From: Candidatus Bathyarchaeota archaeon
GTDB taxonomy: Archaea; Thermoproteota; Bathyarchaeia; Bathyarchaeales; Bathycorpusculaceae
NCBI GenBank assembly: GCA_963707955.1
Contig: OY970176.1
Span: forward strand, 1,248,001-1,312,000
Direction of reading: 5' to 3'
DNA: 64,000 bases
A program made the position numbers and the translations under genes. Numbering within the stretch: position 1 is the stretch's first letter; each line of letters begins with the position of its first letter. The notes below the pieces were generated by a model. It saw only the letters and a program-made list of their open reading frames with translations. It was not told the DNA's origin and ran no database searches. Shown here piece after piece: positions 1-64,000 of the stretch.

Positions 1-800
<800 letters not shown>

Positions 801-869
801 CCCAGACCTGACGAGTGGAATCATAAACACTCTCCGCGGTTTTTTTTGTGTTGCTAGGAGTTGGAGAAT

Positions 870-2099
870 ATGCCGAAGTTCCTCACGTTGGATGATGTGA
901 AAGTTAAGGACAAAGTCGTACTGGTGAGGGTTGACTTCAACTCGGCAGTAGACCCGAAGACCCATAAGATCTTGGAAGACGCGAGGATTCGCGCTCATGC
1001 TGAAACAACGATTAAAGAGCTTTCCGATAAGGGCGCAAAGGTCGTGATCCTGGCGCATCAGGGACGCAAAGGAGACCCGGATTTTATTCCTTTGAAGCAG
1101 CATGCTGAAATCCTCGGCAAAATCTTGAAGAAGCCAGTCAAGTATGTTGATGACCTTTTCGGAGAAAAAGCGAAGACCGCCATAAAGAACTTGAAGAGCG
1201 GCGAAATTCTCGTTCTGGAGAACGTGAGGACGTTTGCGGGTGAAACCAAAGATGGATCGCCGGAAGAGCATGCGAAGACGGAGCTTGTGAGAAACCTTGC
1301 TCCTCTGGCGGATCTTTTCGTGAACGATGCTTTCGCAGCTGCGCACAGGGCACACGTGTCAATGGTAGGCTTCACAGCCGTATTGCCCAGCGTTGCAGGA
1401 CGCATAATGGAGAGAGAACTGAAATCGCTCAGCAAAGTGTTGGAGAAGCCGGAAAAGCCTTGCATCTTCATACTTGGAGGGGCCAAAGCGGACGACTCGC
1501 TTGAAATCTCCAAGTACGTGCTGGACAAGGATATAGCGAACACCGTGCTAACAGGAGGAGTCGTGGGCCAAGTGTTCCTGGCGGCAAAAGGTGTAGACCT
1601 TGGCAAACCGAACATGGACTACTTGGAGAAAAAGGAGCTCATGAACCTCTTACCAGGCATAAAAGCACTCATCCAAAAATACTCGGACAGAATCAAGACT
1701 CCGCAGGATCTGGCCGTAGAAGTGAACGGCAGAAGAAAAGAGATATCGGTTAACGAGCTGCCCACGGAATATTCAACTTACGACATCGGGACGAAAACGG
1801 TTGATGACTACGCTAAGATCATAAGAAAGGCGAAGTCAATCGTCATCAGCGGGCCGATGGGAGTTTATGAGAACAAGGAGTTCAGTTTTGGAACGAAGAG
1901 GATTCTTGAAGAGGTCGCGAATTCTAAGGCGTTTTCTCTGGCCGGAGGGGGACACACGATATCGGCTATTGAAGAGTTTGGGCTGAGCAAGAAAATATCG
2001 TACGTCAGCACGGCCGGTGGAGCGTTGATAGAGTTTCTGATGGGTAAGAAGCTTCCAGGCGTCGTTGCACTGGAAAAAGCTGCGGCTAGAACAGATTAA
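870..2099 (+). CDS. pgk: Phosphoglycerate kinase, archaeal type
   Basis: VLVRVDFN, LAHQGR, FVNDAFAAAHRAH, GGAK, STAGGA motifs; directly downstream of gap; ATG 870 preferred over TTG 861. Confidence 0.96.
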   Translation: MPKFLTLDDVKVKDKVVLVRVDFNSAVDPKTHKILEDARIRAHAETTIKELSDKGAKVVILAHQGRKGDPDFIPLKQHAEILGKILKKPVKYVDDLFGEKAKTAIKNLKSGEILVLENVRTFAGETKDGSPEEHAKTELVRNLAPLADLFVNDAFAAAHRAHVSMVGFTAVLPSVAGRIMERELKSLSKVLEKPEKPCIFILGGAKADDSLEISKYVLDKDIANTVLTGGVVGQVFLAAKGVDLGKPNMDYLEKKELMNLLPGIKALIQKYSDRIKTPQDLAVEVNGRRKEISVNELPTEYSTYDIGTKTVDDYAKIIRKAKSIVISGPMGVYENKEFSFGTKRILEEVANSKAFSLAGGGHTISAIEEFGLSKKISYVSTAGGALIEFLMGKKLPGVVALEKAAARTD

Positions 2100-2180
2100 G
2101 CGCGCGCTAGTGATAAGGAAAAAGCTTACAGCCTCCAACCAAGCACTTTGCGCTGTTCCACAGACAAGACCTGGGCGCGA

Positions 2181-3159
2181 CTATAGCTTCAGGAGTTTTG
2201 CGGCGTTTTCCCCGAGGATCTTCCGCTTCTCCTCGTCGCTTATATCCAGTCGCCTTATTCGCTCCACGGCTTTTTCCAAGTCGCTTATTTGGTGGGGGAA
2301 GTCGCTCCCCAGCAGGATTTTGTCGGCTCCTGAGTAGGCGTAGGATGACATGAGAATGTCCTGATCGTAGCAGATGGAGTCCATCCAGATCTTCTTGAGA
2401 TAGTTGGAGGGGGGTTCTGAGATGTTGGTCTTACATTCGGGGTAGGCGTTGAAGCCCATGTCTATCCTTCCGCGAAGGTAGGGGAAGACGTCTCCTAAGT
2501 GGGAAGCGATGAGCTTCAGGTTGGGCAACTTCTTCATGATGCCGCTGAAGACGAGCCTTAGTACGGCGAGGGCGGTGTCGACTCCGAACCCGAGGATGGG
2601 TACTAGCCTGTAGTCGCTCATCGCTGTGTGATTGAGAGGCGACGTAGGATGAATGAAAAGAGGCACGTTGAGCTTGGCTGCCTTCTCGTAGATCGACATG
2701 AGGTTCTCGGAATCAAGGGGCTTATTGTTCGCGTTTGACATCAGCGTTGCCCCACTCAGGCCGCATTCCTGAACCGCCCTTTCCAGCTCGGTCGCCGCCG
2801 CTTCTGGGTCCTGAAGTGGCAACGCCGCTAGGGCCGCGAATCGGTCCGGCTGCTTCTCAACTATCTCGCCGAAACCATCGTTCGCCAGATGAGCTAATCT
2901 TATACCTCTCATCGGAGCCTCGCGCTCCACGCTGGGCGTCGTTAGAGTAAGCACCCTGCAGGTCAATCTCATGCTTGTTCATCGCCTTGATCCTGTCCCC
3001 GAGATTAACGTGGGGTCCAACGACGATGTTGTAGTCGCCTGCGTATTGTATTAAGAGCCTGCCTTTTTCGTCCTTGGAAAATGACGCGTATCCTTTCACT
3101 CTCTTCAACTCATCGATGTAGGCCTTTGGGTAGAAGTGGTTGTGAAAGTCAACAATCAA
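2181..3159 (-). CDS. Amidohydrolase_2 family protein (ACMSD/decarboxylase-like), split by a frameshift near 2955
   Basis: N-terminal IVDFHNH lies in ORF 2857..3282; LFIHP, SHLG and LLGSDFPH lie in ORF 2181..2972; removing one base at 2954-2956 joins the frames (EIDLQ-VLTLTTP). Confidence 0.85.
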
Positions 3160-3321
3160 GCAAATTCCTCTTCTGCAGAAAACAAGAAACATCCGAATAA
3201 TAAAAGGAGTGAGGCAGTTAGCAGAACCTGAGGGGAGATTTATTCTGAATCCATATTCACGGTTAACAAGTGACTTAACCACGAACCCTCACAAAACGTG
3301 AACCGAGAAGAGGTAAAGGCA

Positions 3322-3477
3322 ATGTGTCACGATATGAGACGATTTGAAAGGATGGCGGAAGAAAAGAGACGCCGCCAGGCCGAAGGAAAAATCGATTCCA
3401 TAATCAACGAGCCCGAAGGAATCGCAGTGGCTCCGGAAACGAAACCTAAAGAAGACCAAATCAAGACGACTTCGTGA
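3322..3477 (+). CDS. Small charged hypothetical protein, 51 aa (MCHDMRRFERMAEEKRRRQ...)
   Basis: Translated by hand; GAGGT SD-like sequence upstream; fills the intergenic gap; below the ORF-track size cutoff. Confidence 0.45.
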   Translation: MCHDMRRFERMAEEKRRRQAEGKIDSIINEPEGIAVAPETKPKEDQIKTTS

Positions 3478-3510
3478 ACGCACCGTCTGCAGAAGAAGAC
3501 GTTGGTTGTA

Positions 3511-4011
3511 TCAAAAAACCTGGTTTACCGTCGTTGCTGTCTCCACGATTTCCGTCAGCTGTGATTCGCTTATCTCTCCCAAGATGAGACTCAGCGTCTT
3601 TAGCACTTTCAAACTCTTCTTTTCAAGCCTGTTCTTCAGAGCTTTCGCATAGCTTTCTCTTCCCAGTCCGGATGAGACGAAGGCTATGGCCTTTTTTCCT
3701 TCGGCGTTTGTCATCTCCTTTATGAAAGTGCTTACCGGAGGCGCTATTCGGCCGTACCAGTTGGGCGTTCCAACACAGATAACATCGTATGGACTCATGT
3801 CTTGCAGAGACCTTATCCTCGGCTTCCTGTTCAGAAAGGTGTCGAGGAGAACCCTTGGGTTAAGGTGGGGCAAGGTGCTGCTGTACTCCCTCACCATCTC
3901 GATTTTTAACACGTCGACTTCACAATTCGATTCCAAAGCCTGCTTTACAGCATTAGAGATCTTTTCCGTATTTCCCGTCTTCGAGTAGTACGCGATCAAA
4001 ACCCTCAACAC
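3511..4011 (-). CDS. Flavodoxin family protein
   Basis: IAYYSKTGNTEKI FMN-binding loop; YDVICVGTPNWYG. Confidence 0.9.
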   Translation of the reverse strand: MLRVLIAYYSKTGNTEKISNAVKQALESNCEVDVLKIEMVREYSSTLPHLNPRVLLDTFLNRKPRIRSLQDMSPYDVICVGTPNWYGRIAPPVSTFIKEMTNAEGKKAIAFVSSGLGRESYAKALKNRLEKKSLKVLKTLSLILGEISESQLTEIVETATTVNQVF

Positions 4012-4072
4012 CAGTATCCTCCTGTTTTCGGCTAGCTACTTTTGGTTGTGAGGAATGAGAAATGATGCGTGC

Positions 4073-4910
4073 CTAGTCTTTTCGGGAGACGAAGACCAAT
4101 TCTTTCGCCTTTGGTTTCTTAGGCGGCTTTATCTTCCAGTCGGGGTAGCAGTTGATCTCTTTGAAGCCAAGCTGCCTGAAGATAGTGAAGGATGTCCCAG
4201 TAGGTGAATAGCCGCGAGTGTTCGCGGTCTCGAAAGATGTGCATGCCGTCGGGAGCCTCGCTTATGCTCGTCTCCTGATCCCAAGCCACACCATGGATCG
4301 GTTCAAAGTCTTGGAGTCGACAGATAGTTGTGATGCGTATGCCACGAGCGTTGGATTCTTCAACATGAAACCCCTTATGGATCAGGTCTGAGAACCAGCC
4401 CTTACCCTCATACAAAGGATTGTAGATGTTGCAGACTAGTATGCCGCCTGACCTTAGTCCACGGTAGATCCGGCGCAGAGTCTTCACAACATCATCATCG
4501 TCTGGAAGGAGGAAGAGTATGTAGAGTGCAAGCGCTGCATCAAACTCATTCTGATACTCTATTCTCGTGGCATCACCCTGCAACAGTTTGACAGAGACAC
4601 CTTCGCGTTTAGCTCTGACTTTGGCTATTTGAACTCGTTCAGAGGTGTAGTCTTGTCCAGTGCATTGGTAGTGACGGTGCGCCAACCCGATTACGTGTCG
4701 ACCGTTTCCACACGCAACATCAAGTACCTCCCTGACTTGATGGTCTGCAAATGCGCGGAAGGCAGATTCAAGGAAGTCGAGTTGACGTTTTGTGGTCTCA
4801 GCGGCTCCTCGCTGTCGCTGAGCCAGTAGGTCTTCGTAATAGGCTATGTGAGTGTAGTAGGCACGAGAGGCTTTCAGAACATTCTCTCTTGTGTTTTCGT
4901 TTTGGTCCAT
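4073..4910 (-). CDS. Class I SAM-dependent methyltransferase with a C-terminal frameshift near 4169
   Basis: VLDVACGNGRH, GDAT and LRSGGILV motifs; removing one base restores a typical QAAGFKEINCYPDW...LVFVSRKD* end at 4073. Confidence 0.88.
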
Positions 4911-5129
4911 GATGTCAGGTCTGGTTCCGCTCAGGATATAAGATTTCTGAGGGACATCAGATTGAAATCGTGTGCCAAGGCCTAAGCGCGCTAGTCAAAT
5001 TCCAACGATTCTTCTGTTTCAGTTCTCGTAACTTGTGCAAAAATCTTTGGCCAAGCTGCAGAGGACCAGGTTTCAAGACCTAGTCCACTCATTCTATTCT
5101 TTTAAGTAATAAGAAGCGCGCGCGTTTTT

Positions 5130-5672
5130 TCACAAAGTCTCGATGGTCTGCAAGATCGCGAGTACTCCGGCTTCTCTGGCTCTTCTCTCAAGGTACTGTT
5201 TATCGAGCTTGTTTTCTTGTCTGACCAGCACGCTTTTTACGTCTTGTTCGTCAGTCACTCCCCTGTCGGGTCTGGCCAGCTTGTTAACTATGAAATCCTC
5301 TGCGGAAATGACCCATGCCAGAGTGTTCGCATCCAGTCTGACTTTCTGTCTTCTTCTGAGGTTTTCATCGTCAAAGACAATGCCGTCAGGCTTCAACCAT
5401 AGTTCTATTTCTACTTTCTCTTTTCGGTCCACAACAAGGATCAGAGGGTTATTTGGGGACTTGATAGTTGGGTCAAAATCTGCTGATTGTAGCAGATCAA
5501 GCAGATGGTTTAGTTCTTCGCCGGTTTTGATTGCCACGGCCAAGTCAACGTCGACTGTTGTTCGGATTCTTCCGTAGAAGGGAAGAGCGTAGCCTCCGAT
5601 TATCATGTAGGGGACTTTTTTGTCTTCAAACAGTTTCAGAAGTCTGTGAAGAGACCTTAATATTGCGGGCAA
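5130..5672 (-). CDS. Pol-beta-fold nucleotidyltransferase family protein (DUF6036/AbiEii-like)
   Basis: IIGGYA...RTTVDVDLAV motif; SAEDFIVNKL...R..DEQDV C-terminal motif. Confidence 0.8.
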   Translation of the reverse strand: MPAILRSLHRLLKLFEDKKVPYMIIGGYALPFYGRIRTTVDVDLAVAIKTGEELNHLLDLLQSADFDPTIKSPNNPLILVVDRKEKVEIELWLKPDGIVFDDENLRRRQKVRLDANTLAWVISAEDFIVNKLARPDRGVTDEQDVKSVLVRQENKLDKQYLERRAREAGVLAILQTIETL

Positions 5673-6036
5673 TCGTGTTCAGCTCCATGAAGATTTGGAA
5701 GGGTGAATGACCGTTTGCAACGAGTCTGCTGGCGTATGCTGCGTCTTTCGCTGCGTGGTCTAGGTCTTCTTTTCTCGCTCTGAGCGGTTTGGTTCTTAGT
5801 TTTCTGTAGGTTTCAAGGAACTCGAAGCCGAGAGGCGTGCACGTTACGGTCTTTCGGGGTCTACCTCGCTTCGAACCTGCGACCTGTTTGAACTCGATAA
5901 GCTGCTCTTCGCTCATCTTTCTTAATAAGCCGACGACGTTCGATGTTTTCCATTTCAGTGTCCTAGCTAAGTCTCTGACGCCGCTGGTGGTCGACGCTGC
6001 GGCTTCAAGTATTTGAGCTCGTTGATCCGAAGACAT
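5626..6036 (-). CDS. Winged-helix DNA-binding protein overlapping the nucleotidyltransferase gene
   Basis: GVRDLARTL...LLRKMSEEQLI...RGRPRKTVTCTPLG wHTH pattern; 47-bp overlap with the downstream gene. Confidence 0.72.
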   Translation of the reverse strand: MSSDQRAQILEAAASTTSGVRDLARTLKWKTSNVVGLLRKMSEEQLIEFKQVAGSKRGRPRKTVTCTPLGFEFLETYRKLRTKPLRARKEDLDHAAKDAAYASRLVANGHSPFQIFMELNTIARNIKVSSQTSETV

Positions 6037-6385
6037 TTTGTTTCCCTTTTGGAAACTTATTTACTCTATACGTGAAGCCCCATCTATTTAAACACAGCGC
6101 AACTCGGTTCTGTGAAATCTTCGGTTGATGATTCATTCTTGAACGCCATTGAAGCAACTAGTGCAAGTTTGCCTAATCCCATCATTCAAGTCTTGGAGAG
6201 TGGACCAAACTATTCCACTTTTCCATTTAACCTGCTCTTAAAACACATTTGGGCGCGCTGGTCAGAAAAGGGAAATGGTCAGAACTGTGGGAGGTTTGTC
6301 TGCAGTACGATGATGAGATCTCCACTCAACTTCGGGTTAAGAGACGTGTCCATGGGCTGTTCTTAAGAATTTTTCAACGTGGGCT

Positions 6386-7645
6386 CTAAAACTGCAGTTT
6401 TCTCGTGGAGCCTTCTCTCACGTCACCGGCCAGTATGAGGGCGGTCCTTTCGGGTCTGCATATTTCTGCAACATTCTCTTTGAATTCGTTGAAGTTTAGT
6501 GTTTCGAGCTGCGAGGTCAGCCCGTCCCATGAGCAGTGTCCTCTTCTGAGGGTTTCCCATGCGCCTTGCAGTGTTCTGTACATCATTGTGCTGTCGATGT
6601 TTGTTGTGAGTTGGCCGATTGCGTGGTTGCGGGCGTTTTCAAAGTGTTCCTTGAACTTGTCTGTGTCTTCTCTCAGCTCGCCGAGTGTTTCTGTCAGGAT
6701 CTTTAGGACTTTCGATGCTTTGTCTGGCCGAGTGGCGAAGGTTGTGAACAGCATGCCGGCTTCCTTGTAGCATGGTGTGAGCGTGCGGAGTTTGTCGGTG
6801 AGCTGTGCTTCCAGGACGAGGCGTCTGCGCAGTATTGATGATTGGCCGGATGAGAGCATGGAGCCGAGAATTTGAAGCGATGCCCTTTCTTGGGCAGAGC
6901 CTGTTGGGCCGCTTAGTGCCAGACCGACTTGGAGAAGCTTGGTGGGGCGGCGGAGCTCTGTTGTTGAAGGCCCTTGAGGCTTAAACTTCTCGTAAGAGAC
7001 AGTTGGGCCTTTCAACCTTTTCATCCAGTAGTCGTGACCATTCACGCAGTCAATCAGCTTGTCCATTGTCAGGTCGCCTGAGACCCATACGACTGTGTTG
7101 GCCGGGTTGTAGAGGGAGCGGAAATAATCGTGCATTTTGGAGTGTATTATGGCTTTTATGGTTTCTTCTGAACCGATGACCGTTGTGGACAGGGGATGGT
7201 CTTTGAACAGGGTGAGTGTGGCGGTTTTTTCAACCAGCTGGTCAGGGTTGTCTTCTGTGATGAAGTATTCGCTGAGGATGACGCCTCTTTCGCGTTCGAA
7301 CTCTTTGGGTTCGATTGATGCCTCGGACAGTAGGTGCAGCCATAGGTCAAGCGCTCTGATTGAGTGTTCCTTGGGGCATTCTGCAATGTATATTGTTGCG
7401 TCGACATCGGTCCACGCGTTGTTTCTTGCGCCGAGCTTGTCAAAGGTCGCGTCGACGCTCTTGACGGTTCTGGTTCCTTTGAAGATCATGTGTTCAAGAT
7501 AATGAGAGATTCCGGATACGTCTGGTTCCTCTGTGCGGCCTCCCACTGGGAAGCCGACGGCAACGCCTGCCGACTTTGCTTTGGGCAGGTTTTCCAGGAC
7601 CAGTCGCAGTCCGTTGGAGAATTTGTGAGTTTCAGTGTCGGTCAT
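6386..7645 (-). CDS. M16 (pitrilysin/insulinase family) zinc peptidase, catalytic subunit
   Basis: GISHYLEHMIFKGT (HXXEH), NAWT, ERGVILSE. Confidence 0.93.
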   Translation of the reverse strand: MTDTETHKFSNGLRLVLENLPKAKSAGVAVGFPVGGRTEEPDVSGISHYLEHMIFKGTRTVKSVDATFDKLGARNNAWTDVDATIYIAECPKEHSIRALDLWLHLLSEASIEPKEFERERGVILSEYFITEDNPDQLVEKTATLTLFKDHPLSTTVIGSEETIKAIIHSKMHDYFRSLYNPANTVVWVSGDLTMDKLIDCVNGHDYWMKRLKGPTVSYEKFKPQGPSTTELRRPTKLLQVGLALSGPTGSAQERASLQILGSMLSSGQSSILRRRLVLEAQLTDKLRTLTPCYKEAGMLFTTFATRPDKASKVLKILTETLGELREDTDKFKEHFENARNHAIGQLTTNIDSTMMYRTLQGAWETLRRGHCSWDGLTSQLETLNFNEFKENVAEICRPERTALILAGDVREGSTRKLQF

Positions 7646-8918
7646 TCTGTTCCCTCTCTTAATGTTTCGGCGAGGTTCTTCATGCTCGGCGGTTTGCCTG
7701 CGATGCTGAGCGACACTCGGGAGCTGGTGAGAGATTTTTCGAGGGTTTTTCTGATGGTTTCAGGCGTAAGTGCTTCGATTTTCGACATGTAGGATTCAGG
7801 GTTTGTTTCTGCTCCTCGGAAGAGGTTCAGGGCCAGCCAGGTGGAGGCTCTGGAGGGCACTTCCAGCATTGTTTCGATGACTTGTCGGTGAAGGGTTTTC
7901 AGTTCTTTCAGGCTTTTTTCGGGCAGGGCCTTGTCTCGTAACTCTGTCATGCACTTGAGCGTGAGACGAAGCGCTTCAGAGACTTTCTCGTGTTTCACAC
8001 CTGCATGAGCGGTTAGAAGGCCGCAGGGTTTGAGGGCGAACAGTCTTGAGCCTGGGAAGTATGTTAATCCTCTCTTTTCGCGAAGTTCCTTGAACAGGGT
8101 TCCAGCGTAATGGCGTTCGGAGCCCAAGCAGTCCTCTAGAAGCAGCAGCGCTGGGTAGTCGGGGGAAGAGACCCCGCCGTCACTGCTCCCACTGTGAAGG
8201 TTGTCTGCTGTGCTTGAAGCAAGGTTCGGAGAACGTTGAATTCTCGCCCAGAACCTGGAGTGATTTTTTCTGGCGACGGTTTGAGTGAAACGTTTTCAAA
8301 CGAAGAGGCAGCCCAGTTGACAAGCGTTTCTTCTCTTTGCTTGCCCACTATGGATATGACGAGCGGCGCGGTCCGTCTCGTTTGTTCATCAAACTCTTTC
8401 AATGTTTTAGGTGTTATCTTCTCTATTGTGTTAGGGTACCCTGTAACCGGGTGGCCCAGAGGGCTCCGTGGGAACGCTGCTTCCCAAACGTTTGTCATCG
8501 ACGCCGTCATCGGGTCCTGCGTAACCTTCTCGTACACAAGTCTTTGGGAAGCCTTTTCTTTGTCAAGTTCTGACGTTGGAAAAGACGGAAACGGGTACAG
8601 TTCAGCGAGGAGTCTCAGGCATTCTTCCAATTTCTTGGAAGGAACCTGGGCCCGGAGCAGCATATAGTCTCGGTCAGTCACAGCCTCGACCGTTGCGCCT
8701 AAGCGATCCATAGAGGCCTGCAAGGCCAGCGGGTCAAGTTTTGATGCCAGCCTCAAACGCATAGAGTTGTCTATGCACGCGCAACCTTCTATCGGGTCAC
8801 TGTAGGAACCTCTTCCCACAAGAAACGCAACTGATGCAGAACGCAGAAACCCGTTAGAAAGCGCAACGACGTTGACTCCTTTTGAAACCTCCCTGACCAG
8901 AACTGGAAAAGTGACCAC
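7642..8918 (-). CDS. M16 peptidase non-catalytic partner subunit, split by a frameshift near 8173
   Basis: M16 fold without HXXEH; ELREKRGLTY motif; adding one G in the run at 8172-8175 joins ORFs 8136..8918 and 7642..8127 (TAGVSSPDYPALLLLEDCLGSERHY); 4-bp overlap with the catalytic subunit gene. Confidence 0.85.
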
Positions 8919-9274
8919 CCACCACCTTTTCTTGAAGCCATTCCTCTAAAAGCTTTTTCTCCAGCGCGCGCTTGTCAACTGCACCAAGTTGGCCTGTGTG
9001 AACATGACGATCCTGAAGCGCGCGCGCCTCATAAAATTCGAAGGCTAACCCATTGAGCCCTGTGATTTTAATATAAGGACTTCTGATAGATCACGGAAAT
9101 TTGCGTCTGTGCTCTTAGCGCGCGCTCTTGTTGCGGTTTCTTATGGTTTTTGGAACGCGAGCTCGCACGCGAAAAGCGAGGGAGAAACGAAAGGAGAAAG
9201 GAAAAGTTTTCTCCCACGCATTTCGTTAAGTTATGAAGTGTCAATCTGCGATTTAATTCTACGTTTTTGTACGC

Positions 9275-10729
9275 GTGTGCAAACGATTTGAACAGCGCGC
9301 GCCGCTTTCCGACGACCGCGCGGGCAGAAGAAAGCCACTTTCTCGAGCCCGCGCTATACTTTATTATACTAGGAGAAAGGCAAAAAAATGGGAAGGACGC
9401 GTTTTGGGGAAAGCGGAAAACGCTCGGGAAAGTTGGCAGAGTGCGGCTCAAACTCGGGATCTGCAGAGTGGATCGGAGAGAACAAAGCGTGGCTCCTGGG
9501 TCAATGCTGTTCTTCCCTTTAACGTCGCGTTGGGGCCTGTTGGAACTCTAATCCAGCTTCTTATACTCAACCTGCATGGAACGGTAATTGATGTTGGCTT
9601 AGCTGTCACTCTTTTCAACGCGGTCAGTGTGCCCTCCGCAATAGTGTGGGGTTTTGTCACCGATCGCTTCCATAGGAGAAAGATGACAATCGTCGTAAGC
9701 TACTTGGTGACAGGTGGGGTTCTGGGTTCGTTTCTTTTTGCAACTACGGGATACCTTGTTTCGTTGCTGTACGCGTTGTTTTCGTTTGTATCATCCGCCT
9801 CAACGACGCCGCTGAATCTTCTCATCATGGAGACGGAGCGCAAGCAGAAATGGGCGACCGCTTTCGCCAGGTTCTCCATGATCACGAGCATCGGCAACAC
9901 GGTGGGGTTGATGCTGAGCGTGGTTTGGGGATTTTTCTTTTCTTTGAATTACCTCGTGCTTCTCTTGGCTATTCTCACTGTGGTATCTGCGGTTCTTGCT
10001 GTGTTGATGATACAGGAGCCCAGCGTGATCTTCGAGCGAAACGTCATAGTGCTGAGCAAACCGAGCTTCTTCGAGCGGCTTCGAGCGGACCCTTTCTTCT
10101 TTCTCAGGGTTCCCCGTTTAAGCGATTTCAGAAGAGTTTTCAGGAACCTAAAGTATGAACTTACTCGACAGATGCCTATTCTCTACTTCTCAATCTTCAT
10201 GTTCTACTTCGCGTCGGGACTCTTCAACACTTCAATCGTTTCGTCTCTGCAGGCGAATAGTCTTTCCAGCTTTCTGATCTTCCTCGTCATGACTGTAATG
10301 ATGCTGGCCCAGATAGTGGCGTTCAAGTATTCGGGACCTTACACTGAAAAGAGGTCGCTGGTGAAAACATCTGTGGAAGGGCTCGTGCTCAGATCCGCAT
10401 GTTATGGGGTTCTGGGAGTGTCATTGTACATGATTTCTGGAGTATGGTTTTTGATTCCTGTCTTGATCTTCTATCCACTCGGGGCAGGTGTTGCCTTCTC
10501 GCTCTATTACACTGCGTCCAACACGATGGTGTTCAACACGCTCAGCGGGGCGAGGCAGGGTCAATCCTTAGGAGTGTACAGTGCACTTGTGGGAATCGCC
10601 ACTCTTGTGGGTTCGGCGGTTTCAGGGTTTACGTCTTTTTTCCTCGGTTTCTCCACGACATTCATCCTAGCCGCCGCGTTTATGGGATCATCCGCATGGC
10701 TTGCCTCATTACTGGAGCATTCTAAATAG
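9275..10729 (+). CDS. MFS transporter; true start probably about 9400-9500
   Basis: About 12 hydrophobic segments; WGFVTDRFHRRK MFS loop motif; the basic N-terminal extension looks non-coding. Confidence 0.88.
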   Translation: MCKRFEQRAPLSDDRAGRRKPLSRARAILYYTRRKAKKWEGRVLGKAENARESWQSAAQTRDLQSGSERTKRGSWVNAVLPFNVALGPVGTLIQLLILNLHGTVIDVGLAVTLFNAVSVPSAIVWGFVTDRFHRRKMTIVVSYLVTGGVLGSFLFATTGYLVSLLYALFSFVSSASTTPLNLLIMETERKQKWATAFARFSMITSIGNTVGLMLSVVWGFFFSLNYLVLLLAILTVVSAVLAVLMIQEPSVIFERNVIVLSKPSFFERLRADPFFFLRVPRLSDFRRVFRNLKYELTRQMPILYFSIFMFYFASGLFNTSIVSSLQANSLSSFLIFLVMTVMMLAQIVAFKYSGPYTEKRSLVKTSVEGLVLRSACYGVLGVSLYMISGVWFLIPVLIFYPLGAGVAFSLYYTASNTMVFNTLSGARQGQSLGVYSALVGIATLVGSAVSGFTSFFLGFSTTFILAAAFMGSSAWLASLLEHSK

Positions 10730-10854
10730 CGCGAGCAGAGACAGACAAAGAGATCCAAAAACTCAAATTCTAACTACTCGTCCGGTTCAGACCGCATAAA
10801 GATTAAATTCTGCCAGCAGTTCAATACTAGTTGCAAATTGGAAATCGATTGAAA

Positions 10855-11469
10855 ATGAGCTTTTTCAAATGGTTGTCCAACAAACTCAATCCTCCTAAAG
10901 CAAGAATTATGCTTGAAACTCAGAAAGGTGAGTACGCACTTGGGGAAGAACTGAGGGGCGACATTCAAATCATGTCAGAAGAAGAGTTCGAGGTGGAGCG
11001 AATAGCGGTAAATTTGTCATGTTGGGAGAATCTCAGGAAAACGCGTACGGTTTCCACTCAGGTCGGTGACACTCAGAGGCACAGACAAGAGCAATATTGG
11101 GATCAGGCGAAACTGTATTCGGATCAATTCGTTGTCTGCAACGCTGCAAGAATACCTCAAGGTTTCAATAGTAAGTATCCGTTCACTCTGAGAATACCAA
11201 CGGTTGCGAGGGAAACATACTACAGTGTTGATAACAACGTGAAATGGTGGATGCAGGCAACCGTGAGAGTTAGAGGACACCCAAGCATGGAAACAGAAAA
11301 TCGCGAAATCTTGGTCGCAAAACAACAGACTCCTCCTCCGCCTCCGCCGATAGTTTCAAAAGAAACCATTCGGGAAGTGGTTCTGATACCTTGCCAGTAC
11401 TGCGGCGGACTCATGCCACAAACTTCAATCTTCTGTCCAAACTGCGGAGCAAGAAGAAAAGCTTCATGA
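10855..11469 (+). CDS. Arrestin-N/SpoOM-like beta-sandwich protein with a polyproline linker and C-terminal zinc ribbon
   Basis: EYALGEELRGDIQI...YPFTLRIP...VKWWMQATV pattern; TPPPPPP linker; CQYCG...CPNCG. Confidence 0.65.
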   Translation: MSFFKWLSNKLNPPKARIMLETQKGEYALGEELRGDIQIMSEEEFEVERIAVNLSCWENLRKTRTVSTQVGDTQRHRQEQYWDQAKLYSDQFVVCNAARIPQGFNSKYPFTLRIPTVARETYYSVDNNVKWWMQATVRVRGHPSMETENREILVAKQQTPPPPPPIVSKETIREVVLIPCQYCGGLMPQTSIFCPNCGARRKAS

Positions 11470-11755
11470 AAATCAGAATCTAAGACTTCGAATGTTCGGA
11501 CACAGCTGATCATCGCTTGAGCAAGTCTTTTTAGAATCTGCCCGAAGTCATTTGAAGATCTTGAACCCGTCTGTGTAGGCGTTCTCGTGTCCGCTGTCTG
11601 GCTGGAAGTGCCAGACGCGCTTTGAGCATGGCGATTTTCATGTTTACCCAGATGATTTGCAGGATCAGTATGATACCACTTGCCATGACAATTCCCAACC
11701 TTCAAAACCGCCGGCGATGGTTAAGCTTGACACACTTGTTATTGGGGATTACGCA

Positions 11756-11986
11756 TTATGCTTGTTTGAGTAACTTCAGGAATTCCTTTTTTGAGAAGCC
11801 CGTGTCCTCTATTATCTTCATAAGTAACCCTCTGCTGATTTCTTCTCCAGCATGAACAGGGATGACAGTGATTCTACCGTCAGAGTGTTTCATAACAACA
11901 TGACTGCCACGCTTTCGGACAACCACAAACCCTAGGGTAGAAAGAAGTTTTATGATTTTCTTGGCTGGTTGAGGTTTCAAGCTCAT
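11756..11986 (-). CDS. hicA: HicA family toxin (mRNA interferase)
   Basis: LGFVVVRKRGSHVVMKHSDGRITVIPVH HicA signature. Confidence 0.93.
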   Translation of the reverse strand: MSLKPQPAKKIIKLLSTLGFVVVRKRGSHVVMKHSDGRITVIPVHAGEEISRGLLMKIIEDTGFSKKEFLKLLKQA

Positions 11987-12201
11987 TGAGCCGGAACCTC
12001 TACGAACTGAAATCCTACCAGTTCGATACGTTCTTTTCGTCTTGCTCCTTCAGCCTCTAAGTACGCTTGAATGGCTTCTCTGATTCTCTTGGTCAACTCA
12101 TCCAGAGTCTTGGCCTGAGTGTGGCATCCAGGTAGCTCTGGAACTGAAGCAATGTAGTACCCCTCTTCATCTTTTTCGACGACAACGCCGAACTTCACCA
12201 A
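11983..12201 (-). CDS. hicB: HicB family antitoxin, short form
   Basis: YIASVPELPGCHTQAKTLDEL signature; 4-bp overlap with hicA. Confidence 0.93.
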   Translation of the reverse strand: MVKFGVVVEKDEEGYYIASVPELPGCHTQAKTLDELTKRIREAIQAYLEAEGARRKERIELVGFQFVEVPAQ

Positions 12202-12264
12202 ATCACCGAGAAATATTGACTGCGAACTATTACTAAAGCCTTCTTTCTTCGAGGCGTGCTCGCG

Positions 12265-15200
12265 TTATGGGTAGTGTTGTCCGAAGTTGGCGCAGGCGAT
12301 GATTATGTCGCTCATGTCGATTTTGCCGTTGCCGTTTATGTCGCAGTTTGGATTATAATTCGGCTGTCCGACTGTTGAACCAAACGCCAAGCAGAGGCTG
12401 ATTATGTCGCCCACGTCAACTCTGCCGTTTCCGTCAACGTCGCCTGGAATCGTTAAGATCACATTGCCGCCTGTGTAGTTGTTGTTTGAAATGTTCGTTT
12501 CGCCCGGAACAGGCCAGGCGTAGGCGCTTATGGTGTAGTTGCCGTAGGGATAGCCTGCAGTGTTCAAAACGAAGGTAATGTTTAACGAGTTTCCGCTTGA
12601 CAAGGTGACGTTCTGTGAGGAAGCAAAAGCCATGGTGACGTTTTCTGAAGCGATAAAGAGGCTGGCATAGACTGTTACGTTGAACGTTTCTGGGAGATCG
12701 CCCAAGTCTGCTGCTGTAACGGTTACGTTCAGGCCGTCGCCTTGGCCGACCACGCACTTCGATGAATTAACATTGGTGACGGCTACGTCATGGATATGCA
12801 CGGTGACAGACGCGTTGTCAGACGTTGCCTGCACTCCGACGCTGTCGGTGACATTCACATAGACTGTGTGGAAACCTACAGATGTAGGAGTGAAAACCCA
12901 TGTTGCGTTTGTGGCGCCAGAAACGGGGACGCCGTCTAGGTACCACTGATAAGAGTAGGGAGACGTACCGCCCGTGATGCTCGACGTGAAGAGTTGAGAC
13001 TGACCAACAACCACACCGATTAAAGTGGGCGAAACACTGACCAAGGGCGAAGGGTTAACGATGACGGTAGTGACGTTGGATTCTGCCATAGACCCAACAC
13101 CGTCCGTTACGTTAACGTAGACGTTGTAGAAGCCAATAGAGATTGGCGTAAAGGTCCACGTGAAACCCGTGGCACCCTGCACTTCTGAGCCGTTCAAGTA
13201 CCATTGGTATGTGAACGACGAAGTGCCGCCAGAGACTATGGAAGTGAATAAGTGCGATTGGCCCGTGTCTACAGCAACAGAGGTGGGCGTTATGCTGATT
13301 GAAAGTGGCTCGTTCACTGTCACTGGAACACTATTGGACATTGCAACGGCGCTCACTGAGTCTGTGACGTTTAAGTAGACCGTGTAAGAGCCTGCGGATG
13401 CTGGCGTAAACGTCCACGTAATACTCGTGGCACCTGAGACGGGAGAACCATTCAAATACCATTGATACGAGTAGGCAGACGTGCCACCTGAGACAGTTGA
13501 GGTGAAGAGTTGAGACTGACCGAAATCCATCGTGACTGAAGGCGGCGAGACAATGACCGAAAGCTGCCTATTCACAGTAATTAGAACAGTATTGGAAGTT
13601 GCCGCCTGGCCCGATGCGTCAGTGACATTCAAGTAAACCGTGAAAGAACCTGAAGAAGAAGGCATAAACGTCCATGCACTGCCAGTAGCACCTGAGACTT
13701 GGGTGCCGTTCAGGTACCACTGATAAGAGTAAGGCGACGTGCCACCTGACACGCCACAGGTGAACAGTTGAGACTGACCAAGATCCATCGTGATGGAAGG
13801 GGGCGAGATAACGACCGAAGGCTGCTTATTCACAGTGACACTCGCAAAAGTAAGGTCACTGAATCCGACGCTGTCAGTGACCTCGACGTAAACAGCATAG
13901 TAACCTGAGAGTGTAGGCGTGAACGTCCAAGTTGCGTTGGTGGCTCCAGGAACGACAGCACTGTTAAGAAGCCATTGGTACGTGTACGGTGAGATGCCTC
14001 CAGAAACTGTGGATACGAAGAGTTGAGACCCGCCGACATCCATAGTGATTGAAGCTGGCGAAACATTAACTGAGGGCCACGGATAAACATTGACGGAAGC
14101 GGTGCTAGATTCTGCTGTAAACCCAGCATTGTCGGTTACGTTAACGTAGATGCTGTAAAAGCCAGATGAACTCGGCGTAAAGGTCCAGCCGCTAAAAACG
14201 GCTCTTGAAACCGGTGTGCCATTCAAACACCATTGATAAGAGTATGCTAACGCACCTCCTGAAGCGACCGAATTGAATAACTGTGACTGGTCGACCTCCA
14301 AGGTTGCGGAGCTAGACGAAATGTTAACAGAAAGCGAATTAGCGCAGTAAGGATTCATCAAAGGATAATTGTCCACGTCGGCAGAACCAATCGTGTACGG
14401 CGTGTCCCCTATCCCGTCGCTTCCAATCAAGTTCTGGCTTGGGCCACACATTATGTCTTGACCGTTGTAGTCGCTCCAAAAGTTTCCGCCTGAAGGATAA
14501 CCGTTATCCCAGTAGTTTGCTGGCGAAGGATGCGGTTCATCCCACGCCACGTACGCGTTGAGCACGTTGCTCAAGAGGTTGTTGTGGAAAATGTAGTTTG
14601 ACCAACAATCATAAACGTAGACGCCGTACTCGTTTGAAGTCAAATTGTTGCCAACTACGTAATTGTAGTAGGAACAGTAGAGTACTACGCCGCCGAAGTT
14701 GGACGATACGGAGTTTGCCAAGCTGTTCGCGCTCACGTTGTTGTAGCATGAGTAGTAAAGCCAAACTCCCGCCCAAGTGTTCGCAGATACGTTGTTTCCA
14801 CTCAAGACGTTGTACTGCGAGCCCACTATGTAGACCCCGTAACTGTTGCCAGACAGGTTGGCTTCAAACACGCAGCAGCTCGAGCACCCTGACTCATAAA
14901 TCCCGAAAAAAAACGACCTTACCGACACGTTCCTAATCGTCACGTCGCTCAAGCCACTGAGGTAGATCCCGTTCGAGCCCGTGACCATTCCTCCCTGAAC
15001 CGTGTGTCCTCCTCCGTCCAAGACCGTGTTGTTTCTTTCGACCACGATTCCGTTGTAAGCTGGGTAGCTCACGTTGCCGGTGATTGTGTAAGTTTTACTA
15101 TCAGAAGTTACGATGGGAGCTCCAGACGGGGTGATAGAACCATCAGCGTTAATGTAAACCGTCGCAGCCTGTGCGCGCACCAGCCCAACGTTAAACGCCA

Positions 15201-15279
15201 ATGCCAACATGCTTGTTACGAGCAAAACCAGCATTACCCCGGAAACAGGCTTCCGCAAGAACCCGAACCCCCCCTCCAA
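12265..15279 (-). CDS. Secreted surface protein: NosD/PbH1 beta-helix, about six PKD/Ig-like repeats, CARDB-like domain, C-terminal dockerin-like domain
   Basis: Signal peptide; LSGNNVSAN repeats; WDNGYPSGGNFWSDY; about 86-aa repeats containing GG..PYSYQWYLNG; paired GDVDGNGRVD / DINGNGKID calcium loops. Confidence 0.88.
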   Translation of the reverse strand: MEGGFGFLRKPVSGVMLVLLVTSMLALAFNVGLVRAQAATVYINADGSITPSGAPIVTSDSKTYTITGNVSYPAYNGIVVERNNTVLDGGGHTVQGGMVTGSNGIYLSGLSDVTIRNVSVRSFFFGIYESGCSSCCVFEANLSGNSYGVYIVGSQYNVLSGNNVSANTWAGVWLYYSCYNNVSANSLANSVSSNFGGVVLYCSYYNYVVGNNLTSNEYGVYVYDCWSNYIFHNNLLSNVLNAYVAWDEPHPSPANYWDNGYPSGGNFWSDYNGQDIMCGPSQNLIGSDGIGDTPYTIGSADVDNYPLMNPYCANSLSVNISSSSATLEVDQSQLFNSVASGGALAYSYQWCLNGTPVSRAVFSGWTFTPSSSGFYSIYVNVTDNAGFTAESSTASVNVYPWPSVNVSPASITMDVGGSQLFVSTVSGGISPYTYQWLLNSAVVPGATNATWTFTPTLSGYYAVYVEVTDSVGFSDLTFASVTVNKQPSVVISPPSITMDLGQSQLFTCGVSGGTSPYSYQWYLNGTQVSGATGSAWTFMPSSSGSFTVYLNVTDASGQAATSNTVLITVNRQLSVIVSPPSVTMDFGQSQLFTSTVSGGTSAYSYQWYLNGSPVSGATSITWTFTPASAGSYTVYLNVTDSVSAVAMSNSVPVTVNEPLSISITPTSVAVDTGQSHLFTSIVSGGTSSFTYQWYLNGSEVQGATGFTWTFTPISIGFYNVYVNVTDGVGSMAESNVTTVIVNPSPLVSVSPTLIGVVVGQSQLFTSSITGGTSPYSYQWYLDGVPVSGATNATWVFTPTSVGFHTVYVNVTDSVGVQATSDNASVTVHIHDVAVTNVNSSKCVVGQGDGLNVTVTAADLGDLPETFNVTVYASLFIASENVTMAFASSQNVTLSSGNSLNITFVLNTAGYPYGNYTISAYAWPVPGETNISNNNYTGGNVILTIPGDVDGNGRVDVGDIISLCLAFGSTVGQPNYNPNCDINGNGKIDMSDIIIACANFGQHYP

Positions 15280-15433
15280 ACTCTAAATCAACTTGACGTG
15301 ATAAAAGGTTTATGAAAGAAACTTCCACCATCATCCTCTACAGTTTCTATTCACACTATCCATGATGCCGAACTAGGTGCGGCACTATTTTATATAGTCT
15401 AGTTTTGGTTCAAATTTAGGAGTAAACTTAGCT

Positions 15434-15724
15434 GTGTCAACAATGAAATTTTTGAAAACGGACCGAGGAGTAGTCCTGAATGTCTACGTTAAGCCAGACT
15501 CGAGAGAATTCAAAATTGAGGTAGAAGATGATGAACTTGTGGCGCATTGTAAAGAGTCTCCAGTAAAAGGCAAGGTTGATAAAGAGTTGATAAAGGAACT
15601 TTCAAAGATTTTCAAGAGGAAAGTTGAAATTATTTCTGGTTTTACTTCAAGGCAGAAGAAGATTCTGATTAGAGATGTCAGCTCAGAGGAAGTCAACCGT
15701 ATTCTTTCTAAATGTAAACACTAG
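15434..15724 (+). CDS. DUF167 (YggU/UPF0235) family protein
   Basis: LNVYVKPDS...SPVKGKVDKELIKELSK...ISGFTSRQKKILI. Confidence 0.88.
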   Translation: MSTMKFLKTDRGVVLNVYVKPDSREFKIEVEDDELVAHCKESPVKGKVDKELIKELSKIFKRKVEIISGFTSRQKKILIRDVSSEEVNRILSKCKH

Positions 15725-15867
15725 CGCGCTTATTCTCACTCACACTCCCTGTGCGTGTGCGCGTGTGTGCGTGCTGTAGGATAAAGCTTTACCCTTTTTT
15801 CTTTTCGCACCTAGCGCGCGCTTGAGTCGAAGCAAAACAGAAATCTATTGGCAGCGTAAGAATTGTC

Positions 15868-16245
15868 ATGGGGAGTTTTGAAATGAACAGACCAAGCAGA
15901 CTGTCTGACCAAACGGTCACGTTTGTCACGGACGGCAACTTTGCTATACATGTGACGGACTTGGGGAAAGCGGAGGATTTCTACGGCAATGTTTTGGGGT
16001 TTAAACTCTCGAAAAGAACGGATGAGCGGTTTGTCTATGATACGGGCAAAATCACCCTCTACGTAGTGAAGGACTAGAAGGTTATTCCGTTCATTCCAGC
16101 GCTCGAGGTCAGCAACTACGAGAAGGCAAAGCAGTATCTCATGAAAAATGGTTGTAGAATAATCAAAGAGTGGTCTGAAGATAGAGCACTTTACTTCGAA
16201 GACCTATTTGGCATCGTGATCGACATCGTTGAAAAATCGTCATAG
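15868..16245 (+). pseudogene. VOC/glyoxalase family gene with an in-frame TAG at 16075-16077
   Basis: AIHVTDLGKAEDFYGNVLGF before the stop; the same frame continues to ALYFEDLFGIVIDIVEKSS* after it. Confidence 0.8.
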
Positions 16246-16267
16246 AGCGCGCGCGTACACATAATGG

Positions 16268-16998
16268 TCATTGATTCAAGCCAAGCATGTCCAGTAGGTT
16301 TTTGATGTCAACTGCAATGTATGGCGAATAGCAACCTGCGTCTTGTCTCGGGGTCGGGTTGGTTATCAGTCCTTCTTTCATCATGAGACCGAGTGCTCCT
16401 TCAAAAATGAGGTGATATAGGGGGTTGAAGGCTTCTTCAAATGCAATCCCGTTCTTTGCGGGTGAAGTCTTGGCATAGACCTCCAACATCTCAGACTTTT
16501 CGGCCTCTAGAGACTCTGCAAACTGTCTCAGAATTAGCTCTGCGACTAGCTTCATTTTGGCCAGGTCGTCAGGGAAAAAGAAAGGTCTGTTGATTCTCCA
16601 CCTGTTGCATTTGAGGGCAACATACCCAAGCGTCAGCAACAAGGTCACCTCTGCCAGCAACCGAGCGTTGTCGCCGCCTGCTTTTGTCTTCAGTTCGCTT
16701 GTCGACAAATCCTCCTTTGAGAGAGCCTCCAAGATTCGGCCGATCTTCTCCATCTCTGCCTCTACGTCAGCTTGCTCAACCTGTTCTGCCCAGTGCGATG
16801 CTATGTCCGGAAAAGCCATCCTGAATCCTGCGGGAGGAAGCCTTCCATGAGTGCCAAACCAGTACTTGCCGAAACCCGAGTTATTTCCCCACATCCAACC
16901 CTCTTTAAGATTGAAGGAACCCGACTTAAGACCTGAAAACACGTACTTGCCTCCGCCGGGCATGTTTCTTCCGGCAGAAAGCAACTTCTTGGACTTCA
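16268..16998 (-). pseudogene. Hypothetical protein (wHTH-containing) whose 5' part is cut at the transposon left end
   Basis: The reading frame runs up to the inverted repeat at 16999 with no convincing native start. Confidence 0.6.
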
Positions 16999-17021
16999 GA
17001 TACTGTCCACTTAATCGGGAT
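16999..17021 (+). repeat. Left terminal inverted repeat GATACTGTCCACTTAATCGGGAT
   Basis: Exact reverse complement of 23569-23591; resembles IS6-family ends (G.CACTGT). Confidence 0.93.
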
Positions 17022-17079
17022 AGGGTTCTGTCAAGTCTTCGGTTGATACGAGCCCTTGTAAAAAATCGGTTGACGAAGA

Positions 17080-17598
17080 TTAGCCTTCCGAGATATGTTT
17101 CTTTATTTTGTCCCTCATTACCCCTTTTAGCTTACTCAAACGGTCCGTAATTTCAATATTTGCTTGGTCTTCTGGAGGAAGGTCCGCGAACCACTCTTCA
17201 TACTCGTCTTCCTCACCTAGGTCGGGGGGTTCTCCATATATCTCAATTTGTTTCTCCGTAAGGAAGGTGTCAATGTCGTCTATTTCCTTTTTCAATTCCT
17301 CTCTCAGTTTTTCAGGGAGGAAGAGTCCAGTACTGCCATCCAGAAAAACAGTAACGGCATTTCGAAAATCGGGAAAACTCTTGTAACCCTGTTTTAATAA
17401 TTCATCGAGCTTTACTAGGGCATCTTTTCTGTCCTCATGATACAGTTGCATTCTTGTAATTGTCAGACTTAGTTCTCGTTGAGTTTTAAGGCTCTTTTCA
17501 GAAAAGTAATGCGCTATGATTTGTGTAACGATTGCTATTACAACTCCAGAAATCAGCGGGAAAATATACAGGCTGTAATCGGACAAAAGCATTCCCAA
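17080..17598 (-). CDS. Hypothetical protein with one N-terminal transmembrane helix and an acidic helical domain (transposon cargo)
   Basis: 172-aa ORF, hydrophobic N-terminal segment, co-oriented with the other cargo genes. Confidence 0.7.
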   Translation of the reverse strand: MGMLLSDYSLYIFPLISGVVIAIVTQIIAHYFSEKSLKTQRELSLTITRMQLYHEDRKDALVKLDELLKQGYKSFPDFRNAVTVFLDGSTGLFLPEKLREELKKEIDDIDTFLTEKQIEIYGEPPDLGEEDEYEEWFADLPPEDQANIEITDRLSKLKGVMRDKIKKHISEG

Positions 17599-17659
17599 AA
17601 AAGTATGACTATCGTTTGGATATAACCGTATTGTTGCCTCGATATTGTAAACTTGTTTC

Positions 17660-19033
17660 TCATGGTTGGTTTTGATTTTGGTTTCGCAGTAGTTCCTTCA
17701 CTGTGATTGTTTTGATCTCAATGTTATCGTGTAGTCCCGCTCTCGCGACTTCGCCAAAAGCACCCTTGCCGAAACTGAAGGCCACGATTGTTCCCTTCTT
17801 CGCATTTCTTCTCCTGATTGCAGTCTCAAAATTGTCAACCACGTTTCTACCAATATCATCCGACTGCTTAACCTGAATGGGATCGCCTTCAAAGGTAAAA
17901 CCATCAATGCCCATGTCTGAACTTTTCCTTTGTGACACTCTACCGAAAAGCCTCTGAACAACCCAATTCTGAAACTCGAACGCTGGCAGTTTTCTCAGAT
18001 CCTCTTCAGTCATAGGCATGCCCATGACACTGGGCGACACATGCAATTTCCTAAATCTCTTCTCCATAAGTTTGCATGCTGTTGGAGAAACGTCTATTCC
18101 TGCCCATTGCCTTCCAAACTTATGAGCTACTACGATAGCTGTGCCACATCCACAAAAAGGGTCGAGAACAATATCCATCGCATTAGAAGAAGTTTTGATG
18201 ATTCGTTCTAAGAGAAGTTCAGGCTTTTGTGTGGGGAAACCGAAACTCTCTCTAGAAGTTGAAACAGGGTTCACGTCATCCCATAAGTCTTGAAATGGAA
18301 CGCCTTTCATTTCGTCCAGATACCTCTTGTATCTGGGGACGTTGCCTTTCTTTGTCTGGACGATTCGACCTTCTTTGTACAGCTTCTCCATCGTCTCTTT
18401 GCTATATCGCCAGTATCTTGTTACGCCTAAGAACTCATATCTTGGGTTTCCTTTCGCTGCTCCACCAGGCCCATCTATTGCGGTGAGCTGGTATCTTCTC
18501 CCTGTTTCATGTTCTACGTGTCCGTAGAACTTATCTTTTGATTCCTCAGTGAAAGGCAAGTATTGCTGATTCCAAGTGTAGTCTTTAGATTTGGCATAGA
18601 ACAGTATAACATCATGTATTCTACCATAGTGTTTCGCTCCCTGTTTCGCGTCACTGTGCTTTGCAACCTGTCTTTTCCACACAATCTCGTTTACGAAGTT
18701 AGTCTCTCCGAATAGCCTGTCCATTTCATACTTCAAATAATGCGAAGCGTGCCAATCGCAATGAAGATACATCGAGCCAGTCTTTTTGAGAACTCGATAA
18801 CATTGAGTAAGCCTTTCAACCATCCAAGCAACATAATAGTCTAAACCGCCTTTCCATCTGTCCTCGAAAGCTCTAAGCTCATATCCGTCTCCCCAGATGA
18901 TTTCGTAACGTCTGTTGGAAAAGAAAGGCGGATCAGCATAAATCAAATCGACAGATTCGTTCGGAAACTTGCTCAAAACATCCTTGCAATCGCCACAATA
19001 GATTGTGTTAGGTCTGAAATATGGAATAGTCAT
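17660..19033 (-). CDS. N6-adenine/N4-cytosine DNA methyltransferase (beta class) fused to a C-terminal Mrr-like restriction endonuclease domain
   Basis: LIYADPPF precedes PTQKP and VLDPFCGCGT; C-terminal FEFQNWV...DMGIDG...IQVKQ (D..QxK) nuclease motif. Confidence 0.9.
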   Translation of the reverse strand: MTIPYFRPNTIYCGDCKDVLSKFPNESVDLIYADPPFFSNRRYEIIWGDGYELRAFEDRWKGGLDYYVAWMVERLTQCYRVLKKTGSMYLHCDWHASHYLKYEMDRLFGETNFVNEIVWKRQVAKHSDAKQGAKHYGRIHDVILFYAKSKDYTWNQQYLPFTEESKDKFYGHVEHETGRRYQLTAIDGPGGAAKGNPRYEFLGVTRYWRYSKETMEKLYKEGRIVQTKKGNVPRYKRYLDEMKGVPFQDLWDDVNPVSTSRESFGFPTQKPELLLERIIKTSSNAMDIVLDPFCGCGTAIVVAHKFGRQWAGIDVSPTACKLMEKRFRKLHVSPSVMGMPMTEEDLRKLPAFEFQNWVVQRLFGRVSQRKSSDMGIDGFTFEGDPIQVKQSDDIGRNVVDNFETAIRRRNAKKGTIVAFSFGKGAFGEVARAGLHDNIEIKTITVKELLRNQNQNQP

Positions 19034-19095
19034 CTAGTTACCTTGAACTAGAATTAGTGCAACATCCTATTAACTCGTTTGCTGTTGTTTAATGG

Positions 19096-19290
19096 TTATT
19101 TTGCGAACTGTATGTCTCGATACTTGGTTTTTCCCACGTTTTTTTCGAGGTTTGCTTTAATCTGTTTTTCCCATTCGTCCTCTGTCAAGATTCCCTTTCG
19201 TTCAAGAACTTCAACGAGACTGGAAAGCATCATATCGAGACTATCAAGTTCCTCAGCAAGTTCTCTTGTTAGATTCTTTTTCTTGCTCAT
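19096..19290 (-). CDS. Small hypothetical protein, 64 aa
   Basis: ATGA overlap with the upstream CopG-like ORF; LVEVLERKGILTEDEW helical pattern. Confidence 0.7.
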   Translation of the reverse strand: MSKKKNLTRELAEELDSLDMMLSSLVEVLERKGILTEDEWEKQIKANLEKNVGKTKYRDIQFAK

Positions 19291-19442
19291 TGCTTTCCCT
19301 TCGTAGGTAAATATCCTTTCTCAGATAGAAAAGCTATGACTATAGTTCTTACTATCTCTGAATCACTTTCGCCGAAAGTGCCTTTCAGATTGTCCACGAT
19401 TTTCTTTATCTCATCTGGAAGACTTAACAAGATTCTTTTCAT
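19287..19442 (-). CDS. CopG/ribbon-helix-helix-like regulator, 51 aa, not in the ORF track
   Basis: Hand translation MKRILLSLPDEIKKIVDNLKGTFGESDSEIVRTIVIAFLSEKGYLPTKGKQ; ATGA overlaps at both ends. Confidence 0.8.
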   Translation of the reverse strand: MKRILLSLPDEIKKIVDNLKGTFGESDSEIVRTIVIAFLSEKGYLPTKGKQ

Positions 19443-20332
19443 TTAGCTACCACCTCTATCGGTTTTTCGTTCACTGTTCTATTCTCTCCACTCGTTGCCT
19501 TGAATTTGGTTGCTTCTTTTACTATTGTGTGCCAATCGTTCTTCATAGTTAATCCAGAGGCCTGAGCAGGAGTCATTCCAAGAGTCTGATGCTTTCGTAC
19601 ATAGTCATAGTGAACTGCCCAACCTTCTAGTAGTGTCCTTACTGTGTCTTCTCCTTTCAAACCTCGCGTTGGCCTCAAACGGTCTTTCAACGTGCCATGC
19701 AGTCTTTCAACAGCATTCTGATTATGAATCGCCCTTATTCCCACTCTTCTGATTAGCTCGGGTCTGCCTTCTTTCTTCATTGTATAGAAGACCTTGTTGA
19801 ATCCATCTATGTAAGCTGGCAAGCCATCACAGTAAATTGAAACTGGCTTTCTCTTAGCTACTCTGATGCTTTTCTCGAAAAGTGCTATCGCGTCTTCGGT
19901 TGTTCTTGAACCTGACAAGTGACCTGTAACCAGAAACTTTGTCTGATCATCGATGATTTCCCAGAACCACTTCTGAACACCCTTACACTTGATCGCGGTT
20001 TCATCAACGTGATAAATGCCTAGAAGATGTGGTGTTAAGGTTTCTACATACTCAGCGCACAGTTTTGAATATTTCATGATCCATTTCCAGATTGCAGACT
20101 TGCCTATCTGAATGCCAAAAATCTTTTGAAGCTGATTCTGAACCTTTCTGATGCTAAGTCCTTCGTAATACATGTCAATTGCCGTGGAAATGATTCGGGA
20201 CTCCACACGCATTTTTGGAAAGTCCGAACCTTCAACAAACTTGTGTCCACAAGAGCGACAAACGAACTGTTGCTTGCCCTTCACTTTGCCATCCTTAACG
20301 ACTTTCTCTGAGCCACAATACTTGCATGGCAT
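19439..20332 (-). CDS. IS6/IS240-like DDE transposase with an N-terminal zinc ribbon and HTH
   Basis: CKYCGS...CRSCG zinc ribbon; AIWKWI HTH; HVDET, YCDGLPAY and NAVERLHGTLKDR catalytic segments; probable start MPCKYC at 20332. Confidence 0.92.
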   Translation of the reverse strand: MPCKYCGSEKVVKDGKVKGKQQFVCRSCGHKFVEGSDFPKMRVESRIISTAIDMYYEGLSIRKVQNQLQKIFGIQIGKSAIWKWIMKYSKLCAEYVETLTPHLLGIYHVDETAIKCKGVQKWFWEIIDDQTKFLVTGHLSGSRTTEDAIALFEKSIRVAKRKPVSIYCDGLPAYIDGFNKVFYTMKKEGRPELIRRVGIRAIHNQNAVERLHGTLKDRLRPTRGLKGEDTVRTLLEGWAVHYDYVRKHQTLGMTPAQASGLTMKNDWHTIVKEATKFKATSGENRTVNEKPIEVVAK

Positions 20333-20341
20333 CGTTATATC

Positions 20342-20377
20342 ACCAGAGTCATATACAGTATATAACTGGTTTATAAG
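20342..20377 (-). promoter_or_regulatory. Putative transposase promoter (TATA box) with a palindromic operator
   Basis: CTTATAAA on the minus strand at 20370-20377; GTCATATAC-A-GTATATAAC near-palindrome at 20348-20366 between the TATA box and the ATG; similar half-site GTCATAGAC at 20408. Confidence 0.5.
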
Positions 20378-20436
20378 CTTTGCTCTTTTTGATTCTGTCG
20401 AGCCCGTGTCATAGACTGTCTTGAGCAAGTGAGGTG

Positions 20437-21675
20437 CTACACTACGTGTTGAAGTATTATTTCGGTATTTTGTTTCCTTTCAAGAAGCTGTGCTTTATCG
20501 TTTCTGTTCTTTAACGGATAGACACTGAAAGCTTCCTCAAAACTGTGGGCTTTTTTGAATTTCTTCACTAACCCCTTGTATGGTGGAAACGCTCCACCGT
20601 ACCCAAGTATTCGTCTTGCCTTGCCGATCAATTTCAAGTGGTAATCAGTCCATAATGGAGATATAAAACAGTTCTTCTCCAACGCATTCAGTGGTTCATA
20701 CCTCATTGGATATGACACACAGCCTAAATCTGCGATGTGCTTTATTCTTTCAAAAAATGTCGCGGGTATATCGCTATGATATTTTTTGTTGTAGAAATTG
20801 TATAGAGTATATATGAAGATTTTTCGTCTTCTTATACCGCTTTTCGAAAGAATATCTATAGCATTAGTGAGTGCTCTCTTCTCACCAATGTCGTCAAAAG
20901 CAGTTCGAATTAGGGGTGTTTTTAAATCAGCGATCATACGGGCTTTTTCATCATCAACCAGACGAGCATCAACGCCCTGATTGAAATCAACAGGCAATCC
21001 TATGTCCAGTAGTTCATTGAGTATTTTTTTCCAGTTTGACATTGCAAAGAAATTATTGTCCCATAAGATAATCCGCTTGTAATCTGGATAGATATAACGC
21101 TCAAGATCTTCCACAACTCCGTGGATCTTTCCTTCCAACTTTGGAACAATGCAATAAGGGCAACTTCGAATGCATCCTCTTGAAGTGAATAGGATTGTGC
21201 TGTCCCATTTTTCCCATTCCTTTACTTCTTTTAAGAGGTCATATGCTGGCAGGTAGCCATCTGCCTCCTTACAAAGACCGATATTAATATCTATGAATGG
21301 AAAAAAAGATCTAAGTCTACGCGACATTAACGAAGCATATATACCTCCAACCCGTATTTTTGCACCACTAAATTTGGTGTGATAGAATTTTATGGCTTCG
21401 TGGACTGGTTTCCAAGCATAAGTGAATAACGACGTGATTTCGATGCGATCTGGACTAAACTTCAAGTCTTCTTGAATATCACGCACGAGTTTTACTTGGT
21501 TCCCTCTGGAACGATGATATGAAGCAAGCTTCAATAAGCCTAATGGAGGGAATTTCGTGTAATATGCAGGTTCAACAAGCAGAACTTTCATAGGATAGGT
21601 AGTGCTTACGTTATTCTTAAAGTTTCCTATAAAATTGGAAAAAGGATCCAAATCCTTGAAACCGGAGGATCCCAT
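20437..21675 (-). CDS. Radical SAM protein with a B12-binding-like N-terminal domain (transposon cargo)
   Basis: TSRGCIRSCPYC (CxxxCxxC); PPLGLLKLASY, VGGIYASL, LWDNNFFA, DFNQGVDARL; alternative start MKVLLVEP near 21591. Confidence 0.88.
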   Translation of the reverse strand: MGSSGFKDLDPFSNFIGNFKNNVSTTYPMKVLLVEPAYYTKFPPLGLLKLASYHRSRGNQVKLVRDIQEDLKFSPDRIEITSLFTYAWKPVHEAIKFYHTKFSGAKIRVGGIYASLMSRRLRSFFPFIDINIGLCKEADGYLPAYDLLKEVKEWEKWDSTILFTSRGCIRSCPYCIVPKLEGKIHGVVEDLERYIYPDYKRIILWDNNFFAMSNWKKILNELLDIGLPVDFNQGVDARLVDDEKARMIADLKTPLIRTAFDDIGEKRALTNAIDILSKSGIRRRKIFIYTLYNFYNKKYHSDIPATFFERIKHIADLGCVSYPMRYEPLNALEKNCFISPLWTDYHLKLIGKARRILGYGGAFPPYKGLVKKFKKAHSFEEAFSVYPLKNRNDKAQLLERKQNTEIILQHVV

Positions 21676-23435
21676 TAGGTCTTGAGCTTAGACTTCTCTA
21701 TTAATCGGAGAATGAGATCTTGTGTCATATGAAAGTCTGTTAAGATGTCGATTTTTTCTTCTTTAGTCATCAATTCATAGAATGCGAAAGAAGGTTTTCC
21801 TTTTTCATGCTTTGAGGTGTTGACAAACAACTCATGGAGTGCATCAATCATAACTCCGAAGAGACGATCGCGATATTCCTCTGACAAAAGAAGCTTTGGA
21901 TTATCACCCTTTTGTACTTCTTTCCAGCCATAAGCTTTTTTGGATAAGTCGCATATTGAATCGAGTGTTGTCAAGCCTGTTTTTCGTTGAAGAAGTTCTT
22001 TCACTGGGTTCATTGCATCAATATCAAATTCCGTCTTTCCCTTCTTTGTGGTCTTCTCAAGATGCTTCTTCAAGTCAGGATGGGATGTTTTGATAAATTC
22101 ATTGAATCTATCCGTTTTTTCTTTGATGATGTCTGTGGGCTGTTCCTTTATTTTGTCTTGAACCGTTTTTTCCAGTGTTTTCAGAAAGGTTCTATTGGTC
22201 GCGGATTTCTTATTGATGACTTCTTTCATTCCTTGAAGTGCTTGTTCCGTTGGAAAACTTCGCTTTCGCTGCAACTTCTTTTTCAGATGTACGATTCTCT
22301 CATGTGCTGGCTTCACCTCACCAATCTCTATTTGTTTCTTTATTTGCTCGATTGGCCTGGTCACGATATTGTCTGATTGGTATTGATTCATCAATTGCAG
22401 TTGACCCACAAATTCGCCCACTTGTTGGTAGAACGGTTCGATTATCTCATTGTTTGCTTCGAAATTATTGCGGGGTGCATTTTCCTTTAGTGCGTCAAGG
22501 ATTATGTGAATTTCCCCATATTGCCATTGATTATAGTTTCCTGGATGCAGGTTTGAGACAAGGTTTTCATCTCCAATGGTGAACCCTTTTTTCTTGAAAC
22601 AGATTCCCCTATTTGGCGGATCCAGTTTACGGTTGGTTTTGCTTGAAAGAACCCATCCATATGCAACAGTTTCATTTTTGACAATGAATTTCTTCTCTAT
22701 GATTTTGTTGAAGAAAACGTTGTCGTTGTCTGGTGGACGAAAGATTTGTTGTTTCTCAAAAAAGATAGGCGTTTCTTGGATTTTGACATCATTTGCTGAA
22801 AGTTTCTTGGCAATCTCTTTTCCTAAAGTGAATTTCCCTGTATCGAAAGGAGCAGGAACAGTAGTGGAAAGATATTCTCTTACGGCTTTTTCTGTGAAAA
22901 TTGAACGTTGGTTCGGCAAAATGTCCTCAAGCCGAATCGTTGTGAATTGTGAGTTTTCAATGGATTCATCGCCACCTGTTTCTAACTCTTCTATATCTCC
23001 TGTCACGTCAGTTAACACTCTCGCAGCTGAAATATTGAGATTGTATTGTTGACGCAATTTATCAGCATCAATTTGGACTCGAAGTTTTGGGTGATTTTGT
23101 TTCTTAGTAATTATCACGATTCTTCGACAAGCAGGAATCCCGCTCCAAATTCCAATTCCTCTCCAACCAATCGCGCCAGGAGGTTTCTCGCTTATGCCGA
23201 GATAAAGTGCTTCCTCAAGTTTCCCCTTGTCCATTCCACACCCATTATCTTCGATAACCAAAACAGTTTGATTCTCAAAATATACATCGATTCTATTTGC
23301 CCCTGAATCAATACAATTCTGAACATACTCGCGCAGACAATTCAGATTTCCATCATAAAGCCCCGCTGTAATTGCCTCAATGAGTTTGGCCCCAAAAGAT
23401 TCATCGGTAAATTTAACCAAGGAAAACTCCCTCAA
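21675..23435 (-). CDS. GHKL (Hsp90/MORC-like, HATPase_c_3) ATPase with a helical C-terminal region (transposon cargo)
   Basis: LREYVQNCIDS N-box, IEDNGCGM G1 box, IGWRGIGIWSG G2 box; TAATG overlap with the radical SAM gene. Confidence 0.88.
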   Translation of the reverse strand: MREFSLVKFTDESFGAKLIEAITAGLYDGNLNCLREYVQNCIDSGANRIDVYFENQTVLVIEDNGCGMDKGKLEEALYLGISEKPPGAIGWRGIGIWSGIPACRRIVIITKKQNHPKLRVQIDADKLRQQYNLNISAARVLTDVTGDIEELETGGDESIENSQFTTIRLEDILPNQRSIFTEKAVREYLSTTVPAPFDTGKFTLGKEIAKKLSANDVKIQETPIFFEKQQIFRPPDNDNVFFNKIIEKKFIVKNETVAYGWVLSSKTNRKLDPPNRGICFKKKGFTIGDENLVSNLHPGNYNQWQYGEIHIILDALKENAPRNNFEANNEIIEPFYQQVGEFVGQLQLMNQYQSDNIVTRPIEQIKKQIEIGEVKPAHERIVHLKKKLQRKRSFPTEQALQGMKEVINKKSATNRTFLKTLEKTVQDKIKEQPTDIIKEKTDRFNEFIKTSHPDLKKHLEKTTKKGKTEFDIDAMNPVKELLQRKTGLTTLDSICDLSKKAYGWKEVQKGDNPKLLLSEEYRDRLFGVMIDALHELFVNTSKHEKGKPSFAFYELMTKEEKIDILTDFHMTQDLILRLIEKSKLKT

Positions 23436-23568
23436 TTAATCCTAATATGAACTGTTAGCCATTTAAATTCTTGTGTTATATCTTGCTTGAGTTTTTCCAT
23501 GACTTTTTGAGTTTAACGCCTTTTTCTTCAAACCAAAGCAACACATGGCTTTAGTACTTCACTATTCC

Positions 23569-23591
23569 ATCCCGATTAAGTGGACAGTATC
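23569..23591 (-). repeat. Right terminal inverted repeat ATCCCGATTAAGTGGACAGTATC
   Basis: Exact reverse complement of 16999-17021. Confidence 0.93.
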
Positions 23592-24316
23592 AGGTCCGAG
23601 GGGACTTGAAACCCACGGGGTGAATTTGTACTGTTTCCCCTTTTTTCTGTCGCCGTGTACATGCTTTAGTGTTTATGGCTCTGTCCTTATCATATTGGAG
23701 AAGCCATGACAGGCCTAACCTCTCAACCCAACCTTCTTGAAGATTTGCAGCGATCTAGAACTGTGAGTTCAAGCAGCCCCATCACTCTGGAACTGAATAT
23801 GTACCGCTTCCTCAATCATTTTCCCATTTTTGTAATTTAACCGAAGCACGCAGATGCTTTTGTTCTCCAGTCTCGCTGGGTTCCGGTTGCCGGTTTCTCC
23901 CGGGCTACCAAAAGCGCAAGCGTGAATTTATACTGAATTTCTTCCTTTTTTGGAAGCCTAGCCTTGAAGTGAGCTGGCCCCTATGCTCGGCAGGGGCTAG
24001 AGCATCAAGAAGATCTTGAGTCTCTTGCGCACCATACGTATCAACACTCATTTCTAATCACCATAAAGCTGTAATAGTCGCAAGAAACGAAAATTAGAAC
24101 AAGCGCGCTTTTTCAGAGCTGGGGACTTTCATCCTCACGAGAATTGGGACTCCCTACGATGAACGTCGCAACAAGGATGCGAGCCTGAACAATCCAAAAA
24201 GTGAAGGAAATACTGCGATAGAAAGGCTTAAGTCTGACCGGAGAAAAGCAGAACTTGAGGCGAGGATCATTCGACATTTCCGCGCTGGTTACATTCTGAT
24301 TCTGTTAACGCCATTC

Positions 24317-24745
24317 TTGTCCTTCGCCGTTATACTGGAACTAGGGAACACGCTGACTTTTAGCCAAAATTATCTTCTGCCCATTATGCTGACCACAGAG
24401 TTGAACGCTTCGATAGTGGCACTCTTGATAATCGGGATAGCCCTGTACATGTATGGGTACCTGAGGCGAGAGGCAACAGATGCCGAAGCAAAAGTGACTT
24501 TGCTGATCGGCTTCTTTCTCATTCTGTGGGGAGTGTTCACTTACCTTATTGCTTCAGGGTTTTACAATGACGCAATTGTTGGGAGCATGAACCCTGGGGT
24601 GAGGGCACTCACAATGTGGGACTACATGGAATACTGGACGTGGGAGCTGAAAGGAATCTTAGGTATAGGCACAGGGCTTCTATTAGCCGTCACATCACTC
24701 ACGAAAATGTACGCAGCGCGAGCAAGAGACAAAAGCAGTAATTGA
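24317..24745 (+). CDS. Hypothetical membrane protein, about three transmembrane helices; start uncertain
   Basis: Three hydrophobic segments in a 142-aa ORF. Confidence 0.6.
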   Translation: MSFAVILELGNTLTFSQNYLLPIMLTTELNASIVALLIIGIALYMYGYLRREATDAEAKVTLLIGFFLILWGVFTYLIASGFYNDAIVGSMNPGVRALTMWDYMEYWTWELKGILGIGTGLLLAVTSLTKMYAARARDKSSN

Positions 24746-25314
24746 GAAACGCATTTCGCCGTCTGTTGTTTTGGTGGCGCCTCCGAAGCTACGATTACAA
24801 AAGTTATAGAAGAAAGTTCTAAATTAAGCGTTCGTGAACTGAAAGTGATAAATGCAAAGGAGAGGTATAAAGTTGTCAAGTGATATGGAGATACGTAGAC
24901 CTGGGCATCCTTGCGTCGTTTTTGTGGGGGGTGGGGAGTCTTCATAATCAGCGCAACGATCTACAGCATGATAGGCTTAGATTACGCTTATTCTGTTCTC
25001 GAAAGCCGTCACCAGATCATCAGCAAGCATTCTTGCATGGGTTTTCGCAGTGCATGCATCTCAGTCGCGAGCGCTTTAAGGATTTTTGTTCTAATTTTTT
25101 GCGTTGCTGTGCGGCTGTTTGTGGTTAATTTTTCCTTTCTCCTATGGGCTTTGCTTGTTTGGTCGTGTGTTATGGCGCGGGTGCTTAACTAACTTATGAA
25201 ACAGATGCCAGTAGAAGAACGCCTAGAGCGCGCGCACACAAAATATATATAGAACTTTTTAAAAATTAACATTTTTCGATTGAAAAGTATAAAAAAACAA
25301 ATGAGGAAGGAAAA

Positions 25315-27921
25315 ATGCAAAAGAAAAGCTTTTTGCGCTTAGCAACAATTTGTTTTGCAGTAATGCTTTTAGTTGTCTTCATGCCCGCGCCTAAGGTTTC
25401 AGCTTCTGGAGCTTCTGGAGGCCCGACACTGTGGTGTAACCCCGAGCCCCTATTTGAACCCACGTACTTGGACTATTCGGCAGGGTATGCATTGCTCGCA
25501 GACCCTCCGACGTATTTGAATCTAGCTGCGTCGGCGTTACAGGTCACAGTGTCCTTCGCTGAGGCGGCTAACTTGGTAGGATACCTCGGAAAGGGGAATT
25601 ATTTGGGAGCTGGGATGACCACGACGAGCTTCGACCGCATCAATACAGGCGGGTGGTATGCTATAGATTACGGCTGGAGTTACGTCGTGTACATTAATGA
25701 CAGCGGCGGACCCTATATCAACATGGAGTGCTGGCAACTGGGGGAATACACTGGACAAAGCACGTGTTTGCTCACTGAAGGGTACTATAACCCTTCAATT
25801 TCCATCTCTGATGACATTACCTTAACTATGCAATGGGACGGTGCATCTGTTATCTTCTCCGTTCAGGACGGTTCTTTGAATGAAATCGTATATACTTTTA
25901 CGACAAGCTCACGTATGGCGCAATACTTTGAGGTGGGTTCTATTGGAAACGGCATTCCAGTGGTGGGCGGCCTGTTACCCACTGTCAAATACTTTCAGTT
26001 TGTGGGCGCTTGGAGCCCTTGCGCAGACCCGGGAACGAACCTCGATTGGACTACTTACCTATCTAATCCGCAGTTTATGCTTACGGGTGAAACTACGTGG
26101 ACGGAAGTCTGGATCGCATATACGACAACAGGTACCGATTCGGCACTCGACAACGGGTGGAGTTGGGGGTGGATACCAGGCTTTGACGATATCTATGTCA
26201 CGGGTGGTTATGATACGGATATGTTCGGAGTCATCAACGACCTCTATGTTGGATTCACGCACTATGCAAACCAGCAAATATATTCTGGCAATGGTGCTTG
26301 TTTGTGGGACATCCCGCCGGTCAACCTTCAGATTTCCATCGGCTCTGGTTCTGGTTCAATCAATCCTTCCGCAGGAAGCTATTCCTACAATTTTAGCACT
26401 TGCGTAACGGTCAGCGCGAATCCTGCCACCGGTTATTGGTTTAATCACTGGCTCCTTGTACTTAACGGCGAAGGCAACCTACCAACAGAGTCGTGGGAGT
26501 GTGCATCCCTTGACTGGTCGTTTTGTATGAACGCTTCCTATTCGCTGACCGCATACTTCACTCCTAATCCAACTCTGACTATTTCAGTTTCAGGTTCAGG
26601 TTCAACCACCCCGTCAGGAACGTTTTCCTGTTGCCACGGCTCTACCGTTACGGTTACGGAAATTCCATCGAGCGGTTATGCTTTTGCCTATTGGTTGCTC
26701 GACTCGACAACGTACTACTATACCACTTCGATTACCGTGACGATGGGGCACCATAGCCATTCGCTGACAGCATACTTCGTCGTTTATTATCCAACGTTGA
26801 ACATTTCAGCTTCGAGCGGCGGAACGACAATACCCATCCCAGGACAGTACTCCGAAAGCTACGGCAGTAGCGTGAACGTCACGGCTAACCCATATCCAAA
26901 TTACGCTTTTCAGTATTGGTTGCTTGATCAGGTAGTCAATATCAACAATCCAATAACTGTGGATATGACGGCTGACCATTCGCTGACCGCATACTTCAAC
27001 TACGTAGGTGGCGGAGGCGGGGGAGACGGGTGCCCGTACGTTTACGATTGGAACGGCTCGGCTTATGTGAAGGATAACAATATTCTGCCAGCGTCCGAAA
27101 CGGGCAACGGCACCGACACCAAAGACTACTGCCTGCTTCAACTGCAGCTCGTTCCAGTTTTCACCGCCAAAAAAGAGTCTGTGTACTCTCTGCAGATAGG
27201 CGAGTTTGAAAGCGAGATCGATTACATCGACCAGGTGAAACTCATGGCGGTCGACCATTCGCAGGGCACAAACGTGGCCGTGACGCCTGAAGGCCAGATC
27301 CTCACGTACACGAACCCGGCCAGCCCAATCTCGGCCATCGACAACAACGGCGTCAGCCAGCTGAGCGAGATAGCGACGATGAACGGCAACGTCAGCGACC
27401 CCTCCACGTACTTCCAGGGCAACACGGGAGACTGGCTGCTGCTGGACCTTGGCAAGGTCACAGGGCCATACGCCAACCTCATCCTAAGAGACGACATGAA
27501 TTGCGAGAAGATATGCTTGGACGTGCAGGTGCTCAACGCATCTGGCGACTGGCAGACGGTTGAAACGCTGCATCCCCGAGCCTACTGGAGCATTGAAGCC
27601 GCTAACATGGCTGCCTACTTGCCCAAAACGGGCGACTTCAAAGTCAGACTCTACTGGACGACGCCCCACAGGCTCGACTACGTGGGCCTAGACACCTCAC
27701 CGCCAGCTCCAGTGCAAGTGAACTCTGCACCCCCAACACTGGCCATCCACTCAACCATGGGAGACGTGACCCAAAAGCTGCTGTACGACGACGAACAGTG
27801 CGTGAAACTCGTCAACGGCCAGCACATAACACTCTGGTTCACACTGCCCAGCCAAGCGCAAGGCACAACAAGAAGCTTCATCCTATACACAGACGGCTAC
27901 TACTACACCATAACACCATAG
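25315..27921 (+). CDS. Large secreted protein with InlB-B/Flg_new-like repeats and a C-terminal CPYVYDWNG domain
   Basis: Signal peptide; three repeats of GSG.T.P..G.Y.Y...VTV.A.P..GY.F.YWLLD...SLTAYF; GGGGGDGCPYVYDWNG. Confidence 0.85.
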   Translation: MQKKSFLRLATICFAVMLLVVFMPAPKVSASGASGGPTLWCNPEPLFEPTYLDYSAGYALLADPPTYLNLAASALQVTVSFAEAANLVGYLGKGNYLGAGMTTTSFDRINTGGWYAIDYGWSYVVYINDSGGPYINMECWQLGEYTGQSTCLLTEGYYNPSISISDDITLTMQWDGASVIFSVQDGSLNEIVYTFTTSSRMAQYFEVGSIGNGIPVVGGLLPTVKYFQFVGAWSPCADPGTNLDWTTYLSNPQFMLTGETTWTEVWIAYTTTGTDSALDNGWSWGWIPGFDDIYVTGGYDTDMFGVINDLYVGFTHYANQQIYSGNGACLWDIPPVNLQISIGSGSGSINPSAGSYSYNFSTCVTVSANPATGYWFNHWLLVLNGEGNLPTESWECASLDWSFCMNASYSLTAYFTPNPTLTISVSGSGSTTPSGTFSCCHGSTVTVTEIPSSGYAFAYWLLDSTTYYYTTSITVTMGHHSHSLTAYFVVYYPTLNISASSGGTTIPIPGQYSESYGSSVNVTANPYPNYAFQYWLLDQVVNINNPITVDMTADHSLTAYFNYVGGGGGGDGCPYVYDWNGSAYVKDNNILPASETGNGTDTKDYCLLQLQLVPVFTAKKESVYSLQIGEFESEIDYIDQVKLMAVDHSQGTNVAVTPEGQILTYTNPASPISAIDNNGVSQLSEIATMNGNVSDPSTYFQGNTGDWLLLDLGKVTGPYANLILRDDMNCEKICLDVQVLNASGDWQTVETLHPRAYWSIEAANMAAYLPKTGDFKVRLYWTTPHRLDYVGLDTSPPAPVQVNSAPPTLAIHSTMGDVTQKLLYDDEQCVKLVNGQHITLWFTLPSQAQGTTRSFILYTDGYYYTITP

Positions 27922-28295
27922 AAAGCAAAACCAAGAAACCCAAACCACATTCCCCTTTTTTCTGTCCCAGTGTACATGCCTTAACGTCCACGGCTTTGTC
28001 CTTATCACATAGCGGGCGCGGCTAGGTGTCGGTCGTGTCAAAAGATAGCAAATCTTGGGCTTCCATCAAATCCCGAACGGAGCAGTTTTTCCATAAACTG
28101 TAGAGGCTACACGCACTCAAATGCGCGCGCTATCTTTGGTCTAGACCAAACTTGTTTTTATAGCGCTTATGGAAGGGCGAAGGATGGATGTCATGCTGCG
28201 TGTTTCCGAGTGCTTAGTTGAGAGGGTTGTTGAGGGCATCATCGTGGATTGCATTGAGAAAACCCTTACAATCCTCTTAGAGTGTGTTGTTGAGT

Positions 28296-28412
28296 TGGGA
28301 AACAGTGGAAACATGGGAATTTTGGAAACAAAGCTTTGAACGGGGAGATCATGAGAAACAGGGCTTTTATTTCGGAGACAGTGTGGGAAACCTGTGGAAA
28401 CATGAGAAACAT
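28296..28412 (+). repeat. Cluster of about eight short GGAAAC/GAAACA direct repeats
   Basis: GGGAAACAGT, TGGAAACATG, TGGAAACAAA, GAGAAACAGG, GGAGACAGT, GGGAAACCTG, TGGAAACATG, GAGAAACATG. Confidence 0.65.
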
Positions 28413-28457
28413 GGCGCTGATCGGTGTGTCAGGGCTAGAATGCTCTGGGATGCTTCA

Positions 28458-28962
28458 CTAGTATCTTCGAAGCGGCTGGCCTTCTTTAACGTATGATCCG
28501 CAGAGGCTGCAATAGTATCCATTTTTGATTTTGAGGATGTACTTTCCCACGCACGTCGGACAGGGCGTATTTCTTAGCATTCTTACCTTGCTCCACGCTT
28601 CGTTGGCTCCTTTCATTGCTGTGTCCAACTTATTCCTCAAAACATTGTTATCAGACTCAAGCTTGTTGATTCGCTCCCACGAGTTCTCCTATTTCCTCTA
28701 TCTCTGCATCTGCCATCAGGATCTCCTTCTCAAGCTGTCTCTGCCTCAACTTCTTCTTCAGACCAATGATTTCTGGAGCATGCTCAATGTCGGTTTCTTC
28801 AGTTTCAGGGCTGACAACCACACGTTTCTTCCTCACTTTGGAGATCCATTTCAGGCTTTTCCTCTCATTGAAGTTATTCCTTATTTCGGCTTGAAGCTGC
28901 CTCAACGTTTTGTCGACATTTTCGCTGATGCATTCTTGGACCTCGTGCTCACTCAATGCTTT
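28458..28962 (-). pseudogene. Probable fragmented coiled-coil plus zinc-ribbon protein (ORFs 28657..29052 and 28458..28640)
   Basis: Coiled-coil KKKLRQRQLEKEIL followed in another frame by CPTC...CSLC. Confidence 0.4.
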
Positions 28963-28984
28963 CCATACCTCGCGATAAGTATCC

Positions 28985-29157
28985 GCGCCGTTGGATGATT
29001 GATCGAGAAAGAGACTTTGCTGAGCGTGCTGAAAAAGGGAGGGCGGAAGCAATGAGAAAACAACTGGCTTTTCGAGAACGGCAGGAGCCGTGAAGCCTAG
29101 AGTGAGTTTGAGAGATGGGTGGGCAGGAATGAACGTGTTTGTCGGTTCATATTTGGA
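28985..29157 (+). repeat. Dispersed repeat copy 1: segment A (28985-29110) contiguous with segment B (29114-29157)
   Basis: A aligns by eye with 36969-37089; B (GATGGGTGGGCAGGAATGAACGTGTTTGTCGGTTCATATTTGGA) is nearly identical to 38315-38359. Confidence 0.85.
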
Positions 29158-29305
29158 CCCAAATATCCATGGTACGTTGAAACCTAGGAGGGGAGGGATC
29201 TCTGGCCCGTCAGGAAGGGAAAGTGAGTCTATGGGTTTACGCTTCGAAGCTGGGGATGGAAGTTGGATCCTGAAGCGCGCTGCAGTGAGCGTTTTGGCAG
29301 GCGTT

Positions 29306-30027
29306 TCAGAGCTTCTCTAGGGCTTTGACAGCGTTGGGCAGTTCTTTCCATGAGTAAATTATCATGTCGGGTTTAGCGTTGCTTGCAGCCATGTTGGTTG
29401 ACGGTCTCTTCAGCAATATGGTGTGCAACCCCACTTTCTTGGCGCCTTCAACGTCATGGTCCAATTCGTCTCCCACGTACACCGTCTGCGATGCTGATAT
29501 TCGCATGAGCTGCAAAGCCTTCTTGAAAATCCTCGGGCTTGGCTTTCGCCATCCATCATCAGCCGACACGACGATCACGTCGAAAAGCTCAGCCACACCG
29601 AACCGCATAAGAGTCCTACTGACCGCCGGCGAATACGCCAAGTTGGAGACAACGCCTAACCTGTACCTCTTTCTCAACGTCCGAAGCATAGAGGGAACGC
29701 TTCTCTCCATCGTCCTCGCCTGTATCCAGCACTGCATGAAAGCTTCCGTCGCTTCCACAACGGCCTCATCAACCGGCTTCAAAGAAACGCCGCACAGACC
29801 CAGTGTTCGGGAAACCACCACGCTGAACGGCACTTCTCGAACAGAGTTGTCAGCAAGGATTCCCTCATAAATCACCCCATAAGCCCTCTTGAAACCCTCA
29901 AAGGAAACCATGATGCCGTTGCGTTCCAGACTCTTCACAAGACGCGACAAGCATGTGTCAAGATTGTACCGAGGAGAACCTGCACCAACGTGTCACCGAA
30001 ATCAAAAAGAACATTCCTAATCCGCAT
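29306..30027 (-). CDS. HAD-superfamily hydrolase with a frameshift near 29979
   Basis: Motif I MRIRNVLFDFGDTL lies upstream in another frame; VVSN, KPSPRIF and YVGDELDHDVEGA lie in ORF 29306..29950. Confidence 0.87.
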
Positions 30028-30123
30028 GTTCACACTGCTCTTCTTCTTCCAACATGCTTAACGGGGTTATATAGGAAGCGCGCGGGGACGCAGAGCCCGC
30101 CGCTCTTTTGGACAGCGCGCGCC

Positions 30124-31368
30124 TTAAACTTGCTTAGCACTTGTATCAGATATCGTGAAGTAGGCGATTGCAGCGATTGGGATTGCGGCTATACCCAGCA
30201 GTATGAAGGGTGTTGTTGGGGCTACGTAAGCGTAAAGCGCGCCGACCAAGAGCGACGCGAACGCCTGGCCCATGTACATGAAGAATTGGCTGCATCCAAC
30301 CACTTTGCCCCTGAGCTCTCGTGGAGTCAAGTCTCCTACTAAGGAGGCGTACCCTGTTCCCACCAACATCTGGGCGAGACCGAAAAGGAAGACGCTCAGC
30401 AAAAGCGTGTAAAAGCTCGCGCTTAAAAAGATGAGCATAGCTGGAGTGAACAACAGAAAACCCAGAATCAAAAACTTTTTGCGCCCAGTGACATCCATTC
30501 GGATGCCTGCGAGAATTGAAGGTATCGAGATACTAACAGCCATGAAAGCCATGACTACAGCCCATTGGAACATGCTCACGTGAAGAAAACTCGTGGCGTA
30601 CACGACGAAATACGCTTGGCAGCCAAAGATTAAGCTGTTTATTCCAGCGTTTGTCAGGAAAAGGTAGAAAACGGCCTTCGGAACTTTGCTCCAGACGTCC
30701 AGACTTTCGCTCACGGATTTTGGGTATTCTCGAAGGACAGCTAAGACGCTTGGAAGACTTTTCGTGTTGTTACTTGGCAGGGTTTCTTTAAGCCTGATTC
30801 TCAACGTGGCAGCGATGAAATAGCCGATTAACACGATCGCGTAAGCTATGCGCATGCCAAAATCAAGGTTGAACACCAACACCAAGTAACCCGCTATTAA
30901 CGCCGCAGGCAAAGAGAACAGGTTGGTCACAACCGCTTGGAACATGAATCCCTGTCCTCGATACTCAGGGGCAACAGAATCCATCATAATCGCATACATC
31001 GCAGGCTGATAAAGGAGACAGAAATTCTGAATCACCACACCCAACACTATGAATTGCCACGTCGGAGCAAAAATGAAGAAAAACGTCGAAAGAGCAACAC
31101 CATACGTCATAACAACCACGAGCAATCGTCTACCATGCCGATCCGCCAAGTACCCCCCTGGAAACTGGACAAGGGCAATCGCAATCGACCCGGCGAAACC
31201 TATCACGCCTAAGAGAAAATAGTTCGCACCTAGACCCTCGAAAAACAAGCTCGAGTAGGTCTGAGGAATCGGGCCTGTGAAATTCATCAGAATCCAGCTC
31301 ATAACGAGAATTAAGAAGTTGCCTTGAAGGAACACGTAACGGCTGCGAAGACGCGAACTCAGATTCAT
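30124..31368 (-). CDS. MFS transporter
   Basis: GGYLADRHGRR motif A; 12 hydrophobic segments. Confidence 0.92.
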   Translation of the reverse strand: MNLSSRLRSRYVFLQGNFLILVMSWILMNFTGPIPQTYSSLFFEGLGANYFLLGVIGFAGSIAIALVQFPGGYLADRHGRRLLVVVMTYGVALSTFFFIFAPTWQFIVLGVVIQNFCLLYQPAMYAIMMDSVAPEYRGQGFMFQAVVTNLFSLPAALIAGYLVLVFNLDFGMRIAYAIVLIGYFIAATLRIRLKETLPSNNTKSLPSVLAVLREYPKSVSESLDVWSKVPKAVFYLFLTNAGINSLIFGCQAYFVVYATSFLHVSMFQWAVVMAFMAVSISIPSILAGIRMDVTGRKKFLILGFLLFTPAMLIFLSASFYTLLLSVFLFGLAQMLVGTGYASLVGDLTPRELRGKVVGCSQFFMYMGQAFASLLVGALYAYVAPTTPFILLGIAAIPIAAIAYFTISDTSAKQV

Positions 31369-31478
31369 CGTTCAAAGTTCATTCCAAGCCAACATATAAA
31401 CTGCAACCAGCAGGAACTCACGCGCTAGATATCCGTGTTTTGGAAGGATGTGGTTGTTGTGTTTTCTCTGGGTTCTAT

Positions 31479-32663
31479 CTAACTTTGGCTTGTTTTCACG
31501 CCTTTCTTTTTGTAAATTATAACTGCAAGTAGTGTTGCTATCATGAACAATGGCAGAAATAGGAATGATGGAAACTCTGGAACCACTACAGTTGGAACTA
31601 TAAGCGGGTAATAGTCAGTGTTGTTTGCGTCGATTACGTAAGGCGTGTTCCAGACGCCTGAACTGTCAACTTGAACGGCGTTCGGATACTTTGTCACATA
31701 GTCGCTCCAGTAGTTGCCCACGCTCCCATTATCCCAAACGTTAGCCAACCCATCTGTGAGGATTTGGTATGTGTTGTTTACAAAACTGTTGTAGAAAATA
31801 CTGTTGTTAGAAGAATCGCTGAGCGTAATGCCAAACCCGTTGTTTGCCGTGACGTTGTTGCCAGACAAAGTGTCATCAGAAGAAGAGTCGAGAAAAATGC
31901 CAACGCTGCCGTTTGCCGTGACGTTGTTGCCAGACAAAGTGCAATTAGAAGATTCTTCTACATCAATGCCACCATATGTGTTTGCCGTGACGTTGTTGCC
32001 AGACAAAGTGCAATTAGAAGAATATTCGAGCCAAATGCCACCGTTGCTGTTTGCCGTGACGTTGTTGCCAGACAAAACATTATTAGAAGAATAGTCGATT
32101 TCAATACCATAAAAATCGTTTGTGACGTTATTGCCTGACAAAGTGTTGTTATCAGAAGATTCGAGCCAAATGCCCGTGGCGTTATTTGTGACGTTGTTGC
32201 CTGACAAAGTGTTGTTATCAGAAGAAGAGTCGAGCACAATGCCTTCCCAGTCGTTTGTAACGGTGTTGCCAGACAAAGTGCTATTATCAGAAGAGTAGAG
32301 GAAAATGCCATTGGCGAAGTTTGTTATCGTCATGTTTTTTACTGTCACGTTGCTCATGTTCGTGAGCGTTGTTCCATTCTCGTCGTATCCTTTTCCACTT
32401 CCTGTCACGGTGTAGCCTGCCCCGTTCAAAACGATGTTATTTCTCTCAATCTCAATTCCGTTAGTAGCGCTGGTGATGTTACCAGTTAAAGTGTATGTGA
32501 TGTTGTCTGCCGTGTAGATGGGAGCAGTTGACGGGCTTATGCTTCCGTCAGCATTGATGTAGATGGGTGCACCATCGGCCCTGACTATTTGAATCAATCC
32601 CGTTATTGATGATATGGAAAGCAAAAACAGAATTGCAACCAAAGCAAAAACAACTCTGTTCAC
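31479..32663 (-). CDS. NosD/right-handed beta-helix surface protein with a C-terminal PEF-type sorting signal
   Basis: Signal peptide; 22-23-aa TLSGNNVTAN repeats; GNYWSDY; VVPEFP followed by a TM helix and basic tail. Confidence 0.9.
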   Translation of the reverse strand: MNRVVFALVAILFLLSISSITGLIQIVRADGAPIYINADGSISPSTAPIYTADNITYTLTGNITSATNGIEIERNNIVLNGAGYTVTGSGKGYDENGTTLTNMSNVTVKNMTITNFANGIFLYSSDNSTLSGNTVTNDWEGIVLDSSSDNNTLSGNNVTNNATGIWLESSDNNTLSGNNVTNDFYGIEIDYSSNNVLSGNNVTANSNGGIWLEYSSNCTLSGNNVTANTYGGIDVEESSNCTLSGNNVTANGSVGIFLDSSSDDTLSGNNVTANNGFGITLSDSSNNSIFYNSFVNNTYQILTDGLANVWDNGSVGNYWSDYVTKYPNAVQVDSSGVWNTPYVIDANNTDYYPLIVPTVVVPEFPSFLFLPLFMIATLLAVIIYKKKGVKTSQS

Positions 32664-32804
32664 CCTTTGTCACTTTCAGACATAGTTTAGATTAAACTAA
32701 TTTATACGATTGTCGGAAGAATCTTCAATTGAAATCGTGACCGTGAGAAGCCAAAAGAGAGTCAAATCAAGCGTTTCCTGTTCTGCACTTTCGACACAAA
32801 CATT

Positions 32805-32973
32805 TCTGTTTGTGTGTTTGTCTGCGTCTGTCTGTGTGTCTGTCTGCGTCTGTCTGTGTGTCTGTCTGACTGTAAGCTTTCCTAGAGGGAGAGAGAGGGA
32901 GAAGGAAGGAAGGGGAAGTGAGGAAGTGAGCGTATGCGTGAAGGAAGAAGAAGAAAAAGATAAAACTTTACCC
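32805..32973. repeat. Low-complexity TGTC/TGTG tract, polypurine tract and AGATAAAACTTTACCC near-palindrome
   Basis: Directly visible; related structures at 15749-15794 and 35636-35789. Confidence 0.75.
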
Positions 32974-33051
32974 CCAAACCAAACAGACACGCGGAAACGG
33001 AAAAGCTATAGCCTAACTCATCACAGAACATTCGCTTGGTCTTGAACAAGA

Positions 33052-33267
33052 TTGTCTGAGACCTATCACAGCCGACTTCACAAACGTTTGATAGCATTTG
33101 TAGTAGTATTGGCAGCTCTCCTCATTTTTCTAAATGCTATCGGTTTTGGTTTTCCCAACCCTACTCTCAGGTTGATTTTTATTCTGTGGATGATTTTTCT
33201 CATTGTCATGGCTCTTGCCGCATGGCATTGGTGGGGGCGAGGGATATTCAAGCCAAGACCCCCTTGA
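33052..33267 (+). CDS. Small protein with two transmembrane helices
   Basis: Two hydrophobic segments in 71 aa. Confidence 0.55.
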   Translation: MSETYHSRLHKRLIAFVVVLAALLIFLNAIGFGFPNPTLRLIFILWMIFLIVMALAAWHWWGRGIFKPRPP

Positions 33268-33570
33268 CCACGTGTATGACATTAGCAGATTAGTAACGCG
33301 TGCGCTAGAAACTATAATTCTGATTGGGTACCTAGCCGTATCTGGATTGGGGAATCGATTACTTCGCGAGAGTGACATGCGCTAGCGCGCGCCGCCGAAG
33401 AAAACGCTTTCAAATCTAATCTGTACACAAAAACATCAACCAATGTCTGTTAACCACCAGAACTTTCCTCTATAATCCACTTACGGAAACTGTTAAATGA
33501 CCATTTCAAGACACTACATTCACTGCTCTCGCGCGCGCTTTGCACCCAAGGGAGGAAGGGAAGGGGGAAT

Positions 33571-35536
33571 ATGTGGAAAGATAAGAAGACAGTATTGGCG
33601 ACGTTAATCTTGCTGAGCCTTTTGGTTCAGACGACTTCGTTCATGCTTGTCGGCAAAGCTCAGCCGATTACGGCAGAGCAGTTTTCTATCATAAACCCTG
33701 GGCCCACCAGTTTCCCGTCAAGGTGGAACGCATCCTCAACAGTGCGCAACTATAACACGACAAACTTCATCTTCTACAGCAATGAAACTGCCTTCGACTC
33801 AACGTTCTTCATGAACGTCACAGTGACCAACGTGACAAGCCTGTTCGGATGGGGCATAGGCGTAGCTTACGACAGCACTACTCTTCAGTTTGTCAAAGCT
33901 TGGCTTCCAACCGACAACGTATTCGCGGGTGCTGTGGACGCGGGTGCAAGTGTGGTAGCGCCTTCGCCAGTGGTTGCGCCTTTCAATGCTACTTATCAGG
34001 AAGTGGAGTATGGGGCCTCATTTACTCCGCCTACGCCTCCTTGGAGCTTCAACGGCACAGGCACGATGGCCCAAGTGGAGTTTCAAGTAATAGCAGCAGT
34101 GAACAGCACAAACACCCAAGTGAGTTCATCGTTCACGTTTGATCCAGCTTGGACGGGTGTTTACTTCTGGCCAAGCGGGTCGGAAGTTCCCACGTCAAAC
34201 ACCGGGAACTTTGTTTACGCGTGGGCGCCCGCCCGCTCTTTGACATTAGTTGTCACTTCACCAACCTCTACTGCTGTCGGTTCAGCCGTCAACTGTACCG
34301 CCACCGTGACGGGATCAAACCCCACGGGCACCGTCACTTGGAGCACGAACAGCAGCACCGGCTCGTTCAGCCCATCTATCTGCACACTGTCATCTGGAAC
34401 CTGTTCAACCATGTACAACGACACCAGCCCAGGCACCGTTAACATTAATGCAAATTACAGCGGGGACTCGCACAACCTTCCGAGCAACGGCACGAGTATT
34501 TTGACACTGACTGCACCCTCTAGGCATGATGTTGTCGTGAGTAGCGTGTCTACGAGCGCTAACGTGACTCAAGGCGCCTTGTTACCCATCAGCGTTGCAG
34601 TTCTCAATGACGGGACGGCTACTGAAACTTCGGTTGTCGTAAATGCTACAGCTGATGGGATTCTGATTGGATCACCACAAATTGTGCCGTCGCTCCCTGC
34701 TGGCAACACGACGACCCTGGTCTTCAGTCTGGAACACTGCGGGCGTGCTTGTTGGAACCTACAATGTGACGGTTACCGTGACGCCCGTGCCGGGACAGAC
34801 TGACTTGAGCGGCATTTCTAAGACCACCACAGTCCAAATTCTAGAGGCCCCGCTCAAACAGTACTACCTAACCGTCACTTCAGCATATGATTCGCCCTCT
34901 CCGTCGAGCGGTTGGTTTGACTCCGGCACGAACATAACGGAATCCGTGACCTCGCCAGTGTCAGGCGGAAAAGGCGTTCAATACGTTTGCACGGGCTGGA
35001 ACGGAACTGGAAGCATCCCAGCTTCTGGTGCTGCGTCGTCCGTGACGTTTGAGATTACTGCAAACTCAGCCATAACTTGGAACTGGAAAACCCAGTTCCA
35101 GGTGACTTTTGGTCAGTCAGGCGCCGGCTCGGATTTCACGGGCACAGTAGTCACTGTAGACAGCGTCAGCTATAGTGTTAGAGGTCTGACGGTTTCCTTC
35201 TGGTGGGACAGCGGATCAAGTCAAACCTTCTCCTTCACCTCGCCACTAATCGTCAATGCAAACAAACAGTACGTATGGAGCTCAACCTCCGGCCTGTCAA
35301 CTCAACAGAGCGGAACACTGACAGTAACGGCTTCAGGAAGCGTCGTAGGAAACTACGCTACGGCATCTTCCCATCAAATGCCACCTCTGTTGTCGCCCTG
35401 GCTGGTCCTAGGTTCCGTCATCGCGTTGGGTCTCCTCGGTGCCTCTGTTTTATTCATGTTTATTGAGATAGACCTAACAATAAAGAAGAAGAAAAGAAAG
35501 AAAGACGCGAACAAATCCCATAGAACGTTGAATTAG
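33571..35536 (+). CDS. Membrane-anchored surface protein with cohesin-like, Ig-like and CARDB-like domains; frameshift near 34726
   Basis: Signal peptide; FMNVTVTNVTSLFGW...YDSTTLQFV...GTMAQVEF cohesin-like pattern; removing one base joins TTLVF to VWNTAG; C-terminal TM helix and KKKKRKK. Confidence 0.8.
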
Positions 35537-35635
35537 TTTGAAGTTCTACGCTTAGATTCTATGCACCTGATTATATACTTAAAAAAGAATGCCGTCATCC
35601 CATCGGAATCATCACCGCGCGCGCGGAGTTTAAGT

Positions 35636-35789
35636 TGGGTCTGTCTGTGTGTCTGCCTGTCTGTGTGCCTGCCTTTCCTGTCTGGGTCTGTCAGAGAGAG
35701 AGGTATAGTATAGGTGATTAGTAGAAAGGCGTATTCGTAGTCGTTGTTCTTGAAGTAAGTGTTTGGGTTTGGGGGGTAAAACCTTACCC
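35636..35789. repeat. Low-complexity TGTC/TGCC tract and GGGTAAAACCTTACCC palindrome, between (CG)n tracts at 35616 and 35854
   Basis: Directly visible. Confidence 0.72.
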
Positions 35790-35856
35790 TTTTTCTCTCC
35801 TCTTCTTTTGCTCCGGGGCAAGCCAATAGCCTATGTAAGCAATCATAGCGTTACGC

Positions 35857-36054
35857 GCGCGTTAGATGTCTGTGTTTTGGAAGGATGCTGGTTGTGTTTT
35901 CTCTGAGTTCTGTCTAACTTTGGCTTGTTTTCACGGCTTTCCTTTTGTAGATTACGACTGCTAATAGTGTCAATAACATGAAAAACATCGTGGCTTGAAT
36001 CATTGGAAACTCTGGAACCACTACAACTGGAACCATAAGCGGGTAATAGTCAGT
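35857..36054 (-). repeat. Diverged duplicate of the 3' end (PEF sorting tail) and downstream UTR of the gene at 31479-32663
   Basis: Matches about 31421-31618 at DNA level; DYYPL.VP.VVVPEFP...VKTSQS* occurs in both. Confidence 0.88.
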
Positions 36055-36651
36055 CGTCGTGCCATTTTTGTGACCCACCCAACCAATTGCGCGCGCTATA
36101 CTTTCGTGTCCTATTTGGTTTGAGGACCTGTTAGCGTCTTGGATTTGATTGGCCGGCTTAAGGTAGCTATAGAGTTTGCCCGAAGCGGTGAACGTGCCAT
36201 ACCGGGTCATGACAACTCTTTTGTTTCTTTTTTCCCAGCGAACGATCAGACTTAGTCTTGAAAGAAAATAAGTGAAGAATCCCGCGAAAAGGAAAAATAT
36301 CTCTCCAAAAACGAAAGCGCTTCCAAAGAGGACGAAGAAAAAATTGATGAACAAAAACACCGGTAATCCAACTGTCGCTGCGTATACGACGGACCTGTTT
36401 CTTAATGTAAATTCTCCTTTTCGACTTAAAACTCTCAGTTCGCCCTGAGTGGTCATTATAGCTGCAATTACACCCGAAAGTAACCCAAAAACGATGAAGG
36501 AAACGACAATAACCACCGAAGTCGGATCAACCGGGTTTAGAGTAACTATTTGATGAAGCAGTATGATGCTGCCGAAGAGCAAAAAACCCGTGAAAACAAC
36601 CTCAAAACTCAACATGTTAACTTCTCTGTACATCATGAACGTTACCTTCAC
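35914..36651 (-). CDS. Four-TM hypothetical membrane protein fused in frame to a PEF sorting tail (apparent chimera)
   Basis: Hydrophobic N-terminal domain, then ARA encoded by a GCGCGCGC tract at 36089-36096, then the duplicated tail. Confidence 0.65.
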   Translation of the reverse strand: MKVTFMMYREVNMLSFEVVFTGFLLFGSIILLHQIVTLNPVDPTSVVIVVSFIVFGLLSGVIAAIMTTQGELRVLSRKGEFTLRNRSVVYAATVGLPVFLFINFFFVLFGSAFVFGEIFFLFAGFFTYFLSRLSLIVRWEKRNKRVVMTRYGTFTASGKLYSYLKPANQIQDANRSSNQIGHESIARAIGWVGHKNGTTTDYYPLMVPVVVVPEFPMIQATMFFMLLTLLAVVIYKRKAVKTSQS

Positions 36652-36968
36652 GTTGCTCTCTAGGTATCAAGAATTTTGTAATTCATATACTTTTACGCGC
36701 GCGCTCCATTGACCAGCATTAACTCACACACATGCGACAGTCTGCACTGCTCGTCGCGCTAGGGTACAGAACGGTAGGCGGTTGTCAACATAATTAAACT
36801 TCATTTTAACTTCACTCTCTGCTGCTCGGAGACGTCGTCTCACCGCTGCCTTTTTAACAACTTAGCCCGAACTGTACATGGTACGCGCGAATTCTTTAGC
36901 CGCCTTTGAGTGGCGTCACGTTACGTCATTTCTCGCAAGCAACTGATGTTGAACTGGACGTTCTGTAA

Positions 36969-37089
36969 GTGCCGCTGGATGATTGATCAAGAACAGACTT
37001 TGCTAAGCATGCTGAAAAAAGGGCTGAAGCAGGGAGCAAAATTGGCTTTTCGAGAGCTGAAAGAGGCGTGAAGCCCAGAGTGGGTTTGG
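36969..37089 (+). repeat. Dispersed repeat copy 2, segment A
   Basis: GGATGATTGATC..GACTTTGCT..GCTGAAAAA..TGGCTTTTCGAGA..GTGAAGCC.AGAGTG.GTTTG shared with 28985-29110. Confidence 0.82.
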
Positions 37090-37267
37090 TTACTGGTGCG
37101 TGATTGGACATGAAATCTTCGCGTGCACTATGGACAGTTTAAGTCACAAGTCCTAGATGGGGGTTGACCTGCCGAATTTGATGTATACGTGTTGTTCTTC
37201 TACGTAGCAAGGTTTATATGTAGATAACTACACATGTAGTCATCGCCCATACATGTGAGGTGAAAAA

Positions 37268-37441
37268 ATGGGGAAATTGAACATAAACGTGCAGAAAGAT
37301 GTTGACGAGAAGTTCAGAACAGAAGTATTCAGACGAAAAGGATTGAAGAAGGGCAATATCAAAGAGGCAGTGGAGGAAGCAATGATACTTTGGATTAGCA
37401 CCACACAAAAACCCATTAAGAAAGAAGATAGGAAACCCTGA
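37268..37441 (+). CDS. Ribbon-helix-helix-like small regulator, 57 aa, not in the ORF track
   Basis: Hand translation MGKLNINVQKDVDEKFRTEVFRRKGLKKGNIKEAVEEAMILWI...; GAGGTGA SD upstream. Confidence 0.75.
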   Translation: MGKLNINVQKDVDEKFRTEVFRRKGLKKGNIKEAVEEAMILWISTTQKPIKKEDRKP

Positions 37442-37454
37442 ACGAAAACTCCAA

Positions 37455-37685
37455 ATGAAAATGAAAATGGAAGAGAGAAAAATGCCCCCAAAACATGAGT
37501 TTCAGTGTTTAATGTCATTGCCCAACCTAGGAGATTACCTCGGAAAATGGATTGCCATAGTAGGAGATCAGGTCGTGGCAAGCGGAACTGATGGAATAGC
37601 AGTATTCAAAGACGCAAAGGAAAAATGCCCAAATAAAGAACCGCTTATCCTGAAAGTTCCGTCTGACAGAGTAATGTTGCTGTGA
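37455..37685 (+). CDS. DUF5678-like small protein
   Basis: YLGKWIAIVGDQVVASG...AKEKCPNKEPLILKVP. Confidence 0.75.
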   Translation: MKMKMEERKMPPKHEFQCLMSLPNLGDYLGKWIAIVGDQVVASGTDGIAVFKDAKEKCPNKEPLILKVPSDRVMLL

Positions 37686-38146
37686 TGCACATGCCACGAG
37701 TAGCTATGACTTGTAAATACCTGAGCTACATGCTGCCTGGCTCCAACCCCCCAGTTTCTCTTAACTTACCGATGCTTCACATCAGATTGTCCTGTGGCAA
37801 ATCATCCCTAACCACTATCGGTCTCGTGGATTCCGGCTCAACCACAACCTTTGTTCCTCTGGAGTTAGCAGAGATGCTCTCTATACCAGTTCAGAGAACA
37901 GATACAGCTGTCGGGGCGGGAGGAGGATTCGACAACACCATTAGAAAAGTGAAGATCGACATACTGAAGGGTAAAACGCCTATCGCTATCTTCCCAGATT
38001 TTCCAGCCTATGTCCCAACTGAACCAGACAGAATTCCTTATGTTGTGCTGGGTAGGGACTCGATTTTCAGAAAATTCGACATTACTTTTCGGGAGAACCT
38101 GCAGAGAGTCATTTTTAGAACGCCAAAGAAGAAGAAACTCAGCTGA
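37682..38146 (+). CDS. Retropepsin-like (clan AA) aspartyl protease
   Basis: LVDSGSTTTFVP catalytic motif; GAGG flap; VVLGRD motif; overlaps the DUF5678-like gene. Confidence 0.85.
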   Translation: MMHMPRVAMTCKYLSYMLPGSNPPVSLNLPMLHIRLSCGKSSLTTIGLVDSGSTTTFVPLELAEMLSIPVQRTDTAVGAGGGFDNTIRKVKIDILKGKTPIAIFPDFPAYVPTEPDRIPYVVLGRDSIFRKFDITFRENLQRVIFRTPKKKKLS

Positions 38147-38314
38147 TCCTCTCGAAGTTTCATAAGTATCCCTCTTCACTCAGGAAGCTTATCACCATAG
38201 TCCTGACAACTTCAGAATCGCTTTCTCCAAGTCTTCCTTCATTAGTCAGATTTCTATAGAAGATTCAAGTTTTCCAATCATGTCCAATCACGCACCATTA
38301 CCGTGGGCTTGATT

Positions 38315-38359
38315 GATGGGTAGGCAGGAATGAACGTGTTTGTCGGTTTCATATTTGGA
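38315..38359 (+). repeat. Dispersed repeat copy 2, segment B, just upstream of the terminase-like operon
   Basis: Nearly identical to 29114-29157. Confidence 0.85.
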
Positions 38360-38384
38360 TCATATCGGTGACCGGGGGTAGAGT

Positions 38385-38693
38385 ATGTCAGAGCGAGAGA
38401 AGAAGAGGTCGGCAAGTCTTGAAAGCCTCATCGCGGATGAATGGGAAATTCTCCGCAGCTTAAAGGACATGATGGAGAACCCTGAGCTGTCTATACAGGA
38501 GAAGCTCAGTACAGCGAACGCTCTTGCTTACCACGCGAGTGTTTTCAGCAAGCTTCTTACGCAGAAGGGTGCAGACGCCGAGCTGAACGAAGCGACTCTG
38601 GGCGACTTCATCAGGGACGTTCAGCCGAGGATTACAAGACGCGGCAGGATGGGCTTCAGACGTTGGATGAGAAGACTTTCGTTGAAAAGGTGA
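38385..38693 (+). CDS. Small helical protein overlapping the terminase-like gene (possible small-subunit analogue)
   Basis: 102-aa ORF overlapping the downstream gene; role inferred from position only. Confidence 0.6.
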   Translation: MSEREKKRSASLESLIADEWEILRSLKDMMENPELSIQEKLSTANALAYHASVFSKLLTQKGADAELNEATLGDFIRDVQPRITRRGRMGFRRWMRRLSLKR

Positions 38694-40138
38694 CCAACGA
38701 CCTGGCTTTTGCAGCGTCCGTTTCTGAAGGCTTGAGGCGGAGACCGACGGCGTTGAGGCAGCTTCTCGGTTTTGCAGAGGTGACCCGCAGACTCGTTGAC
38801 GACCCCGTTTTCTTTGCGATTCTGATGTGTGGAGACAAGTGGCTCGTTCAAGCCTCAGACCATCAGAAGCTGCTCAGGGACATGAGCCTCAAAACCGTCG
38901 TCGTCTGCGGAAGAGGCTGGGGCAAGAGCCTAGTGTTCAGCAGGAAAAACCTGTGGCTGCTGTTCACAAGGGTCAAGGTGGAGAGCCTCATCATCAGCAG
39001 CACTCAGCGCCAGAGCATGATCATGTTTGACTACTGCTACTCCACCATCATGGCCAACCCGCTCATGAAAGAGATGGTCCAGCATCCGGGAACGACGCAC
39101 ACTACCATCAGGCTCAAACCGCCGCTCGGCGGAAGACTCGTTGCCCTCCCATGCTCACCAGACAAGCTCCGAGGCTACCATCCGGACTGGGTCTTCATAG
39201 ACGAGGCCAGCATCGTTCCCAGCGAGATGATCACAAGCGAAATAATGATGATGCTAACAAAGCCCAACGCTGGCCTAGTCATGAGCGGCACACCCATGGC
39301 CTTCAACCACGTCTTTCACAAAGCCTTCCTAGACAGGAAACGCTACTCAGTGCACCATTATCCAAGCGGCTCAAGCCCCCTCGTAAGCCAACAACAACTC
39401 GACGAATGGCACGACGTAATGACATCAGAAGAATGGAAAAGAGAGGTAGAAGCACAATGGGTTGAAGCTGCAAACGCGTTCTTTCCAATAGACCTGATCG
39501 CACAGTGCATAGACCCCGAGCTGGACAACCCCGACTCAGCCGCCGCCTACATCGAAGACATCGAAAAAGCCAAGCCACAACAGCTTAAACAGCCCTACTA
39601 CGCAGGCCTGGACCTCGGCAAACAAGTCGACCACACCGTCCTAATCATCGTGCAAAAAAACGAAAAAGGCCAAGTCAAACTCGCACACAAACACCAGTTT
39701 CCTCTGGGCACACCTTACCCAAGCATCGTCGGCTACGTGGCTAGAGCCCACCAAATCTTCAACTTCGAACGCCTCTACGCAGACAAAACGGGCGTAGGAG
39801 ACGCCGTAGTCGACGAACTACAAGCCATCAGAGCCGGAAGCGTCAGCGGCATCTTCTTCACAGACATCGAAAAAGAAAACATGCTCAACCACCTCAAGAT
39901 CCTCATGGAAAAACAACTCCTCAAAATCCCAAGCGACGACCAGCAACTAATAACACAGATGAACGAACAGCAATACGAATACCTACAGCCACAAACCGCA
40001 CAACCACGAATCCACCTCAAGTTCTGGCACCCACCAGGCCGCCACGACGACCAACTCTACGCCCTAGCCCTCGCCTGCCGCGCAAGCCTAGAAGCCCCAC
40101 CGCCCGGAGTAGGCGCCATGATGCTCCCACATCGGTAA
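38663..40138 (+). CDS. Terminase large subunit-like ATPase/nuclease
   Basis: Walker A CGRGWGKS; LRG; Walker B VFIDEA; SGTP; RNase H-like YAGLDLG, DKTGVGD and HDDQLYALALA. Confidence 0.9.
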   Translation: MDEKTFVEKVTNDLAFAASVSEGLRRRPTALRQLLGFAEVTRRLVDDPVFFAILMCGDKWLVQASDHQKLLRDMSLKTVVVCGRGWGKSLVFSRKNLWLLFTRVKVESLIISSTQRQSMIMFDYCYSTIMANPLMKEMVQHPGTTHTTIRLKPPLGGRLVALPCSPDKLRGYHPDWVFIDEASIVPSEMITSEIMMMLTKPNAGLVMSGTPMAFNHVFHKAFLDRKRYSVHHYPSGSSPLVSQQQLDEWHDVMTSEEWKREVEAQWVEAANAFFPIDLIAQCIDPELDNPDSAAAYIEDIEKAKPQQLKQPYYAGLDLGKQVDHTVLIIVQKNEKGQVKLAHKHQFPLGTPYPSIVGYVARAHQIFNFERLYADKTGVGDAVVDELQAIRAGSVSGIFFTDIEKENMLNHLKILMEKQLLKIPSDDQQLITQMNEQQYEYLQPQTAQPRIHLKFWHPPGRHDDQLYALALACRASLEAPPPGVGAMMLPHR

Positions 40139-40373
40139 CAGCTCCCACAGTTCAAGCGAATCGCCATATCTGACATTTGCGAATGCTCGACGTTGCTAGA
40201 AAAGCGCGCACCAGAAAAAAAGTATACACAAAATTGAGCTAGATTCTGCGCTTCATTCATTATCCGCCCCATATTAGCGTGCGCTAAAGACCATTGAGGA
40301 CGTTGTGTTCATGCGTTTGAACAGTAAATAAGAAATAAAAACAGGCGGATATATAGAACGGGGGGCCACGGGT

Positions 40374-41921
40374 TTGACGGACATCGTTTTGGTTTTTGAG
40401 GTTCATCAGCCTCACAGGATAAAGAAGGGCTTCTTCTGGGGCAACATGGATTTCAAACGCGTGAAGAAGGAGGAACTCTTCGAGTACTACTTCGACAAGG
40501 AGGAGAACAGGGAGATCTTCGACAGAGCAGGCAAGAAATGCTATTTCCCTTCCAACAGCATCCTGCTTGAACTGGTCGACAGGTACAAGAACGAGAGAAA
40601 AAAGGTTAAAGTGTCCTTCAGCCTCAGCGGAATCTTCTTAGAACAGTGCGAGATGTTCAACAAAGACCTGCTCGAAACGTTCAAACAGCTCGCACAAACA
40701 GGACACGTCGAATTTCTCAGCCAAACCTATTATCACTCGCTTGCAAGCCTGTACCCGGAAAGAGAAGAATTCATCGAACAGGTAAAGATGCACCAGCAGA
40801 CAATGCGAGACCTGCTCGACTACACTCCACACGTTTTCGAAAACACAGAACTGCTCTACAACAACGCCGTAGCCCGAACTGTGGAAAAGCTTGGATACAA
40901 AGGAATCTTCACCGAAGGCGTCGAACGGATACTGAAGGGAAAGTCGCCGAACTACCTCTACTCGCCGAAGGACTCCAAGAAACTCAAGGTTTTCCTGAGA
41001 AACTACAAACTGACAGACGACATCGGCTTCAGGTTTTCAGCAAGATGGTGGAACGAGTGGCCGCTGACCGCGGACAAATACGCGAGTTGGCTGGCAGCTA
41101 CACCGGGAAACTGCATCAACATCTTCCCAGACTACGAAACCTTCGGAGAACACCACTGGCCAGAAACAGGCATCCACGAATTCCTCAGACACTTGCCAAG
41201 CGAAATCGTGAAGTGGTGGAACCTCCACATGTCCACGCCTTCAGAAGTGGTGGAAAAGTACGCTTCTGCAGGGGAAATCGACGTCCCAGAACTCGGCGGA
41301 ACCGTTTCCTGGGCAGACCTAGAAAGGGACGCAAGCTGCTGGCTCGGCAACGCCATGCAGTGGGCATACTACACGAGCTTAAGACGATTAGAACCACTCG
41401 TCAAAGAGGCGGAGGACAAGGAGTTCTTAAAAACCTGGAGATACTTCCAAACAAGCGACCACCTTTATTACATGTTCACAGCCGGAGGAGGCCCCGGTGA
41501 AGTTCACTCCTACTTCAGCCCTTTCGCCACGCCGGCAGACGCTTTCGTCACCTTGCAAGCCGCGATACTGGACTTTGAAAACAGAATAAGACTCGCAACC
41601 GTCGTGGCAGATGAACCGTTCCTCTTCTACACAGGCACCGGCGAGAAATACTTCACGGGAACAACGGTCTGGAGCTTAAAAGGGTTCACAAAAGCCATCC
41701 AGCAGGTCAGCGTGAAATCAGTTGAATTTCACAACAAACGCGGAGACTTTGCAAACTGGGCTGAAAAATCACTCCAAGACCAAGTGCTGGCAAAGGAATT
41801 CAACGAAATAAAGCTTGCCAAAACGGAAGGAGAACAGCTTAGAAACGGAATAGCCAAAGCCTCGAAAAAGAGGCTGAACGATTTGAGGGCCGAAATACAG
41901 TCAGCGACAAGATACTTCTGA
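40374..41921 (+). CDS. GH57 alpha-amylase-like glycoside hydrolase with a C-terminal DUF5752-like domain
   Basis: FEVHQP, TYYHSL, FENTEL, DYETFGEH, QTSDHLYYM; C-terminal SVEFH...DFANW. Confidence 0.92.
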   Translation: MTDIVLVFEVHQPHRIKKGFFWGNMDFKRVKKEELFEYYFDKEENREIFDRAGKKCYFPSNSILLELVDRYKNERKKVKVSFSLSGIFLEQCEMFNKDLLETFKQLAQTGHVEFLSQTYYHSLASLYPEREEFIEQVKMHQQTMRDLLDYTPHVFENTELLYNNAVARTVEKLGYKGIFTEGVERILKGKSPNYLYSPKDSKKLKVFLRNYKLTDDIGFRFSARWWNEWPLTADKYASWLAATPGNCINIFPDYETFGEHHWPETGIHEFLRHLPSEIVKWWNLHMSTPSEVVEKYASAGEIDVPELGGTVSWADLERDASCWLGNAMQWAYYTSLRRLEPLVKEAEDKEFLKTWRYFQTSDHLYYMFTAGGGPGEVHSYFSPFATPADAFVTLQAAILDFENRIRLATVVADEPFLFYTGTGEKYFTGTTVWSLKGFTKAIQQVSVKSVEFHNKRGDFANWAEKSLQDQVLAKEFNEIKLAKTEGEQLRNGIAKASKKRLNDLRAEIQSATRYF

Positions 41922-41992
41922 CTCGTGCGCACGGTTGGGTTTATAAGAAAAACTCGAAGAATACTGATCATAGTCTAACACAAGGTGGAAAC

Positions 41993-42244
41993 ATGCGAGA
42001 AGAGCTTCCGCTTTCGGAAAAGATCCTGCAAACGCTGCACAACCTCTGCGCGACCGCGCCTGATTTAGCGAGAAGAAGTGAGGAGCTGGCGCAAGTCTTG
42101 CAGATCGACATCAACGAGCTGGAGAGAATTCTCGACGGCTACAAGGCTGAAGGTTTTGCGCAGAGCTTCACGGACAATGAGGGAAAAAAGCGCTACTACT
42201 TGACTGGAAGCGGAATAATAAAAGTGTGCGCGCTTTTCACGTAG
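41993..42244 (+). CDS. Small winged-helix protein
   Basis: SEELAQVLQID...KRYYLTGSG. Confidence 0.7.
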   Translation: MREELPLSEKILQTLHNLCATAPDLARRSEELAQVLQIDINELERILDGYKAEGFAQSFTDNEGKKRYYLTGSGIIKVCALFT

Positions 42245-42253
42245 GAAAGGCGA

Positions 42254-42877
42254 ATGCGCGAAATAATCTTTTCATGGGAATACCCCCCTAGAATTGTTGG
42301 TCAGCTAGCAGCCTACGTGAAATCGCTTGCTGTGCAACTCGTCACGAGTCACACGGAGCCCTACGTGGTCACTTATGACGATTACTTGACAGGCGAGTAT
42401 GATGAACCTGAAGGCGTCAAAACATTCAGGGTGACCAACCCAGTTCGCACACACATCGGCGTCCTCACGTGGGTTTTAACTCTGAACCAAGAGGTTGAAA
42501 GAGTGGCCGCCGACATTTACTACGACAAGAATAGACAGGTAGACCTCATAGACGTCCATGACTGGCACTTCATACCCGCCGCGGTCACGTTGAAGAAAGC
42601 GCTGAACATCCCGTTTGTCTACTCAGTTGAAAGCCTAGAGGACCATCGCTCACACGGTTCCAACTCGCCCTTCACCATGGCCATCAAAAGCATCGAATGG
42701 CTCGGCATGCACGAAGCCTCTACGCTGGTCGTGAAGTCCGAATGGATGCGGGACGAAGCCCTCAGACTTTACAGAGCGCCCATAGAAAAGATGAACGTGA
42801 TTCCACCAGAGTCCACAGGCTGGATGAAGGGCATCCTGGCAGTTTACAAGAACACCGCAGAGGCTGGAGCATCTTAA
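42254..42877 (+). CDS. Stand-alone GT4 glycosyltransferase N-terminal domain protein
   Basis: SWEYPPRIVG and DVHDWH; paralogous to the N-terminal half of the next gene. Confidence 0.82.
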   Translation: MREIIFSWEYPPRIVGQLAAYVKSLAVQLVTSHTEPYVVTYDDYLTGEYDEPEGVKTFRVTNPVRTHIGVLTWVLTLNQEVERVAADIYYDKNRQVDLIDVHDWHFIPAAVTLKKALNIPFVYSVESLEDHRSHGSNSPFTMAIKSIEWLGMHEASTLVVKSEWMRDEALRLYRAPIEKMNVIPPESTGWMKGILAVYKNTAEAGAS

Positions 42878-44094
42878 TGGACCACGACTTAACCGTCATG
42901 ATGCTCACCTGGGAGTTCCCGCCGAGAATCATCGGAGGAATATCATCACACGTCTACTACCTGTCAAAAAGCCTAGCGAGAAACGGCGCCAAGGTCTACG
43001 TGGTTACCTGCGATTTTCCCGGCGCCCCACAGCACGAAGTGTTGGACGGCGTGGAAGTCTTTCGAATAGACTCATACAAGAACCCTTCACCCGACTTTGC
43101 AACGTGGGTCTACTTGATGAACATGAACATGCAGAAAGAAGCCGCTGCACTCGCCAAGAGCTTAAAGGCCAAGGTGGACCTCTTTCACGCTCACGACTGG
43201 CTCGTTGCAACCGCAGGGATCGGCCTAAAACACGTTTTCAGACGGCCACTCTTTGGCACCATGCACTCTACTGAAATCGGGCGCAAAAACGGAATTCACG
43301 CCGACTACGAAAGGATGATCCATGAGACAGAAGCCTGGCTCACCTACGAAGCATGGAAGGTCATATGCTGCAGCGACTACATGATCTCACACGTGCGATG
43401 GGCTTTCGGGTTGCCCCCAGACAAGATGATGATGATTCCGAACGGTGTCAACGCTGACGTCTACGCTGCAATCAAGAAAAACGAGTTAAGCCAGTTCAGA
43501 AGCAGGTTCGCTTTGCCCGAAGAAAAAATCGTGCTCTTCGTCGGCAGAATGGTCTACGAAAAAGGAGTTCACGTGCTGGTTAACGCAGCTCCGAAGGTGC
43601 TGGAAAAAGTCAACGCAAAGATCATAATCGTCGGCAACGGGTACATGAAAGAGCAACTTTCGGGAATAGTAAAAGGCATGGGAATAGCCCACAAAGTCTT
43701 GTTCACAGGGTTCGTCGACGATGAAACGCTGCGAGGGTTGCAAACGTGCGCGGACGTTTCCGTTGTACCGTCTCTTTTTGAACCCTTCGGAATAGTTGCA
43801 CTCGAGGCCATGGCTGCAAAAAGCCCCGTTGTAGTCTCCGACGCGGGCGGCTTGGCAGAAATAGTTGACCACGACGTGGACGGCGTCAAGGTCTACCCAG
43901 GCAACCCTGACTCGCTGGCCTGGGGAATAACCAAAGTTTTGACAGACCAAACGTACGCGAATCATCTGAGAAACAACGCGTACAAGAAGATCCAGGAAAA
44001 GTACAACTGGGACAGAATAGCTCAACAAACCATGCGTGCCTACAAATCCGTCTTGGGCGAGTATTCAAAGAGCTTCTGGGCTCAAAAGAGTTGA
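42877..44094 (+). CDS. GT4 glycosyltransferase (glycogen/alpha-glucan synthase-like)
   Basis: TWEFPPRIIGG, HAHDWL, FVGRMVYEKG, PSLFEPFGIVALEAMA; TAATG-coupled start at 42877. Confidence 0.92.
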   Translation: MDHDLTVMMLTWEFPPRIIGGISSHVYYLSKSLARNGAKVYVVTCDFPGAPQHEVLDGVEVFRIDSYKNPSPDFATWVYLMNMNMQKEAAALAKSLKAKVDLFHAHDWLVATAGIGLKHVFRRPLFGTMHSTEIGRKNGIHADYERMIHETEAWLTYEAWKVICCSDYMISHVRWAFGLPPDKMMMIPNGVNADVYAAIKKNELSQFRSRFALPEEKIVLFVGRMVYEKGVHVLVNAAPKVLEKVNAKIIIVGNGYMKEQLSGIVKGMGIAHKVLFTGFVDDETLRGLQTCADVSVVPSLFEPFGIVALEAMAAKSPVVVSDAGGLAEIVDHDVDGVKVYPGNPDSLAWGITKVLTDQTYANHLRNNAYKKIQEKYNWDRIAQQTMRAYKSVLGEYSKSFWAQKS

Positions 44095-44117
44095 CCAGGC
44101 AGAGTTTTGTTGAGAAG

Positions 44118-45086
44118 TCACGGGTACGTCAGTTTGATGGCCTTGTGTTCGCACGCGTCGGCGCATTTCATGCAGTAGATGCATTCTGGGTGGCTGAACT
44201 TCTCCCATGGCAGCTCCAGTATCGGAACACGGGTTGGACACACCTGCACGCACTCTCGGCAACCGCCCTTCTCGCACTTGAAGGGTTCTCGACGCAGACC
44301 GATGAAACTGAACCTGTTCGTTATAGCCAAGAAGGCCCCAGTTGGACAGAAGTACCTGCACCAGCTTCGCGGAACGTAAACCGCAAAAATAAGAACACCA
44401 ATCATAATCGCAAATTGAACCCAGAAGAGCGGAGGCAGAATCGAGAGCCCGTTCAGAAAGTCTGAGCCCACGGTTTGAAGACCTGAAAAGTGAAAACTCT
44501 GGATCGTTTTCGGCACGGTTGAAAACAGAGTGTCTGAAGGGCTCAAGGCGGTGAACGGAGTTCGCGAAAAGACACCGAATGCACTTTGATAAGCCAGACT
44601 TACGCCCGCCGTGCTCATTGCTGAAAAAGTGATGGGAATCAGCAACGCAATGGCCAGAACGAAGTATTTTACGTAAACCATGCTGTCATGCGTTCTAGAC
44701 GACAGATCAGCATGCTTCCGACGAATGAAGCCTGTCAGGTCCTGAACAAAACCGAAAGGGCACACCCAGCCACACAGCGACCTTCCAATCAGCACGCCGA
44801 CTATCAGAAATGAAGCCAGTGCGATCCATGGAAAAACAGCGTAAGTAAGGCCCCATCCACTGAACATAAGCTGTATGGCCGTGAAAGCGTCGCCCACAGT
44901 GCTCCCTTTTCCCGCTATTAGCCCCCCTGTCCACAGCACTGGAAGCACTAGTGGAAGCACACCTAGGTTGAAGATTATCGTGCTGAAGAACAGGAACGAT
45001 AACACCTGGACCACTCTGCGAGGCGTGTTGTACTCCAGTAGCTTTGCCTTGACTGCTTGGGTCTTCAATCGTCGCGCCTTCTCCAT
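44118..45086 (-). CDS. Membrane 4Fe-4S binding protein (NapH/MauN-like)
   Basis: GRSLCGWVCPFG, WCRYFCPTGA and two CxxCxxxCP-type motifs. Confidence 0.9.
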   Translation of the reverse strand: MEKARRLKTQAVKAKLLEYNTPRRVVQVLSFLFFSTIIFNLGVLPLVLPVLWTGGLIAGKGSTVGDAFTAIQLMFSGWGLTYAVFPWIALASFLIVGVLIGRSLCGWVCPFGFVQDLTGFIRRKHADLSSRTHDSMVYVKYFVLAIALLIPITFSAMSTAGVSLAYQSAFGVFSRTPFTALSPSDTLFSTVPKTIQSFHFSGLQTVGSDFLNGLSILPPLFWVQFAIMIGVLIFAVYVPRSWCRYFCPTGAFLAITNRFSFIGLRREPFKCEKGGCRECVQVCPTRVPILELPWEKFSHPECIYCMKCADACEHKAIKLTYP

Positions 45087-45709
45087 GCTCTAAACAAGGT
45101 CCGAGTTATTTGTTTTCCGATGACTTTAAGGTTTTCTGCAAAACGATACTGTTAAGTCTTTTAACCTAATCGACCTGACCAAAAGATGGTCTTAGCCCAT
45201 GACAACTAGCAGAATAATGGCAATTAAGAAGAAGAAGACAGTTGCATCGTATATCCATTTCTTGGCGAAACGCGCTAAGCAAAGCGCAGACGTTACAAGC
45301 GTTAACATGAAAAACAAATGCGCAGCAACAATCAGATAGCACCAAATCACCTGTCATCGCGTACGAATAGACGGATAAAAATCGAGACATACTGGAGAAC
45401 CATAAATACAAACAACATGACGAGCGAAACCACCAGAATCCACGCAACATTTCTTTCAGACATTTCCAAGGAGCCACCCTCATCTGTTGACTGTCTCCAT
45501 GCGCATAAAAAACCGTCTGCCTAGGACTCGGCAGCGCGCACGGCGCCGCAAGCTGTTACACAACACCGTACGCCTCGCAAACTGAAACACCATTCAGGAA
45601 AAGGATCGTTCAAAACTAAGAGAAGTTCCTAATTGTCTTAACCTGTCCACGAATGAAAAACGGATTCAGCACTTGTAAAGAAAAGTGACGATGTGAAACA
45701 GAAATGCCA

Positions 45710-46048
45710 CTATGCTTCCTTCAAAAGCTTCGTCATCTCACTGACGAAGCATGCTCCGTTTCTAAGTTTCTCCACATGTGGCTTCTGGACCACACCGTAA
45801 GTCGACCAGACGTCCTCAAGAATCTTTCTTTCGATGACGTAGGCGCCGGATTTCAAAAAGTCTTCAAGACCTTCGGCGAAGAGCTCGAACTTCTCACTCA
45901 CCTCATCGCGCCTGACCGAGTACTTGCGCTCTAAGTGCTTATAGATCAGATGAGTGGCCTCCTTCCCAAATATCTGAGTCAGGACTCTTTCGATGATTTT
46001 TGAGACCTTGTCGTCCTTTGCGTCTGTTTGTTGCGTTATGGCCTGCAT
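45710..46048 (-). CDS. Small archaeal helical protein (DUF3227-like)
   Basis: VLTQIFGKEATHLIYKHL...FAEGLEDFLKSGAYVIERKIL. Confidence 0.65.
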   Translation of the reverse strand: MQAITQQTDAKDDKVSKIIERVLTQIFGKEATHLIYKHLERKYSVRRDEVSEKFELFAEGLEDFLKSGAYVIERKILEDVWSTYGVVQKPHVEKLRNGACFVSEMTKLLKEA

Positions 46049-46140
46049 TTGGGTTACCCGCGATATCTGGTCTCTTGCGACTAAATAAGGCTTGCCGTAG
46101 ACTTGTACGACAGATGTACAGAGAAAGCACGAACAGGAGG

Positions 46141-47430
46141 CTACAAAGTGAAGTCTGTAAGGTTCAACTGTTGAACTCTTCTCCGAACAACCTGCCTCGT
46201 CTGAGACTCGTTCGAGAATATCAGTTGCCCGTAGACGCCGTCGTAGCCCGGCACAACCTTAGCCTTTCCCTCTCGAACCCTGACCACCGCATCGGCAACT
46301 TCCACGCCGGCGACCACGCTCAGTTCTTCCTTCGAAGCGTCGATCAGAACTGCGTACTCATCGCCGAACTTTTCAACGAGCGGGTTGTAGACGTTCCAAA
46401 CCTTCTGCGCATAGGGCGAATCTGTTCTCAGTACTGTTGCGATGATCTCCGAGAGCGGAAGCAGACGCATGAAACCAATCGCGCCGTCAGGCTGAAAACC
46501 CTCCGGCCGGTCAGCGAGTTCCTCGACTCTCTGCTCAACGCCCTTCGTGAGTTGTCTACGGCAGACTGGACAAACGTTCGCAAACTTTATAGCTTCCCGC
46601 GCCGAGAGCGCCACGTGGCAGTTTCTGTGTCCTGTCCAATGGTATTTTCCGTAGGCTGGATCTGTTTCGATCGTAAACTTGAAGTGCCGCTTGTCCTTCA
46701 ACCGAATAGCTTCGGTTACTCCGCTGTAGCTCGGCTTTTCCAGTTCAAAAACGTTGGCTTCTCTGCCAATCCGCCATGGCCAAAAGCTGTGGCTGTCACT
46801 GTTTGAGACCAGCGTGAACCTGTCGAGCCTGCTCAGACGCCAGTTCATAGGCGGATCTGATGAAAGACCGGTTTCCAAAGCGTGAATATGCCTACTCATA
46901 TCTTGATAGCATTCTTCAACGCTGTCGAAACCGCTGAAGGCCCCGAAGATGCTGAACCAAGGTGTCCAAGCGTGGGCCGGAAAGACCATGTTGTCACTTG
47001 AAACTTCCATTACTTCTTCAACCAAGGTTGCTGGATCAACGTTCAAGGTTGGTCTGCCATCTGTCCGCAGGTTTCCCCACTTTGACAGTCTATCGTTTAC
47101 TTGGGCGGCGGTTTGCAAGTTCGGAGTTAGGATGACGTGGTGAACCTTTTTTGTCTCGTTCTTGCGCGTGAAGACCGTGCTGACCTCGGTTGTCATCATG
47201 AAACGAATCGGTGACTCTGTGTTGTTTGCAAGTTTGTACAGGCTTGTTTCCGGCTCTGGAACGAGATTTTGATTCAGTTCTTCAAACCATTTTGGGTGCG
47301 TGAAGTCTCCAGTGCCGACGATGTTCAAGCCTTTGACCTTGGCGAAACGAGCTATCTCCTCGACGCAAATTCTTTCGCTGGTCGCGCGACTGTAACGACT
47401 GTGAATGTGTAGGTCAGCTATCACCCTCAA
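46141..47430 (-). CDS. endoQ: Endonuclease Q family (PHP domain plus zinc finger) DNA repair endonuclease
   Basis: ADLHIHSRYS, GTGDFTHP, PAHAWTPW, ETGLSSD, SNSDSHS, GKYHWTGHRNC, CPVC, PGYDGVYG. Confidence 0.9.
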   Translation of the reverse strand: MRVIADLHIHSRYSRATSERICVEEIARFAKVKGLNIVGTGDFTHPKWFEELNQNLVPEPETSLYKLANNTESPIRFMMTTEVSTVFTRKNETKKVHHVILTPNLQTAAQVNDRLSKWGNLRTDGRPTLNVDPATLVEEVMEVSSDNMVFPAHAWTPWFSIFGAFSGFDSVEECYQDMSRHIHALETGLSSDPPMNWRLSRLDRFTLVSNSDSHSFWPWRIGREANVFELEKPSYSGVTEAIRLKDKRHFKFTIETDPAYGKYHWTGHRNCHVALSAREAIKFANVCPVCRRQLTKGVEQRVEELADRPEGFQPDGAIGFMRLLPLSEIIATVLRTDSPYAQKVWNVYNPLVEKFGDEYAVLIDASKEELSVVAGVEVADAVVRVREGKAKVVPGYDGVYGQLIFSNESQTRQVVRRRVQQLNLTDFTL

Positions 47431-47700
47431 CCTGTTCACCCGACCTGACTTTTCTTCTAAGTACCTTCTCTGCGATCTTTTCAACGTCGACTTTCAGCGC
47501 GCACTAATGCCGAGCAAAGCTTCAACAGACCACAGGTTTGAACCCTTCGAAGCCTCTGTTAGTAGCTGAAATTAATAAAGCAACCGCAAACCCTCTTTCT
47601 GGTCTCGTCTGAAGGACGCAAGTATAGCCGCCCGTTGAGCATCACGTTTAAATCAAGGCACGTACTACCAAAATCTACAAGTCTTTTGAGAGGTTCACAG

Positions 47701-48231
47701 TTGACGCCTAAAAGAGAACCTATCTGGATAGCAAGAGAACTGTCCAGGTGCAGCGGGTGCAGGAAATGTGAGATTGCGTGCTCACTTTTCCATGAGAACT
47801 GTGTTTGGCCTGAGGCATCTATGATCAGGGTCTTCATGCTGGTTCCTGGGCTGGAGTTTCCGCATTTCTGCGCGCAGTGTGAGGATTATCCCTGTGTAGA
47901 ATCGTGTCCGGTTGACGCTCTCTCGGTGAGTAAGAAGACCGGTGCAGTTCTGGTGGACAATGAGAAGTGCACTGCTTGTGGGCAGTGTATTGATGCTTGC
48001 CCGGGAAGGATTCCGCACATGCATCCGAGGGAGAAGCATATCGTTATCTGTGACCTGTGCGACGGCGACCCGCAGTGCGTGAAGGTCTGTCGGGAAGGAA
48101 GCTGGAACGTGCTGAGGACTGTTTCCAGGCGGGATGAAACTGCTTACAGGCTTTATGCGCGGAAACCGGCGGAAGTGACGCGAGATTTGGCGGCCAAGAT
48201 CTACGGTGAGAAGGGGGATGAATACCTTTGA
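47701..48231 (+). CDS. 4Fe-4S dicluster protein (AOR electron-transfer subunit)
   Basis: Four Cys clusters (CSGCRKCEIAC, CAQCEDYPCVESCP, CTACGQCIDACP, CDLCDGDPQCVKVC); start approximate. Confidence 0.9.
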   Translation: MTPKREPIWIARELSRCSGCRKCEIACSLFHENCVWPEASMIRVFMLVPGLEFPHFCAQCEDYPCVESCPVDALSVSKKTGAVLVDNEKCTACGQCIDACPGRIPHMHPREKHIVICDLCDGDPQCVKVCREGSWNVLRTVSRRDETAYRLYARKPAEVTRDLAAKIYGEKGDEYL

Positions 48232-50102
48232 TTCTGGGGTACGCTGGTAAGTTTCTTGACGTGGACCTTTCAACGCAGACCATCAAGGAAACAAGGTTCA
48301 GCGACGAGATTTTGCGAGATTATGTTGGTGGCAGAGGGTTAGCCTCGAAGATCCTGTGGGACAGGCTGGGCGACAGATGGGAAAAGGTGGACCCTTTAGG
48401 ACCCGATAATCTATTGTTACTCTTGACTGGGCCGCTGACCGGGTATTTTCCTGGAGGCAGAACGTGTGTGTCTGGTAAGTCTCCGCAGAGCAACGGGGTT
48501 ATTGGCTCGACGCTTTCAGGGGAGTTTGGGGTTGAGTTGAGGTGTGCAGGTTTTGACGGCGTGATCGTCAGCGGTGAATCAGCGAAGCCGGTTTACCTGT
48601 TCATTAAGGATTCAGACGTTGAGCTTCGAGACGCTAGCCGCGTTTGGGGTAAGGATGGAAAGCAGACGGTCACCGTGCTTACTAAGGAAGGTAGGCAGCT
48701 TCTGAATGAGCGTTATCCCCGGTTTGGCGAGTGGAAGGAGCCTGCGATGCTGTATGTTGGTCCAGCCGGCGAGAACAAAGTGCGAACCGCTGTTGTGATG
48801 ACGAAGTGGTCGCACGCTGCGGGTTATGGCGGTTACGGAGCGGTTATGGGTTCCAAGAAGCTTAAGGCAGTCGTCGTCAGGGGGACGGGTCCGCTGCCGG
48901 AAGTCGCTGACATCGGCAGAGTGAAGAGGCTGATCAGGAGCTTGTGCAACAATGTGTACGAGGGGGAGATGTGGAGGCGCTGGGGAACCGGGGGCGGGGG
49001 CTACTATTTCGGTGCGAAGACGAGTTCCGAGCCGGTGCGCAACTGGCAGGAGGAATGGCATGATGAGAAGGGCTACGGCGTTGACAAGTTTGAGAACCGC
49101 TTCTGGGTGAAGCAGTACTGGGGCGACTTCGGCTGTCCGACGACTTGCCTGAAGCTCGCCGTGGTGAAGAATGGAAAGTACAAAGGAGCGATAACCGACA
49201 ACCCTGACTATGAGATGCAGGCCTACTTGGGACCGAACTTGGGCATCTTCGTGCCTGAGGAGAACGTGTTTCTCTCGTCGCTCGTTGACGACTTGGGCCT
49301 CTGCGGCATTCAGACGGGCAACGTAATGGGCTTTGCGGCTGAGTTGTATCAGAGAGGAATACTGACGAAAGAGAACTTGGAAGGTTTGGAGCTCAAGTGG
49401 GGCAATACTGAAGCCTTCGCGGCTCTGGTCAAGAAAATCGCTTTCCGAACGGGCATAGGTAACGTGCTGGCCGAAGGAACATACCGCGCGGCGTTGAAGC
49501 TCGGGAAGATGAAGAAGAAGAACCTGTTGCCCTACGCTGTGCAGTCAAAGGGCGTAAGCATCGGCGCACACGGAATCCGCAGTGGTAAGGACTTCCCTGA
49601 AATCATCTCCTACGCATGCGGAGTCCAATGCGGAGATCACACGTCGCTGACGGGACTGCCGCTGGAGAGGAACAGCGAGCTGATGGAGACTTTCAACGAT
49701 TCAGGAGTTTTCTGCAGCTTCAACAGCTTCGCAGGATCGACGAAAGTCCGTTTCGACTTCTACTCTGCGGTTACAGGTGTAAAACTGACGAGAAAAGAGT
49801 GGTGCAGGAACAAAGCTTTGAAGACGCTGCAGCTTCAGAGGACGCTGCTGCTGCTAGGCGGGCCTGACGCGACGTGGAACCCGAGGGTCGATGATGACAA
49901 CCCGCCGAGGTTCTACGAGCCCTTACCAGCCGGACCCGAGAAGGGGAAGACAGCAGACAGGGTTGCAGTCGAAGAGTACAAGCAAAGATATTACAGGGCA
50001 GTCGGCTGGGACGAGAACGGCATACCCACATCGGAGATTCTCGCAAAACTAGGCCTGAAAGATGTTAACAAAGCGTTGCAAAACGTGCGACAAAGGAGTT
50101 AA
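48228..50102 (+). CDS. aor: Tungsten aldehyde:ferredoxin oxidoreductase family protein
   Basis: GYAGKFLDVDLS, YVGGRGLA, GPAGEN, GAVMGSKKLKAV, PDYE, YYRAVGWDENGIPT. Confidence 0.92.
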   Translation: MILGYAGKFLDVDLSTQTIKETRFSDEILRDYVGGRGLASKILWDRLGDRWEKVDPLGPDNLLLLLTGPLTGYFPGGRTCVSGKSPQSNGVIGSTLSGEFGVELRCAGFDGVIVSGESAKPVYLFIKDSDVELRDASRVWGKDGKQTVTVLTKEGRQLLNERYPRFGEWKEPAMLYVGPAGENKVRTAVVMTKWSHAAGYGGYGAVMGSKKLKAVVVRGTGPLPEVADIGRVKRLIRSLCNNVYEGEMWRRWGTGGGGYYFGAKTSSEPVRNWQEEWHDEKGYGVDKFENRFWVKQYWGDFGCPTTCLKLAVVKNGKYKGAITDNPDYEMQAYLGPNLGIFVPEENVFLSSLVDDLGLCGIQTGNVMGFAAELYQRGILTKENLEGLELKWGNTEAFAALVKKIAFRTGIGNVLAEGTYRAALKLGKMKKKNLLPYAVQSKGVSIGAHGIRSGKDFPEIISYACGVQCGDHTSLTGLPLERNSELMETFNDSGVFCSFNSFAGSTKVRFDFYSAVTGVKLTRKEWCRNKALKTLQLQRTLLLLGGPDATWNPRVDDDNPPRFYEPLPAGPEKGKTADRVAVEEYKQRYYRAVGWDENGIPTSEILAKLGLKDVNKALQNVRQRS

Positions 50103-50493
50103 CATACTCTGTTTCGCGCAGGTGACATACGCTACATCCCTGTATTCGCGTTTTCACCCCGTCTATTCCACCCTCCCCCTCCCCCCTAGGGTACTAGTAC
50201 TGCACGTGGGCCCTATTGAAGGCCCTGGCGGATTTGTACTGGCTTCAAGCCGAGAACGTGCCGAGGGCTTGAAAAAGAACCTAGGCAAGGATATTGACTT
50301 TTCAACGCACTACACTATCAAAGCGTCTTCTGGTTCTATCTCTCTGATCACAGTTTGCCTGAAGTGACTTTCCCTCGGCCCTAGGGTGCCAGCCCCCACT
50401 TCGGGCATTTACATGAGACCCCGCGCGCCCTCATTTTTTGGCCCGTTTTGACTAGTAACTCAAGGATGTGGGTTTGGCTGGACTGGTGATGAG

Positions 50494-50901
50494 CTACTTT
50501 CTTTCGATGAGTTCGATCAGTGTGCCGTCAGGGTCCTCTATGAACGCTATCAAGGGGCCGGTTGAGCCGAGTTTGAAGGGTTCGTCTGTGACTGTGACCT
50601 TGTTCTTTCGCATCGTGAATATTGTTTGCTTCATGTCTTTGATCTCGAAGGCAATGTGGTCGAACAGTCTGTCTTCATAGACGGGTTGGATGAACTTCTT
50701 CTGTTTCCTGTAGAAGGTCAGTTCAAGCTTTGCTCCTTTCTCATCTGGGCCCTGCAGAAAAGCGATTTCAGCGTTATTCTGCGGTATTTCGTGGCGACCC
50801 ACGAGTTTGAGCCCCAGCAGCCTGATGTAAAAGTCGATTGACCTGTCCATATCGCTCGTTCTGATGCTCGCGTGGACAAACATCATGTTCCTCACAGACA
50901 C
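50494..50901 (-). CDS. VOC family protein, lactoylglutathione lyase-like
   Basis: HASIRTSDMDRSIDFY, LELT, DHIAF, AFIEDPDGTLIELIE. Confidence 0.9.
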   Translation of the reverse strand: MSVRNMMFVHASIRTSDMDRSIDFYIRLLGLKLVGRHEIPQNNAEIAFLQGPDEKGAKLELTFYRKQKKFIQPVYEDRLFDHIAFEIKDMKQTIFTMRKNKVTVTDEPFKLGSTGPLIAFIEDPDGTLIELIERK

Positions 50902-51076
50902 TTCATTTCAGCAGCCCAGGTATATAGAAGCGACGGCGACCTTGCATGTGGCTAGCACTACGAAAGGGACTGACTTAATAGCCTACTGCTTGATATCTGT
51001 TTTCAGTGTAAACATGTCGGAACAACAAGAGTCTCGTCCAAGCTCTTTGCATAATTCAGCTAGTTCTTGGAAGTAG

Positions 51077-51829
51077 TTGACCGTCATGATCGACAAAGAG
51101 GTTTATGTGAAGACCATTCTGTCCAAATCGAAGGTCTTTGATTATTCCGTTAATCCCTACATTGGTTGTGAGCACGGCTGCACATACTGTTACGCACGGT
51201 TCATGAAGAGGTACACTGGTCACAAGGAAGAGTGGGGCGAGTTCGTGGATCCGAAGATCAACGCACCAAGCCTGCTGCAAGTGGAGTTGAAAAAGAAAAC
51301 AGCGGGCAGAGTCTGGATGAGTGGAACGTGCGACCCTTACCAGCCTCTGGAAAAGAAATATGAGCTGACGAAGAAGTGTCTGGAAGTGCTGTCGGAACAC
51401 GCTTGGCCCGTTACCGTTCAGACAAAATCTTCACTTGTTAACCGAGACGTAGACCTGCTCAGAAAAATCAACGACGTAGAAGTCGGAGTTACGATTACCA
51501 CAGCCGATGACGGTATTAGGAAGATCTTTGAACCTAACTTGCCGCCGATCAGCGAAAGGATTGAAACGCTCACGAAACTTCGTTCAGCAGGCATCAGAAC
51601 CTTCGCGATGATAGCGCCACTACTGCCGAAAGCCGAAGGTCTGCCGACTCTTCTAAGAAGAAGAACGAACTATGTACTAATCGACAAGACGCACTATCAT
51701 TACGCAGATTGGGCGTACAGAAAATTCAAATTGCAATATGCAATGACTGACGACTTCTTTGCCTCCAAGAAAAAAGAGCTGGTCAGCGCCTTTGAAAAGG
51801 AAAGGATACCCTGCCAAGTGCTATTCTAG
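51077..51829 (+). CDS. Radical SAM protein, spore photoproduct lyase-like family
   Basis: NPYIGCEHGCTYCYA, DPYQPLE, QTKS. Confidence 0.9.
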   Translation: MTVMIDKEVYVKTILSKSKVFDYSVNPYIGCEHGCTYCYARFMKRYTGHKEEWGEFVDPKINAPSLLQVELKKKTAGRVWMSGTCDPYQPLEKKYELTKKCLEVLSEHAWPVTVQTKSSLVNRDVDLLRKINDVEVGVTITTADDGIRKIFEPNLPPISERIETLTKLRSAGIRTFAMIAPLLPKAEGLPTLLRRRTNYVLIDKTHYHYADWAYRKFKLQYAMTDDFFASKKKELVSAFEKERIPCQVLF

Positions 51830-51906
51830 TGTTTCAAGCAGGGGCTAATCGTCGCATAGATAAACCTGCTAAGGCCTTAAATACTCAAATACGAAAGGTT
51901 TTGTTC

Positions 51907-52767
51907 ATGGGATACCAATCGCGGATAAGGTCACCCGGAAACTCCGGCCGAGGACATGGAATGCCGCGACGTAAAAAGGCCAGAGCCAAAGCTACAAGAG
52001 AAAAACGCCGATCTAGTAGCAGCTACATGTCAGAGGAACATAATGTTCCGACCTTAGAAGAAGTTTCGGACAGGACTCTAAACAGGCTACGTAGCCTAGG
52101 AAACCAAAGATTTGCTCTTTCCCCCTTCAGTGAGCACTTCGGCCGTTGGCTTGTCGACCTGAGAGATGTTGTATTCGAGTTTGAGTCAAGTCCCACGATA
52201 AGCGTAGATGGCCAATTCTTGAAGGAACGTTCACAGATACTTTCGAATGTTGAGGTTGACCTTGAGGAAAGACGGCACAAGGAAGCTACGCTAGACGGAA
52301 TTACCAAAGACCTCTCGGGCAACAGAATTCTTCTCGAACGAATCGAAGAAGAATACACTGATAAGACGAAAGAGATCGAAGGGCGGAAAGCTAATGAAAT
52401 CAAGCGTCTGTCAAGCAATATTGATGGCCTCAGAGAAGAGCTGGATCGTATAGCTCGAATTAAAACGGGCATCTTCAGACGCGTCACGGAGAAGGCTAAG
52501 GCACAAAAAGAGGCAGAGGCAACCCACAGACTGAACTCTGAACAAAGGGAGCTCGCATTAGCCATGCAACACTTCAGTGCTGAAAAAGAGAAGCTCCGAG
52601 ACGAATACGAGAAAAAGAAGCAGCCCGTCATCGAGCAGATGCTAGATCAACAGAAAGAGATCGAAAACCTAGAGATCGATGGCTCTCTCGAAACCAGACG
52701 AGCCGCATCCGAGGCCCTCATCAACGCAGTAGACGGACTTCTCCAGAGAGAAAGATCGCTTCATTAG
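51907..52767 (+). CDS. Coiled-coil hypothetical protein
   Basis: Long E/K/R-rich ORF; start uncertain (ORF opens at 51829). Confidence 0.7.
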   Translation: MGYQSRIRSPGNSGRGHGMPRRKKARAKATREKRRSSSSYMSEEHNVPTLEEVSDRTLNRLRSLGNQRFALSPFSEHFGRWLVDLRDVVFEFESSPTISVDGQFLKERSQILSNVEVDLEERRHKEATLDGITKDLSGNRILLERIEEEYTDKTKEIEGRKANEIKRLSSNIDGLREELDRIARIKTGIFRRVTEKAKAQKEAEATHRLNSEQRELALAMQHFSAEKEKLRDEYEKKKQPVIEQMLDQQKEIENLEIDGSLETRRAASEALINAVDGLLQRERSLH

Positions 52768-52843
52768 ACCCGGTGACCTAGAGCGCGCTGAAGCCTTCAA
52801 GTAATACTTCCATAAAAGTAACATTGCGGTGGGCTGGTTTAAG

Positions 52844-53481
52844 ATGGGTATTTCAGTCAAATGGTTGGGACACGCAAGCTTTGAGATAAAGGCCGACGAT
52901 AAGACAATCTACATCGATCCTTATGAAGGAGAATACAAGGACAAAGCGGACCTGATACTGGTCTCGCACTCCCATGACGACCATTGCGACACGTCGAAAA
53001 TAAAGAAAATCCGAAAAGAAGACACCCTAGTCATTGCTCCCGCCGATTGCGCATCAAAGATAGGAGGAAAAGTGAAATCGCTTAAGCCTGGAGAAAAGGT
53101 TTCTCTTGCAGACATCACAGTGGAAGCCGTCGCAGCTTACAACTACAAGAGGTTCAGGTCTCCTGGCAACCCATTCCATCCGAAAGGCTTCGGAGTCGGA
53201 TATCTGATAAAGATAGGGGACAAAACCATCTATCATGCAGGAGACACAGACTTCATTCCGGAGATGAGAAACCTCAGAAACGTCTACCTCGCCTTACTCC
53301 CCAGCGGCGGAACCTACACCATGGACAACCATGAGGCTGCAGAGGCGGCGCTGTCAATCAAACCACAATTCGTCATCCCAATGCACATGTGGAACACAAG
53401 TCCTAGTGGACTAAAGAACGATGTAGAAGCAAAATCCAAGTCATCCTGCTTAAACCTGGAGAAGAATTCACAAAAGATTAG
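52844..53481 (+). CDS. Metallo-beta-lactamase fold hydrolase with a C-terminal frameshift near 53438
   Basis: WLGHASF, SHSHDDH, YHAGDT, IPMH; an alternative frame gives the typical VILLKPGEEFTKD* end. Confidence 0.88.
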
Positions 53482-53581
53482 AACGTCAGGACAATTCTCT
53501 TTTTTCTTTTTCGGTTTTTCGCACAGTTCATGAAAGGCTCATTGACACCAACGCATGCTGAGTTTCTTTCGGTAAAGTTCT

Positions 53582-53659
53582 TGGTGGGCCGGACCGGACT
53601 TGAACCGGCGACCTTTGGCTCGTAAAGCCAATGTCCTAACCAAGCTAGACGACCGGCCC
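53582..53659 (-). tRNA. trnV: tRNA-Val(TAC), CCA encoded, no intron
   Basis: GGGCCGG acceptor stem; TTGGC-TTTACGA-GCCAA anticodon arm; GCCGG-TTCAAGT-CCGGT T arm; ACCA end. Confidence 0.96.
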
Positions 53660-54017
53660 TCTTCCTTTTGAGTAAAGCAGACGTTATTTAAGAAATTTGG
53701 GTCAATGATATTTTGGTCAATTATGGGTCAACGTTCTTGGTGTTGTCTGAATCATCCAAGAGCGCGTTTGAAGTCCTGACTTCTTATGGTGGTTTTAGAG
53801 ACTCCTTAGAAGTTTTTCATCGAACATCCGTTAGTGTAAGCATAGAGCAAAGTGAGGAACAGGCCGATTTGTTTTGAAGTCAGTTGAGTATTTGCACTTT
53901 TCATTCAAACATGCTGGTTGCAAGAGAACAAATATTAGGATGCAATCTGTATATGCAAAGCAAAAAATTGCTATTAGAATCTGCGCAGCCTCTCGAGGCC
54001 ATAGTTGGTGTGCAAAG

Positions 54018-55091
54018 ATGAAGAGAATTCTGGTTACAGGTGCTGGAGGACCCGCTGGACTGAATTTTGTCAAGTCTCTGAGAATTGCACCTGAAAAGAT
54101 GTTTATAGTCGGAACGGAAGCCAACGAATATTTCATACACCTGGCTTCTGGAGACAAGAATTATCCAGTTCCTGAAGCAACTGAAGCTACCTATATTGAA
54201 AGGTTAAATGAAGTCACGCGGAAAGAGAAAGTTGAATTTATCCATGCTCAGCCAGATGTTGAGGTCGCAACTGTTTCAGAAAACCGTGAAAGACTGGATG
54301 CAGACGTTTTCCTCCCATCGAAAGAAGCCATACGAAAATGTCAGGATAAACTAGAATCTGCAAGAATATGGCATAGAGGCGATGTTCCAGTTGGAAGAGC
54401 ACTTGAGCTACGTGGAGAATCAGACGTTGACAAGGCGTTTGAAGAGTTTGGAAGCCCCATCTGGATTAGGGCTAGACATGGTGCTGGTGGCAGAGGAAGC
54501 ACCGCGGCCTTCAACAAGAAAACTGCTTTGGCATGGATTGAGTATTGGAAATCCCGAAGAATGAATTGGAAATTCATTGCACAGGAGTATTTGCCAGGAA
54601 GAAACATAGGTTTCCACAGTCTATGGAAGAACGGCGAACTCGTCACATCTATGGCAAGAGAACGCATCGAGTACATCTATCCAAACCTCGCTCCTTCAGG
54701 TGTTACGGGTACACCTGCGACCCAGAAAACGATCTACGACGACAAGGCAAACGAAATCGGAACAAGAGCCGTCTTAGCCATTGACCCTGATTTCAACGGG
54801 ATCGCTTGTGTGGACCTGAAAGAAAACAAAGAAGGCAAGCCCTGCGTGACAGAAATCAACGCTGGAAGAATGTTCACCACGTCCTTTTTCTTCTCTTATG
54901 CAAGCAAAGTGTTGCGCAAGGATTATTGTGCTAACATTCCATACTTGTACGTGAGGCTTGCGTTCAAAGAGAACATACCAAAAGTGCCAAAGTATAACAT
55001 TCTGCCGGAGAACACTTATTGGATCCGCCATATTGACGCGCCCGCAAGACTGGTTAAAGATGGGAAGATCCTCGGGGAAATGTACCGTTGA
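54018..55091 (+). CDS. ATP-grasp carboxylate-amine ligase-like protein
   Basis: ILVTGAGGPAG, CQDK, GAGGRG, AQEYLPG, VTEINAGR. Confidence 0.85.
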   Translation: MKRILVTGAGGPAGLNFVKSLRIAPEKMFIVGTEANEYFIHLASGDKNYPVPEATEATYIERLNEVTRKEKVEFIHAQPDVEVATVSENRERLDADVFLPSKEAIRKCQDKLESARIWHRGDVPVGRALELRGESDVDKAFEEFGSPIWIRARHGAGGRGSTAAFNKKTALAWIEYWKSRRMNWKFIAQEYLPGRNIGFHSLWKNGELVTSMARERIEYIYPNLAPSGVTGTPATQKTIYDDKANEIGTRAVLAIDPDFNGIACVDLKENKEGKPCVTEINAGRMFTTSFFFSYASKVLRKDYCANIPYLYVRLAFKENIPKVPKYNILPENTYWIRHIDAPARLVKDGKILGEMYR

Positions 55092-55582
55092 TCGAAGCTG
55101 TGATATTTGACCTCGACGGAACATTGATTCATCTGCCAATAGATTACGAGAGGCTTTTTCGAGAATTCGGCAAAATCATGAAGACTGGTAATGTGCGCCC
55201 GTTAACAAAGACAATTTCTAAATTGGATGAAAAAGCAAGAAAACAACTTTTTAAAGCTTGGGATAGAGCCGAGCTCGAAGCGCTGGCAGACATGAAATTA
55301 AATGACGATGGAATCGCCCTGTACAAGAAGTTTTCTGAGGAGCCCAAGGTTCTCGTAACGATGCAGGGCAAGGCTTTGGTGCAGACCGTCCTCGAACGTT
55401 TGGGTTTGTCATTCAACCTTGTTATCACTAGAGAAAACTGTCTCGACAGAGCTGAACAGCTCAAGACCGCCGCAGAGAAGCTTAGAATGCCTCTGCCAAA
55501 TATCCTGTTCATCGGAAACACCGACGAAGACCGCCTCACGGCAAAAATGGTCTCGTGCCAATTCTTGAGGGTTGGAGAATGA
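55088..55582 (+). CDS. HAD-superfamily hydrolase
   Basis: VIFDLDGTL motif I; LFIGNTDED. Confidence 0.87.
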   Translation: MIEAVIFDLDGTLIHLPIDYERLFREFGKIMKTGNVRPLTKTISKLDEKARKQLFKAWDRAELEALADMKLNDDGIALYKKFSEEPKVLVTMQGKALVQTVLERLGLSFNLVITRENCLDRAEQLKTAAEKLRMPLPNILFIGNTDEDRLTAKMVSCQFLRVGE

Positions 55583-56562
55583 AGATTTGGTATGACGCTG
55601 GTACAGGAAAGCAAGTGAGATATGCCGTCGCGATTGCAAGACGTCTCCGAAGCTTGGGACATGAAGTCACACTAACAACGAGGAGGCATCCTGACACCCT
55701 GCCGCTGGCTGAGTTTTTGGAAGAAAAGTTCATTGTAGCAGGGAGGTACAACCCCAGATCCCTGATGACAAGACTGAGAGAAAGCATCCGCCGACAACGA
55801 TTTTTCTGCAAGATCTTTGACCAAGGCGCTCTGGACGTTGCCATCTCGCATGGCTCCGTGGACCAATGCAGAGTAGCATTTGGTTTAGGAGTCCCAATAA
55901 TCTCAACGGTTGACACTCCTTATGCAGAGGCTGTGCACAGACTTACGCTGACCTTGTCAGATTACATCATTGCCTCAAAGGCAATTCCAAGAAGAATCTT
56001 GCAAACCTACAACATTGGGGGACAAATAAAAAGTTTTGACGGCGTGGACGAGGTTGCATGGATCAAGGACTTTGAGCCGAAGACAATGTTTGATTTCGGA
56101 AAACCACTAATCGTGGTTAGACCGCTTGAAGAAAGAGCCGTCTATACCAAAGAGAAAGTAGACCTGCTTGCGTTAGCAAAAAAGTTGACTCTGCTTGGAA
56201 AAGTTGTGTTTCTTTCAAGGTACACTCGCAAATCTATCAAAGACCTAATTGTGCCCAAAGGGTTCGTTGACTCACCCAGCCTGATTGCACAGGCGGATCT
56301 TTTTGTCGGCGTTGGAGGCACCAGTACACGAGAAGCAGCGCTGCAGGGAATACCTGCAATAATCGTTAACGTGTTTCGAAAACAACACGTAAATGAGTTT
56401 TTAGCCAAGAAAGGCTTTCCGATTTTCAGGGTTGAGCCCGCGGACGCGTTGAGACTTGCGGAGAAACTCCTTGGCAAGAAGTATGACGTTGAACATTTGC
56501 TGGCTGAGCTTGAAAATCCAGTTGACGTTGTTGCTGATGTTGTAAAGAAAATCGGGGCATGA
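55579..56562 (+). CDS. DUF354 family protein (GT-B/LpxB-like)
   Basis: MKIWYD...GHEVTLTTR, ISHGS, GVGGTSTREAALQGIP. Confidence 0.85.
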   Translation: MKIWYDAGTGKQVRYAVAIARRLRSLGHEVTLTTRRHPDTLPLAEFLEEKFIVAGRYNPRSLMTRLRESIRRQRFFCKIFDQGALDVAISHGSVDQCRVAFGLGVPIISTVDTPYAEAVHRLTLTLSDYIIASKAIPRRILQTYNIGGQIKSFDGVDEVAWIKDFEPKTMFDFGKPLIVVRPLEERAVYTKEKVDLLALAKKLTLLGKVVFLSRYTRKSIKDLIVPKGFVDSPSLIAQADLFVGVGGTSTREAALQGIPAIIVNVFRKQHVNEFLAKKGFPIFRVEPADALRLAEKLLGKKYDVEHLLAELENPVDVVADVVKKIGA

Positions 56563-56732
56563 AGAGGCTCTCGCATTGTGTATTCACGTTTATATGTTAC
56601 CCCAGCAATTTTGATGTTCTGATAGGTGAAATGCCAAGAGAAAACGTTTGGATTGTCGGTTGAATTGCATATATCAATAATATATGGTGGAAACAGCCTT
56701 TGAGGCAATAAGAAGAAATTGGAGGAATTTCA

Positions 56733-57731
56733 ACGAAACCGAAAATCGTCCTTGTCGGCGTCGGGAGATTCGGAAAGAACCATTTACGCGTATTAAAGGA
56801 GCTGGAAAATGATGGGTTATGCACACTTTACGGAATCGTGGATAAACGAGTTGAGGTCTTGGACAGCATTAAGAAGACTTATGGCGTTTCAACAACCTCA
56901 AACCTGGCTGACTTTCTAAATAGTGAAGCAGACGCAGTGGATGTGGTAACCCCTTCTGACACTCACTTCGAAATATGCAAAGAGTGTCTAGCATCTGGGA
57001 AGCATGTTTTGGTTGAGAAACCGCTAACCACATGTTATTCTGACGCGAGGAAGCTGGTTCAGTTCGCGGCTAAACGTAACAGAATTCTGATGGTGGGACA
57101 CATTTTCAGATACAATCCAGCCGTGAAAAAACTCAAAGAGTTGATCAGAAGCGGCGAGCTGGGGCAAATTTACTACATGTTTGGACACTACATGGGTTTT
57201 AAAGACCCAAGAGCAGAGCTAGGCGCATTGTTAAATTTCGGTATACACCAGATTGACATCTACGACTATTTGTTGGATGAAATTCCAGAAGAAGCCACTT
57301 GTAACACAGCTCATTTTCTGGGAAGGAAAGAATTCGAGGATTTGGCGATTACTGTCTTAAAGTATAGGAACGGTGCCTTGGGAATTATTGAGAGTAGCTG
57401 GTTGCCGCCTGGAAATTATCGAGACCTGACAGTCGTTGGAAGCAAAAAAAGTTTGACTTCAGATCTTGCAAAACAAACGATAATTGTTCATGACGTTCAC
57501 ATCGAAAAACAGAATGACACGTTGAAAGCAGCGGACAAAGGTTCATTAGATGTTGATGTAAAATTCGAGGAGCCGCTTAGACTTGAACTTAAGGATTTTG
57601 TAGAATGCATTAAGACTGGAAGGAAACCATTAGCCAACGACCAGGTGGCATTAAGAACAATAATGATAGCAGAGAAAGCGTTAGAATCGGCCCGGTTAAA
57701 GAGAAGCGTGAGGATAGATGAAAGTAAGTAA
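56733..57731 (+). CDS. Gfo/Idh/MocA oxidoreductase (WbpB-like); apparent ACG start codon
   Basis: Rossmann motif KPKIVLVGVGRFG lies upstream of the first GTG; HVLVEKP, MVGHIFRYNP. Confidence 0.9.
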   Translation, partial: TKPKIVLVGVGRFGKNHLRVLKELENDGLCTLYGIVDKRVEVLDSIKKTYGVSTTSNLADFLNSEADAVDVVTPSDTHFEICKECLASGKHVLVEKPLTTCYSDARKLVQFAAKRNRILMVGHIFRYNPAVKKLKELIRSGELGQIYYMFGHYMGFKDPRAELGALLNFGIHQIDIYDYLLDEIPEEATCNTAHFLGRKEFEDLAITVLKYRNGALGIIESSWLPPGNYRDLTVVGSKKSLTSDLAKQTIIVHDVHIEKQNDTLKAADKGSLDVDVKFEEPLRLELKDFVECIKTGRKPLANDQVALRTIMIAEKALESARLKRSVRIDESK

Positions 57732-58401
57732 GAATGTTGTGATTTATGAACACGTTAAAATAGGAAAAGACCCCATCATTGAGGACTTTGCAATCTTAGG
57801 CAAGCCGCCTGTTGGAGCTGAAGCTGATGAGATGGAATTGGTTATCGGCGACTTCCCTATTATCAGGTCTGGGACAATAATCTATGCTGGAAATACTATT
57901 GGAAACAGCTTTCGCACGGGAGACGGTGCTAGAATAAGGGAGAAAAACAGGATAGGCAACAACGTCAGCGTCGGATCAATGTCTGTCATAGAACGTGAAT
58001 GTGACATAATGGACAATGTCAAAATTCACTCTGGCTGCTTCATACCTGAATACACTATTCTTGAAGAGGGAGCTTGGATTGGGCCAGGTGTCATCATGAC
58101 AAACGTGTTGCATCCGCCATGTCCGGCGTTTAAGAAATATGCTCCTGTTCGCGGGAAAGAATGCCTTCAAGGACCAATAGTAAACAAGAACGCTGTCGTC
58201 GGAGCAGGAGTTGTTATCCTGCCAGGAATAGTCATTGGCGAGAACTCGCTTGTCGGAGCCGGATCAGTTGTGACAGACGATGTGCCGCCTGAAAGGGTGG
58301 TCATAGGCAACCCTGCCAGGATAACCAGAAAGGTTGAAGAGCTAGAATGCCCCTTGGGGCTTTACAAGCGGGGAGAGGTCTACTCGTGGAGAAGAAAATG
58401 A
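57718..58401 (+). CDS. Hexapeptide-repeat N-acetyltransferase (WbpD/WxcM-like)
   Basis: Left-handed beta-helix repeats; GAGSVVTDDVP...GNPAR. Confidence 0.9.
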   Translation: MKVSKNVVIYEHVKIGKDPIIEDFAILGKPPVGAEADEMELVIGDFPIIRSGTIIYAGNTIGNSFRTGDGARIREKNRIGNNVSVGSMSVIERECDIMDNVKIHSGCFIPEYTILEEGAWIGPGVIMTNVLHPPCPAFKKYAPVRGKECLQGPIVNKNAVVGAGVVILPGIVIGENSLVGAGSVVTDDVPPERVVIGNPARITRKVEELECPLGLYKRGEVYSWRRK

Positions 58402-59489
58402 ACGTTCCACTGTCGAAAGTCTACATGGATGACGCTATCAAGAAGACGGTTTTGGAAGTTCTGGACAGCGGATGGTATATTCTGCGCGAAAAAGTTAAGG
58501 AGTTTGAAGATAAGTTTGCAGAATTCTGCGGTGTAAAAAACGCGGTCTGTGCGAGTTCAGGAACCGCAGCCATTTTTCTGTCATTGCTGGCGCTGGACAT
58601 CAAAGCTGGAGACGAGGTCGTAGTTCCATCTTTCTCCTTCATAGCTTCTGCTGCACCAGTTGTACAGGTTGGAGCCAAACCAGTCTTCGTAGACGTAGAA
58701 GCTAGAACGTATACGGCTGATCCTGAAAGAATAAGAGAGGCAGTGACTAAGCGGACCAAAGCCATATTTCCGGTCCATTTGTTTGGGCATCCTGCAAACA
58801 TGGATGCAATATTGGAGATAGCGGAAGAGAATGACCTCTACGTTATTGAGGATGCTTGCCAAGCGCACGGGGCGGAATACAAGGGACGAAAAGTTGGTGG
58901 AATAGGGCATGTTGCATGTTTCAGCTTTTACCCCTCAAAGAACATGACTGTTTGCGGTGACGGCGGTTCTGTTGTAACGAACGATGAAGAAATCGCAGAG
59001 AAAATTAGGATGCTTAGGGATCATGGCAGGCGGGAGAAGTACATCTTCGATGCGTTGGGTTACAATTTAAGGTTTAACGAGATTCAGGCAGCTATTGGAA
59101 TTAAGCAGTTGGAGAAGCTTCCAAGATGGAATGAAGCCAGACGAAACATCGCAAAAATGTATAACCAAGCCTTAGAAGAGTTGGTGACTACGCCGATTGA
59201 GGAAGAATGGGCTAAGCATGTCTACCATCTTTACGTGATAAGGACTAAAAAACGCGATAAGCTCGCGGAGTCCCTGAAGCAACACGGCGTGTCCACACTC
59301 GTGCATTATCCAGTTCCGATTCATAAGCAGCCAGCCATAACTGGGGTTTTAGGTGCTCAACCAGCGTTGAGGATTACTGACACAATCTGCCAGGAAGTGC
59401 TTTCGCTGCCAATGTATCCTAGTTTAACTGAACCCGAGGTTGAGTACGTTTCTGAAAGAATATCGGACTTTCTGAAAACCTTCAGATGA
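58398..59489 (+). CDS. DegT/DnrJ/EryC1/StrS sugar aminotransferase (WbpE-like)
   Basis: SSGTAA, IEDACQAHGA, FSFYPSKNM, GYNLR. Confidence 0.94.
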   Translation: MNVPLSKVYMDDAIKKTVLEVLDSGWYILREKVKEFEDKFAEFCGVKNAVCASSGTAAIFLSLLALDIKAGDEVVVPSFSFIASAAPVVQVGAKPVFVDVEARTYTADPERIREAVTKRTKAIFPVHLFGHPANMDAILEIAEENDLYVIEDACQAHGAEYKGRKVGGIGHVACFSFYPSKNMTVCGDGGSVVTNDEEIAEKIRMLRDHGRREKYIFDALGYNLRFNEIQAAIGIKQLEKLPRWNEARRNIAKMYNQALEELVTTPIEEEWAKHVYHLYVIRTKKRDKLAESLKQHGVSTLVHYPVPIHKQPAITGVLGAQPALRITDTICQEVLSLPMYPSLTEPEVEYVSERISDFLKTFR

Positions 59490-60341
59490 CTATTTGCCTA
59501 TTACTGTAGACTTCAACATTTCAAGGTAGGATTCGGCTGTCCCTATGTCTATTCTTTTTTCATTAGATCCCAATTTTAAACCGAAAACCTTGCAGTTCCA
59601 TTCTATCAATAGTCGAAGTGCTTCTGCTAATTGGATTTCTTCGTTCTTGTCGGGTCTCACTTCCTTGATGGCTTTGTATATTATCGGTTTGAACATGTAC
59701 AGGGCAACTATTGCTAGGTTTGATTGGGGTTTCTGAGGCTTCTCAACGACGTTTGTGACTCGAAATATGCCAGGTTTTATTTCTTTTCCTGTCACTACGC
59801 CGTAGTTTCTAGGGTCTGGGACTTCTTCGAGCAAAAATAGGGTGTCTGCGTCGTATTCTTCAAAGGTTTCTGTTGCCCTTCTCAGGTGATTGTTGTTTTT
59901 TGAAATGACTAGGTCGTCGCCTGCTTGCATCAGGAATTTTTCGCTTCCGGTGAATAAGGATGCTCTCCCAACAGCGTCTCCAAACCCTTTTGGTTTCGGT
60001 TGGTTTATGAACACTACGTTTGACTCGTTTATCTTTCTGTAGAAATCCTGCAGTTCTTCCGCGTTGTCTTTCCTATTTCTGTTTTCCAAGTATTTTATGA
60101 AATCTTCGTCTGGCGAGAAATGGTCTTCTATTGCTCTCTTGCCTTTGCCTACTATGAAGGCGAATTCCCTGAAGTGCACGTCATATAATTGCTCGAAGAT
60201 CGCTTGCAGCATTGGTTTCATGCATAGTTTGCCGTTTTTCGTAAGGGCGACAATCGGAAGCATCTCTTTCGGTAGTTCCTTTGTTATTGGCAGAAGTCTA
60301 GTCCCGAGACCTGCTGCCGGAATCACTGCCTTCTTGAGCAA
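59490..60341 (-). CDS. UTP-glucose-1-phosphate uridylyltransferase-like sugar nucleotidyltransferase
   Basis: KAVIPAAGLGTRLLPITKELPKEMLP, QPKPKGFGDAV, VEKP. Confidence 0.9.
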   Translation of the reverse strand: MLKKAVIPAAGLGTRLLPITKELPKEMLPIVALTKNGKLCMKPMLQAIFEQLYDVHFREFAFIVGKGKRAIEDHFSPDEDFIKYLENRNRKDNAEELQDFYRKINESNVVFINQPKPKGFGDAVGRASLFTGSEKFLMQAGDDLVISKNNNHLRRATETFEEYDADTLFLLEEVPDPRNYGVVTGKEIKPGIFRVTNVVEKPQKPQSNLAIVALYMFKPIIYKAIKEVRPDKNEEIQLAEALRLLIEWNCKVFGLKLGSNEKRIDIGTAESYLEMLKSTVIGK

Positions 60342-60364
60342 AGATGAACCTCACGTTGTTTTGG

Positions 60365-61726
60365 TTATGAGGGTGGAATTAAAGCTGCGGGTTCTCCGAG
60401 GCCGACCGCTACGTAGCGCAGTTTTTTCGAGAATTTTCCCGGGTCGTAGATTCTTCTGCCGTCTATTAAAATTGGTTTTCGCATGTTGCGTATGAAGTCT
60501 TCTGGACTCAGTTTCTTGAACTCTTCCCATTCCGTCACGAGTATAGCGCAATCAGCATTTTTTAGACATTCAATCGCTGAGGAAGCGTAGCCTATTTTTT
60601 CTTTGAGAATTTTTCTGGTGTTCGCAATTGCCATCGGATCGTATGCCGTTATCGCCGCTCCTTCTTTCAGAAGCCCCTTGATCAATTCCATTGAGCGTGC
60701 CTCTCTCAAGTCGTCCGTGTTTGGTTTAAATGCTAAGCCCAAGATAGCTATATTCTTGCCTTTTAGTACTCCAAGTTCTTTTTTCGTTTTTTGTATCGTG
60801 AACCTTACCTGGTCCTCATTTGCTCTCCATGCTGCCTGTATCAACTCTGGATTATAGCCAAGTCCTTTGGAAAAGCTAATGAGAGCTTTCAGGTCTTTGG
60901 CGAAGCAGTTTCCTCCCCACCCCAAGCCTGCGTCTAGAAAGTACGGGTTTATTCTATGGTCTTTTCCTATTGCCTCTGCAATTTTTCTCACGTCTGTGCC
61001 CGGAGTTTTTTCACATATGTTGGCTATGGTGTTTATGAAGCTTACTTTTGTGGCTAAGAAGGCGTTGTTGGCGTATTTTATTAGCTCTGCTGTTGGGATG
61101 TTTGTCCTGATTATCGGCGGCAAGTTTTCGCCGTGGAATTCTCTGTAAAGATCTTCCAGCGTATCCGCAGATCTTTTGTTGCATCCTCCTATTACTACAT
61201 AGTCTGGGTTTAGCGTGCCTCTGATCGCGTTACCTTCACGTAGGAACTCTGGGTTGGCGCACAAGAGAAAACCCTCGCAGCATTTTTGGCCGCTGTTCCT
61301 TTCGATTGTTGGCCTTACAATATTCTGCGTGGTACCCGGAGTCACCGTGCTTTTTACCACAACGAGGTGAGCTACCCGGCCGTCTTTCTTTTTCAGGGCC
61401 TTACCCACTTCCTTTGACGCTTTTATTATATAGCTGAGGCTTATGCTTCCATCCGTCTTTGATGGTGTTCCAACTGTGATGAAAGTGATATCTGATTTAA
61501 GGATGGCTTCCTCGTTGTTTGACGTGATTTTTAGGTTTCCAGTTTTTATTGCTTTTATGAGCAGTTCATTGAGGTTGGGTTCGTAGAAGGGAGGGTTTCC
61601 CCTTCTTATCTGGTTCGCTTTGGCCCGGTCTATTTCTGAGCCTGTGACTTTGTAGCCTTTTGTAGCGAAGCAGACTGCTGTGCAAAGTCCAACAGATCCT
61701 AAGCCTATGAAAGAAAGCTTGTACAT
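60365..61726 (-). CDS. ugd: UDP-glucose/GDP-mannose dehydrogenase family protein
   Basis: GLGSVG, VKSTVTPG, NPEFLREG, KYANNAF, GWGGNCFAKD, GLAFKPNTDDLRE. Confidence 0.93.
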   Translation of the reverse strand: MYKLSFIGLGSVGLCTAVCFATKGYKVTGSEIDRAKANQIRRGNPPFYEPNLNELLIKAIKTGNLKITSNNEEAILKSDITFITVGTPSKTDGSISLSYIIKASKEVGKALKKKDGRVAHLVVVKSTVTPGTTQNIVRPTIERNSGQKCCEGFLLCANPEFLREGNAIRGTLNPDYVVIGGCNKRSADTLEDLYREFHGENLPPIIRTNIPTAELIKYANNAFLATKVSFINTIANICEKTPGTDVRKIAEAIGKDHRINPYFLDAGLGWGGNCFAKDLKALISFSKGLGYNPELIQAAWRANEDQVRFTIQKTKKELGVLKGKNIAILGLAFKPNTDDLREARSMELIKGLLKEGAAITAYDPMAIANTRKILKEKIGYASSAIECLKNADCAILVTEWEEFKKLSPEDFIRNMRKPILIDGRRIYDPGKFSKKLRYVAVGLGEPAALIPPS

Positions 61727-62093
61727 ATGCTCATTCCTTTTTGAGAGACTTCAATGAAATGATGATAATTAACTTTTGCATTTGCACTATTTACAAACTG
61801 GTAGGCAGCTGAGAATCTGTAAGTCCAACAAAAATCCCACTTGAGGTAAAAAAAGAAAACAACATTTAATGCCGATGAAGAACACGTCGAGAATTATCAA
61901 GGGGTGAAGAATGGCCAAAGATTCTATTAGATTGCGGCATTCACGGTTCGTCGCGCGCGCTGCTTGCAAACTAATTCGACTGGCAAATTCTCGCGGAAAA
62001 ATGCGGCGTGATATAGAAGATTCTTGAGAATTGAAACAGTGGACCCCATCGACTTCGTTCAAGGTGTCATGCAATGCTACGCTTCAGGGGGCG

Positions 62094-63032
62094 CTAATAT
62101 TCATTTTTGATTAGAGACTTTAGCCCATTCTTCAATTCAGTCTTGGGCTTGAAGTTAAGCGATTTCCTAGCCATATTTATATCCGCATAACTGTTTTCTA
62201 CGTCTCCCTTTCTCGGTTTTTCATAGACTGGTTTAAGGCTGGTTTTGCCCGAAAGCTCTGTTATAATGTCTGCAAGTTCTCTGATCGTCGTAGGCTTTCC
62301 GGTTCCAACGTTGAACGTTCCACCATCAATACGCACGCTTTCCAGGGGCAGCACGCACGCGTCGATGACATCTTCGAGGTGTATGAAATCACGCGTTTGT
62401 TTCCCATCGCCATAAACGACCGGTGATTCGCCGCTCTGTATCTTGCGGATAAACCTTGATATTACTCCGCTGTACGAGTTCGCATGCTGTCTGGGACCGT
62501 AAACGTTGAAGAGTCTCAAACAGCAGGTTTTAAGTCCGTGGATCTCATGATAGTTTCTGCAATAATTCTCAGCAGCGAGTTTTGAAACACCGTAAGGCGA
62601 CAGAGGCGTCGTTGGGTGCTCCTCATTTATCGGCAAGTAGCGGGCCTCGCCATAGACCGCAGACGAAGAGATGTAGATGAATCGATCAACGTTTTCCGCA
62701 AGGCTTGCCTCTAAAATGCTTAGCGTTCCTCTCACGTTTACGTCATTGGTGAGAACTGGGTTTTCTACAGACAGGGGCACGTCTACTAAAGCAGCTAGAT
62801 GAAAAACTGTAGTTGCTCCTCTCACAGCCTTTTTAACAGCTCTCGAGTTACGTACGTCCGCCTTTATCATGTGAAGGCTGGTGCTGCTCAAATGCTCCTT
62901 AAGGTTTTTAGTTGTACCAGCAAGGAGATTGTCTAGAACAGTTACTTCATGCCCTTCTCTGAGGAGGCGGTCAACCAATCTGCTACCTATAAACCCAGCT
63001 CCGCCGGTCACCAGAATCCTTGAATTGTTCAT
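62094..63032 (-). CDS. NAD-dependent epimerase/dehydratase (UDP-glucose 4-epimerase-like)
   Basis: [30 protein letters not shown]. Confidence 0.93.
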
Positions 63033-63039
63033 TGTTGTT

Positions 63040-63363
63040 TCACCAGCTGATACCAAGTAGTTCAGAATATATCTTCATCAGCCTCCTAGCTAGCAACGGC
63101 GCCAAATGTGTAGAACTCACGTAGAATAATTGGTCTTTCACTCTCCCATTCTGCCATTCATCACTGGTAAGCGCCTTGGAGATGACTCTTATGGCTTCGT
63201 CTGTTTCCTTGAGCTCTTCTAGGAGGCATTCTTGAAAAAACCTCTTGGAAACTGAGTGCACAACAGGGCGTCCGCACGCCATAGCTGCGATGGCAACTGT
63301 ATCCAACTGTCCAACTTCAAAACTGCCCAACACCAAATCACTTTCCCAATACAACTCATTCAT
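63040..63363 (-). pseudogene. C-terminal fragment of a GT4-like glycosyltransferase
   Basis: ELYWESDLVL...AMACGRPVV...LMKIYSEL; only 107 aa with no room for the N-terminal domain. Confidence 0.6.
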
Positions 63364-63383
63364 CTTGGGTCTCTAGGCTTTTT

Positions 63384-64000
63384 TTAACTTAACGGTTTTT
63401 TGATGTTCAAAACGTTTCGCAAGGCCAAAAGAATTGGAACGCCAACGATAAGGGTGATTAACACAACAAGGGCATCTTCAATGAAAGAGTCAACCCCGCC
63501 GCCCACGAACACAGCTGCGGTATACGCAGGAGACCAGCCCAGAACACTGTAGAGCCTAGCTGGTATCAACAGAAAGACTCGGGTTAGACCGTCCATGGCG
63601 ATTGTTGTGAAAGATACGATGACTAGGGATACAGGAAGAAGCTTCACGTTCTCGCTGAACAGGTTTTTACTCAACTTACCTGCAGGATACACTAAACAAA
63701 CGGCAGCAATGGTGTCTAGCATAGGCCAGAGCGGAAGCGACTGGCCCAAGGGACTGATGAAGTATGCGGCAAGCATAACGGCGTAAATCGCTATGACCGG
63801 CTGCCACTTGTCTCTTGTCAAGAAGCCTGCAGTCATTACACTCAACGGCTCTGCGATTATCCCGAACATCCACAAAGGACTGGGAAGCACCACTCTGCCT
63901 ATGGTACTGCCGATCAAAGCGGCTATGAGCCCTGCCCAGGGACCCAGAACCATCCCCTCGATAGGCGATAAATAGATAGCCCAATTTCGCCATAAAATCG
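63384..64000 (-). CDS. Membrane protein resembling an ECF transporter S component, 5' end outside window
   Basis: GMVLGPWAGLIAALIG motif; multiple TM helices. Confidence 0.65.
   Translation of the reverse strand, partial: ILWRNWAIYLSPIEGMVLGPWAGLIAALIGSTIGRVVLPSPLWMFGIIAEPLSVMTAGFLTRDKWQPVIAIYAVMLAAYFISPLGQSLPLWPMLDTIAAVCLVYPAGKLSKNLFSENVKLLPVSLVIVSFTTIAMDGLTRVFLLIPARLYSVLGWSPAYTAAVFVGGGVDSFIEDALVVLITLIVGVPILLALRNVLNIKKPLS

Follow-up and report, generated by a model that had tools for sequence, protein, structure and literature searches.

In one genus of uncultured sediment archaea, non-coding DNA is strewn with a short palindrome, the octanucleotide GCGCGCGC. We tentatively favour the reading that these alternating CG tracts serve as target and duplicated flank of an IS5-family transposon system and probably also as its excision scar. 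So read, the tracts may mark sites at which mobile DNA and accessory genes were inserted, forming a visible record of genome reshuffling. We analysed a 64-kb window (the whole stretch of DNA under study, 64,000 nucleotides) together with the genome from which it comes (G000, a Bathyarchaeia archaeon, 2.35 Mb) and genomes of the same and other genera.

All 18 alternating CG runs of at least 8 nt that the original prediction had counted in the window were recovered, each to the nucleotide, where 0.6 would be expected by chance (GCGCGCGC, n=18, against 0.60±0.86, maximum 3, in 100 dinucleotide-preserving shuffles). Seventeen lie within the first 37 kb and none in the transposon, as claimed; positions 16256–24102 lack even runs of 6 nt or more. 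The window holds 20 further CG runs of 6–7 nt. Genome-wide, GCGCGCGC occurs 464 times against 26–34 expected from Markov models of order 1–3. It is the commonest non-coding 8-mer, with 419 of its 464 copies non-coding and the next unrelated word reaching 78, so that the proposed k-mer comparison of intergenic and coding DNA came out in favour of enrichment. The genome contains 455 CG runs of at least 8 nt, and the lengths form a hump at 8 nt (7 nt, n=186; 8 nt, n=267; 9 nt, n=130; 10 nt, n=56; 11 nt, n=2; none longer). Other alternating dinucleotides decayed smoothly, with 17–69 runs at 8 nt and no hump. Alternating purine–pyrimidine repeats other than CG were not enriched, and CG tracts reach (CG)4–5 only. 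The consensus is tA-GCGCGCGC-Ta; around the 455 tracts no conserved flank beyond this consensus and no hairpin was found. Its core, AGCGCGCGCT, is exactly AGCGCT with the core doubled, and a halo of transition-decayed copies surrounds the motif.

This length profile bears on the idea that the tracts are a mutational by-product, arising by dinucleotide slippage of GCGC seeds in unconstrained DNA or by a HIP1-like methylation/repair drive. The non-coding enrichment and the 2-nt length differences seen between orthologous tracts would fit such an origin, and cyanobacterial HIP1 (GCGATCGC), within the limits of the description that we drew on, offers a precedent for an iterated, GC-rich, perfect 8-bp palindrome that is lineage-specific and numbers in the hundreds per genome. 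HIP1 often lies inside genes and is linked to DNA methyltransferases. The archaeal tract, in contrast, is ~93% non-coding, sits at structural breakpoints and has no C5 methylase partner according to a PF00145 search of G000 (N4/N6 methylases are present); a HIP1-type palindrome was rejected because, despite the over-representation, only 30 of the 455 tracts lie fully in genes and PF00145 found no match. The hump at 8 nt and the hard stop at 11 nt, with no geometric tail and no counterpart in other dinucleotide repeats, also argue against a by-product, as do transition variants that are not depleted and, for slippage, a coincidence with breakpoints (see below) that it leaves unexplained. We regard this origin as highly improbable.

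The window features are collected in Table 1. Coding status was assigned using a crude gene caller of our own, which called 76% of the genome coding; on this basis 411 of the 455 tracts were fully intergenic, 30 were fully inside genes and 14 straddled a gene end, in agreement with the claim that they are mostly intergenic. All types of intergenic region hold tracts, with at most five copies per region, and dense arrays occur in ORF-poor DNA. When distances were compared with random within-region placement, positions were near-uniform, which gave little support to a suggested role as a terminator component. Tracts avoid the last 40 nt before start codons, are enriched 100–150 nt upstream and show a slight excess at gene 3′ ends. 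An intrinsic terminator or promoter element was rejected, as there was no fixed distance to gene ends apart from the depletion 0–40 nt upstream of starts. The claim that tract pairs enclose single genes held for 15814–16255 (a VOC gene interrupted by an in-frame stop), for 25228–28130 and perhaps for 36089–36704, whereas most intervals hold no ORF or two to seven. Single-gene bracketing is thus a tendency and no rule.

Table 1. Tracts and associated features of the 64-kb window (positions counted from its first nucleotide)
Position	Strand	Feature
2100..2107		GCGCGCGC right after PGK stop codon; junction of conserved and G000-specific DNA
4986..4991		GCGCGC, left end of 1255-bp G000 insertion (GCGCGCTAGTCA)
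4992..6252	-	Inserted module: DUF2204/DUF6036 nucleotidyltransferase and 136-aa ORF; missing from G007
5116..5124		GCGCGCGCG, 6 nt past nucleotidyltransferase stop; G001 homology begins directly after
6253..6258		GCGCGC, right end of 1255-bp G000 insertion (GCGCGCTGGTCA)
8964..8971		GCGCGCGC, common to G007, where a 7.1-kb insert comes next
9018..9027		GCGCGCGCGC within 143-bp stretch standing in place of the G007 insert
9118..9125		GCGCGCGC where G007 homology restarts; G007 form degenerate, GCAAGCGCC
9295..9302		GCGCGCGC upstream of MFS transporter gene; kept in G007
10867..40277		G000-specific island, 29.4 kb (G000 1258867-1288277) vs 1.9 kb in G007; 19 runs of at least 6 nt
15814..15821		GCGCGCGC upstream of VOC pseudogene
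16247..16255		GCGCGCGCG right after VOC frame; 13 nt from stop of next gene (minus strand)
16256..24102		Tract-free low-GC (39-45%) segment: N6/N4 DNA methylase, IS240-type DDE transposase, HATPase_c_3 protein
25228..25235		GCGCGCGC, 87 nt upstream of 868-aa surface protein gene
28123..28130		GCGCGCGC, 202 nt downstream of 868-aa surface protein gene
30115..30122		GCGCGCGC, 2 nt from stop of minus-strand MFS gene
33385..33392		GCGCGCGC, 7 nt upstream of small minus-strand ORF
33530..33538		CGCGCGCGC, 33 nt upstream of Big_3_5/CARDB surface protein gene
35616..35625		CGCGCGCGCG, 80 nt downstream of Big_3_5/CARDB gene pair
35854..35861		CGCGCGCG, intergenic
36089..36096		GCGCGCGC in longest ORF 35914-36651 (minus, no Pfam family); putative coding only
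36696..36704		CGCGCGCGC, 45 nt upstream of ORF 35914-36651
61952..61960		CGCGCGCGC between UDP-glucose dehydrogenase and epimerase genes; sole tract of at least 8 nt in conserved right half of window

A relative with ~92% identity (G007) was used for block-edge comparison, and 122 non-coding G000 tracts were scored. The predicted coincidence with breakpoints was observed: 22 of the 122 lay within 5 nt of a homology block edge, compared with 2.2% of random intergenic sites (~8-fold). Unaligned DNA held 82 of the 122 (random sites 44%) and aligned DNA only 13 (random sites 50%), and strain-specific islands were packed with tracts. At the position of the first tract of the window, both G001 and G007 lack a tract and run on into a common, different sequence, and G007 carries one GCGCGCTGGTCA at its empty site for the 1255-bp G000 insertion. 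Forty-two clean indels between G000 and G007 were classified by eye, approximately 28 without a tract and 14 with one; the latter were heterogeneous, being two-sided, one-sided or with the tract in the short allele only. At many junctions the tract is present in one genome or on one side only. A DNA uptake sequence was also considered, an over-represented word that a competence receptor recognises and that lies in core DNA, often in pairs within terminators; the tracts are scarce in conserved aligned DNA, and the 3′-end excess is only slight.

Orthologous non-coding tracts were conserved in 5 of 18 aligned cases, compared with 969 of 2203 control 8-mers (44%). The tracts are conserved no better than neutral DNA, and purifying selection left no sign on them. 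In some orthologous alleles the difference is a block of equal length rather than a simple insertion. These data weigh on the proposal that the tract is a cis-element of accessory DNA kept between genes by selection, such as a supercoil sink prone to forming Z-DNA or a site for a dimeric DNA-binding protein (a silencer, an insulator or a nucleoid protein). Its perfect palindromy, defined flanks and genus-wide spread, and the avoidance and enrichment upstream of start codons described above, would suit such an element, as would the additional TBP, TFB, Alba and HTH genes carried by the islands. The low conservation, the halo of decayed copies, the occupation of every intergenic type at near-uniform positions, with at most five copies per region, and the dense arrays in ORF-poor DNA are all contrary to it. 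In addition, (CG)4 is short for Z-DNA, whose formation calls for alternating purine–pyrimidine tracts of a length that can flip at physiological supercoiling, and the breakpoint coincidence and the target-site duplication (TSD) behaviour would be left unexplained. We consider a selected cis-element quite doubtful.

An IS of ~1.06 kb and MITEs of ~205, 183, 173 and 122 bp have a common terminal inverted repeat (TIR), (TA/AT)GC(G/T)TGTTCCTAAATTC, and are bordered on both sides by GCGCGC; the TIRs and these flanks are visible in an alignment of 18 MITE copies. The IS copy in G001 (G001:C24:15246-16330), whose transposase frame is split, has two ORFs between its TIRs, matching DUF772 (1.7e-9) and DDE_Tnp_1 (2.3e-7), and lies between GTGCACGC and GCGCGC. 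The transposase copies in G000 are both degenerate, and a 329-aa frame in G009 is intact. Two insertions could be polarised by a third genome, with G001 and G007 providing the empty sites: a pre-existing tract was entered and 6 bp were duplicated, converting GCGCGCGC into GCGCGCGC[insert]GCGCGC. With DUF772 and DDE_Tnp_1 between TIRs and a target that is duplicated at filled sites but single at empty ones, the element is an IS5-family IS with MITEs, in which the 6-bp duplication is not textbook for the family. The bases outside flanked MITEs (A...T) are those outside solo 8-mers. A contrary case is the MITE at G000 1976042, for which the G007 empty site has no tract. In G000, 60 TIR ends adjoin a CG tract; only ~60 of the roughly 1150 tracts of at least 6 nt adjoin a recognisable TIR, and few of the 455 longer ones do. 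Most free-standing 8-mers are probably the remains of departed elements, which presupposes the scar step set out below. Cargo genes also lie between TIR pairs: an MFS transporter together with a response regulator, and a cupin.

Among intragenomic repeats, 244 of 1025 non-coding ends had a tract of at least 6 nt no more than 5 nt away, compared with 2.6% under the null. Some copies lack TIRs and run exactly from tract to tract, such as 715099-715683 and 1421017-1421601 (100%, 585 bp) and three further duplicates. The notion of a cassette boundary or shuffling site stood in so far as some segments were copied or inserted exactly tract to tract, whereas the best-documented events are transposon insertions and not site-specific recombination of cassettes. 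An unlikely alternative is that crossover in conservative site-specific recombination takes place at the tract, in which tract-bounded circles would move in an integron-like manner via a 10–12-bp palindromic site and the MITEs would be mere riders. It would account for one tract at empty sites and two at filled ones, for TIR-less segments that are exact in both copies, and for tracts separating single genes in both orientations with integron-like cargo (GNAT acetyltransferases, flavodoxin and VOC). Moreover, the largest array is headed by two tyrosine recombinase genes, and G007 island edges carry integrase genes. The 8-mer, however, lacks conserved recombinase-binding arms or a hairpin, and a 10–12-bp site is, to our knowledge, too short for known tyrosine recombinases. 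The integrase family is not genus-specific, occurring in 34 of the 41 genomes, many junctions have the tract in one paralogue or one genome only, and the polarised case shows 6+8 nt with the MITE TIRs inside, as a staggered-cut duplication predicts.

Integrons themselves can be set apart. An attC is an imperfect inverted repeat of 57–141 nt that folds into a hairpin. Our arrays are like integron cassette arrays, among them those of archaea (Ghaly et al. 2022, PMC9668308), in having single small accessory genes (GNAT, VOC and flavodoxin), a repeated site between them and adjacent tyrosine recombinase genes; they differ in having no attC hairpin, no recognised IntI, mixed orientations and a bare 8–12-bp palindrome. 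The stated lack of resemblance to attC was upheld: flank complementarity at the 455 tracts equalled the shuffled control, with 291 tracts without any extension and a longest extension of 5 nt, and genes occur in both orientations. Integron cassettes mostly point one way downstream of intI/attI; a cassette array was also rejected for the 855–869 kb array, where genes alternate strand and the adjacent recombinases match Phage_integrase only.

The motif was found in all ten other genomes of the genus and was near-absent from 30 genomes of other genera, confirming that it is lineage-specific. AGCGCGCGCT has 82 copies in G009, 56 in G008 and 39 in G004, where TIR matches number only 0–1, and neither G008 nor G004 yielded a transposase homologue; the tract is thus more widespread, and probably older, than the MITE family. 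Across the set, transposase homologues occur in 6 of 11 genus genomes and 1 of 30 others. Ku is present in 8 of 11 and 2 of 30 respectively, in G016 and G040 it is not accompanied by tracts, and the genus carries a LigD PrimPol–Ku–ligase/phosphoesterase operon. The co-distribution of Ku and transposase is in effect one phylogenetic event.

The presence of this NHEJ operon also accords with a different origin, in which a restriction-type nuclease would make staggered 4-nt cuts at AGCGCT/RGCGCY and the tracts would be the resulting fill-in scars: filling and blunt-joining by Ku/LigD would give A-GCGC-GCGC-T, and where restriction fragments of incoming DNA are joined, scars would come to lie at the junctions. 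Overhang fill-in is a known signature of LigD-dependent joining, the consensus AGCGCGCGCT equals AGCGCT with a doubled core, and this product, no longer containing RGCGCY and hence uncuttable, would account for the fixed length. Against this, AGCGCT is only mildly under-represented (503 compared with 622 expected), none of the six indel alleles found where non-coding tracts align is a clean 4-nt GCGC duplication, no nuclease of this specificity was identified, and the GCGCGC flanks of MITEs would be unexplained. Fill-in scars are very unlikely.

Under the favoured transposon reading, a (GC)3–5 tract would be the preferred target of an IS5-family transposon specific to the genus and of the MITEs derived from it, with part of the tract duplicated at each insertion. 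Excision, of which no allele was seen, would then leave two GCGCGC ends, which Ku/LigD may rejoin through overlaps of 6, 4 or 2 nt in the self-complementary repeat to yield (GC)3, (GC)4 or (GC)5 and never anything longer, matching the observed length hump. As such scars would disrupt genes or shift the reading frame, they would be kept only in non-coding, mostly dispensable DNA. MITE–gene–MITE composites could carry genes, and later loss of the MITEs would leave a gene bracketed by bare tracts, whereas IS-adjacent deletions or replacements could leave a tract on one side of a breakpoint.

Palindromic targets that are duplicated are known for IS481 in Bordetella (6-bp target NCTAGN) and for IS5 (YTAR). 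As in those systems, a DDE transposon and its MITEs enter a short palindromic word, so that every copy is flanked by it. Here, in contrast, the target word itself is amplified, with 455 free-standing copies at a preferred length of 8 nt, far above the number of element copies, and the tract, unlike the MITE family, extends across the genus. REP elements, which go with RAYT transposases, likewise form hundreds of short intergenic palindromic repeats in one lineage; they are imperfect hairpins of 20–40 nt with a conserved head, unlike a perfect 8-nt palindrome without a loop. Tc1/mariner excision footprints and PiggyMac–Ku IES excision in ciliates exemplify transposase/NHEJ-coupled DNA elimination. 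The logic proposed here would be similar, with a transposase cut at a short palindromic boundary, joining by Ku/ligase and a palindromic scar from both ends; it would differ in being prokaryotic and in drawing the scar from the duplicated target rather than from the transposon ends.

A bolder and rather unlikely extension is that a transposase cutting (GC)n, together with bacterial-type Ku/LigD, constitutes a gene-shuffling platform in which the tract is a reusable docking and rejoining signal. If so, accessory genes would travel as tract-bounded modules in either orientation, and after every visit a scar of defined sequence would stay behind, ready to act as a further docking site. Such a system would be a prokaryotic counterpart of the integron built from a transposon and NHEJ, and its logic would be that of V(D)J joining or of IES excision in ciliates.

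All 18 alternating C/G runs of at least 8 nt (hereafter tracts) that the original prediction had counted by eye in the window (47.8% G+C) were confirmed to the nucleotide, and they were among 38 such runs of at least 6 nt. Their excess over chance, which had also been claimed, was equally clear, as GCGCGCGC occurred 18 times in the window against 0.60 ± 0.86 (maximum 3) in 100 dinucleotide-preserving shuffles. In the whole source genome (G000, a single contig of 2,346,764 bp), of which the window spans C1:1248001-1312000, we found 455 tracts, 419 of which contained the core GCGCGCGC, and 464 copies of this octamer against 26-34 expected under Markov models of order 1-3. The suggested k-mer enrichment in intergenic DNA held as well, GCGCGCGC being the commonest non-coding 8-mer with 419 copies compared with 78 for the next unrelated word. 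Sorted by length, the G000 runs numbered 7871 (4 nt), 1774 (5 nt), 510 (6 nt), 186 (7 nt), 267 (8 nt), 130 (9 nt), 56 (10 nt) and 2 (11 nt), with none longer. The counts thus form a hump at 8 nt and then break off abruptly; for the five other alternating dinucleotides of this genome the decay with length was smooth. By arithmetic, the 9-mers and CG-started 10-mers came close to the frequency expected from chance C or G flanks. Slippage or a HIP1-like drive as the origin of the tracts seems scarcely credible to us, and no C5 methylase (PF00145) was found in the G000 genome, which speaks against the latter. Position -1 of the tracts was A in 61% of cases and position +1 was T in 62%, with weaker preferences for T and A at -2 and +2, respectively; there was neither conservation beyond +2 nor an extended half-site, and a search for a wider repeat around the tracts found none. 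A mariner-type TA target-site duplication was rejected: TA...TA framed 19 tracts, with 23.4 expected, so that the left and right flanks are independent. Flank-to-flank pairing was no better than chance across the 455 tracts, and thus there is no hidden hairpin.

The proposed lineage specificity was borne out at the level of the genus. AGCGCGCGCT was present in 114 copies in G000 and in 7-92 copies in each of the 10 other same-genus genomes, compared with 0-9 copies in the 30 genomes taken from other genera in its family and order; its reversed control word reached 0-4 copies across the genomes compared. When a large surface protein was used as tblastn query, the best relatives all came from Candidatus Bathyarchaeia MAGs, which places the organism in that archaeal class. 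When 18 non-coding tract sites were aligned between G000 and its same-genus relative G007, 5 were identical, 7 carried substitutions (mostly transitions) and 6 carried indels, and control non-coding 8-mers were identical in 969 of 2203 cases (44%). In non-coding DNA, one-mismatch variants surrounded the exact word as a halo of copies decayed by transitions. Judged from sequence, the tracts show no sign of selective maintenance, and we regard a selected protein-binding or structural element as decidedly unlikely. A restriction fill-in scar at AGCGCT appears very improbable, since this site is only weakly depleted (503 copies vs 622 expected) and no 4-nt allele was present among the aligned non-coding tracts of G000 and G007.

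With our own crude gene caller, which uses dicodon scores and under-calls genes (2133 genes, 76% coding), 411 of the 455 tracts were fully intergenic, 30 lay fully within genes and 14 straddled a gene end. They occurred in all four types of intergenic region, with at least one tract in 304 of the 1753 regions and up to five in some, and their placement inside these regions was near random with three exceptions: a depletion 0-40 nt upstream of starts (3.5% vs 9%), an excess 100-150 nt upstream of starts (17% vs 11%) and a slight enrichment 0-6 nt past the stop (4% vs 1.8%). In 21 genes a TAG stop overlapped the tract.

We compared G000 with the whole 790-kb contig C1 of G007 (~92% identical in aligned blocks), a single contig from a single relative on which the comparative results chiefly rest. 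In the syntenic zone, 22 of 122 non-coding tracts lay within 5 nt of a homology-block end, compared with 2.2% of random intergenic 8-mers and 2.8% of isolated GCGC/CGCG 4-mers, in agreement with the earlier suggestion that synteny breakpoints coincide with tracts. Unaligned DNA held 82 of the 122 (random sites, 44%) and aligned DNA only 13 (random sites, 50%). Seen from the block ends, 53 of 240 had a run of at least 6 nt no more than 10 nt away; for 27 of them this was so in G000 alone, for 13 in G007 alone and for the other 13 in the two genomes alike. Strain-specific islands are where the tracts pile up (see the Table), and it is because of the window's own island that 17 of its 18 tracts lie in the first 37 kb.

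Tract-rich islands and associated features in the source genome (G000) and the same-genus genomes G007 and G001
Feature	Position	Size or state	Runs of at least 6 nt
G000 island	1414420-1427855	13.4 kb, absent in G007	19
G000 island	1678856-1687005	8.1 kb	17
G007 island	777014-787609	10.6 kb vs 286 bp	7
Window island	10867-40277 (window)	29.4 kb vs 1.9 kb in G007	19
~320-bp mobile segment	G000 2247530-2247852; G007:C1:556062-556379; G001:C20:32361-32685		
GGATAAAACTTTACC sites	locus L122 3875-3898, 5032-5050, 8635-8658; G000 394043-394482, 2033861, 2271775		
Extra TBP/TFIIB/Alba copies	G000 872185-873146 (L125 5185-6146), 1416538-1417390 (L123 3538-4390), 525914-526471		

Genome-wide, 27 clusters of five or more tracts contain 218 of the 455. 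The largest (G000 848-875 kb) consists of single genes in both orientations with 1-3 tracts between them, its cargo including three GNAT acetyltransferases, a flavodoxin, a glycosyltransferase, a VTT protein, DUF5518 and a response regulator, and two tyrosine recombinase genes lie at its head. This recombinase was considered as a genus-specific partner of the tract and set aside as unspecific, its relatives being present in 34 of 41 genomes. That the tract is a conservative recombination site for cassettes is unlikely in our view, if not negligible. Archaeal integrons, as described in PMC9668308, have canonical attC hairpins and co-oriented cassettes; the tracts differ in lacking a hairpin and in bracketing cluster genes of both orientations, and are not an integron. 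The original prediction had likewise seen no resemblance to an integron attC. Other tract arrays are ORF-poor, and in a dense array the only repeats were the tract itself and a second short motif. The latter, GGATAAAACTTTACC, often lies within GGGTTTGG-like repeats and occurs in islands and at the ends of duplicated segments; AAACTTTA and ACTTTACC belong to the over-represented 8-mers. Tract-rich islands also carry extra basal transcription factor genes, namely TBP with an adjacent Ssb-like OB-fold gene, a TFIIB fragment and Alba, and the TBP block is duplicated at ~91% identity.

Within the window, the tract at 2100 stands immediately after the PGK stop codon, and since G007 and a further same-genus genome, G001, share a different, tract-less continuation, the G000 arrangement is derived, starting with the tract. 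G007 lacks a 1255-bp module that encodes a nucleotidyltransferase and holds a small ORF (4997-6253); the module ends in G000 are GCGCGCTAGTCA...GCGCGCTGGTCA, and the G007 equivalent is one GCGCGCTGGTCA. Homology to G001 picks up right after the tract at 5116, and 7.1 kb lies between the G007 copies of tracts 8964 and 9118. The transposon-bearing block at 16256-24102, described earlier as tract-free, is indeed without any run. It is low in GC (39-45%), encodes an N6/N4 DNA methylase, an IS240-type DDE transposase, a 412-aa protein of no known family and a HATPase_c_3 protein, and probably represents a recent acquisition, a defence or R-M module. The 'VOC' gene between tracts 15814 and 16255 is a glyoxalase/bleomycin-resistance-type frame (15868-16245, +) that is interrupted once, by an in-frame stop after codon 69, and is a candidate for read-through if not a pseudogene. 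M16 peptidase domains extend over three consecutive ORFs of 419, 161 and 260 aa at 6386-8918 (-), the second and third of which look like one gene split in two, and overlapping glycosyltransferase ORFs at 42254-44094 (+), one with the GT4 N-terminal domain (42254-42877) and one with full GT4 (42697-44094), may be a duplication remnant or a frameshift. An Rfam scan of the window gave a tRNA at 53585-53659 (-) as its sole match. Of the 20 public sequencing runs listed, none was of RNA. Logan contigs from four runs matched window 1-20000 in pieces mostly below 2.5 kb, too short to show population variants, and yielded no decisive joint, only incidental breaks at 4993, 9296 and 16243 in one run.

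Self-BLAST of G000 linked the tracts to intragenomic repeats. Among non-coding repeat ends, 244 of 1025 lay within 5 nt of a run of at least 6 nt, compared with 2.6% of random non-coding positions, and most of these tract-adjoining ends belonged to families of MITEs (short non-autonomous derivatives of an IS5-family element) of ~205, 183 and 173 bp. Their terminal inverted repeat (TIR) is (TA/AT)GC(G/T)TGTTCCTAAATTC with GCGCGC on both outer sides, and 60 TIR ends adjoin a CG tract in G000. Some TIR pairs enclose cargo genes (an MFS transporter and response regulator; a cupin); an autonomous element was sought between distant TIR pairs in G000, and only cargo genes were found. A G001 element of 1.06 kb shares these TIRs, carries DUF772 and DDE_Tnp_1 ORFs (IS5 family) and is flanked by GTGCACGC and GCGCGC. 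At G000 1559002-1560753, 1750 bp with MITE ends lie between GCGCGCGC and GCGCGC, where G001 and G007 have a solo GCGCGCGC, and at 1936375-1936498 a 122-bp MITE lies between GCGCGC and GCGCGT, where the two relatives have CGCGCGC and ACGCGC. Both insertions are polarised by G001 and G007, and they show entry of the element into a tract that was already there, 6 bp of which become duplicated. Outside the flanked MITEs stand A before and T after, the same bases as around solo 8-mers.

Tract-bounded DNA is a unit of mobility. TIR-less examples are an exact tract-to-tract duplicate of 585 bp (715099-715683 and 1421017-1421601, 100%) and the tract-bounded pairs 999121-1000073 and 2297512-2298458 (93%), and 807367-807673 and 1044397-1044699. 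In several paralogue pairs homology stops at a tract found in one copy only, and in none of three pairs did it continue past the tract cluster, as it would after a split by insertion. A ~320-bp mobile segment, 94-96% identical, occupies non-syntenic places in three genomes; in G007 GCGCGCGC stands at one of its junctions, and the G000 empty site (1751497) is without it. A 5996-bp unit is present in two tandem copies at G000 2096997-2108976 (self-BLAST).

Taken together, the octamer is a genus-specific mark of variable DNA and of breakpoints, and the duplicated insertion target of an IS5-family transposon/MITE system. We tentatively favour, with somewhat less than even confidence, a reading in which the tract is target, duplicated flank and, in most free-standing 8-mers, excision scar. 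Excision would leave two GCGCGC ends, self-complementary in 2-nt steps, and rejoining via 6-, 4- or 2-nt overlaps would yield 6, 8 or 10 nt, rarely 12, products that would fit the hump and stop in run length. Such scars would be tolerated only outside genes; genes with bare tracts on either side would result where MITE-gene-MITE composites later lost their MITEs, and IS-adjacent deletions or replacements would leave one-sided tracts. G000 encodes a complete bacterial-type NHEJ operon (C1:957178-960233; locus L141 5178-8233) with genes for a LigD PrimPol, for Ku and for a fusion of ATP-dependent ligase and 3'-phosphoesterase. Of the 11 same-genus genomes, 8 yielded Ku (the three misses being 65-89% complete), as did 2 of 30 outside the genus, those two with 0-1 motif copies; transposase homologues were found in 6 of 11 (including G000, where both copies are degenerate) vs 1 of 30 others, counts across kin that are not independent evidence. 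An intact transposase homologue is the 329-aa frame of G009. Against the scar reading, only ~60 of ~1150 runs adjoin a TIR, three same-genus genomes (G009, G008 and G004) are tract-rich yet have 0-1 TIR matches, one MITE has a tract-less empty site, and ~28 of 42 clean G000/G007 indels, classified by eye, are without a tract, the rest being heterogeneous; no excision event was seen.

Our search of the full-text literature, whose coverage omits most subscription journals, returned nothing on a comparable archaeal motif. What is known of genome dynamics in Bathyarchaeia, which are uncultured and abundant in sediments, comes from MAGs only, and the tract is a simple sequence mark that tells conserved core from strain-specific DNA. 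As a record of past insertions that falls at rearrangement breakpoints, it can aid in delimiting islands, interpreting MAG fragmentation and tracing gene flow within the genus. The transposase, whose 6-bp GC target is apparently strict, would be a candidate enzyme for tools of site-directed insertion. If the free-standing tracts are indeed scars, they would be one of the few documented instances in which an archaeon repairs transposon excision by Ku/LigD end joining, and would show a target word amplified through its own use.

Follow-up and report, generated by a model that had tools for sequence, protein, structure and literature searches.

The locus analysed here raises the question of whether an IS6-like transposase, of a type known for moving genes as two-copy composites, has carried several kilobases of passengers between a single pair of ends. 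Our analysis indicates that positions 16999-23591 of the window (the whole stretch of 64,000 nucleotides analysed) are very probably a unit transposon, or 'transporter IS', of an IS6-like family found in Bathyarchaeia. The ends, the core genes, the family and the family's 9-bp target duplication were directly observed, and the anatomy of a unit transposon is present, with a single transposase, passengers on both sides of it and one pair of ends. The interval and its borders are composed as follows.

16999-23591: very probable transposon, 6,593 bp, seven ORFs on the minus strand between two 23-nt inverted repeats
16999-17021, plus strand: terminal inverted repeat, end downstream of the transposase gene, exact 23-nt inverted repeat
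23569-23591, minus strand: terminal inverted repeat, end upstream of the GHKL gene, exact reverse complement of 16999-17021
17024-17073, plus strand: relic end of a second, canonical-looking IS6-type element (Y-type end), terminal motif and subterminal repeat
16268-16998, minus strand: host gene remnant, C-terminal ~245 codons of a ~391-aa winged-helix protein, cut at 16998/16999
23593-23695, plus strand: right flank, repeated intergenic host sequence outside the element, 82-88% copies at four other genome places

The 23-nt pair reported in the preliminary description proved to be exact. With up to 3 mismatches allowed, the two repeats are the sole copies in the whole 2,346,764-base genome, and 0 of 100 dinucleotide-preserving shuffles contained any match to the 23-mer at the same tolerance. 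The identity ends exactly at 23 nt on both sides, and the ends face outwards correctly. Together with its 3 inner bases, the right repeat gives a 26-nt match to a solo end in another genome (G121:C1). The claim that the interval is more AT-rich than its flanks was borne out as well: the GC content is 40.4% inside the element, compared with 48.8% and 48.7% for the two flanking 5-kb stretches and 47.9% for the genome, and the boundary of the low-GC block coincides with the repeats. The composition of 16999-23591 is therefore foreign. Closer inverted repeats bracketing the transposase alone, on the two sides of 19096-20428, were not seen among the 25 longest inverted pairs listed, which, the 23-nt pair aside, are 71-95% complementary. 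Inside the element no end-like motif was found besides the one at 17024, and no serine or tyrosine recombinase is encoded in or beside 16999-23591. The junctions are bridged by contigs of three runs from one study (left in X1, X2 and X3, right in X1 and X2), one of which may be the source of this genome. The element is single-copy, with no close DNA copy (above ~71% identity) in 30 relatives.

Between the repeats, the seven co-oriented genes described previously were recovered as seven minus-strand ORFs, three forming a core and four the cargo. The GHKL and radical SAM genes lie to one side of the core, the methyltransferase-Mrr fusion and a predicted small membrane protein (172 aa) to the other.

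19439-20428, minus strand: transposase, 329 aa, N-terminal CxxC..CxxC zinc ribbon and IS6-like DDE domain (DDE_Tnp_IS240)
19287-19442, minus strand: core 51-aa ribbon-helix-helix-like ORF, RHH_1 E 0.013, below cutoff
19096-19290, minus strand: core 64-aa ORF, adjoins the transposase, conserved
20437-21675, minus strand: cargo, B12-binding-type radical SAM enzyme, 412 aa, CxxxCxxC motif
21675-23435, minus strand: cargo, GHKL (MutL/MORC-like) ATPase, 586 aa, HATPase_c_3, PF13589 6.4e-13
17660-19033, minus strand: cargo, DNA methyltransferase fused to an Mrr-like nuclease domain, 457 aa, N6_N4_Mtase and Mrr_cat
17080-17598, minus strand: cargo, 172-aa protein with one N-terminal hydrophobic helix

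The transposase reading frame is open; its true start is likely the ATG at 20332, and its homologues begin at residue 33. PF13610 was matched over residues 139-273 with 73 bits (cutoff 27). The NCBIfam IS6 model NF033587 narrowly missed its cutoff (121.1 against 125 bits), the IS1 model NF033558 came second (70.1 bits against a cutoff of 100, residues 35-219), and the N-terminal zinc-binding domain of IS1/IS1595, NF050000, passed (40.2 bits against 28, residues 35-66). Residues C35, C38, C57, C60, D142, D201 and E241, among others, are invariant in 8 aligned transposases; the presumed catalytic triad D142/D201/E241, with K248 seven residues past E241 in the present protein, was placed by the position of the Pfam match and not by a reference IS6 alignment. 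In a tblastn search of plasmids, 10 of the 12 matches listed carried an annotated feature, in every case an IS6 family transposase, at 24-30% identity. Copies of both small ORFs follow the transposase in seven related elements (42-67% identical for the 51-aa and 50-64% for the 64-aa product), and PADLOC gave no match for either ORF here. The RHH_1 match of the 51-aa ORF is weak.

With regard to the cargo, the methyltransferase-Mrr fusion matched PF01555 (5.3e-46), PF04471 (5.3e-05) and the PADLOC Type II MTase (2.1e-64), and a 48% identical paralogue lies within E1, a further IS6-type cargo element in this genome. The radical SAM protein, whose start is probably Met29 at 21591, matched phrog_9298 (2.6e-63) and Atlas clusters named B12-binding radical SAM, and nothing in PADLOC. 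MutL/MORC chains aligned with the GHKL protein over residues ~27-110 only, PADLOC gave a weak MzaB match (1.2e-08) confined to the N-terminal 100 residues, and the C-terminal ~450 residues matched no known family. This GHKL protein occurs in 2 of the 301 sampled genomes of the class, both times within transposons of the present family. For the 172-aa protein, neither a Pfam, PADLOC, NCBIfam or PHROG family nor a paralogue in the genome was found, and the PADLOC models detected no complete known defence system in the cargo. As far as domain matches indicate, the cargo may act on DNA, in modification, restriction-type defence or counter-defence.

The paired ends with different cargo that the preliminary description suggested looking for do occur in Bathyarchaeia. 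We compared 11 elements of 1.2-8.0 kb for which both ends, of the present type, were available, this one included. A 9-bp direct target duplication surrounds 9 of them (8 exact, 1 with one mismatch). The core order of transposase, 51-aa and 64-aa ORF is found in 8 of the 11, between ends 2.9-8.0 kb apart and with cargo that differs. In the seven core-bearing elements other than ours, the transposase is 50-73% identical, the ends are perfect or near-perfect over 23-26 nt and the 9-bp duplication is present in six. The single-transposase unit with passengers on both sides, as proposed for this locus, is supported by these elements, and the duplications around six of the seven autonomous relatives demonstrate that members of the family move as units. 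Among the six is an element from another taxonomic family (G271:C6; 5,928 bp, perfect 24-nt ends, 9-bp duplication), which carries adjacent GHKL (60% identical) and radical SAM (72%) genes with a transposase merely 51% identical, the gene pair and the transposase being in the opposite relative orientation to that seen here. It is the sole relative found with this pair, so that the same cargo was not encountered apart from such repeats and transposase.

In the present genome, a paralogous element has a 72% identical transposase and shares at the DNA level the core only (window 19162-20327), its flanking genes being unrelated. The end sequence itself, with 0-3 mismatches, was found as element ends or solo ends in 5 other Bathyarchaeia genomes. 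In G109:C10 it delimits an element of 1,167 bp that has a 9-bp duplication; solo ends of this kind lie in G001, G086 and G121 (twice) and at window 45145. DNA methyltransferase or restriction genes are present in 4 of the 8 autonomous members examined. The locus had been described as an unusual archaeal vehicle for defence or modification genes: such cargo is indeed carried, but the element is no singular oddity, being one member of a family in which some members have clear restriction-modification genes. No published description of this cargo-transposon family was found in the literature searched.

The left end cuts a host gene, in agreement with the preliminary description. The ORF at 16268-16984 corresponds to the C-terminal 245 residues of the cut protein, and full-length homologues (381-394 aa, with a TrmB/ArsR-like N-terminus) align with it from residue 147 onward only; one of them, P0002 (391 aa), is 91% identical. 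An uninterrupted allele on a metagenome contig (L040, 93% identity) is collinear with the window to base 16998 and then diverges, which sets the left boundary of the element exactly. The single-contig genome contains no match to residues 1-146 of the cut gene or to bases 1-927 of L040. The remaining half of the gene has been lost, and because this 5' half is absent from the genome, a rearrangement appears to have followed the insertion. No target duplication exists at this copy (left flank GGACTTCA, right flank AGGTCCGA). From 23593 on, the right flank is homologous to the other copies of the intergenic repeat, one of which is at window 27950-28010, and holds no duplicate of the left flank; the two flanks derive from unrelated host places. 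Since this copy has no duplication, we infer its insertion as one unit from its relatives.

The Y-type end begins 2 nt inside the left 23-nt repeat and has 80-94% matches over ~50 nt in its own genome and in relatives; elsewhere, such ends occur paired with an 8-bp duplication. A search of the window allowing up to 6 mismatches found no inverted partner. This second end shows the interval to be a mosaic, and part of it may therefore be younger than the rest; with a canonical-looking IS6 end so close to the left repeat, the left cargo may have come by nested insertion. A comparable arrangement is found in G003:C89: 39 nt inward from the end of a 7,988-bp family member there is a complete Y-ended element of 2,421 bp, whose 8-bp duplication has one mismatch.

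Considering these data, we propose that the three-gene core would act on the two 23-nt ends several kb away, and that everything between them would therefore move as one piece. The element would have inserted, and a neighbouring deletion such as replicative intramolecular transposition of IS6-type elements produces would then have removed one flank; this loss would explain the missing duplication. A second IS6-type element, inserted next to the left end and subsequently deprived of its own other end, could have supplied the ~2 kb of cargo on the left or, at the minimum, the 50-nt end at 17024.

The IS6 label given in the preliminary description agrees with the IS240/IS6-type DDE domain, but not with the 9-bp instead of 8-bp duplications, the 23-nt ends and the NCBIfam IS6 score below its cutoff; the family is thus IS6-like in a loose sense, and non-canonical. 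The first ~8 positions of its ends resemble the ends of the canonical-looking IS6-type elements of the genome. The family could instead branch within the IS1 superfamily or form a family of its own, for instance one near the single-ORF archaeal IS1 relatives, some of which are several kb long; the anatomy would be unchanged, the label would differ, and the mechanism would possibly be IS1-type and not obligatory cointegrates. IS1 elements have 8-9-bp duplications and ends of about 23 nt, and the 9 bp duplicated in 9 of the 11 elements here depart from the 8 bp of IS6; in addition, IS1 is the second-best NCBIfam model, the IS1/IS1595 zinc-binding domain scores above its cutoff and the IS6 model stays just short. 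We nevertheless regard this assignment as unlikely, since the IS1 model is further under its cutoff than the IS6 model, the best Pfam match is DDE_Tnp_IS240 with no IS1 DDE family listed, the annotated plasmid matches are all IS6, the two-ORF frameshift arrangement is absent, and transposases of the same genome that are 35% identical have canonical-looking IS6 ends with 8-bp duplications. Put forward tentatively, and less likely than not, is a broader proposal: the elements would constitute a separate family between IS6 and IS1, combining an IS6-like catalytic core with a zinc ribbon like that of IS1, ends of 23 nt, a duplication of 9 bp and two accessory ORFs, and would shuttle restriction-modification and other nucleic-acid-directed modules quite generally among Bathyarchaeia. 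In this view the GHKL ATPase and B12 radical SAM enzyme would together represent a novel mobile module for DNA modification or defence, and the transposon ends would be homing targets of canonical IS6-type elements, which would thereby build mosaics such as the present one.

Whether the interval is a unit at all must also be weighed. A pair of unconnected solo ends, or of short non-autonomous elements, might by chance bracket foreign genes and an unrelated transposase, as the missing duplication, the commonness of solo ends and the unrelated origins of the flanks would allow. This is very unlikely, given that the ends are identical at 23/23 nt, outward-facing and sole in the genome, that the other 7 members of the transposase clade sit between ends of the same type, that the low-GC block stops at the repeats and that the same cargo recurs in the bounded G271 element with its duplication. 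There is next to no chance that the repeats serve as crossover sites in a site-specific inversion switch, with the interval as its invertible segment: the flanking of a gene block by inverted repeats is all that speaks for it, whereas the interval and its immediate surroundings encode no serine or tyrosine recombinase, transposon ends matching the repeats have target duplications in other places, and the outer base of the left repeat abuts the truncated gene exactly.

The unit transposon thus preferred belongs to Bathyarchaeia, an abundant sediment lineage, and its host archaeon is uncultured. A whole archaeal family carries several kb of exchangeable cargo with one transposase, compared with the single one-passenger case in the available text of the IS6 review. 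According to the accessible part of a 2025 survey, CRISPR-cas loci were undetected in the 23 complete genomes of Bathyarchaeota; transposon-borne restriction-type modules may therefore be a main route for acquiring and exchanging defence in this lineage. The present copy is also a natural example of an effect on the host, a regulator gene having been cut in two and one half deleted with its neighbourhood.

Compared with known systems, the element resembles Tn3-type unit transposons in its one transposase, terminal inverted repeats and cargo including defence genes; it differs in having no Tn3-type transposase, resolvase or res site, and in the 9-bp duplication of its family, that of Tn3-type elements being 5 bp. 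The N-terminal zinc ribbon is of the IS1/IS1595 type, and the single-ORF archaeal subgroup of IS1 and the IS1595 'transporter IS' include several-kb members with passenger genes; the catalytic domain, however, scores 121 bits with IS6 against 70 with IS1 in the comparison made with the NCBIfam models. Within the same genome, two canonical-looking IS6-type cargo elements (E1, G000 992796-996017; E2, 1715704-1719962) likewise combine one IS240-type transposase with passengers inside one pair of ends, the fusion paralogue being among those of E1, but show 8-bp duplications, another type of end sequence and transposases 34-39% identical to the present one; by tblastn the 51-aa/64-aa pair is absent from both.

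In the available text of the IS6 review, most members are 700-890 bp, up to 1.8 kb, with ~14-nt ends and 8-bp duplications, cargo is moved between two directly repeated copies, intramolecular replicative transposition leads to rearrangements beside the element without duplication, and clade h, from Clostridia, has a zinc-finger N-terminal extension and 340-350 aa (PMC7986276). Our element shares with IS6/IS26 the IS240/IS6-type DDE transposase, the short perfect inverted repeats and the direct target duplication in relatives and, as far as that text describes them, the adjacent rearrangement lacking a duplication and the N-terminal extension of clade h. It differs in its length of 6,593 bp with seven ORFs and one transposase, where IS6 elements typically contain no gene besides the transposase, in 23-nt ends lying 6.6 kb apart, in the 9-bp duplications of its relatives, in two extra conserved small ORFs and in the 24-30% identity to annotated IS6 transposases. 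The same text (2021) lists ISDsp3, a bacterial element with one hypothetical gene, as the sole member with a passenger ('tIS') (PMC7986276). Both ISDsp3, as described there, and the present element place one transposase and passenger DNA between one pair of ends, but here the core is flanked on either side by cargo, four genes (~5 kb) in all, and the family, an archaeal one, has exchangeable cargo.

The 23 nt at window positions 16999-17021 are the exact reverse complement of those at 23569-23591, and this pair delimits an element of 6,593 bp. At up to three mismatches, the two copies are each other's sole match in the window and in the whole 2,346,764-base single-contig genome, and no match was obtained in 100 dinucleotide-preserving shuffles (0/100). 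At both repeats the identity stops abruptly past 23 nt. As the preliminary description had proposed, the repeats enclose seven co-oriented genes, and the interval is more AT-rich than its surroundings, with 40.4% GC compared to 48.8% and 48.7% in the adjoining 5 kb and 47.9% in the genome. The genes are the following.

minus strand, 172-aa protein with a single N-terminal hydrophobic helix
minus strand, fusion of an N6_N4 DNA methyltransferase and an Mrr-type nuclease domain
minus strand, 64-aa ORF
minus strand, 51-aa ORF with a weak ribbon-helix-helix match (E 0.013, below the cutoff)
19439-20428, minus strand, transposase of 329 aa that combines a zinc ribbon with a DDE_Tnp_IS240 domain
minus strand, radical-SAM protein with a CxxxCxxC motif
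minus strand, GHKL ATPase

Both junctions are bridged by assembled contigs from three sequencing runs of one study, one of which may be the source run (the left junction in X1, X2 and X3, the right one in X1 and X2). Upstream of Met29, the probable start of the radical-SAM protein, an extra A follows 21638 in the short-read contigs of three runs, so that a homopolymer error in the assembly is possible; behind 23616, these contigs vary among themselves by one inserted base. A tRNA or other RNA gene was considered as the insertion target and rejected, as neither tRNA genes nor Rfam families were found at the ends or in their vicinity, the lone Rfam line being a chance-level microRNA match (E 0.79). 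Separately, 12 nt at 24429-24440, inside a membrane-protein gene (24317-24745), repeat the innermost ten bases of the left repeat and the two that follow, which may be chance; nothing more was found in favour of a trace of an older junction.

The 23-mer, with 0-3 mismatches, is present in other Bathyarchaeia genomes. In one of these (G109:C10), two copies enclose a 1,167-bp insert without transposase, flanked by a 9-bp direct duplication. Lone copies occur in G001:C7, G086:C56 and, twice, G121; the copy in G121:C1 is a solo end because housekeeping genes come after the 23-mer. Further members were traced through the own genome and its relatives by the transposase and not by the end sequence. 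In seven more elements, a transposase 50-73% identical to that of the window precedes homologues of the two small ORFs (51 and 64 aa), and perfect or near-perfect inverted repeats of 23-26 nt, which open with the same few bases, enclose the whole. Two shorter elements of the own genome (G000) have family-type ends and one gene each, encoding an NYN/LOTUS protein and an archaeal AAA ATPase, respectively.

Related elements, their size and target duplication
G001:C21, 2,864 bp, 9 bp
own-genome paralogue near 2.03 Mb, about 3.09 kb, 9 bp
G016:C44, 4,083 bp, none
G008:C13, 5,244 bp, 9 bp with one mismatch
G271:C6, 5,928 bp, 9 bp
G001:C2, 6,861 bp, 9 bp
G003:C89, 7,988 bp, 9 bp
G000 2251984-2253519, 1,536 bp, without transposase, 9 bp exact
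G000 2007253-2008763, 1,511 bp, without transposase, 9 bp exact

Counting the element of the window, the 9-bp duplication is found in nine of the 11 elements for which both ends are available, the exceptions being the window element itself and G016:C44. The 23-nt repeats are transposon ends, and the idea of a unit transposon with a single transposase and passengers on both sides is supported, with corrections, by relatives that share its core and its ends and mostly have a 9-bp duplication. Members of this transposase clade (E of 1e-94 or below) occur in 7 of 301 sampled genomes of the class, and no relative of the transposase was found in viral contigs with the query used. Nor did we find a description of this 9-bp family in the open literature searched, where an IS6/IS26 review (PMC7986276) was the relevant paper on passenger genes in IS6 elements. 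None of the papers listed on passenger genes in IS1 and IS1595 elements appeared to concern archaea. Also observed were a solo end at window 45145-45167, nearly matching the ends of G016:C44 and with its partner absent from the window; 7 kb from it, at 38163-38240, a fragment like the 51-aa ORF (73% over 26 residues); and at G000 1576208-1576667 a truncated core, made of the transposase C-terminus and homologues of the two small ORFs.

The genes around the core are exchangeable. The own-genome paralogue shares DNA with the window over 19162-20327 only, i.e. the transposase from its likely ATG and the two small ORFs, and the genes flanking this core are unrelated. DNA methylase or restriction domains are carried by four of the eight autonomous elements, window element included: a type I/IIG-like methylase with a specificity subunit in G008:C13, a large N6_N4 methylase with a subtilase in G001:C2, and a Dam-type methylase with a SacI-type endonuclease in G003:C89. 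The cargo of the other autonomous members consists of proteins without a Pfam family. In G271:C6, from another taxonomic family of the same class, homologues of the GHKL (60% identical) and radical-SAM (72%) proteins are again adjacent and again lie within an element of the family; this one has a 9-bp duplication and a transposase only 51% identical to that of the window. Compared with the window, this pair is opposite in direction relative to the transposase, and the far end of the element holds a 107-aa remnant similar to the N-terminus of the methylase.

Of the 301 sampled genomes, two (the own genome and G271) were found to have the GHKL protein and 12 the radical-SAM protein. The former resembles MutL/MORC only over its first ~110 residues and, in a profile search of solved structures, matches MutL, MORC and Hsp90 chains over residues ~10-114 only. 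Its family comprises proteins of ~580-600 aa across archaea and bacteria, named, where a name is given, ATP-binding, histidine kinase/HSP90-like ATPase or hypothetical only. The radical-SAM protein matches the viral protein family phrog_9298 (2.6e-63), and Marinitoga camini virus 1 encodes a homologue 45% identical, with HerA- and NurA-like genes next to it. The methylase-Mrr fusion gives strong matches to Type II methylase models. No known defence system matched the cargo as a set. These domain and homologue matches, together with the restriction-modification cargo of the sister elements, point to a putative role in nucleic-acid modification or defence.

The left end of the element cuts a host gene, as had been noticed from the sequence. 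Full-length homologues of the ORF at 16268-16984 have 381-394 aa with winged-helix N-termini and align only from residue 147 on. A metagenome contig with an intact allele (L040) is 93% identical to window 16223-16998 and then continues into the 5' half of the gene where the window has the repeat; on the left, therefore, the foreign DNA begins with the outermost base of the repeat. Nowhere in the genome is there a match to the missing half (residues 1-146; L040 bases 1-927). To the right, a copy of an intergenic repeat present at four other places starts at 23593, and the flanks GGACTTCA (left) and AGGTCCGA (right) are not duplicates of each other. The intergenic repeat (window 23593-23695 and 27950-28010; G000 1000209, 1006084 and 2124525) sits downstream of genes and combines a short GC stem with a conserved loop and a T-rich run; it gave no Rfam match in the stretch searched. 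Further left, 15382-15795, holding a 96-aa ORF (15434-15724), recurs in the own genome at 595415-595665 (86%) and also, at 83-91%, in four relatives, and may be another repeated or mobile unit.

No empty-site allele turned up. The left-flank gene is at the syntenic place in none of 30 relatives searched by DNA or 40 searched with P0002, a 391-aa homologue of the cut gene, which gave one distant match (G025, 40% identical). G008 has only the right-flank membrane-protein gene (24189-24714) in common, and L040, with the only intact allele found, has nothing but the cut gene in common with the own genome. Among the matches listed for assembled contigs of four runs of one study, there was no element-skipping joint, circle junction or empty site, a result that is uninformative as contigs drop rare variants. 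The element would have inserted and lost one flank later: after insertion, an adjacent deletion of the kind described for replicative intramolecular transposition of IS6-type elements would account for intact ends, no duplication and half a gene, and we infer such a flank loss. Recombination with a second copy, since lost, would look the same as this deletion.

A second end lies two nt inside the left repeat. It starts at 17024, spans ~50 nt and is built like a more canonical IS6-type end, with the terminal motif and the subterminal repeat of such ends (Y-type end). No partner was detected in the window at up to six mismatches, and at the eight other places examined, ends of the 17024 type were solo as well. 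Related ends pair around two single-transposase cargo elements of the own genome, with exact 8-bp duplications and transposases 34-39% identical to that of the window.

G000 992796-996017, 3,222 bp, methylase-Mrr fusion 48% identical to that of the window and a broken transposase
G000 1715704-1719962, 4,259 bp

Additionally, G003:C89 holds a complete 2,421-bp element with Y-type ends and an 8-bp duplication that has one mismatch, placed 39 nt inward of one end of the 7,988-bp member. Insertion of an element beside ends resembling its own is known from other IS families. The two independent cases, in the window and in G003:C89, suggest that canonical-type elements may likewise be drawn to ends like their own, and the nested element of the window would have lost its second end afterwards. 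The 172-aa gene and the methylase may have arrived with this element. In the own genome and its relatives, canonical-looking IS6-type ends are mostly alone, with no partner within 6-8 kb (window 17024-17073 and 6106-6129; G000 383850, 1824944 and 2247329); the two closest own-genome copies match the Y-type end of the window at 39/52 and 45/52 positions. At G000 49221-75725, two inverted IS6-type ends lie 26.5 kb apart without target duplication.

The membership in IS6 that the preliminary description leaned towards stands in part. The catalytic domain is DDE_Tnp_IS240 by Pfam (73 bits), and 10 of the 12 plasmid matches listed are annotated, all as IS6 family transposase, at 24-30% identity. 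The NCBI IS6 model is scored at 121.1, below its cutoff of 125. An IS1-related or a separate family is a live alternative. The IS1/IS1595 zinc-binding domain passes its cutoff (40.2 vs 28), and the NCBI IS1 model stays below its own (70.1 vs 100). Four cysteines, D142, D201 and E241 are invariant in eight aligned transposases, and solved structures gave no match to the transposase. IS6 elements, according to the review PMC7986276, have 8-bp duplications and ends of ~14 nt, most members measuring 0.7-0.9 kb; the review also describes a zinc-finger clade from Clostridia with proteins of 340-350 aa, and just one member that carries a passenger gene, a single one. Therefore, the family of the window would work like an IS6-type element, and we label it IS6-like rather than IS6 because it departs from that family in three defining respects: the length of the duplication, the size together with the gene content, and the curated score.

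Follow-up and report, generated by a model that had tools for sequence, protein, structure and literature searches.

Introduction

The core of the Dpd system includes DpdA, a DNA transglycosylase, and DpdB, a DGQHR/ParB-like ATPase, alongside SNF2-type DpdE helicases. Viperin and the B12-dependent enzyme OxsB (oxetanocin A) make antiviral nucleotide analogues. Prokaryotic MORC/paraMORC ATPases, with GHKL and S5 domains, are found in mobile operons resembling restriction-modification systems, according to the available part of Iyer, Abhiman & Aravind 2008 (PMC2292703). Phage M6 gp53 is a radical SAM isomerase of thymidine hypermodification and is described by its authors, in the accessible text of PMC8989533, as the earliest known case of a radical SAM enzyme installing a DNA modification. 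Radical SAM enzymes also occur in defence systems, as indicated for viperins and Ophion in the accessible part of 10.1101/2025.09.30.679545.

Here we analysed a 64,000-nt stretch of DNA (the window) of Candidatus Bathyarchaeota archaeon (GCA_963707955.1 OY970176.1:1248001-1312000), in which positions 20437-23435 hold a GHKL ATPase gene and a radical SAM gene. The ATPase-radical SAM pair is conserved and apparently undescribed: no description of the pairing was found in the literature searched (subscription journals and supplementary tables, outside the scope of the search, could hold one).

Like Dpd, the pair would tie a DNA-modifying enzyme to a DNA-dependent NTPase, an arrangement that is proposed here; relatives of the radical SAM gene adjoin genes for DGQHR/DpdB-like proteins (E 3e-16 to DpdB) and for SNF2 proteins matching DpdE models, and both systems are mobile and patchy. 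However, the enzyme belongs to the radical SAM proteins and is no homologue of tRNA-guanine transglycosylases, and the examined loci showed no genes for 7-deazaguanine synthesis. Radical SAM enzymes of the cobalamin-dependent class B and others resembling them (MgmA, TsrM, TokK, CysS, OxsB, AprD4 and MiaB/RimO) share the Rossmann-type N-terminal domain and the radical SAM barrel, but the protein here is shorter (~365-385 aa), only 12-17% identical, and set in a context of DNA and conflict rather than of antibiotic, cofactor or tRNA pathways.

As in paraMORC proteins (PMC2292703, available part), a GHKL fold with all ATP-binding motifs is followed by a transducer-like domain, occurrence across bacteria and archaea is sporadic, suggesting lateral transfer, and the neighbourhoods are rich in helicases and restriction-modification genes. 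The partner, however, is a radical SAM enzyme instead of a helicase or nuclease ('radical SAM' was not found in the portion of PMC2292703 at hand), and the helical C-terminal half has a KHE.G motif of its own and no fold match beyond short helical ones. gp53 is likewise a radical SAM enzyme, phage-encoded and acting on a base already in DNA, but it is spore-photoproduct-lyase-like, lacks a B12-like domain and belongs to a 5-hmdU kinase/transferase pathway (PMC8989533, accessible text), which is absent from the loci seen here. Viperins and Ophion also place a radical SAM enzyme in a defence-island setting, but their partners are kinases, and PHP and PRTase proteins, respectively (10.1101/2025.09.30.679545, accessible part); the protein studied here has an N-terminal Rossmann-type domain and no PADLOC pVip match.

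Results

The gene pair lies within a transposon

Perfect 23-nt inverted repeats, with no copies beyond these two in the 2.35-Mb genome (genome search), bracket a 6.6-kb element that encodes an IS6-type transposase, a fusion of an N6_N4 methyltransferase to an Mrr_cat domain, the ATPase and the radical SAM protein. The features are listed below.

16999..17021, no strand: left terminal inverted repeat, 23 nt, 100% complementary to 23569-23591; contigs of runs X1-X3 span the junction
17080..17598, minus strand: ORF of 172 aa with a hydrophobic N-terminal stretch, transposon cargo (ORF list)
17660..19033, minus strand: DNA methyltransferase (N6_N4) fused to an Mrr-like nuclease domain (Pfam and PADLOC)
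19439..20428, minus strand: IS6-type DDE transposase with an N-terminal zinc ribbon (Pfam DDE_Tnp_IS240, E 3.5e-20)
20437..21591, minus strand: radical SAM enzyme, 384 aa, with a Rossmann-type (B12-domain-like) N-terminal domain and a radical SAM barrel, a member of PHROG 9298 (homologue starts and invariant CxxxCxxC)
21592..21674, minus strand: conserved spacer with hairpin-capable half-sites, a T-run and a TATA-like box (sequence and five relatives)
21675..23435, minus strand: GHKL (MORC/MutL/Hsp90-type) ATPase whose middle domain is transducer-like and whose C-terminal half is all helical (Pfam, alignment and model)
23436..23568, minus strand: transposon sequence upstream of the ATPase gene, in which an A/T-rich TTTAAAT box precedes the TTG start by ~45 nt (sequence)
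23569..23591, no strand: right terminal inverted repeat, 23 nt, complementary to 16999-17021; X1 and X2 contigs span the repeat

The sequence-only reading had placed the pair in a transposon that also carries a DNA methyltransferase-nuclease fusion, and the terminal repeats, the transposase and the fusion bear this out. The transposase is of the DDE IS6/IS240 type (DDE_Tnp_IS240, 73 bits against a cut-off of 27; NCBIfam transpos_IS6, E 5e-35, 121.1 bits, slightly below the cut-off of 125) and has paralogues elsewhere in the same genome. The fusion matched Pfam N6_N4_Mtase (E 5.3e-46), PADLOC MTase_II (E 2.1e-64) and, at 23.7 bits with the cut-off at 21, Pfam Mrr_cat (E 5.3e-5). A second methyltransferase-Mrr and IS6-type unit in the genome is without the ATPase-radical SAM pair. 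For the 172-aa ORF, there was no family match in Pfam, PADLOC, NCBIfam or PHROG and no relative among the fetched loci.

GC content is 0.39-0.42 within the transposon versus ~0.50 outside. The 20 nt flanking it on either side contain no direct repeat that could be a target-site duplication. As for an empty site, no contig from four runs joins across 16999-23591, and the flanks are joined in none of 30 relatives; excision of the transposon in silico leaves a candidate stop-to-stop frame of 297 codons spanning the junction on the minus strand. Based on tblastn of the fetched pair-bearing loci, transposase relatives (44-52% identity) adjoin the pair in four of them only (L001, L130, L131 and L134).

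The radical SAM gene starts downstream of the overlapping ATG

As read, the ORF at 20437..21675 on the minus strand is intact and encodes 412 aa from the first ATG. The stop codon of the ATPase gene had been noticed to overlap this ATG; TAA and ATG do share one base (TAATG), but the overlapping ATG is not the conserved start, and for that reason translational coupling of the two genes is not supported. In each of the 21 aligned homologues, the protein starts at the position matching Met29 ('MKVLLVEP'), 84 nt downstream of the overlapping ATG, and the 83-nt spacer is kept as non-coding sequence in five relatives with 66-82% protein identity. In contigs from three runs there is one additional base behind 21638 (the T-run differs in length by one), which puts the upstream ATG out of frame. 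The true radical SAM gene is 20437..21591 (384 aa), and the overlapping ATG is not its real start.

Two GGATCC half-sites in the spacer (21672-21667 and 21649-21644) are capable of pairing and are followed by the T-run; this putative hairpin and T-run are a possible terminator or attenuator. The box TTTTATAGG is located at 21634-21626, ~40 nt ahead of the radical SAM ATG, and the conservation of the spacer suggests that the radical SAM gene may have its own promoter. Similarly, the TTTAAAT box in 23436..23568 is a possible promoter of the ATPase gene.

The ATPase combines a GHKL fold with a helical C-terminal half

The ATPase ORF is intact, with 586 aa from the first TTG (581 aa in the protein-database call). 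The GHKL motifs first read from the sequence (E..N..D, DNGCG and GWRGIG) were invariant or nearly so in 22 homologues, with Bergerat motifs I-III represented by E31/N35/D38, D58xGxG62 and G85WRGIG90, and conservation in the alignment of these homologues ran through the whole length. The protein matched Pfam HATPase_c_3 at E 6.4e-13 and 49.3 bits, above the cut-off of 25. Its predicted structure (pLDDT 85.2) was closest over residues ~5-400 to GRP94 (Z 20.3), MORC3 (18.5), SMCHD1 (17.8) and MutL (16.6). Alignments to MORC3, MORC2, SMCHD1, MutL and GRP94 cover residues ~5-350/400 (Z 16-20), and thus include the transducer (S5-like) domain that follows the GHKL domain. The C-terminal half is helical and carries a conserved KHE.G motif; for residues ~346-581, taken from the full-length model, matches did not exceed Z 8.8.

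The pair fits no PADLOC system. PADLOC MzaB covered residues 16-115 of the ATPase alone (E 1.2e-8), a weak N-terminal match, and the NCBIfam score was 22.5 bits versus 850, short of MzaB identity; no other Mza genes were found among the six window proteins scanned with PADLOC.

The radical SAM protein has a Rossmann-type N-terminal domain

The CxxxCxxC motif for a [4Fe-4S] cluster consists of C140, C144 and C147 (numbered from Met29), and all three cysteines were invariant in 22 sequences, as the sequence-only reading would have it. Against PHROG, the protein matched phrog_9298 with E 2e-63. With Pfam Radical_SAM (PF04055), the window protein scored 19.7 bits, under the cut-off of 29.5, and some homologues do pass in precomputed annotations; it stayed under every NCBIfam cut-off, and when solved structures were searched with the radical SAM profile, the best E was 0.025.

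The AlphaFold model (pLDDT 79.9) was matched by Foldseek to MgmA, MiaB and TsrM with probability 1.00, indicating a partial TIM-barrel fold as in solved radical SAM enzymes. The nearest folds were AprD4 (Z 22.7), MgmA (21.2), MiaB (20.0), TsrM (18.6) and OxsB (17.1). The match extends over both domains (VIA; Z 15-23 over 307-340 residues, 12-17% identity), and the N-terminal domain, taken by itself, can be aligned with corrinoid-binding domains (Z ~10-11), with a fold that fits class B enzymes, MiaB/RimO and AprD4 equally well. A cobalamin-binding-like N-terminus had been proposed from the sequence. This label draws on the fold likeness and on sub-threshold (27 bits versus 32.1) or precomputed PF02310 matches in homologues; the window protein itself had no PF02310 match at E<=0.01, and the domain is a candidate B12-like domain. 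Cobalamin dependence, and the methylation of unactivated carbons known for B12-dependent radical SAM enzymes, are putative for this protein.

Neither a TRAM nor another RNA-binding domain was present in the protein, and its N-terminal domain had no conserved cysteine for an auxiliary cluster in the 22-sequence alignment. The impression that it does not look like viperin agrees with its nearest folds and with PADLOC, in which no family, pVip models included, matched at E<=0.01.

The two genes co-occur in both directions

In 14 of the 18 closest genome loci, the ATPase gene lies immediately upstream of the radical SAM gene on the same strand, and among the best 80 of 212 loci the two are adjacent in 38, including a distant clade with reversed gene order. 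Conversely, 62 of the 65 evaluable loci found via the ATPase had a radical SAM gene within 3 kb. The three misses were a 236-aa ATPase fragment (L171) and two loci with 1615 and 871 nt of downstream room (L195 and L202), so that none of the 65 combined a full-length ATPase and ample downstream sequence with absence of the radical SAM gene. The co-occurrence that the sequence-only reading called for is therefore strong from either side.

Orphan radical SAM copies without the ATPase (L009, L010 and L013) were nested inside the paired clade in a FastTree tree, which gave long-branch warnings for L092, L102, L111 and L088. The orphans are under purifying selection (dN/dS 0.11 and 0.13, versus 0.09 for a paired couple). 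The PHROG 9298 family is rare and patchy in archaea, bacteria and their viruses: 415 clusters were found at E<=1e-30 among 1.84 billion representatives, and in the phylum profile matches at E<=1e-20 occurred in only 3 of 301 genomes, the window's own genome counted.

Neighbourhoods are rich in DNA-related and defence genes

We examined 15 pair loci. Strong PADLOC defence matches were present within 7 kb in eight, and three more had integrases or a transposase; in all, 11 of 15 place the pair in the company of defence or mobile genes. The other four (L003, L004, L006 and L008) had housekeeping neighbours or generic matches alone. Matches discounted as generic were those to mad3 (ABC ATPases), Csa3/CasR (HTH regulators) and mad2 (an ordinary methyltransferase); pVip matches to unrelated radical SAM genes and a C3a214 match to an amylase were also discounted. 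An HD-domain phosphohydrolase gene was located downstream in L014.

In other clades, the radical SAM gene neighbours ParB_N, DGQHR (DndB/DpdB-like; 113.8 bits versus 58.85), SNF2, HerA-NurA and type IIG restriction-modification genes. Pfam had no family for partners c1, c4, c8 and c12 or for the ~335-aa middle protein of GHKL-X-radical SAM trios; NCBIfam gave weak hints for c1 (ParB-like, E 0.0036) and for the trio middle protein (PP_RS20740).

Lone copies were found within bona fide phage replication/modification modules, where they adjoin genes for DNA methyltransferases, ParB-methyltransferase fusions, RusA, DNA polymerase and primase; in one phage locus (L102), the start of the radical SAM gene and a C5 methyltransferase gene overlap. 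The radical SAM domain is fused to a C5 DNA_methylase domain in P0277 and P0390, partial methylase matches occur in P0329 and P0360, and in P0275 it is joined to c1, the ParB-like partner. Each of the four methyltransferase fusions forms a cluster of one, and two match the C-terminal part of the methylase profile alone; they could be gene-calling artefacts. In the genome of the window, a 97%-complete single contig, there was no PF00145 match for a C5 DNA methyltransferase, so 5-methylcytosine cannot be the substrate here, and the C5 methyltransferase fusions may be uninformative for this clade. The link to DNA suggested by the sequence-only reading is backed by the phage replication modules, these fusions, and the ParB/DGQHR, SNF2, HerA-NurA and type IIG partners.

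Discussion

We tentatively read the pair, with a probability slightly under even, as a mobile, DNA-directed modification module in which the ATPase assists a radical SAM enzyme that modifies DNA. The two-way pairing, the ParB/DGQHR, SNF2, HerA-NurA and type IIG neighbours, the phage modules and the methyltransferase fusions argue for this reading. The radical SAM gene also behaves like a modification gene, in that orphans are kept under purifying selection, no full-length ATPase with ample room was found without it, and its own promoter is hinted at. Mobility is indicated by the terminal repeats, the defence and integrase contexts and the scarcity within the phylum (3 of 301 genomes). Arguing against DNA modification are the equal closeness of the fold to MiaB/RimO (RNA and protein substrates) and AprD4 (a small molecule), the lack of a recognisable nuclease in the two-gene cassette, the four of 15 loci with housekeeping neighbours or generic matches alone, the genome without a C5 DNA methyltransferase, and the fact that the four fusions are singletons.

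We infer DNA as the substrate, the chemistry, a contact between the two proteins and a protective mark. The MORC/MutL-like ATPase would bind and clamp DNA in an ATP-dependent manner and present it to the radical SAM enzyme, which would generate a radical from SAM by means of a [4Fe-4S] cluster, perhaps with the help of cobalamin, and thereby change a DNA base covalently, most likely at a pyrimidine C5 or 5-methyl position. The mark may distinguish or protect the carrier DNA, as the methyltransferase of a restriction-modification system does, and in phages, lone copies of the enzyme may serve to protect the phage DNA. The module would have entered this genome, along with the methyltransferase-Mrr fusion, as cargo of the IS6-type transposon.

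Alternatively, the ATPase (in other clades HerA-NurA, SNF2 or ParB-like proteins) may sense invading DNA and activate a radical SAM effector, which would either abstract hydrogen from nucleic acid and so damage it, or produce a nucleotide analogue with antiviral action. We consider such a defence system rather unlikely. The defence-island neighbourhoods in eight of 15 loci, the combination of a single enzyme with varying NTPase partners (a pattern common in sensor/effector defence systems), OxsB as a structural neighbour, the phosphohydrolase gene in L014, and the radical SAM defence precedents of viperins and Ophion (10.1101/2025.09.30.679545, accessible part) all speak for it. However, a phage replication module beside DNA methyltransferases is an odd place for an antiviral effector, partnerless orphans are kept under purifying selection, the fusions are to DNA methyltransferase instead of nucleotide kinases or phosphatases, and PADLOC gave no pVip match. 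The antiviral nucleotide that the sequence-only reading had offered as an alternative fits less well with the lone phage copies and the conserved orphans.

If the enzyme instead acted on RNA or protein, as MiaB/RimO and MgmA do, the Hsp90/MORC-like ATPase could serve as a chaperone or substrate loader, and the DNA-related neighbours would be the usual company in mobile islands. MiaB, RimO and MgmA rank among the closest structures (Z 18-21), the ATPase is as near to GRP94/Hsp90 as to MORC or MutL, and several pair loci lie amid housekeeping genes. Yet there is neither a TRAM/RNA-binding domain nor an N-terminal conserved cysteine for an auxiliary cluster, the recurrent operon-wise partners are DNA enzymes (ParB/DGQHR, SNF2, HerA-NurA and type IIG), the fusions are to C5 DNA methyltransferase, and the distribution is rare and patchy, with no conserved precursor peptide or target gene seen nearby in the loci surveyed; we judge this explanation improbable. 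Still less probable, indeed very much so, is that the pair serves the transposon itself in a selfish or maintenance function (e.g. in choosing targets or in post-segregational killing) and plays no part in host-virus conflict. The location of the pair inside the terminal repeats and the related IS6-type transposases flanking it in four further loci would accord with such a function, but most pair loci have no such transposase nearby, the radical SAM family also occurs in phages and in multi-gene systems without transposases, and the second methyltransferase-Mrr and IS6-type unit in the genome does without the pair.

The reading of the pair as a DNA modification module can be extended to the family, although in this wider form it is doubtful. 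The radical SAM family may install a new DNA-base modification that needs no oxygen, such as C-alkylation by a radical route at pyrimidine C5 or a neighbouring position, and would then be the anaerobic equivalent of TET/JBP-type hypermodification. Its delivery to DNA would fall to exchangeable NTPase partners (MORC-like ATPase, HerA-NurA, ParB/DGQHR and SNF2). Phages would use it to escape restriction; for cells and transposons, it would provide the mark in a new class of immunity that depends on modification and occurs in archaea and bacteria alike.

For a radical SAM enzyme that writes on DNA, the accessible text of PMC8989533 points to a single precedent, the unrelated gp53 of phage M6. The PHROG 9298 family is separate from gp53; its members are repeatedly linked with DNA NTPases, and some are fused to a DNA methyltransferase. 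If DNA is indeed modified, this would be a new chemistry among natural DNA modifications and would explain a recurrent, unnamed gene set in the defence islands of anaerobes, with a defined two-gene unit and the orphan enzymes available as a natural control.

Gene boundaries and the element that carries the pair

Five open reading frames, all on the minus strand, are transcribed in the order 586, 412, 329, 457 and 172 aa:

21675..23435, minus: GHKL ATPase, 586 aa, TTG start, HATPase_c_3 match above cut-off
20437..21675, minus: radical SAM ORF, 412 aa, sub-threshold Radical_SAM match with a clear CxxxCxxC motif
19439..20428, minus: IS6/IS240-type DDE transposase, 329 aa (family scan)
17660..19033, minus: N6_N4 DNA methyltransferase joined to an Mrr nuclease domain, 457 aa (family scan)
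17080..17598, minus: ORF of 172 aa (ORF listing)

The protein database starts the ATPase five codons later, at another TTG (581 aa). In the PADLOC family scan, the only match of the ATPase was MzaB, over its first ~100 residues, and the radical SAM protein had none.

In the sequence-only reading, the ATPase stop codon overlaps the first ATG of the radical SAM ORF. One base is indeed common to the ATPase TAA and the first ATG of the 412-aa ORF, but this ATG was ruled out as the conserved start, because the 21 homologues in the alignment with the window protein all start at the position of Met29 ('MKVLLVEP'), the 83-nt spacer is conserved as DNA in five relatives, and a spacer T-run is one base longer in contigs from three sequencing runs, which puts the upstream ATG out of frame. 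The extra base lies at 21638 in the non-coding spacer; one of the three runs is possibly the source sample, and the difference possibly reflects a homopolymer error of the assembly. The spacer contains two GGATCC half-sites able to pair, the T-run and, some 40 nt ahead of the ATG, TTTTATAGG. Judged by these motifs, it may combine a terminator or attenuator with a promoter, downstream of it, for the radical SAM gene.

Perfect 23-nt inverted repeats (16999-17021 and 23569-23591) enclose all five genes, confirming that the pair lies in a transposon together with the DNA methyltransferase-nuclease fusion. These repeats have no further copies in the single-contig 2.35-Mb genome. GC content is 0.39-0.42 within the element versus about 0.50 outside. 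Both ends are crossed by contigs of other sequencing runs; no empty site was found in those contigs, and no target duplication is visible at the ends. Transposase paralogues elsewhere in the genome share 70% and 35% identity, and transposase relatives (44-52% identity) adjoin the same gene pair at four other loci (L001, L130, L131 and L134). Outside the window, at ~993,300-997,200 of the same genome (G000:C1; L086 and L087), there is another methyltransferase-Mrr gene, with 44-58% identity across the parts covered. It adjoins a broken copy of an IS6-type transposase gene, with TAG and TGA in frame, and the ATPase/radical SAM pair is absent beside it. The methyltransferase-Mrr gene may be a usual cargo of this transposon family.

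DNA matching the pair was found in none of 30 relatives, ten of them of the same genus, and the radical SAM family profile (E<=1e-20) matched 3 of 301 genomes sampled from the phylum: the window's own and two distant matches (1e-51 and 1e-21). All this makes the pair an acquired cargo, and a rare one.

Around the element, a ~50-nt segment of the element bordering the left repeat (17024-17074) has 90-94% matches in three same-genus genomes (G001, G003 and G007), which suggests an insertion-sequence end shared in the genus. Outside the right repeat (23601-23668), two ~32-nt stretches are a short dispersed repeat, since they recur on unrelated contigs of the same metagenome runs; ARAGORN found no tRNA there. 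Large secreted repeat proteins with modules of ~75-90 aa flank the island at 12265-15279 (minus) and 25315-27921 (plus), one with beta-helix and PKD-like repeats and a dockerin-like end, the other a repeat-rich 868-aa protein. Their repeat DNA matches many places in related genomes.

Conservation of the pairing

Starting from the radical SAM gene, we scanned one genome per species and found 212 loci with a relative. Among the best 80 of these, the ATPase profile (E<=1e-5) matched a neighbour in 38; at 14 of the 18 closest loci (at least 51% identity), the ATPase gene directly precedes the radical SAM gene on the same strand. The most distant clade (~30% identity, radical SAM proteins of 530-560 aa) has a ~500-aa GHKL protein encoded immediately downstream.

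Starting from the ATPase, we found 195 relatives in a metagenome scan and kept 80; 15 of these loci end too soon to judge. At the 65 evaluable loci, the radical SAM gene was directly downstream in 45 and within 3 kb in 16, and tblastn revealed it at L151, one of four apparent misses (62/65 in total). Of the three remaining misses, L171 has a fragment of the ATPase, and L195 and L202 leave 871-1615 nt of sequence downstream; no evaluable locus with a full-length ATPase and ample downstream sequence lacked the gene. Distant ATPases (28-32% identity) belong to a trio with a ~335-aa protein, which has no Pfam match, in the middle and the radical SAM gene. Both proteins are conserved end to end. 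The two genes thus co-occur far beyond chance, whichever of them the search starts from.

Two of the loci, from MAGs labelled Gammaproteobacteria and Nitrospira (L063 and L064), have identical gene coordinates, HMM scores and radical SAM protein, which points to one contig binned or deposited twice.

Partners, defence context and fusions

Employing neighbour clustering followed by family scans, we identified partners that recur in operons of other clades. These are a NurA-like protein together with a HerA-like ATPase, in some cases joined by a type IIG restriction-modification enzyme; ParB_N with a 505-aa protein; and a DGQHR (DndB/DpdB-like) protein. Another recurrent set consists of two ~340-aa weakly ParB-like proteins, a 145-aa protein and an SNF2 helicase, usually accompanied by a GHKL ATPase. 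The feature common to all partners is a DNA-dependent NTPase. In a FastTree phylogeny of 95 family members (with a long-branch warning for four viral rows), the window protein falls in a well-supported 20-member clade in which the ATPase is the sole partner in 14. Outside this clade the partner types are interleaved; partners have therefore been swapped many times.

Among 114 neighbours scanned within 7 kb of 15 window-type loci, strong PADLOC defence matches occurred at 8 loci, a count that includes the weak match at L014; 4 loci had only housekeeping neighbours or generic matches.

Genes within 7 kb of the 15 window-type loci
L005: PbeA/PbeC and NsnB/AriA-like (PADLOC)
L011: DrmA/DrmB (PADLOC)
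L002: PDC-S01 (PADLOC)
L018: type II restriction-modification, Vsr, TIR protein, IetS (PADLOC)
L026: GmrSD/HEC-05 (PADLOC)
L027: type IIG (PADLOC)
L015: PD-Lambda-5_B/methyltransferase (PADLOC)
L014: weak dGTPase match (PADLOC)
L007, L012: integrases
L001: IS6-type transposase
L003, L004, L006, L008: housekeeping neighbours or generic matches only

A profile search of 1.84 billion representatives gave 3739 matches at E<=1e-3, 1790 at <=1e-10 and 415 at <=1e-30. Among the 150 matches listed, 28 long proteins were scanned for fusions. A C5 DNA_methylase precedes the radical SAM domain in P0390 and in P0277, a 777-aa protein from a Thermodesulfovibrionales MAG that bears the name DNA cytosine-5 methyltransferase; the C-terminal part of the same profile follows it in P0329 and P0360. 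In P0275 the radical SAM domain is joined to a relative of one ~340-aa weakly ParB-like partner (c1). The fusions could still be artefacts, because the clusters looked up were all singletons; a search with P0277 gave no additional fusion among the 120 matches listed. The window's own genome has no C5 methyltransferase, so the substrate here is not 5-methylcytosine made by such an enzyme.

Predicted folds

In the radical SAM model (pLDDT 79.9), residues 1-~110 form a Rossmann-type domain, and the second domain is a radical SAM barrel. The nearest solved structures are AprD4 (Z 22.7, 330 residues aligned), MgmA (21.2), MiaB (20.0) and TsrM (18.6), followed by RimO (18.1), OxsB (17.1), and CysS and TokK (15), at 12-17% identity; a profile search of solved sequences with the family gave nothing below E 0.025. 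The N-terminal domain alone matches corrinoid-binding domains with Z of about 10-11, and on this model the enzyme possibly binds cobalamin. A MiaB-type auxiliary cluster is unlikely, since the homologue alignment shows no conserved cysteine in this domain. Five relatives contain inteins with LAGLIDADG or HNH homing endonucleases, at ~residue 145-150 beside CxxxCxxC (P0284, P0305 and P0341) or at ~residue 220-235 (P0323 and P0364).

Over residues ~5-400, the ATPase model (pLDDT 85.2) matches GRP94, MORC3, SMCHD1, MORC2, MutL and type II topoisomerase ATPase modules (Z 14-20). The half of the protein beyond ~400 is all-helical and contains an invariant Arg as well as an invariant KH within a KHE.G motif; it gave no informative match among solved structures. 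No nuclease domain was recognised in the protein.

Copies in phages

The window radical SAM protein matches the whole profile of PHROG 9298 ('radical SAM domain protein', E 2e-63), for which PHROGs gives no function. A scan of viral contigs found 28 loci with a relative. About half carry the same multi-gene systems; defence systems often ride on prophages. Six have a copy without any profiled partner gene, surrounded by phage genes for replication, recombination and modification, which encode DNA polymerase, clamp loader, primase, RecE-like and Sak4-like proteins, RusA, nucleoside deoxyribosyltransferase, DNA methyltransferases and ParB-methyltransferase fusions. Genes for the large terminase subunit and head proteins are also present around one lone copy (L088), and at L102 a C5 methyltransferase gene overlaps the radical SAM gene start.

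Among deposited phage genomes, 17 records have a relative. In Marinitoga camini virus 1 (45% identity) it adjoins genes annotated HerA and Rad50/Mre11-associated exonuclease; it follows RusA in Clostridium phage phiCT453B, is two genes from Dam in Bacteroides LoVEphage, and lies upstream of the terminase in a Methanomassiliicoccales virus. On the viral contig L112 (6474-10968), the radical SAM gene is located between two ORFs matching consecutive parts of phrog_17 (phage DNA polymerase; positions 476-827 and 835-1238), and looks as if inserted into a split polymerase gene.

Discussion

No model for the radical SAM protein exists in PADLOC-DB 2.0, as a novel system would predict, or in NCBIfam above its cut-off. 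We did not find the pairing described in the full-text literature searched, supplementary tables and subscription journals aside. In the passages matching our search terms, 'radical SAM' does not occur in the MORC/paraMORC paper (PMC2292703) and is used for other matters only in the DNA phosphorothioate reappraisal, the archaeal dark-matter paper, the Tiamat preprint and the EVE-domain paper. Judging from the relevant passages, Ophion (10.1101/2025.09.30.679545) is a different radical SAM system, and M6 gp53 (PMC8989533) has a radical SAM fold different from that of the window enzyme. Apparently, the pair is unnamed.

The sequence-only reading proposed a module that modifies DNA or acts against viruses. 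Against modification, the two-gene cassette has no visible restricting nuclease, modular partner swapping is also a hallmark of sensor/effector defence systems, and OxsB shows that the same fold can make an antiviral nucleoside. We nevertheless regard an effector role as the less likely of the two. Three observations point rather to an enzyme which, like a methyltransferase, would be harmless and of use by itself. Lone copies reside among phage replication genes; orphan copies (Methanolobus L009 and L010, and the Methanosarcinales MAG L013) branch inside the paired clade and are under purifying selection, with dN/dS of 0.11 and 0.13 versus 0.09 for a paired couple; and every evaluable full-length ATPase locus with ample downstream sequence keeps the enzyme.

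DNA modification is a plausible, if tentative, function. The Dpd transglycosylase needs its ParB-like ATPase, and the recurrent company of this family with DNA-dependent NTPases may be analogous. The earlier observation thus stands with a corrected gene start, and its interpretation is supported in part: the module is conserved, mobile and apparently unnamed, and both context and fusions link its enzyme family to DNA.
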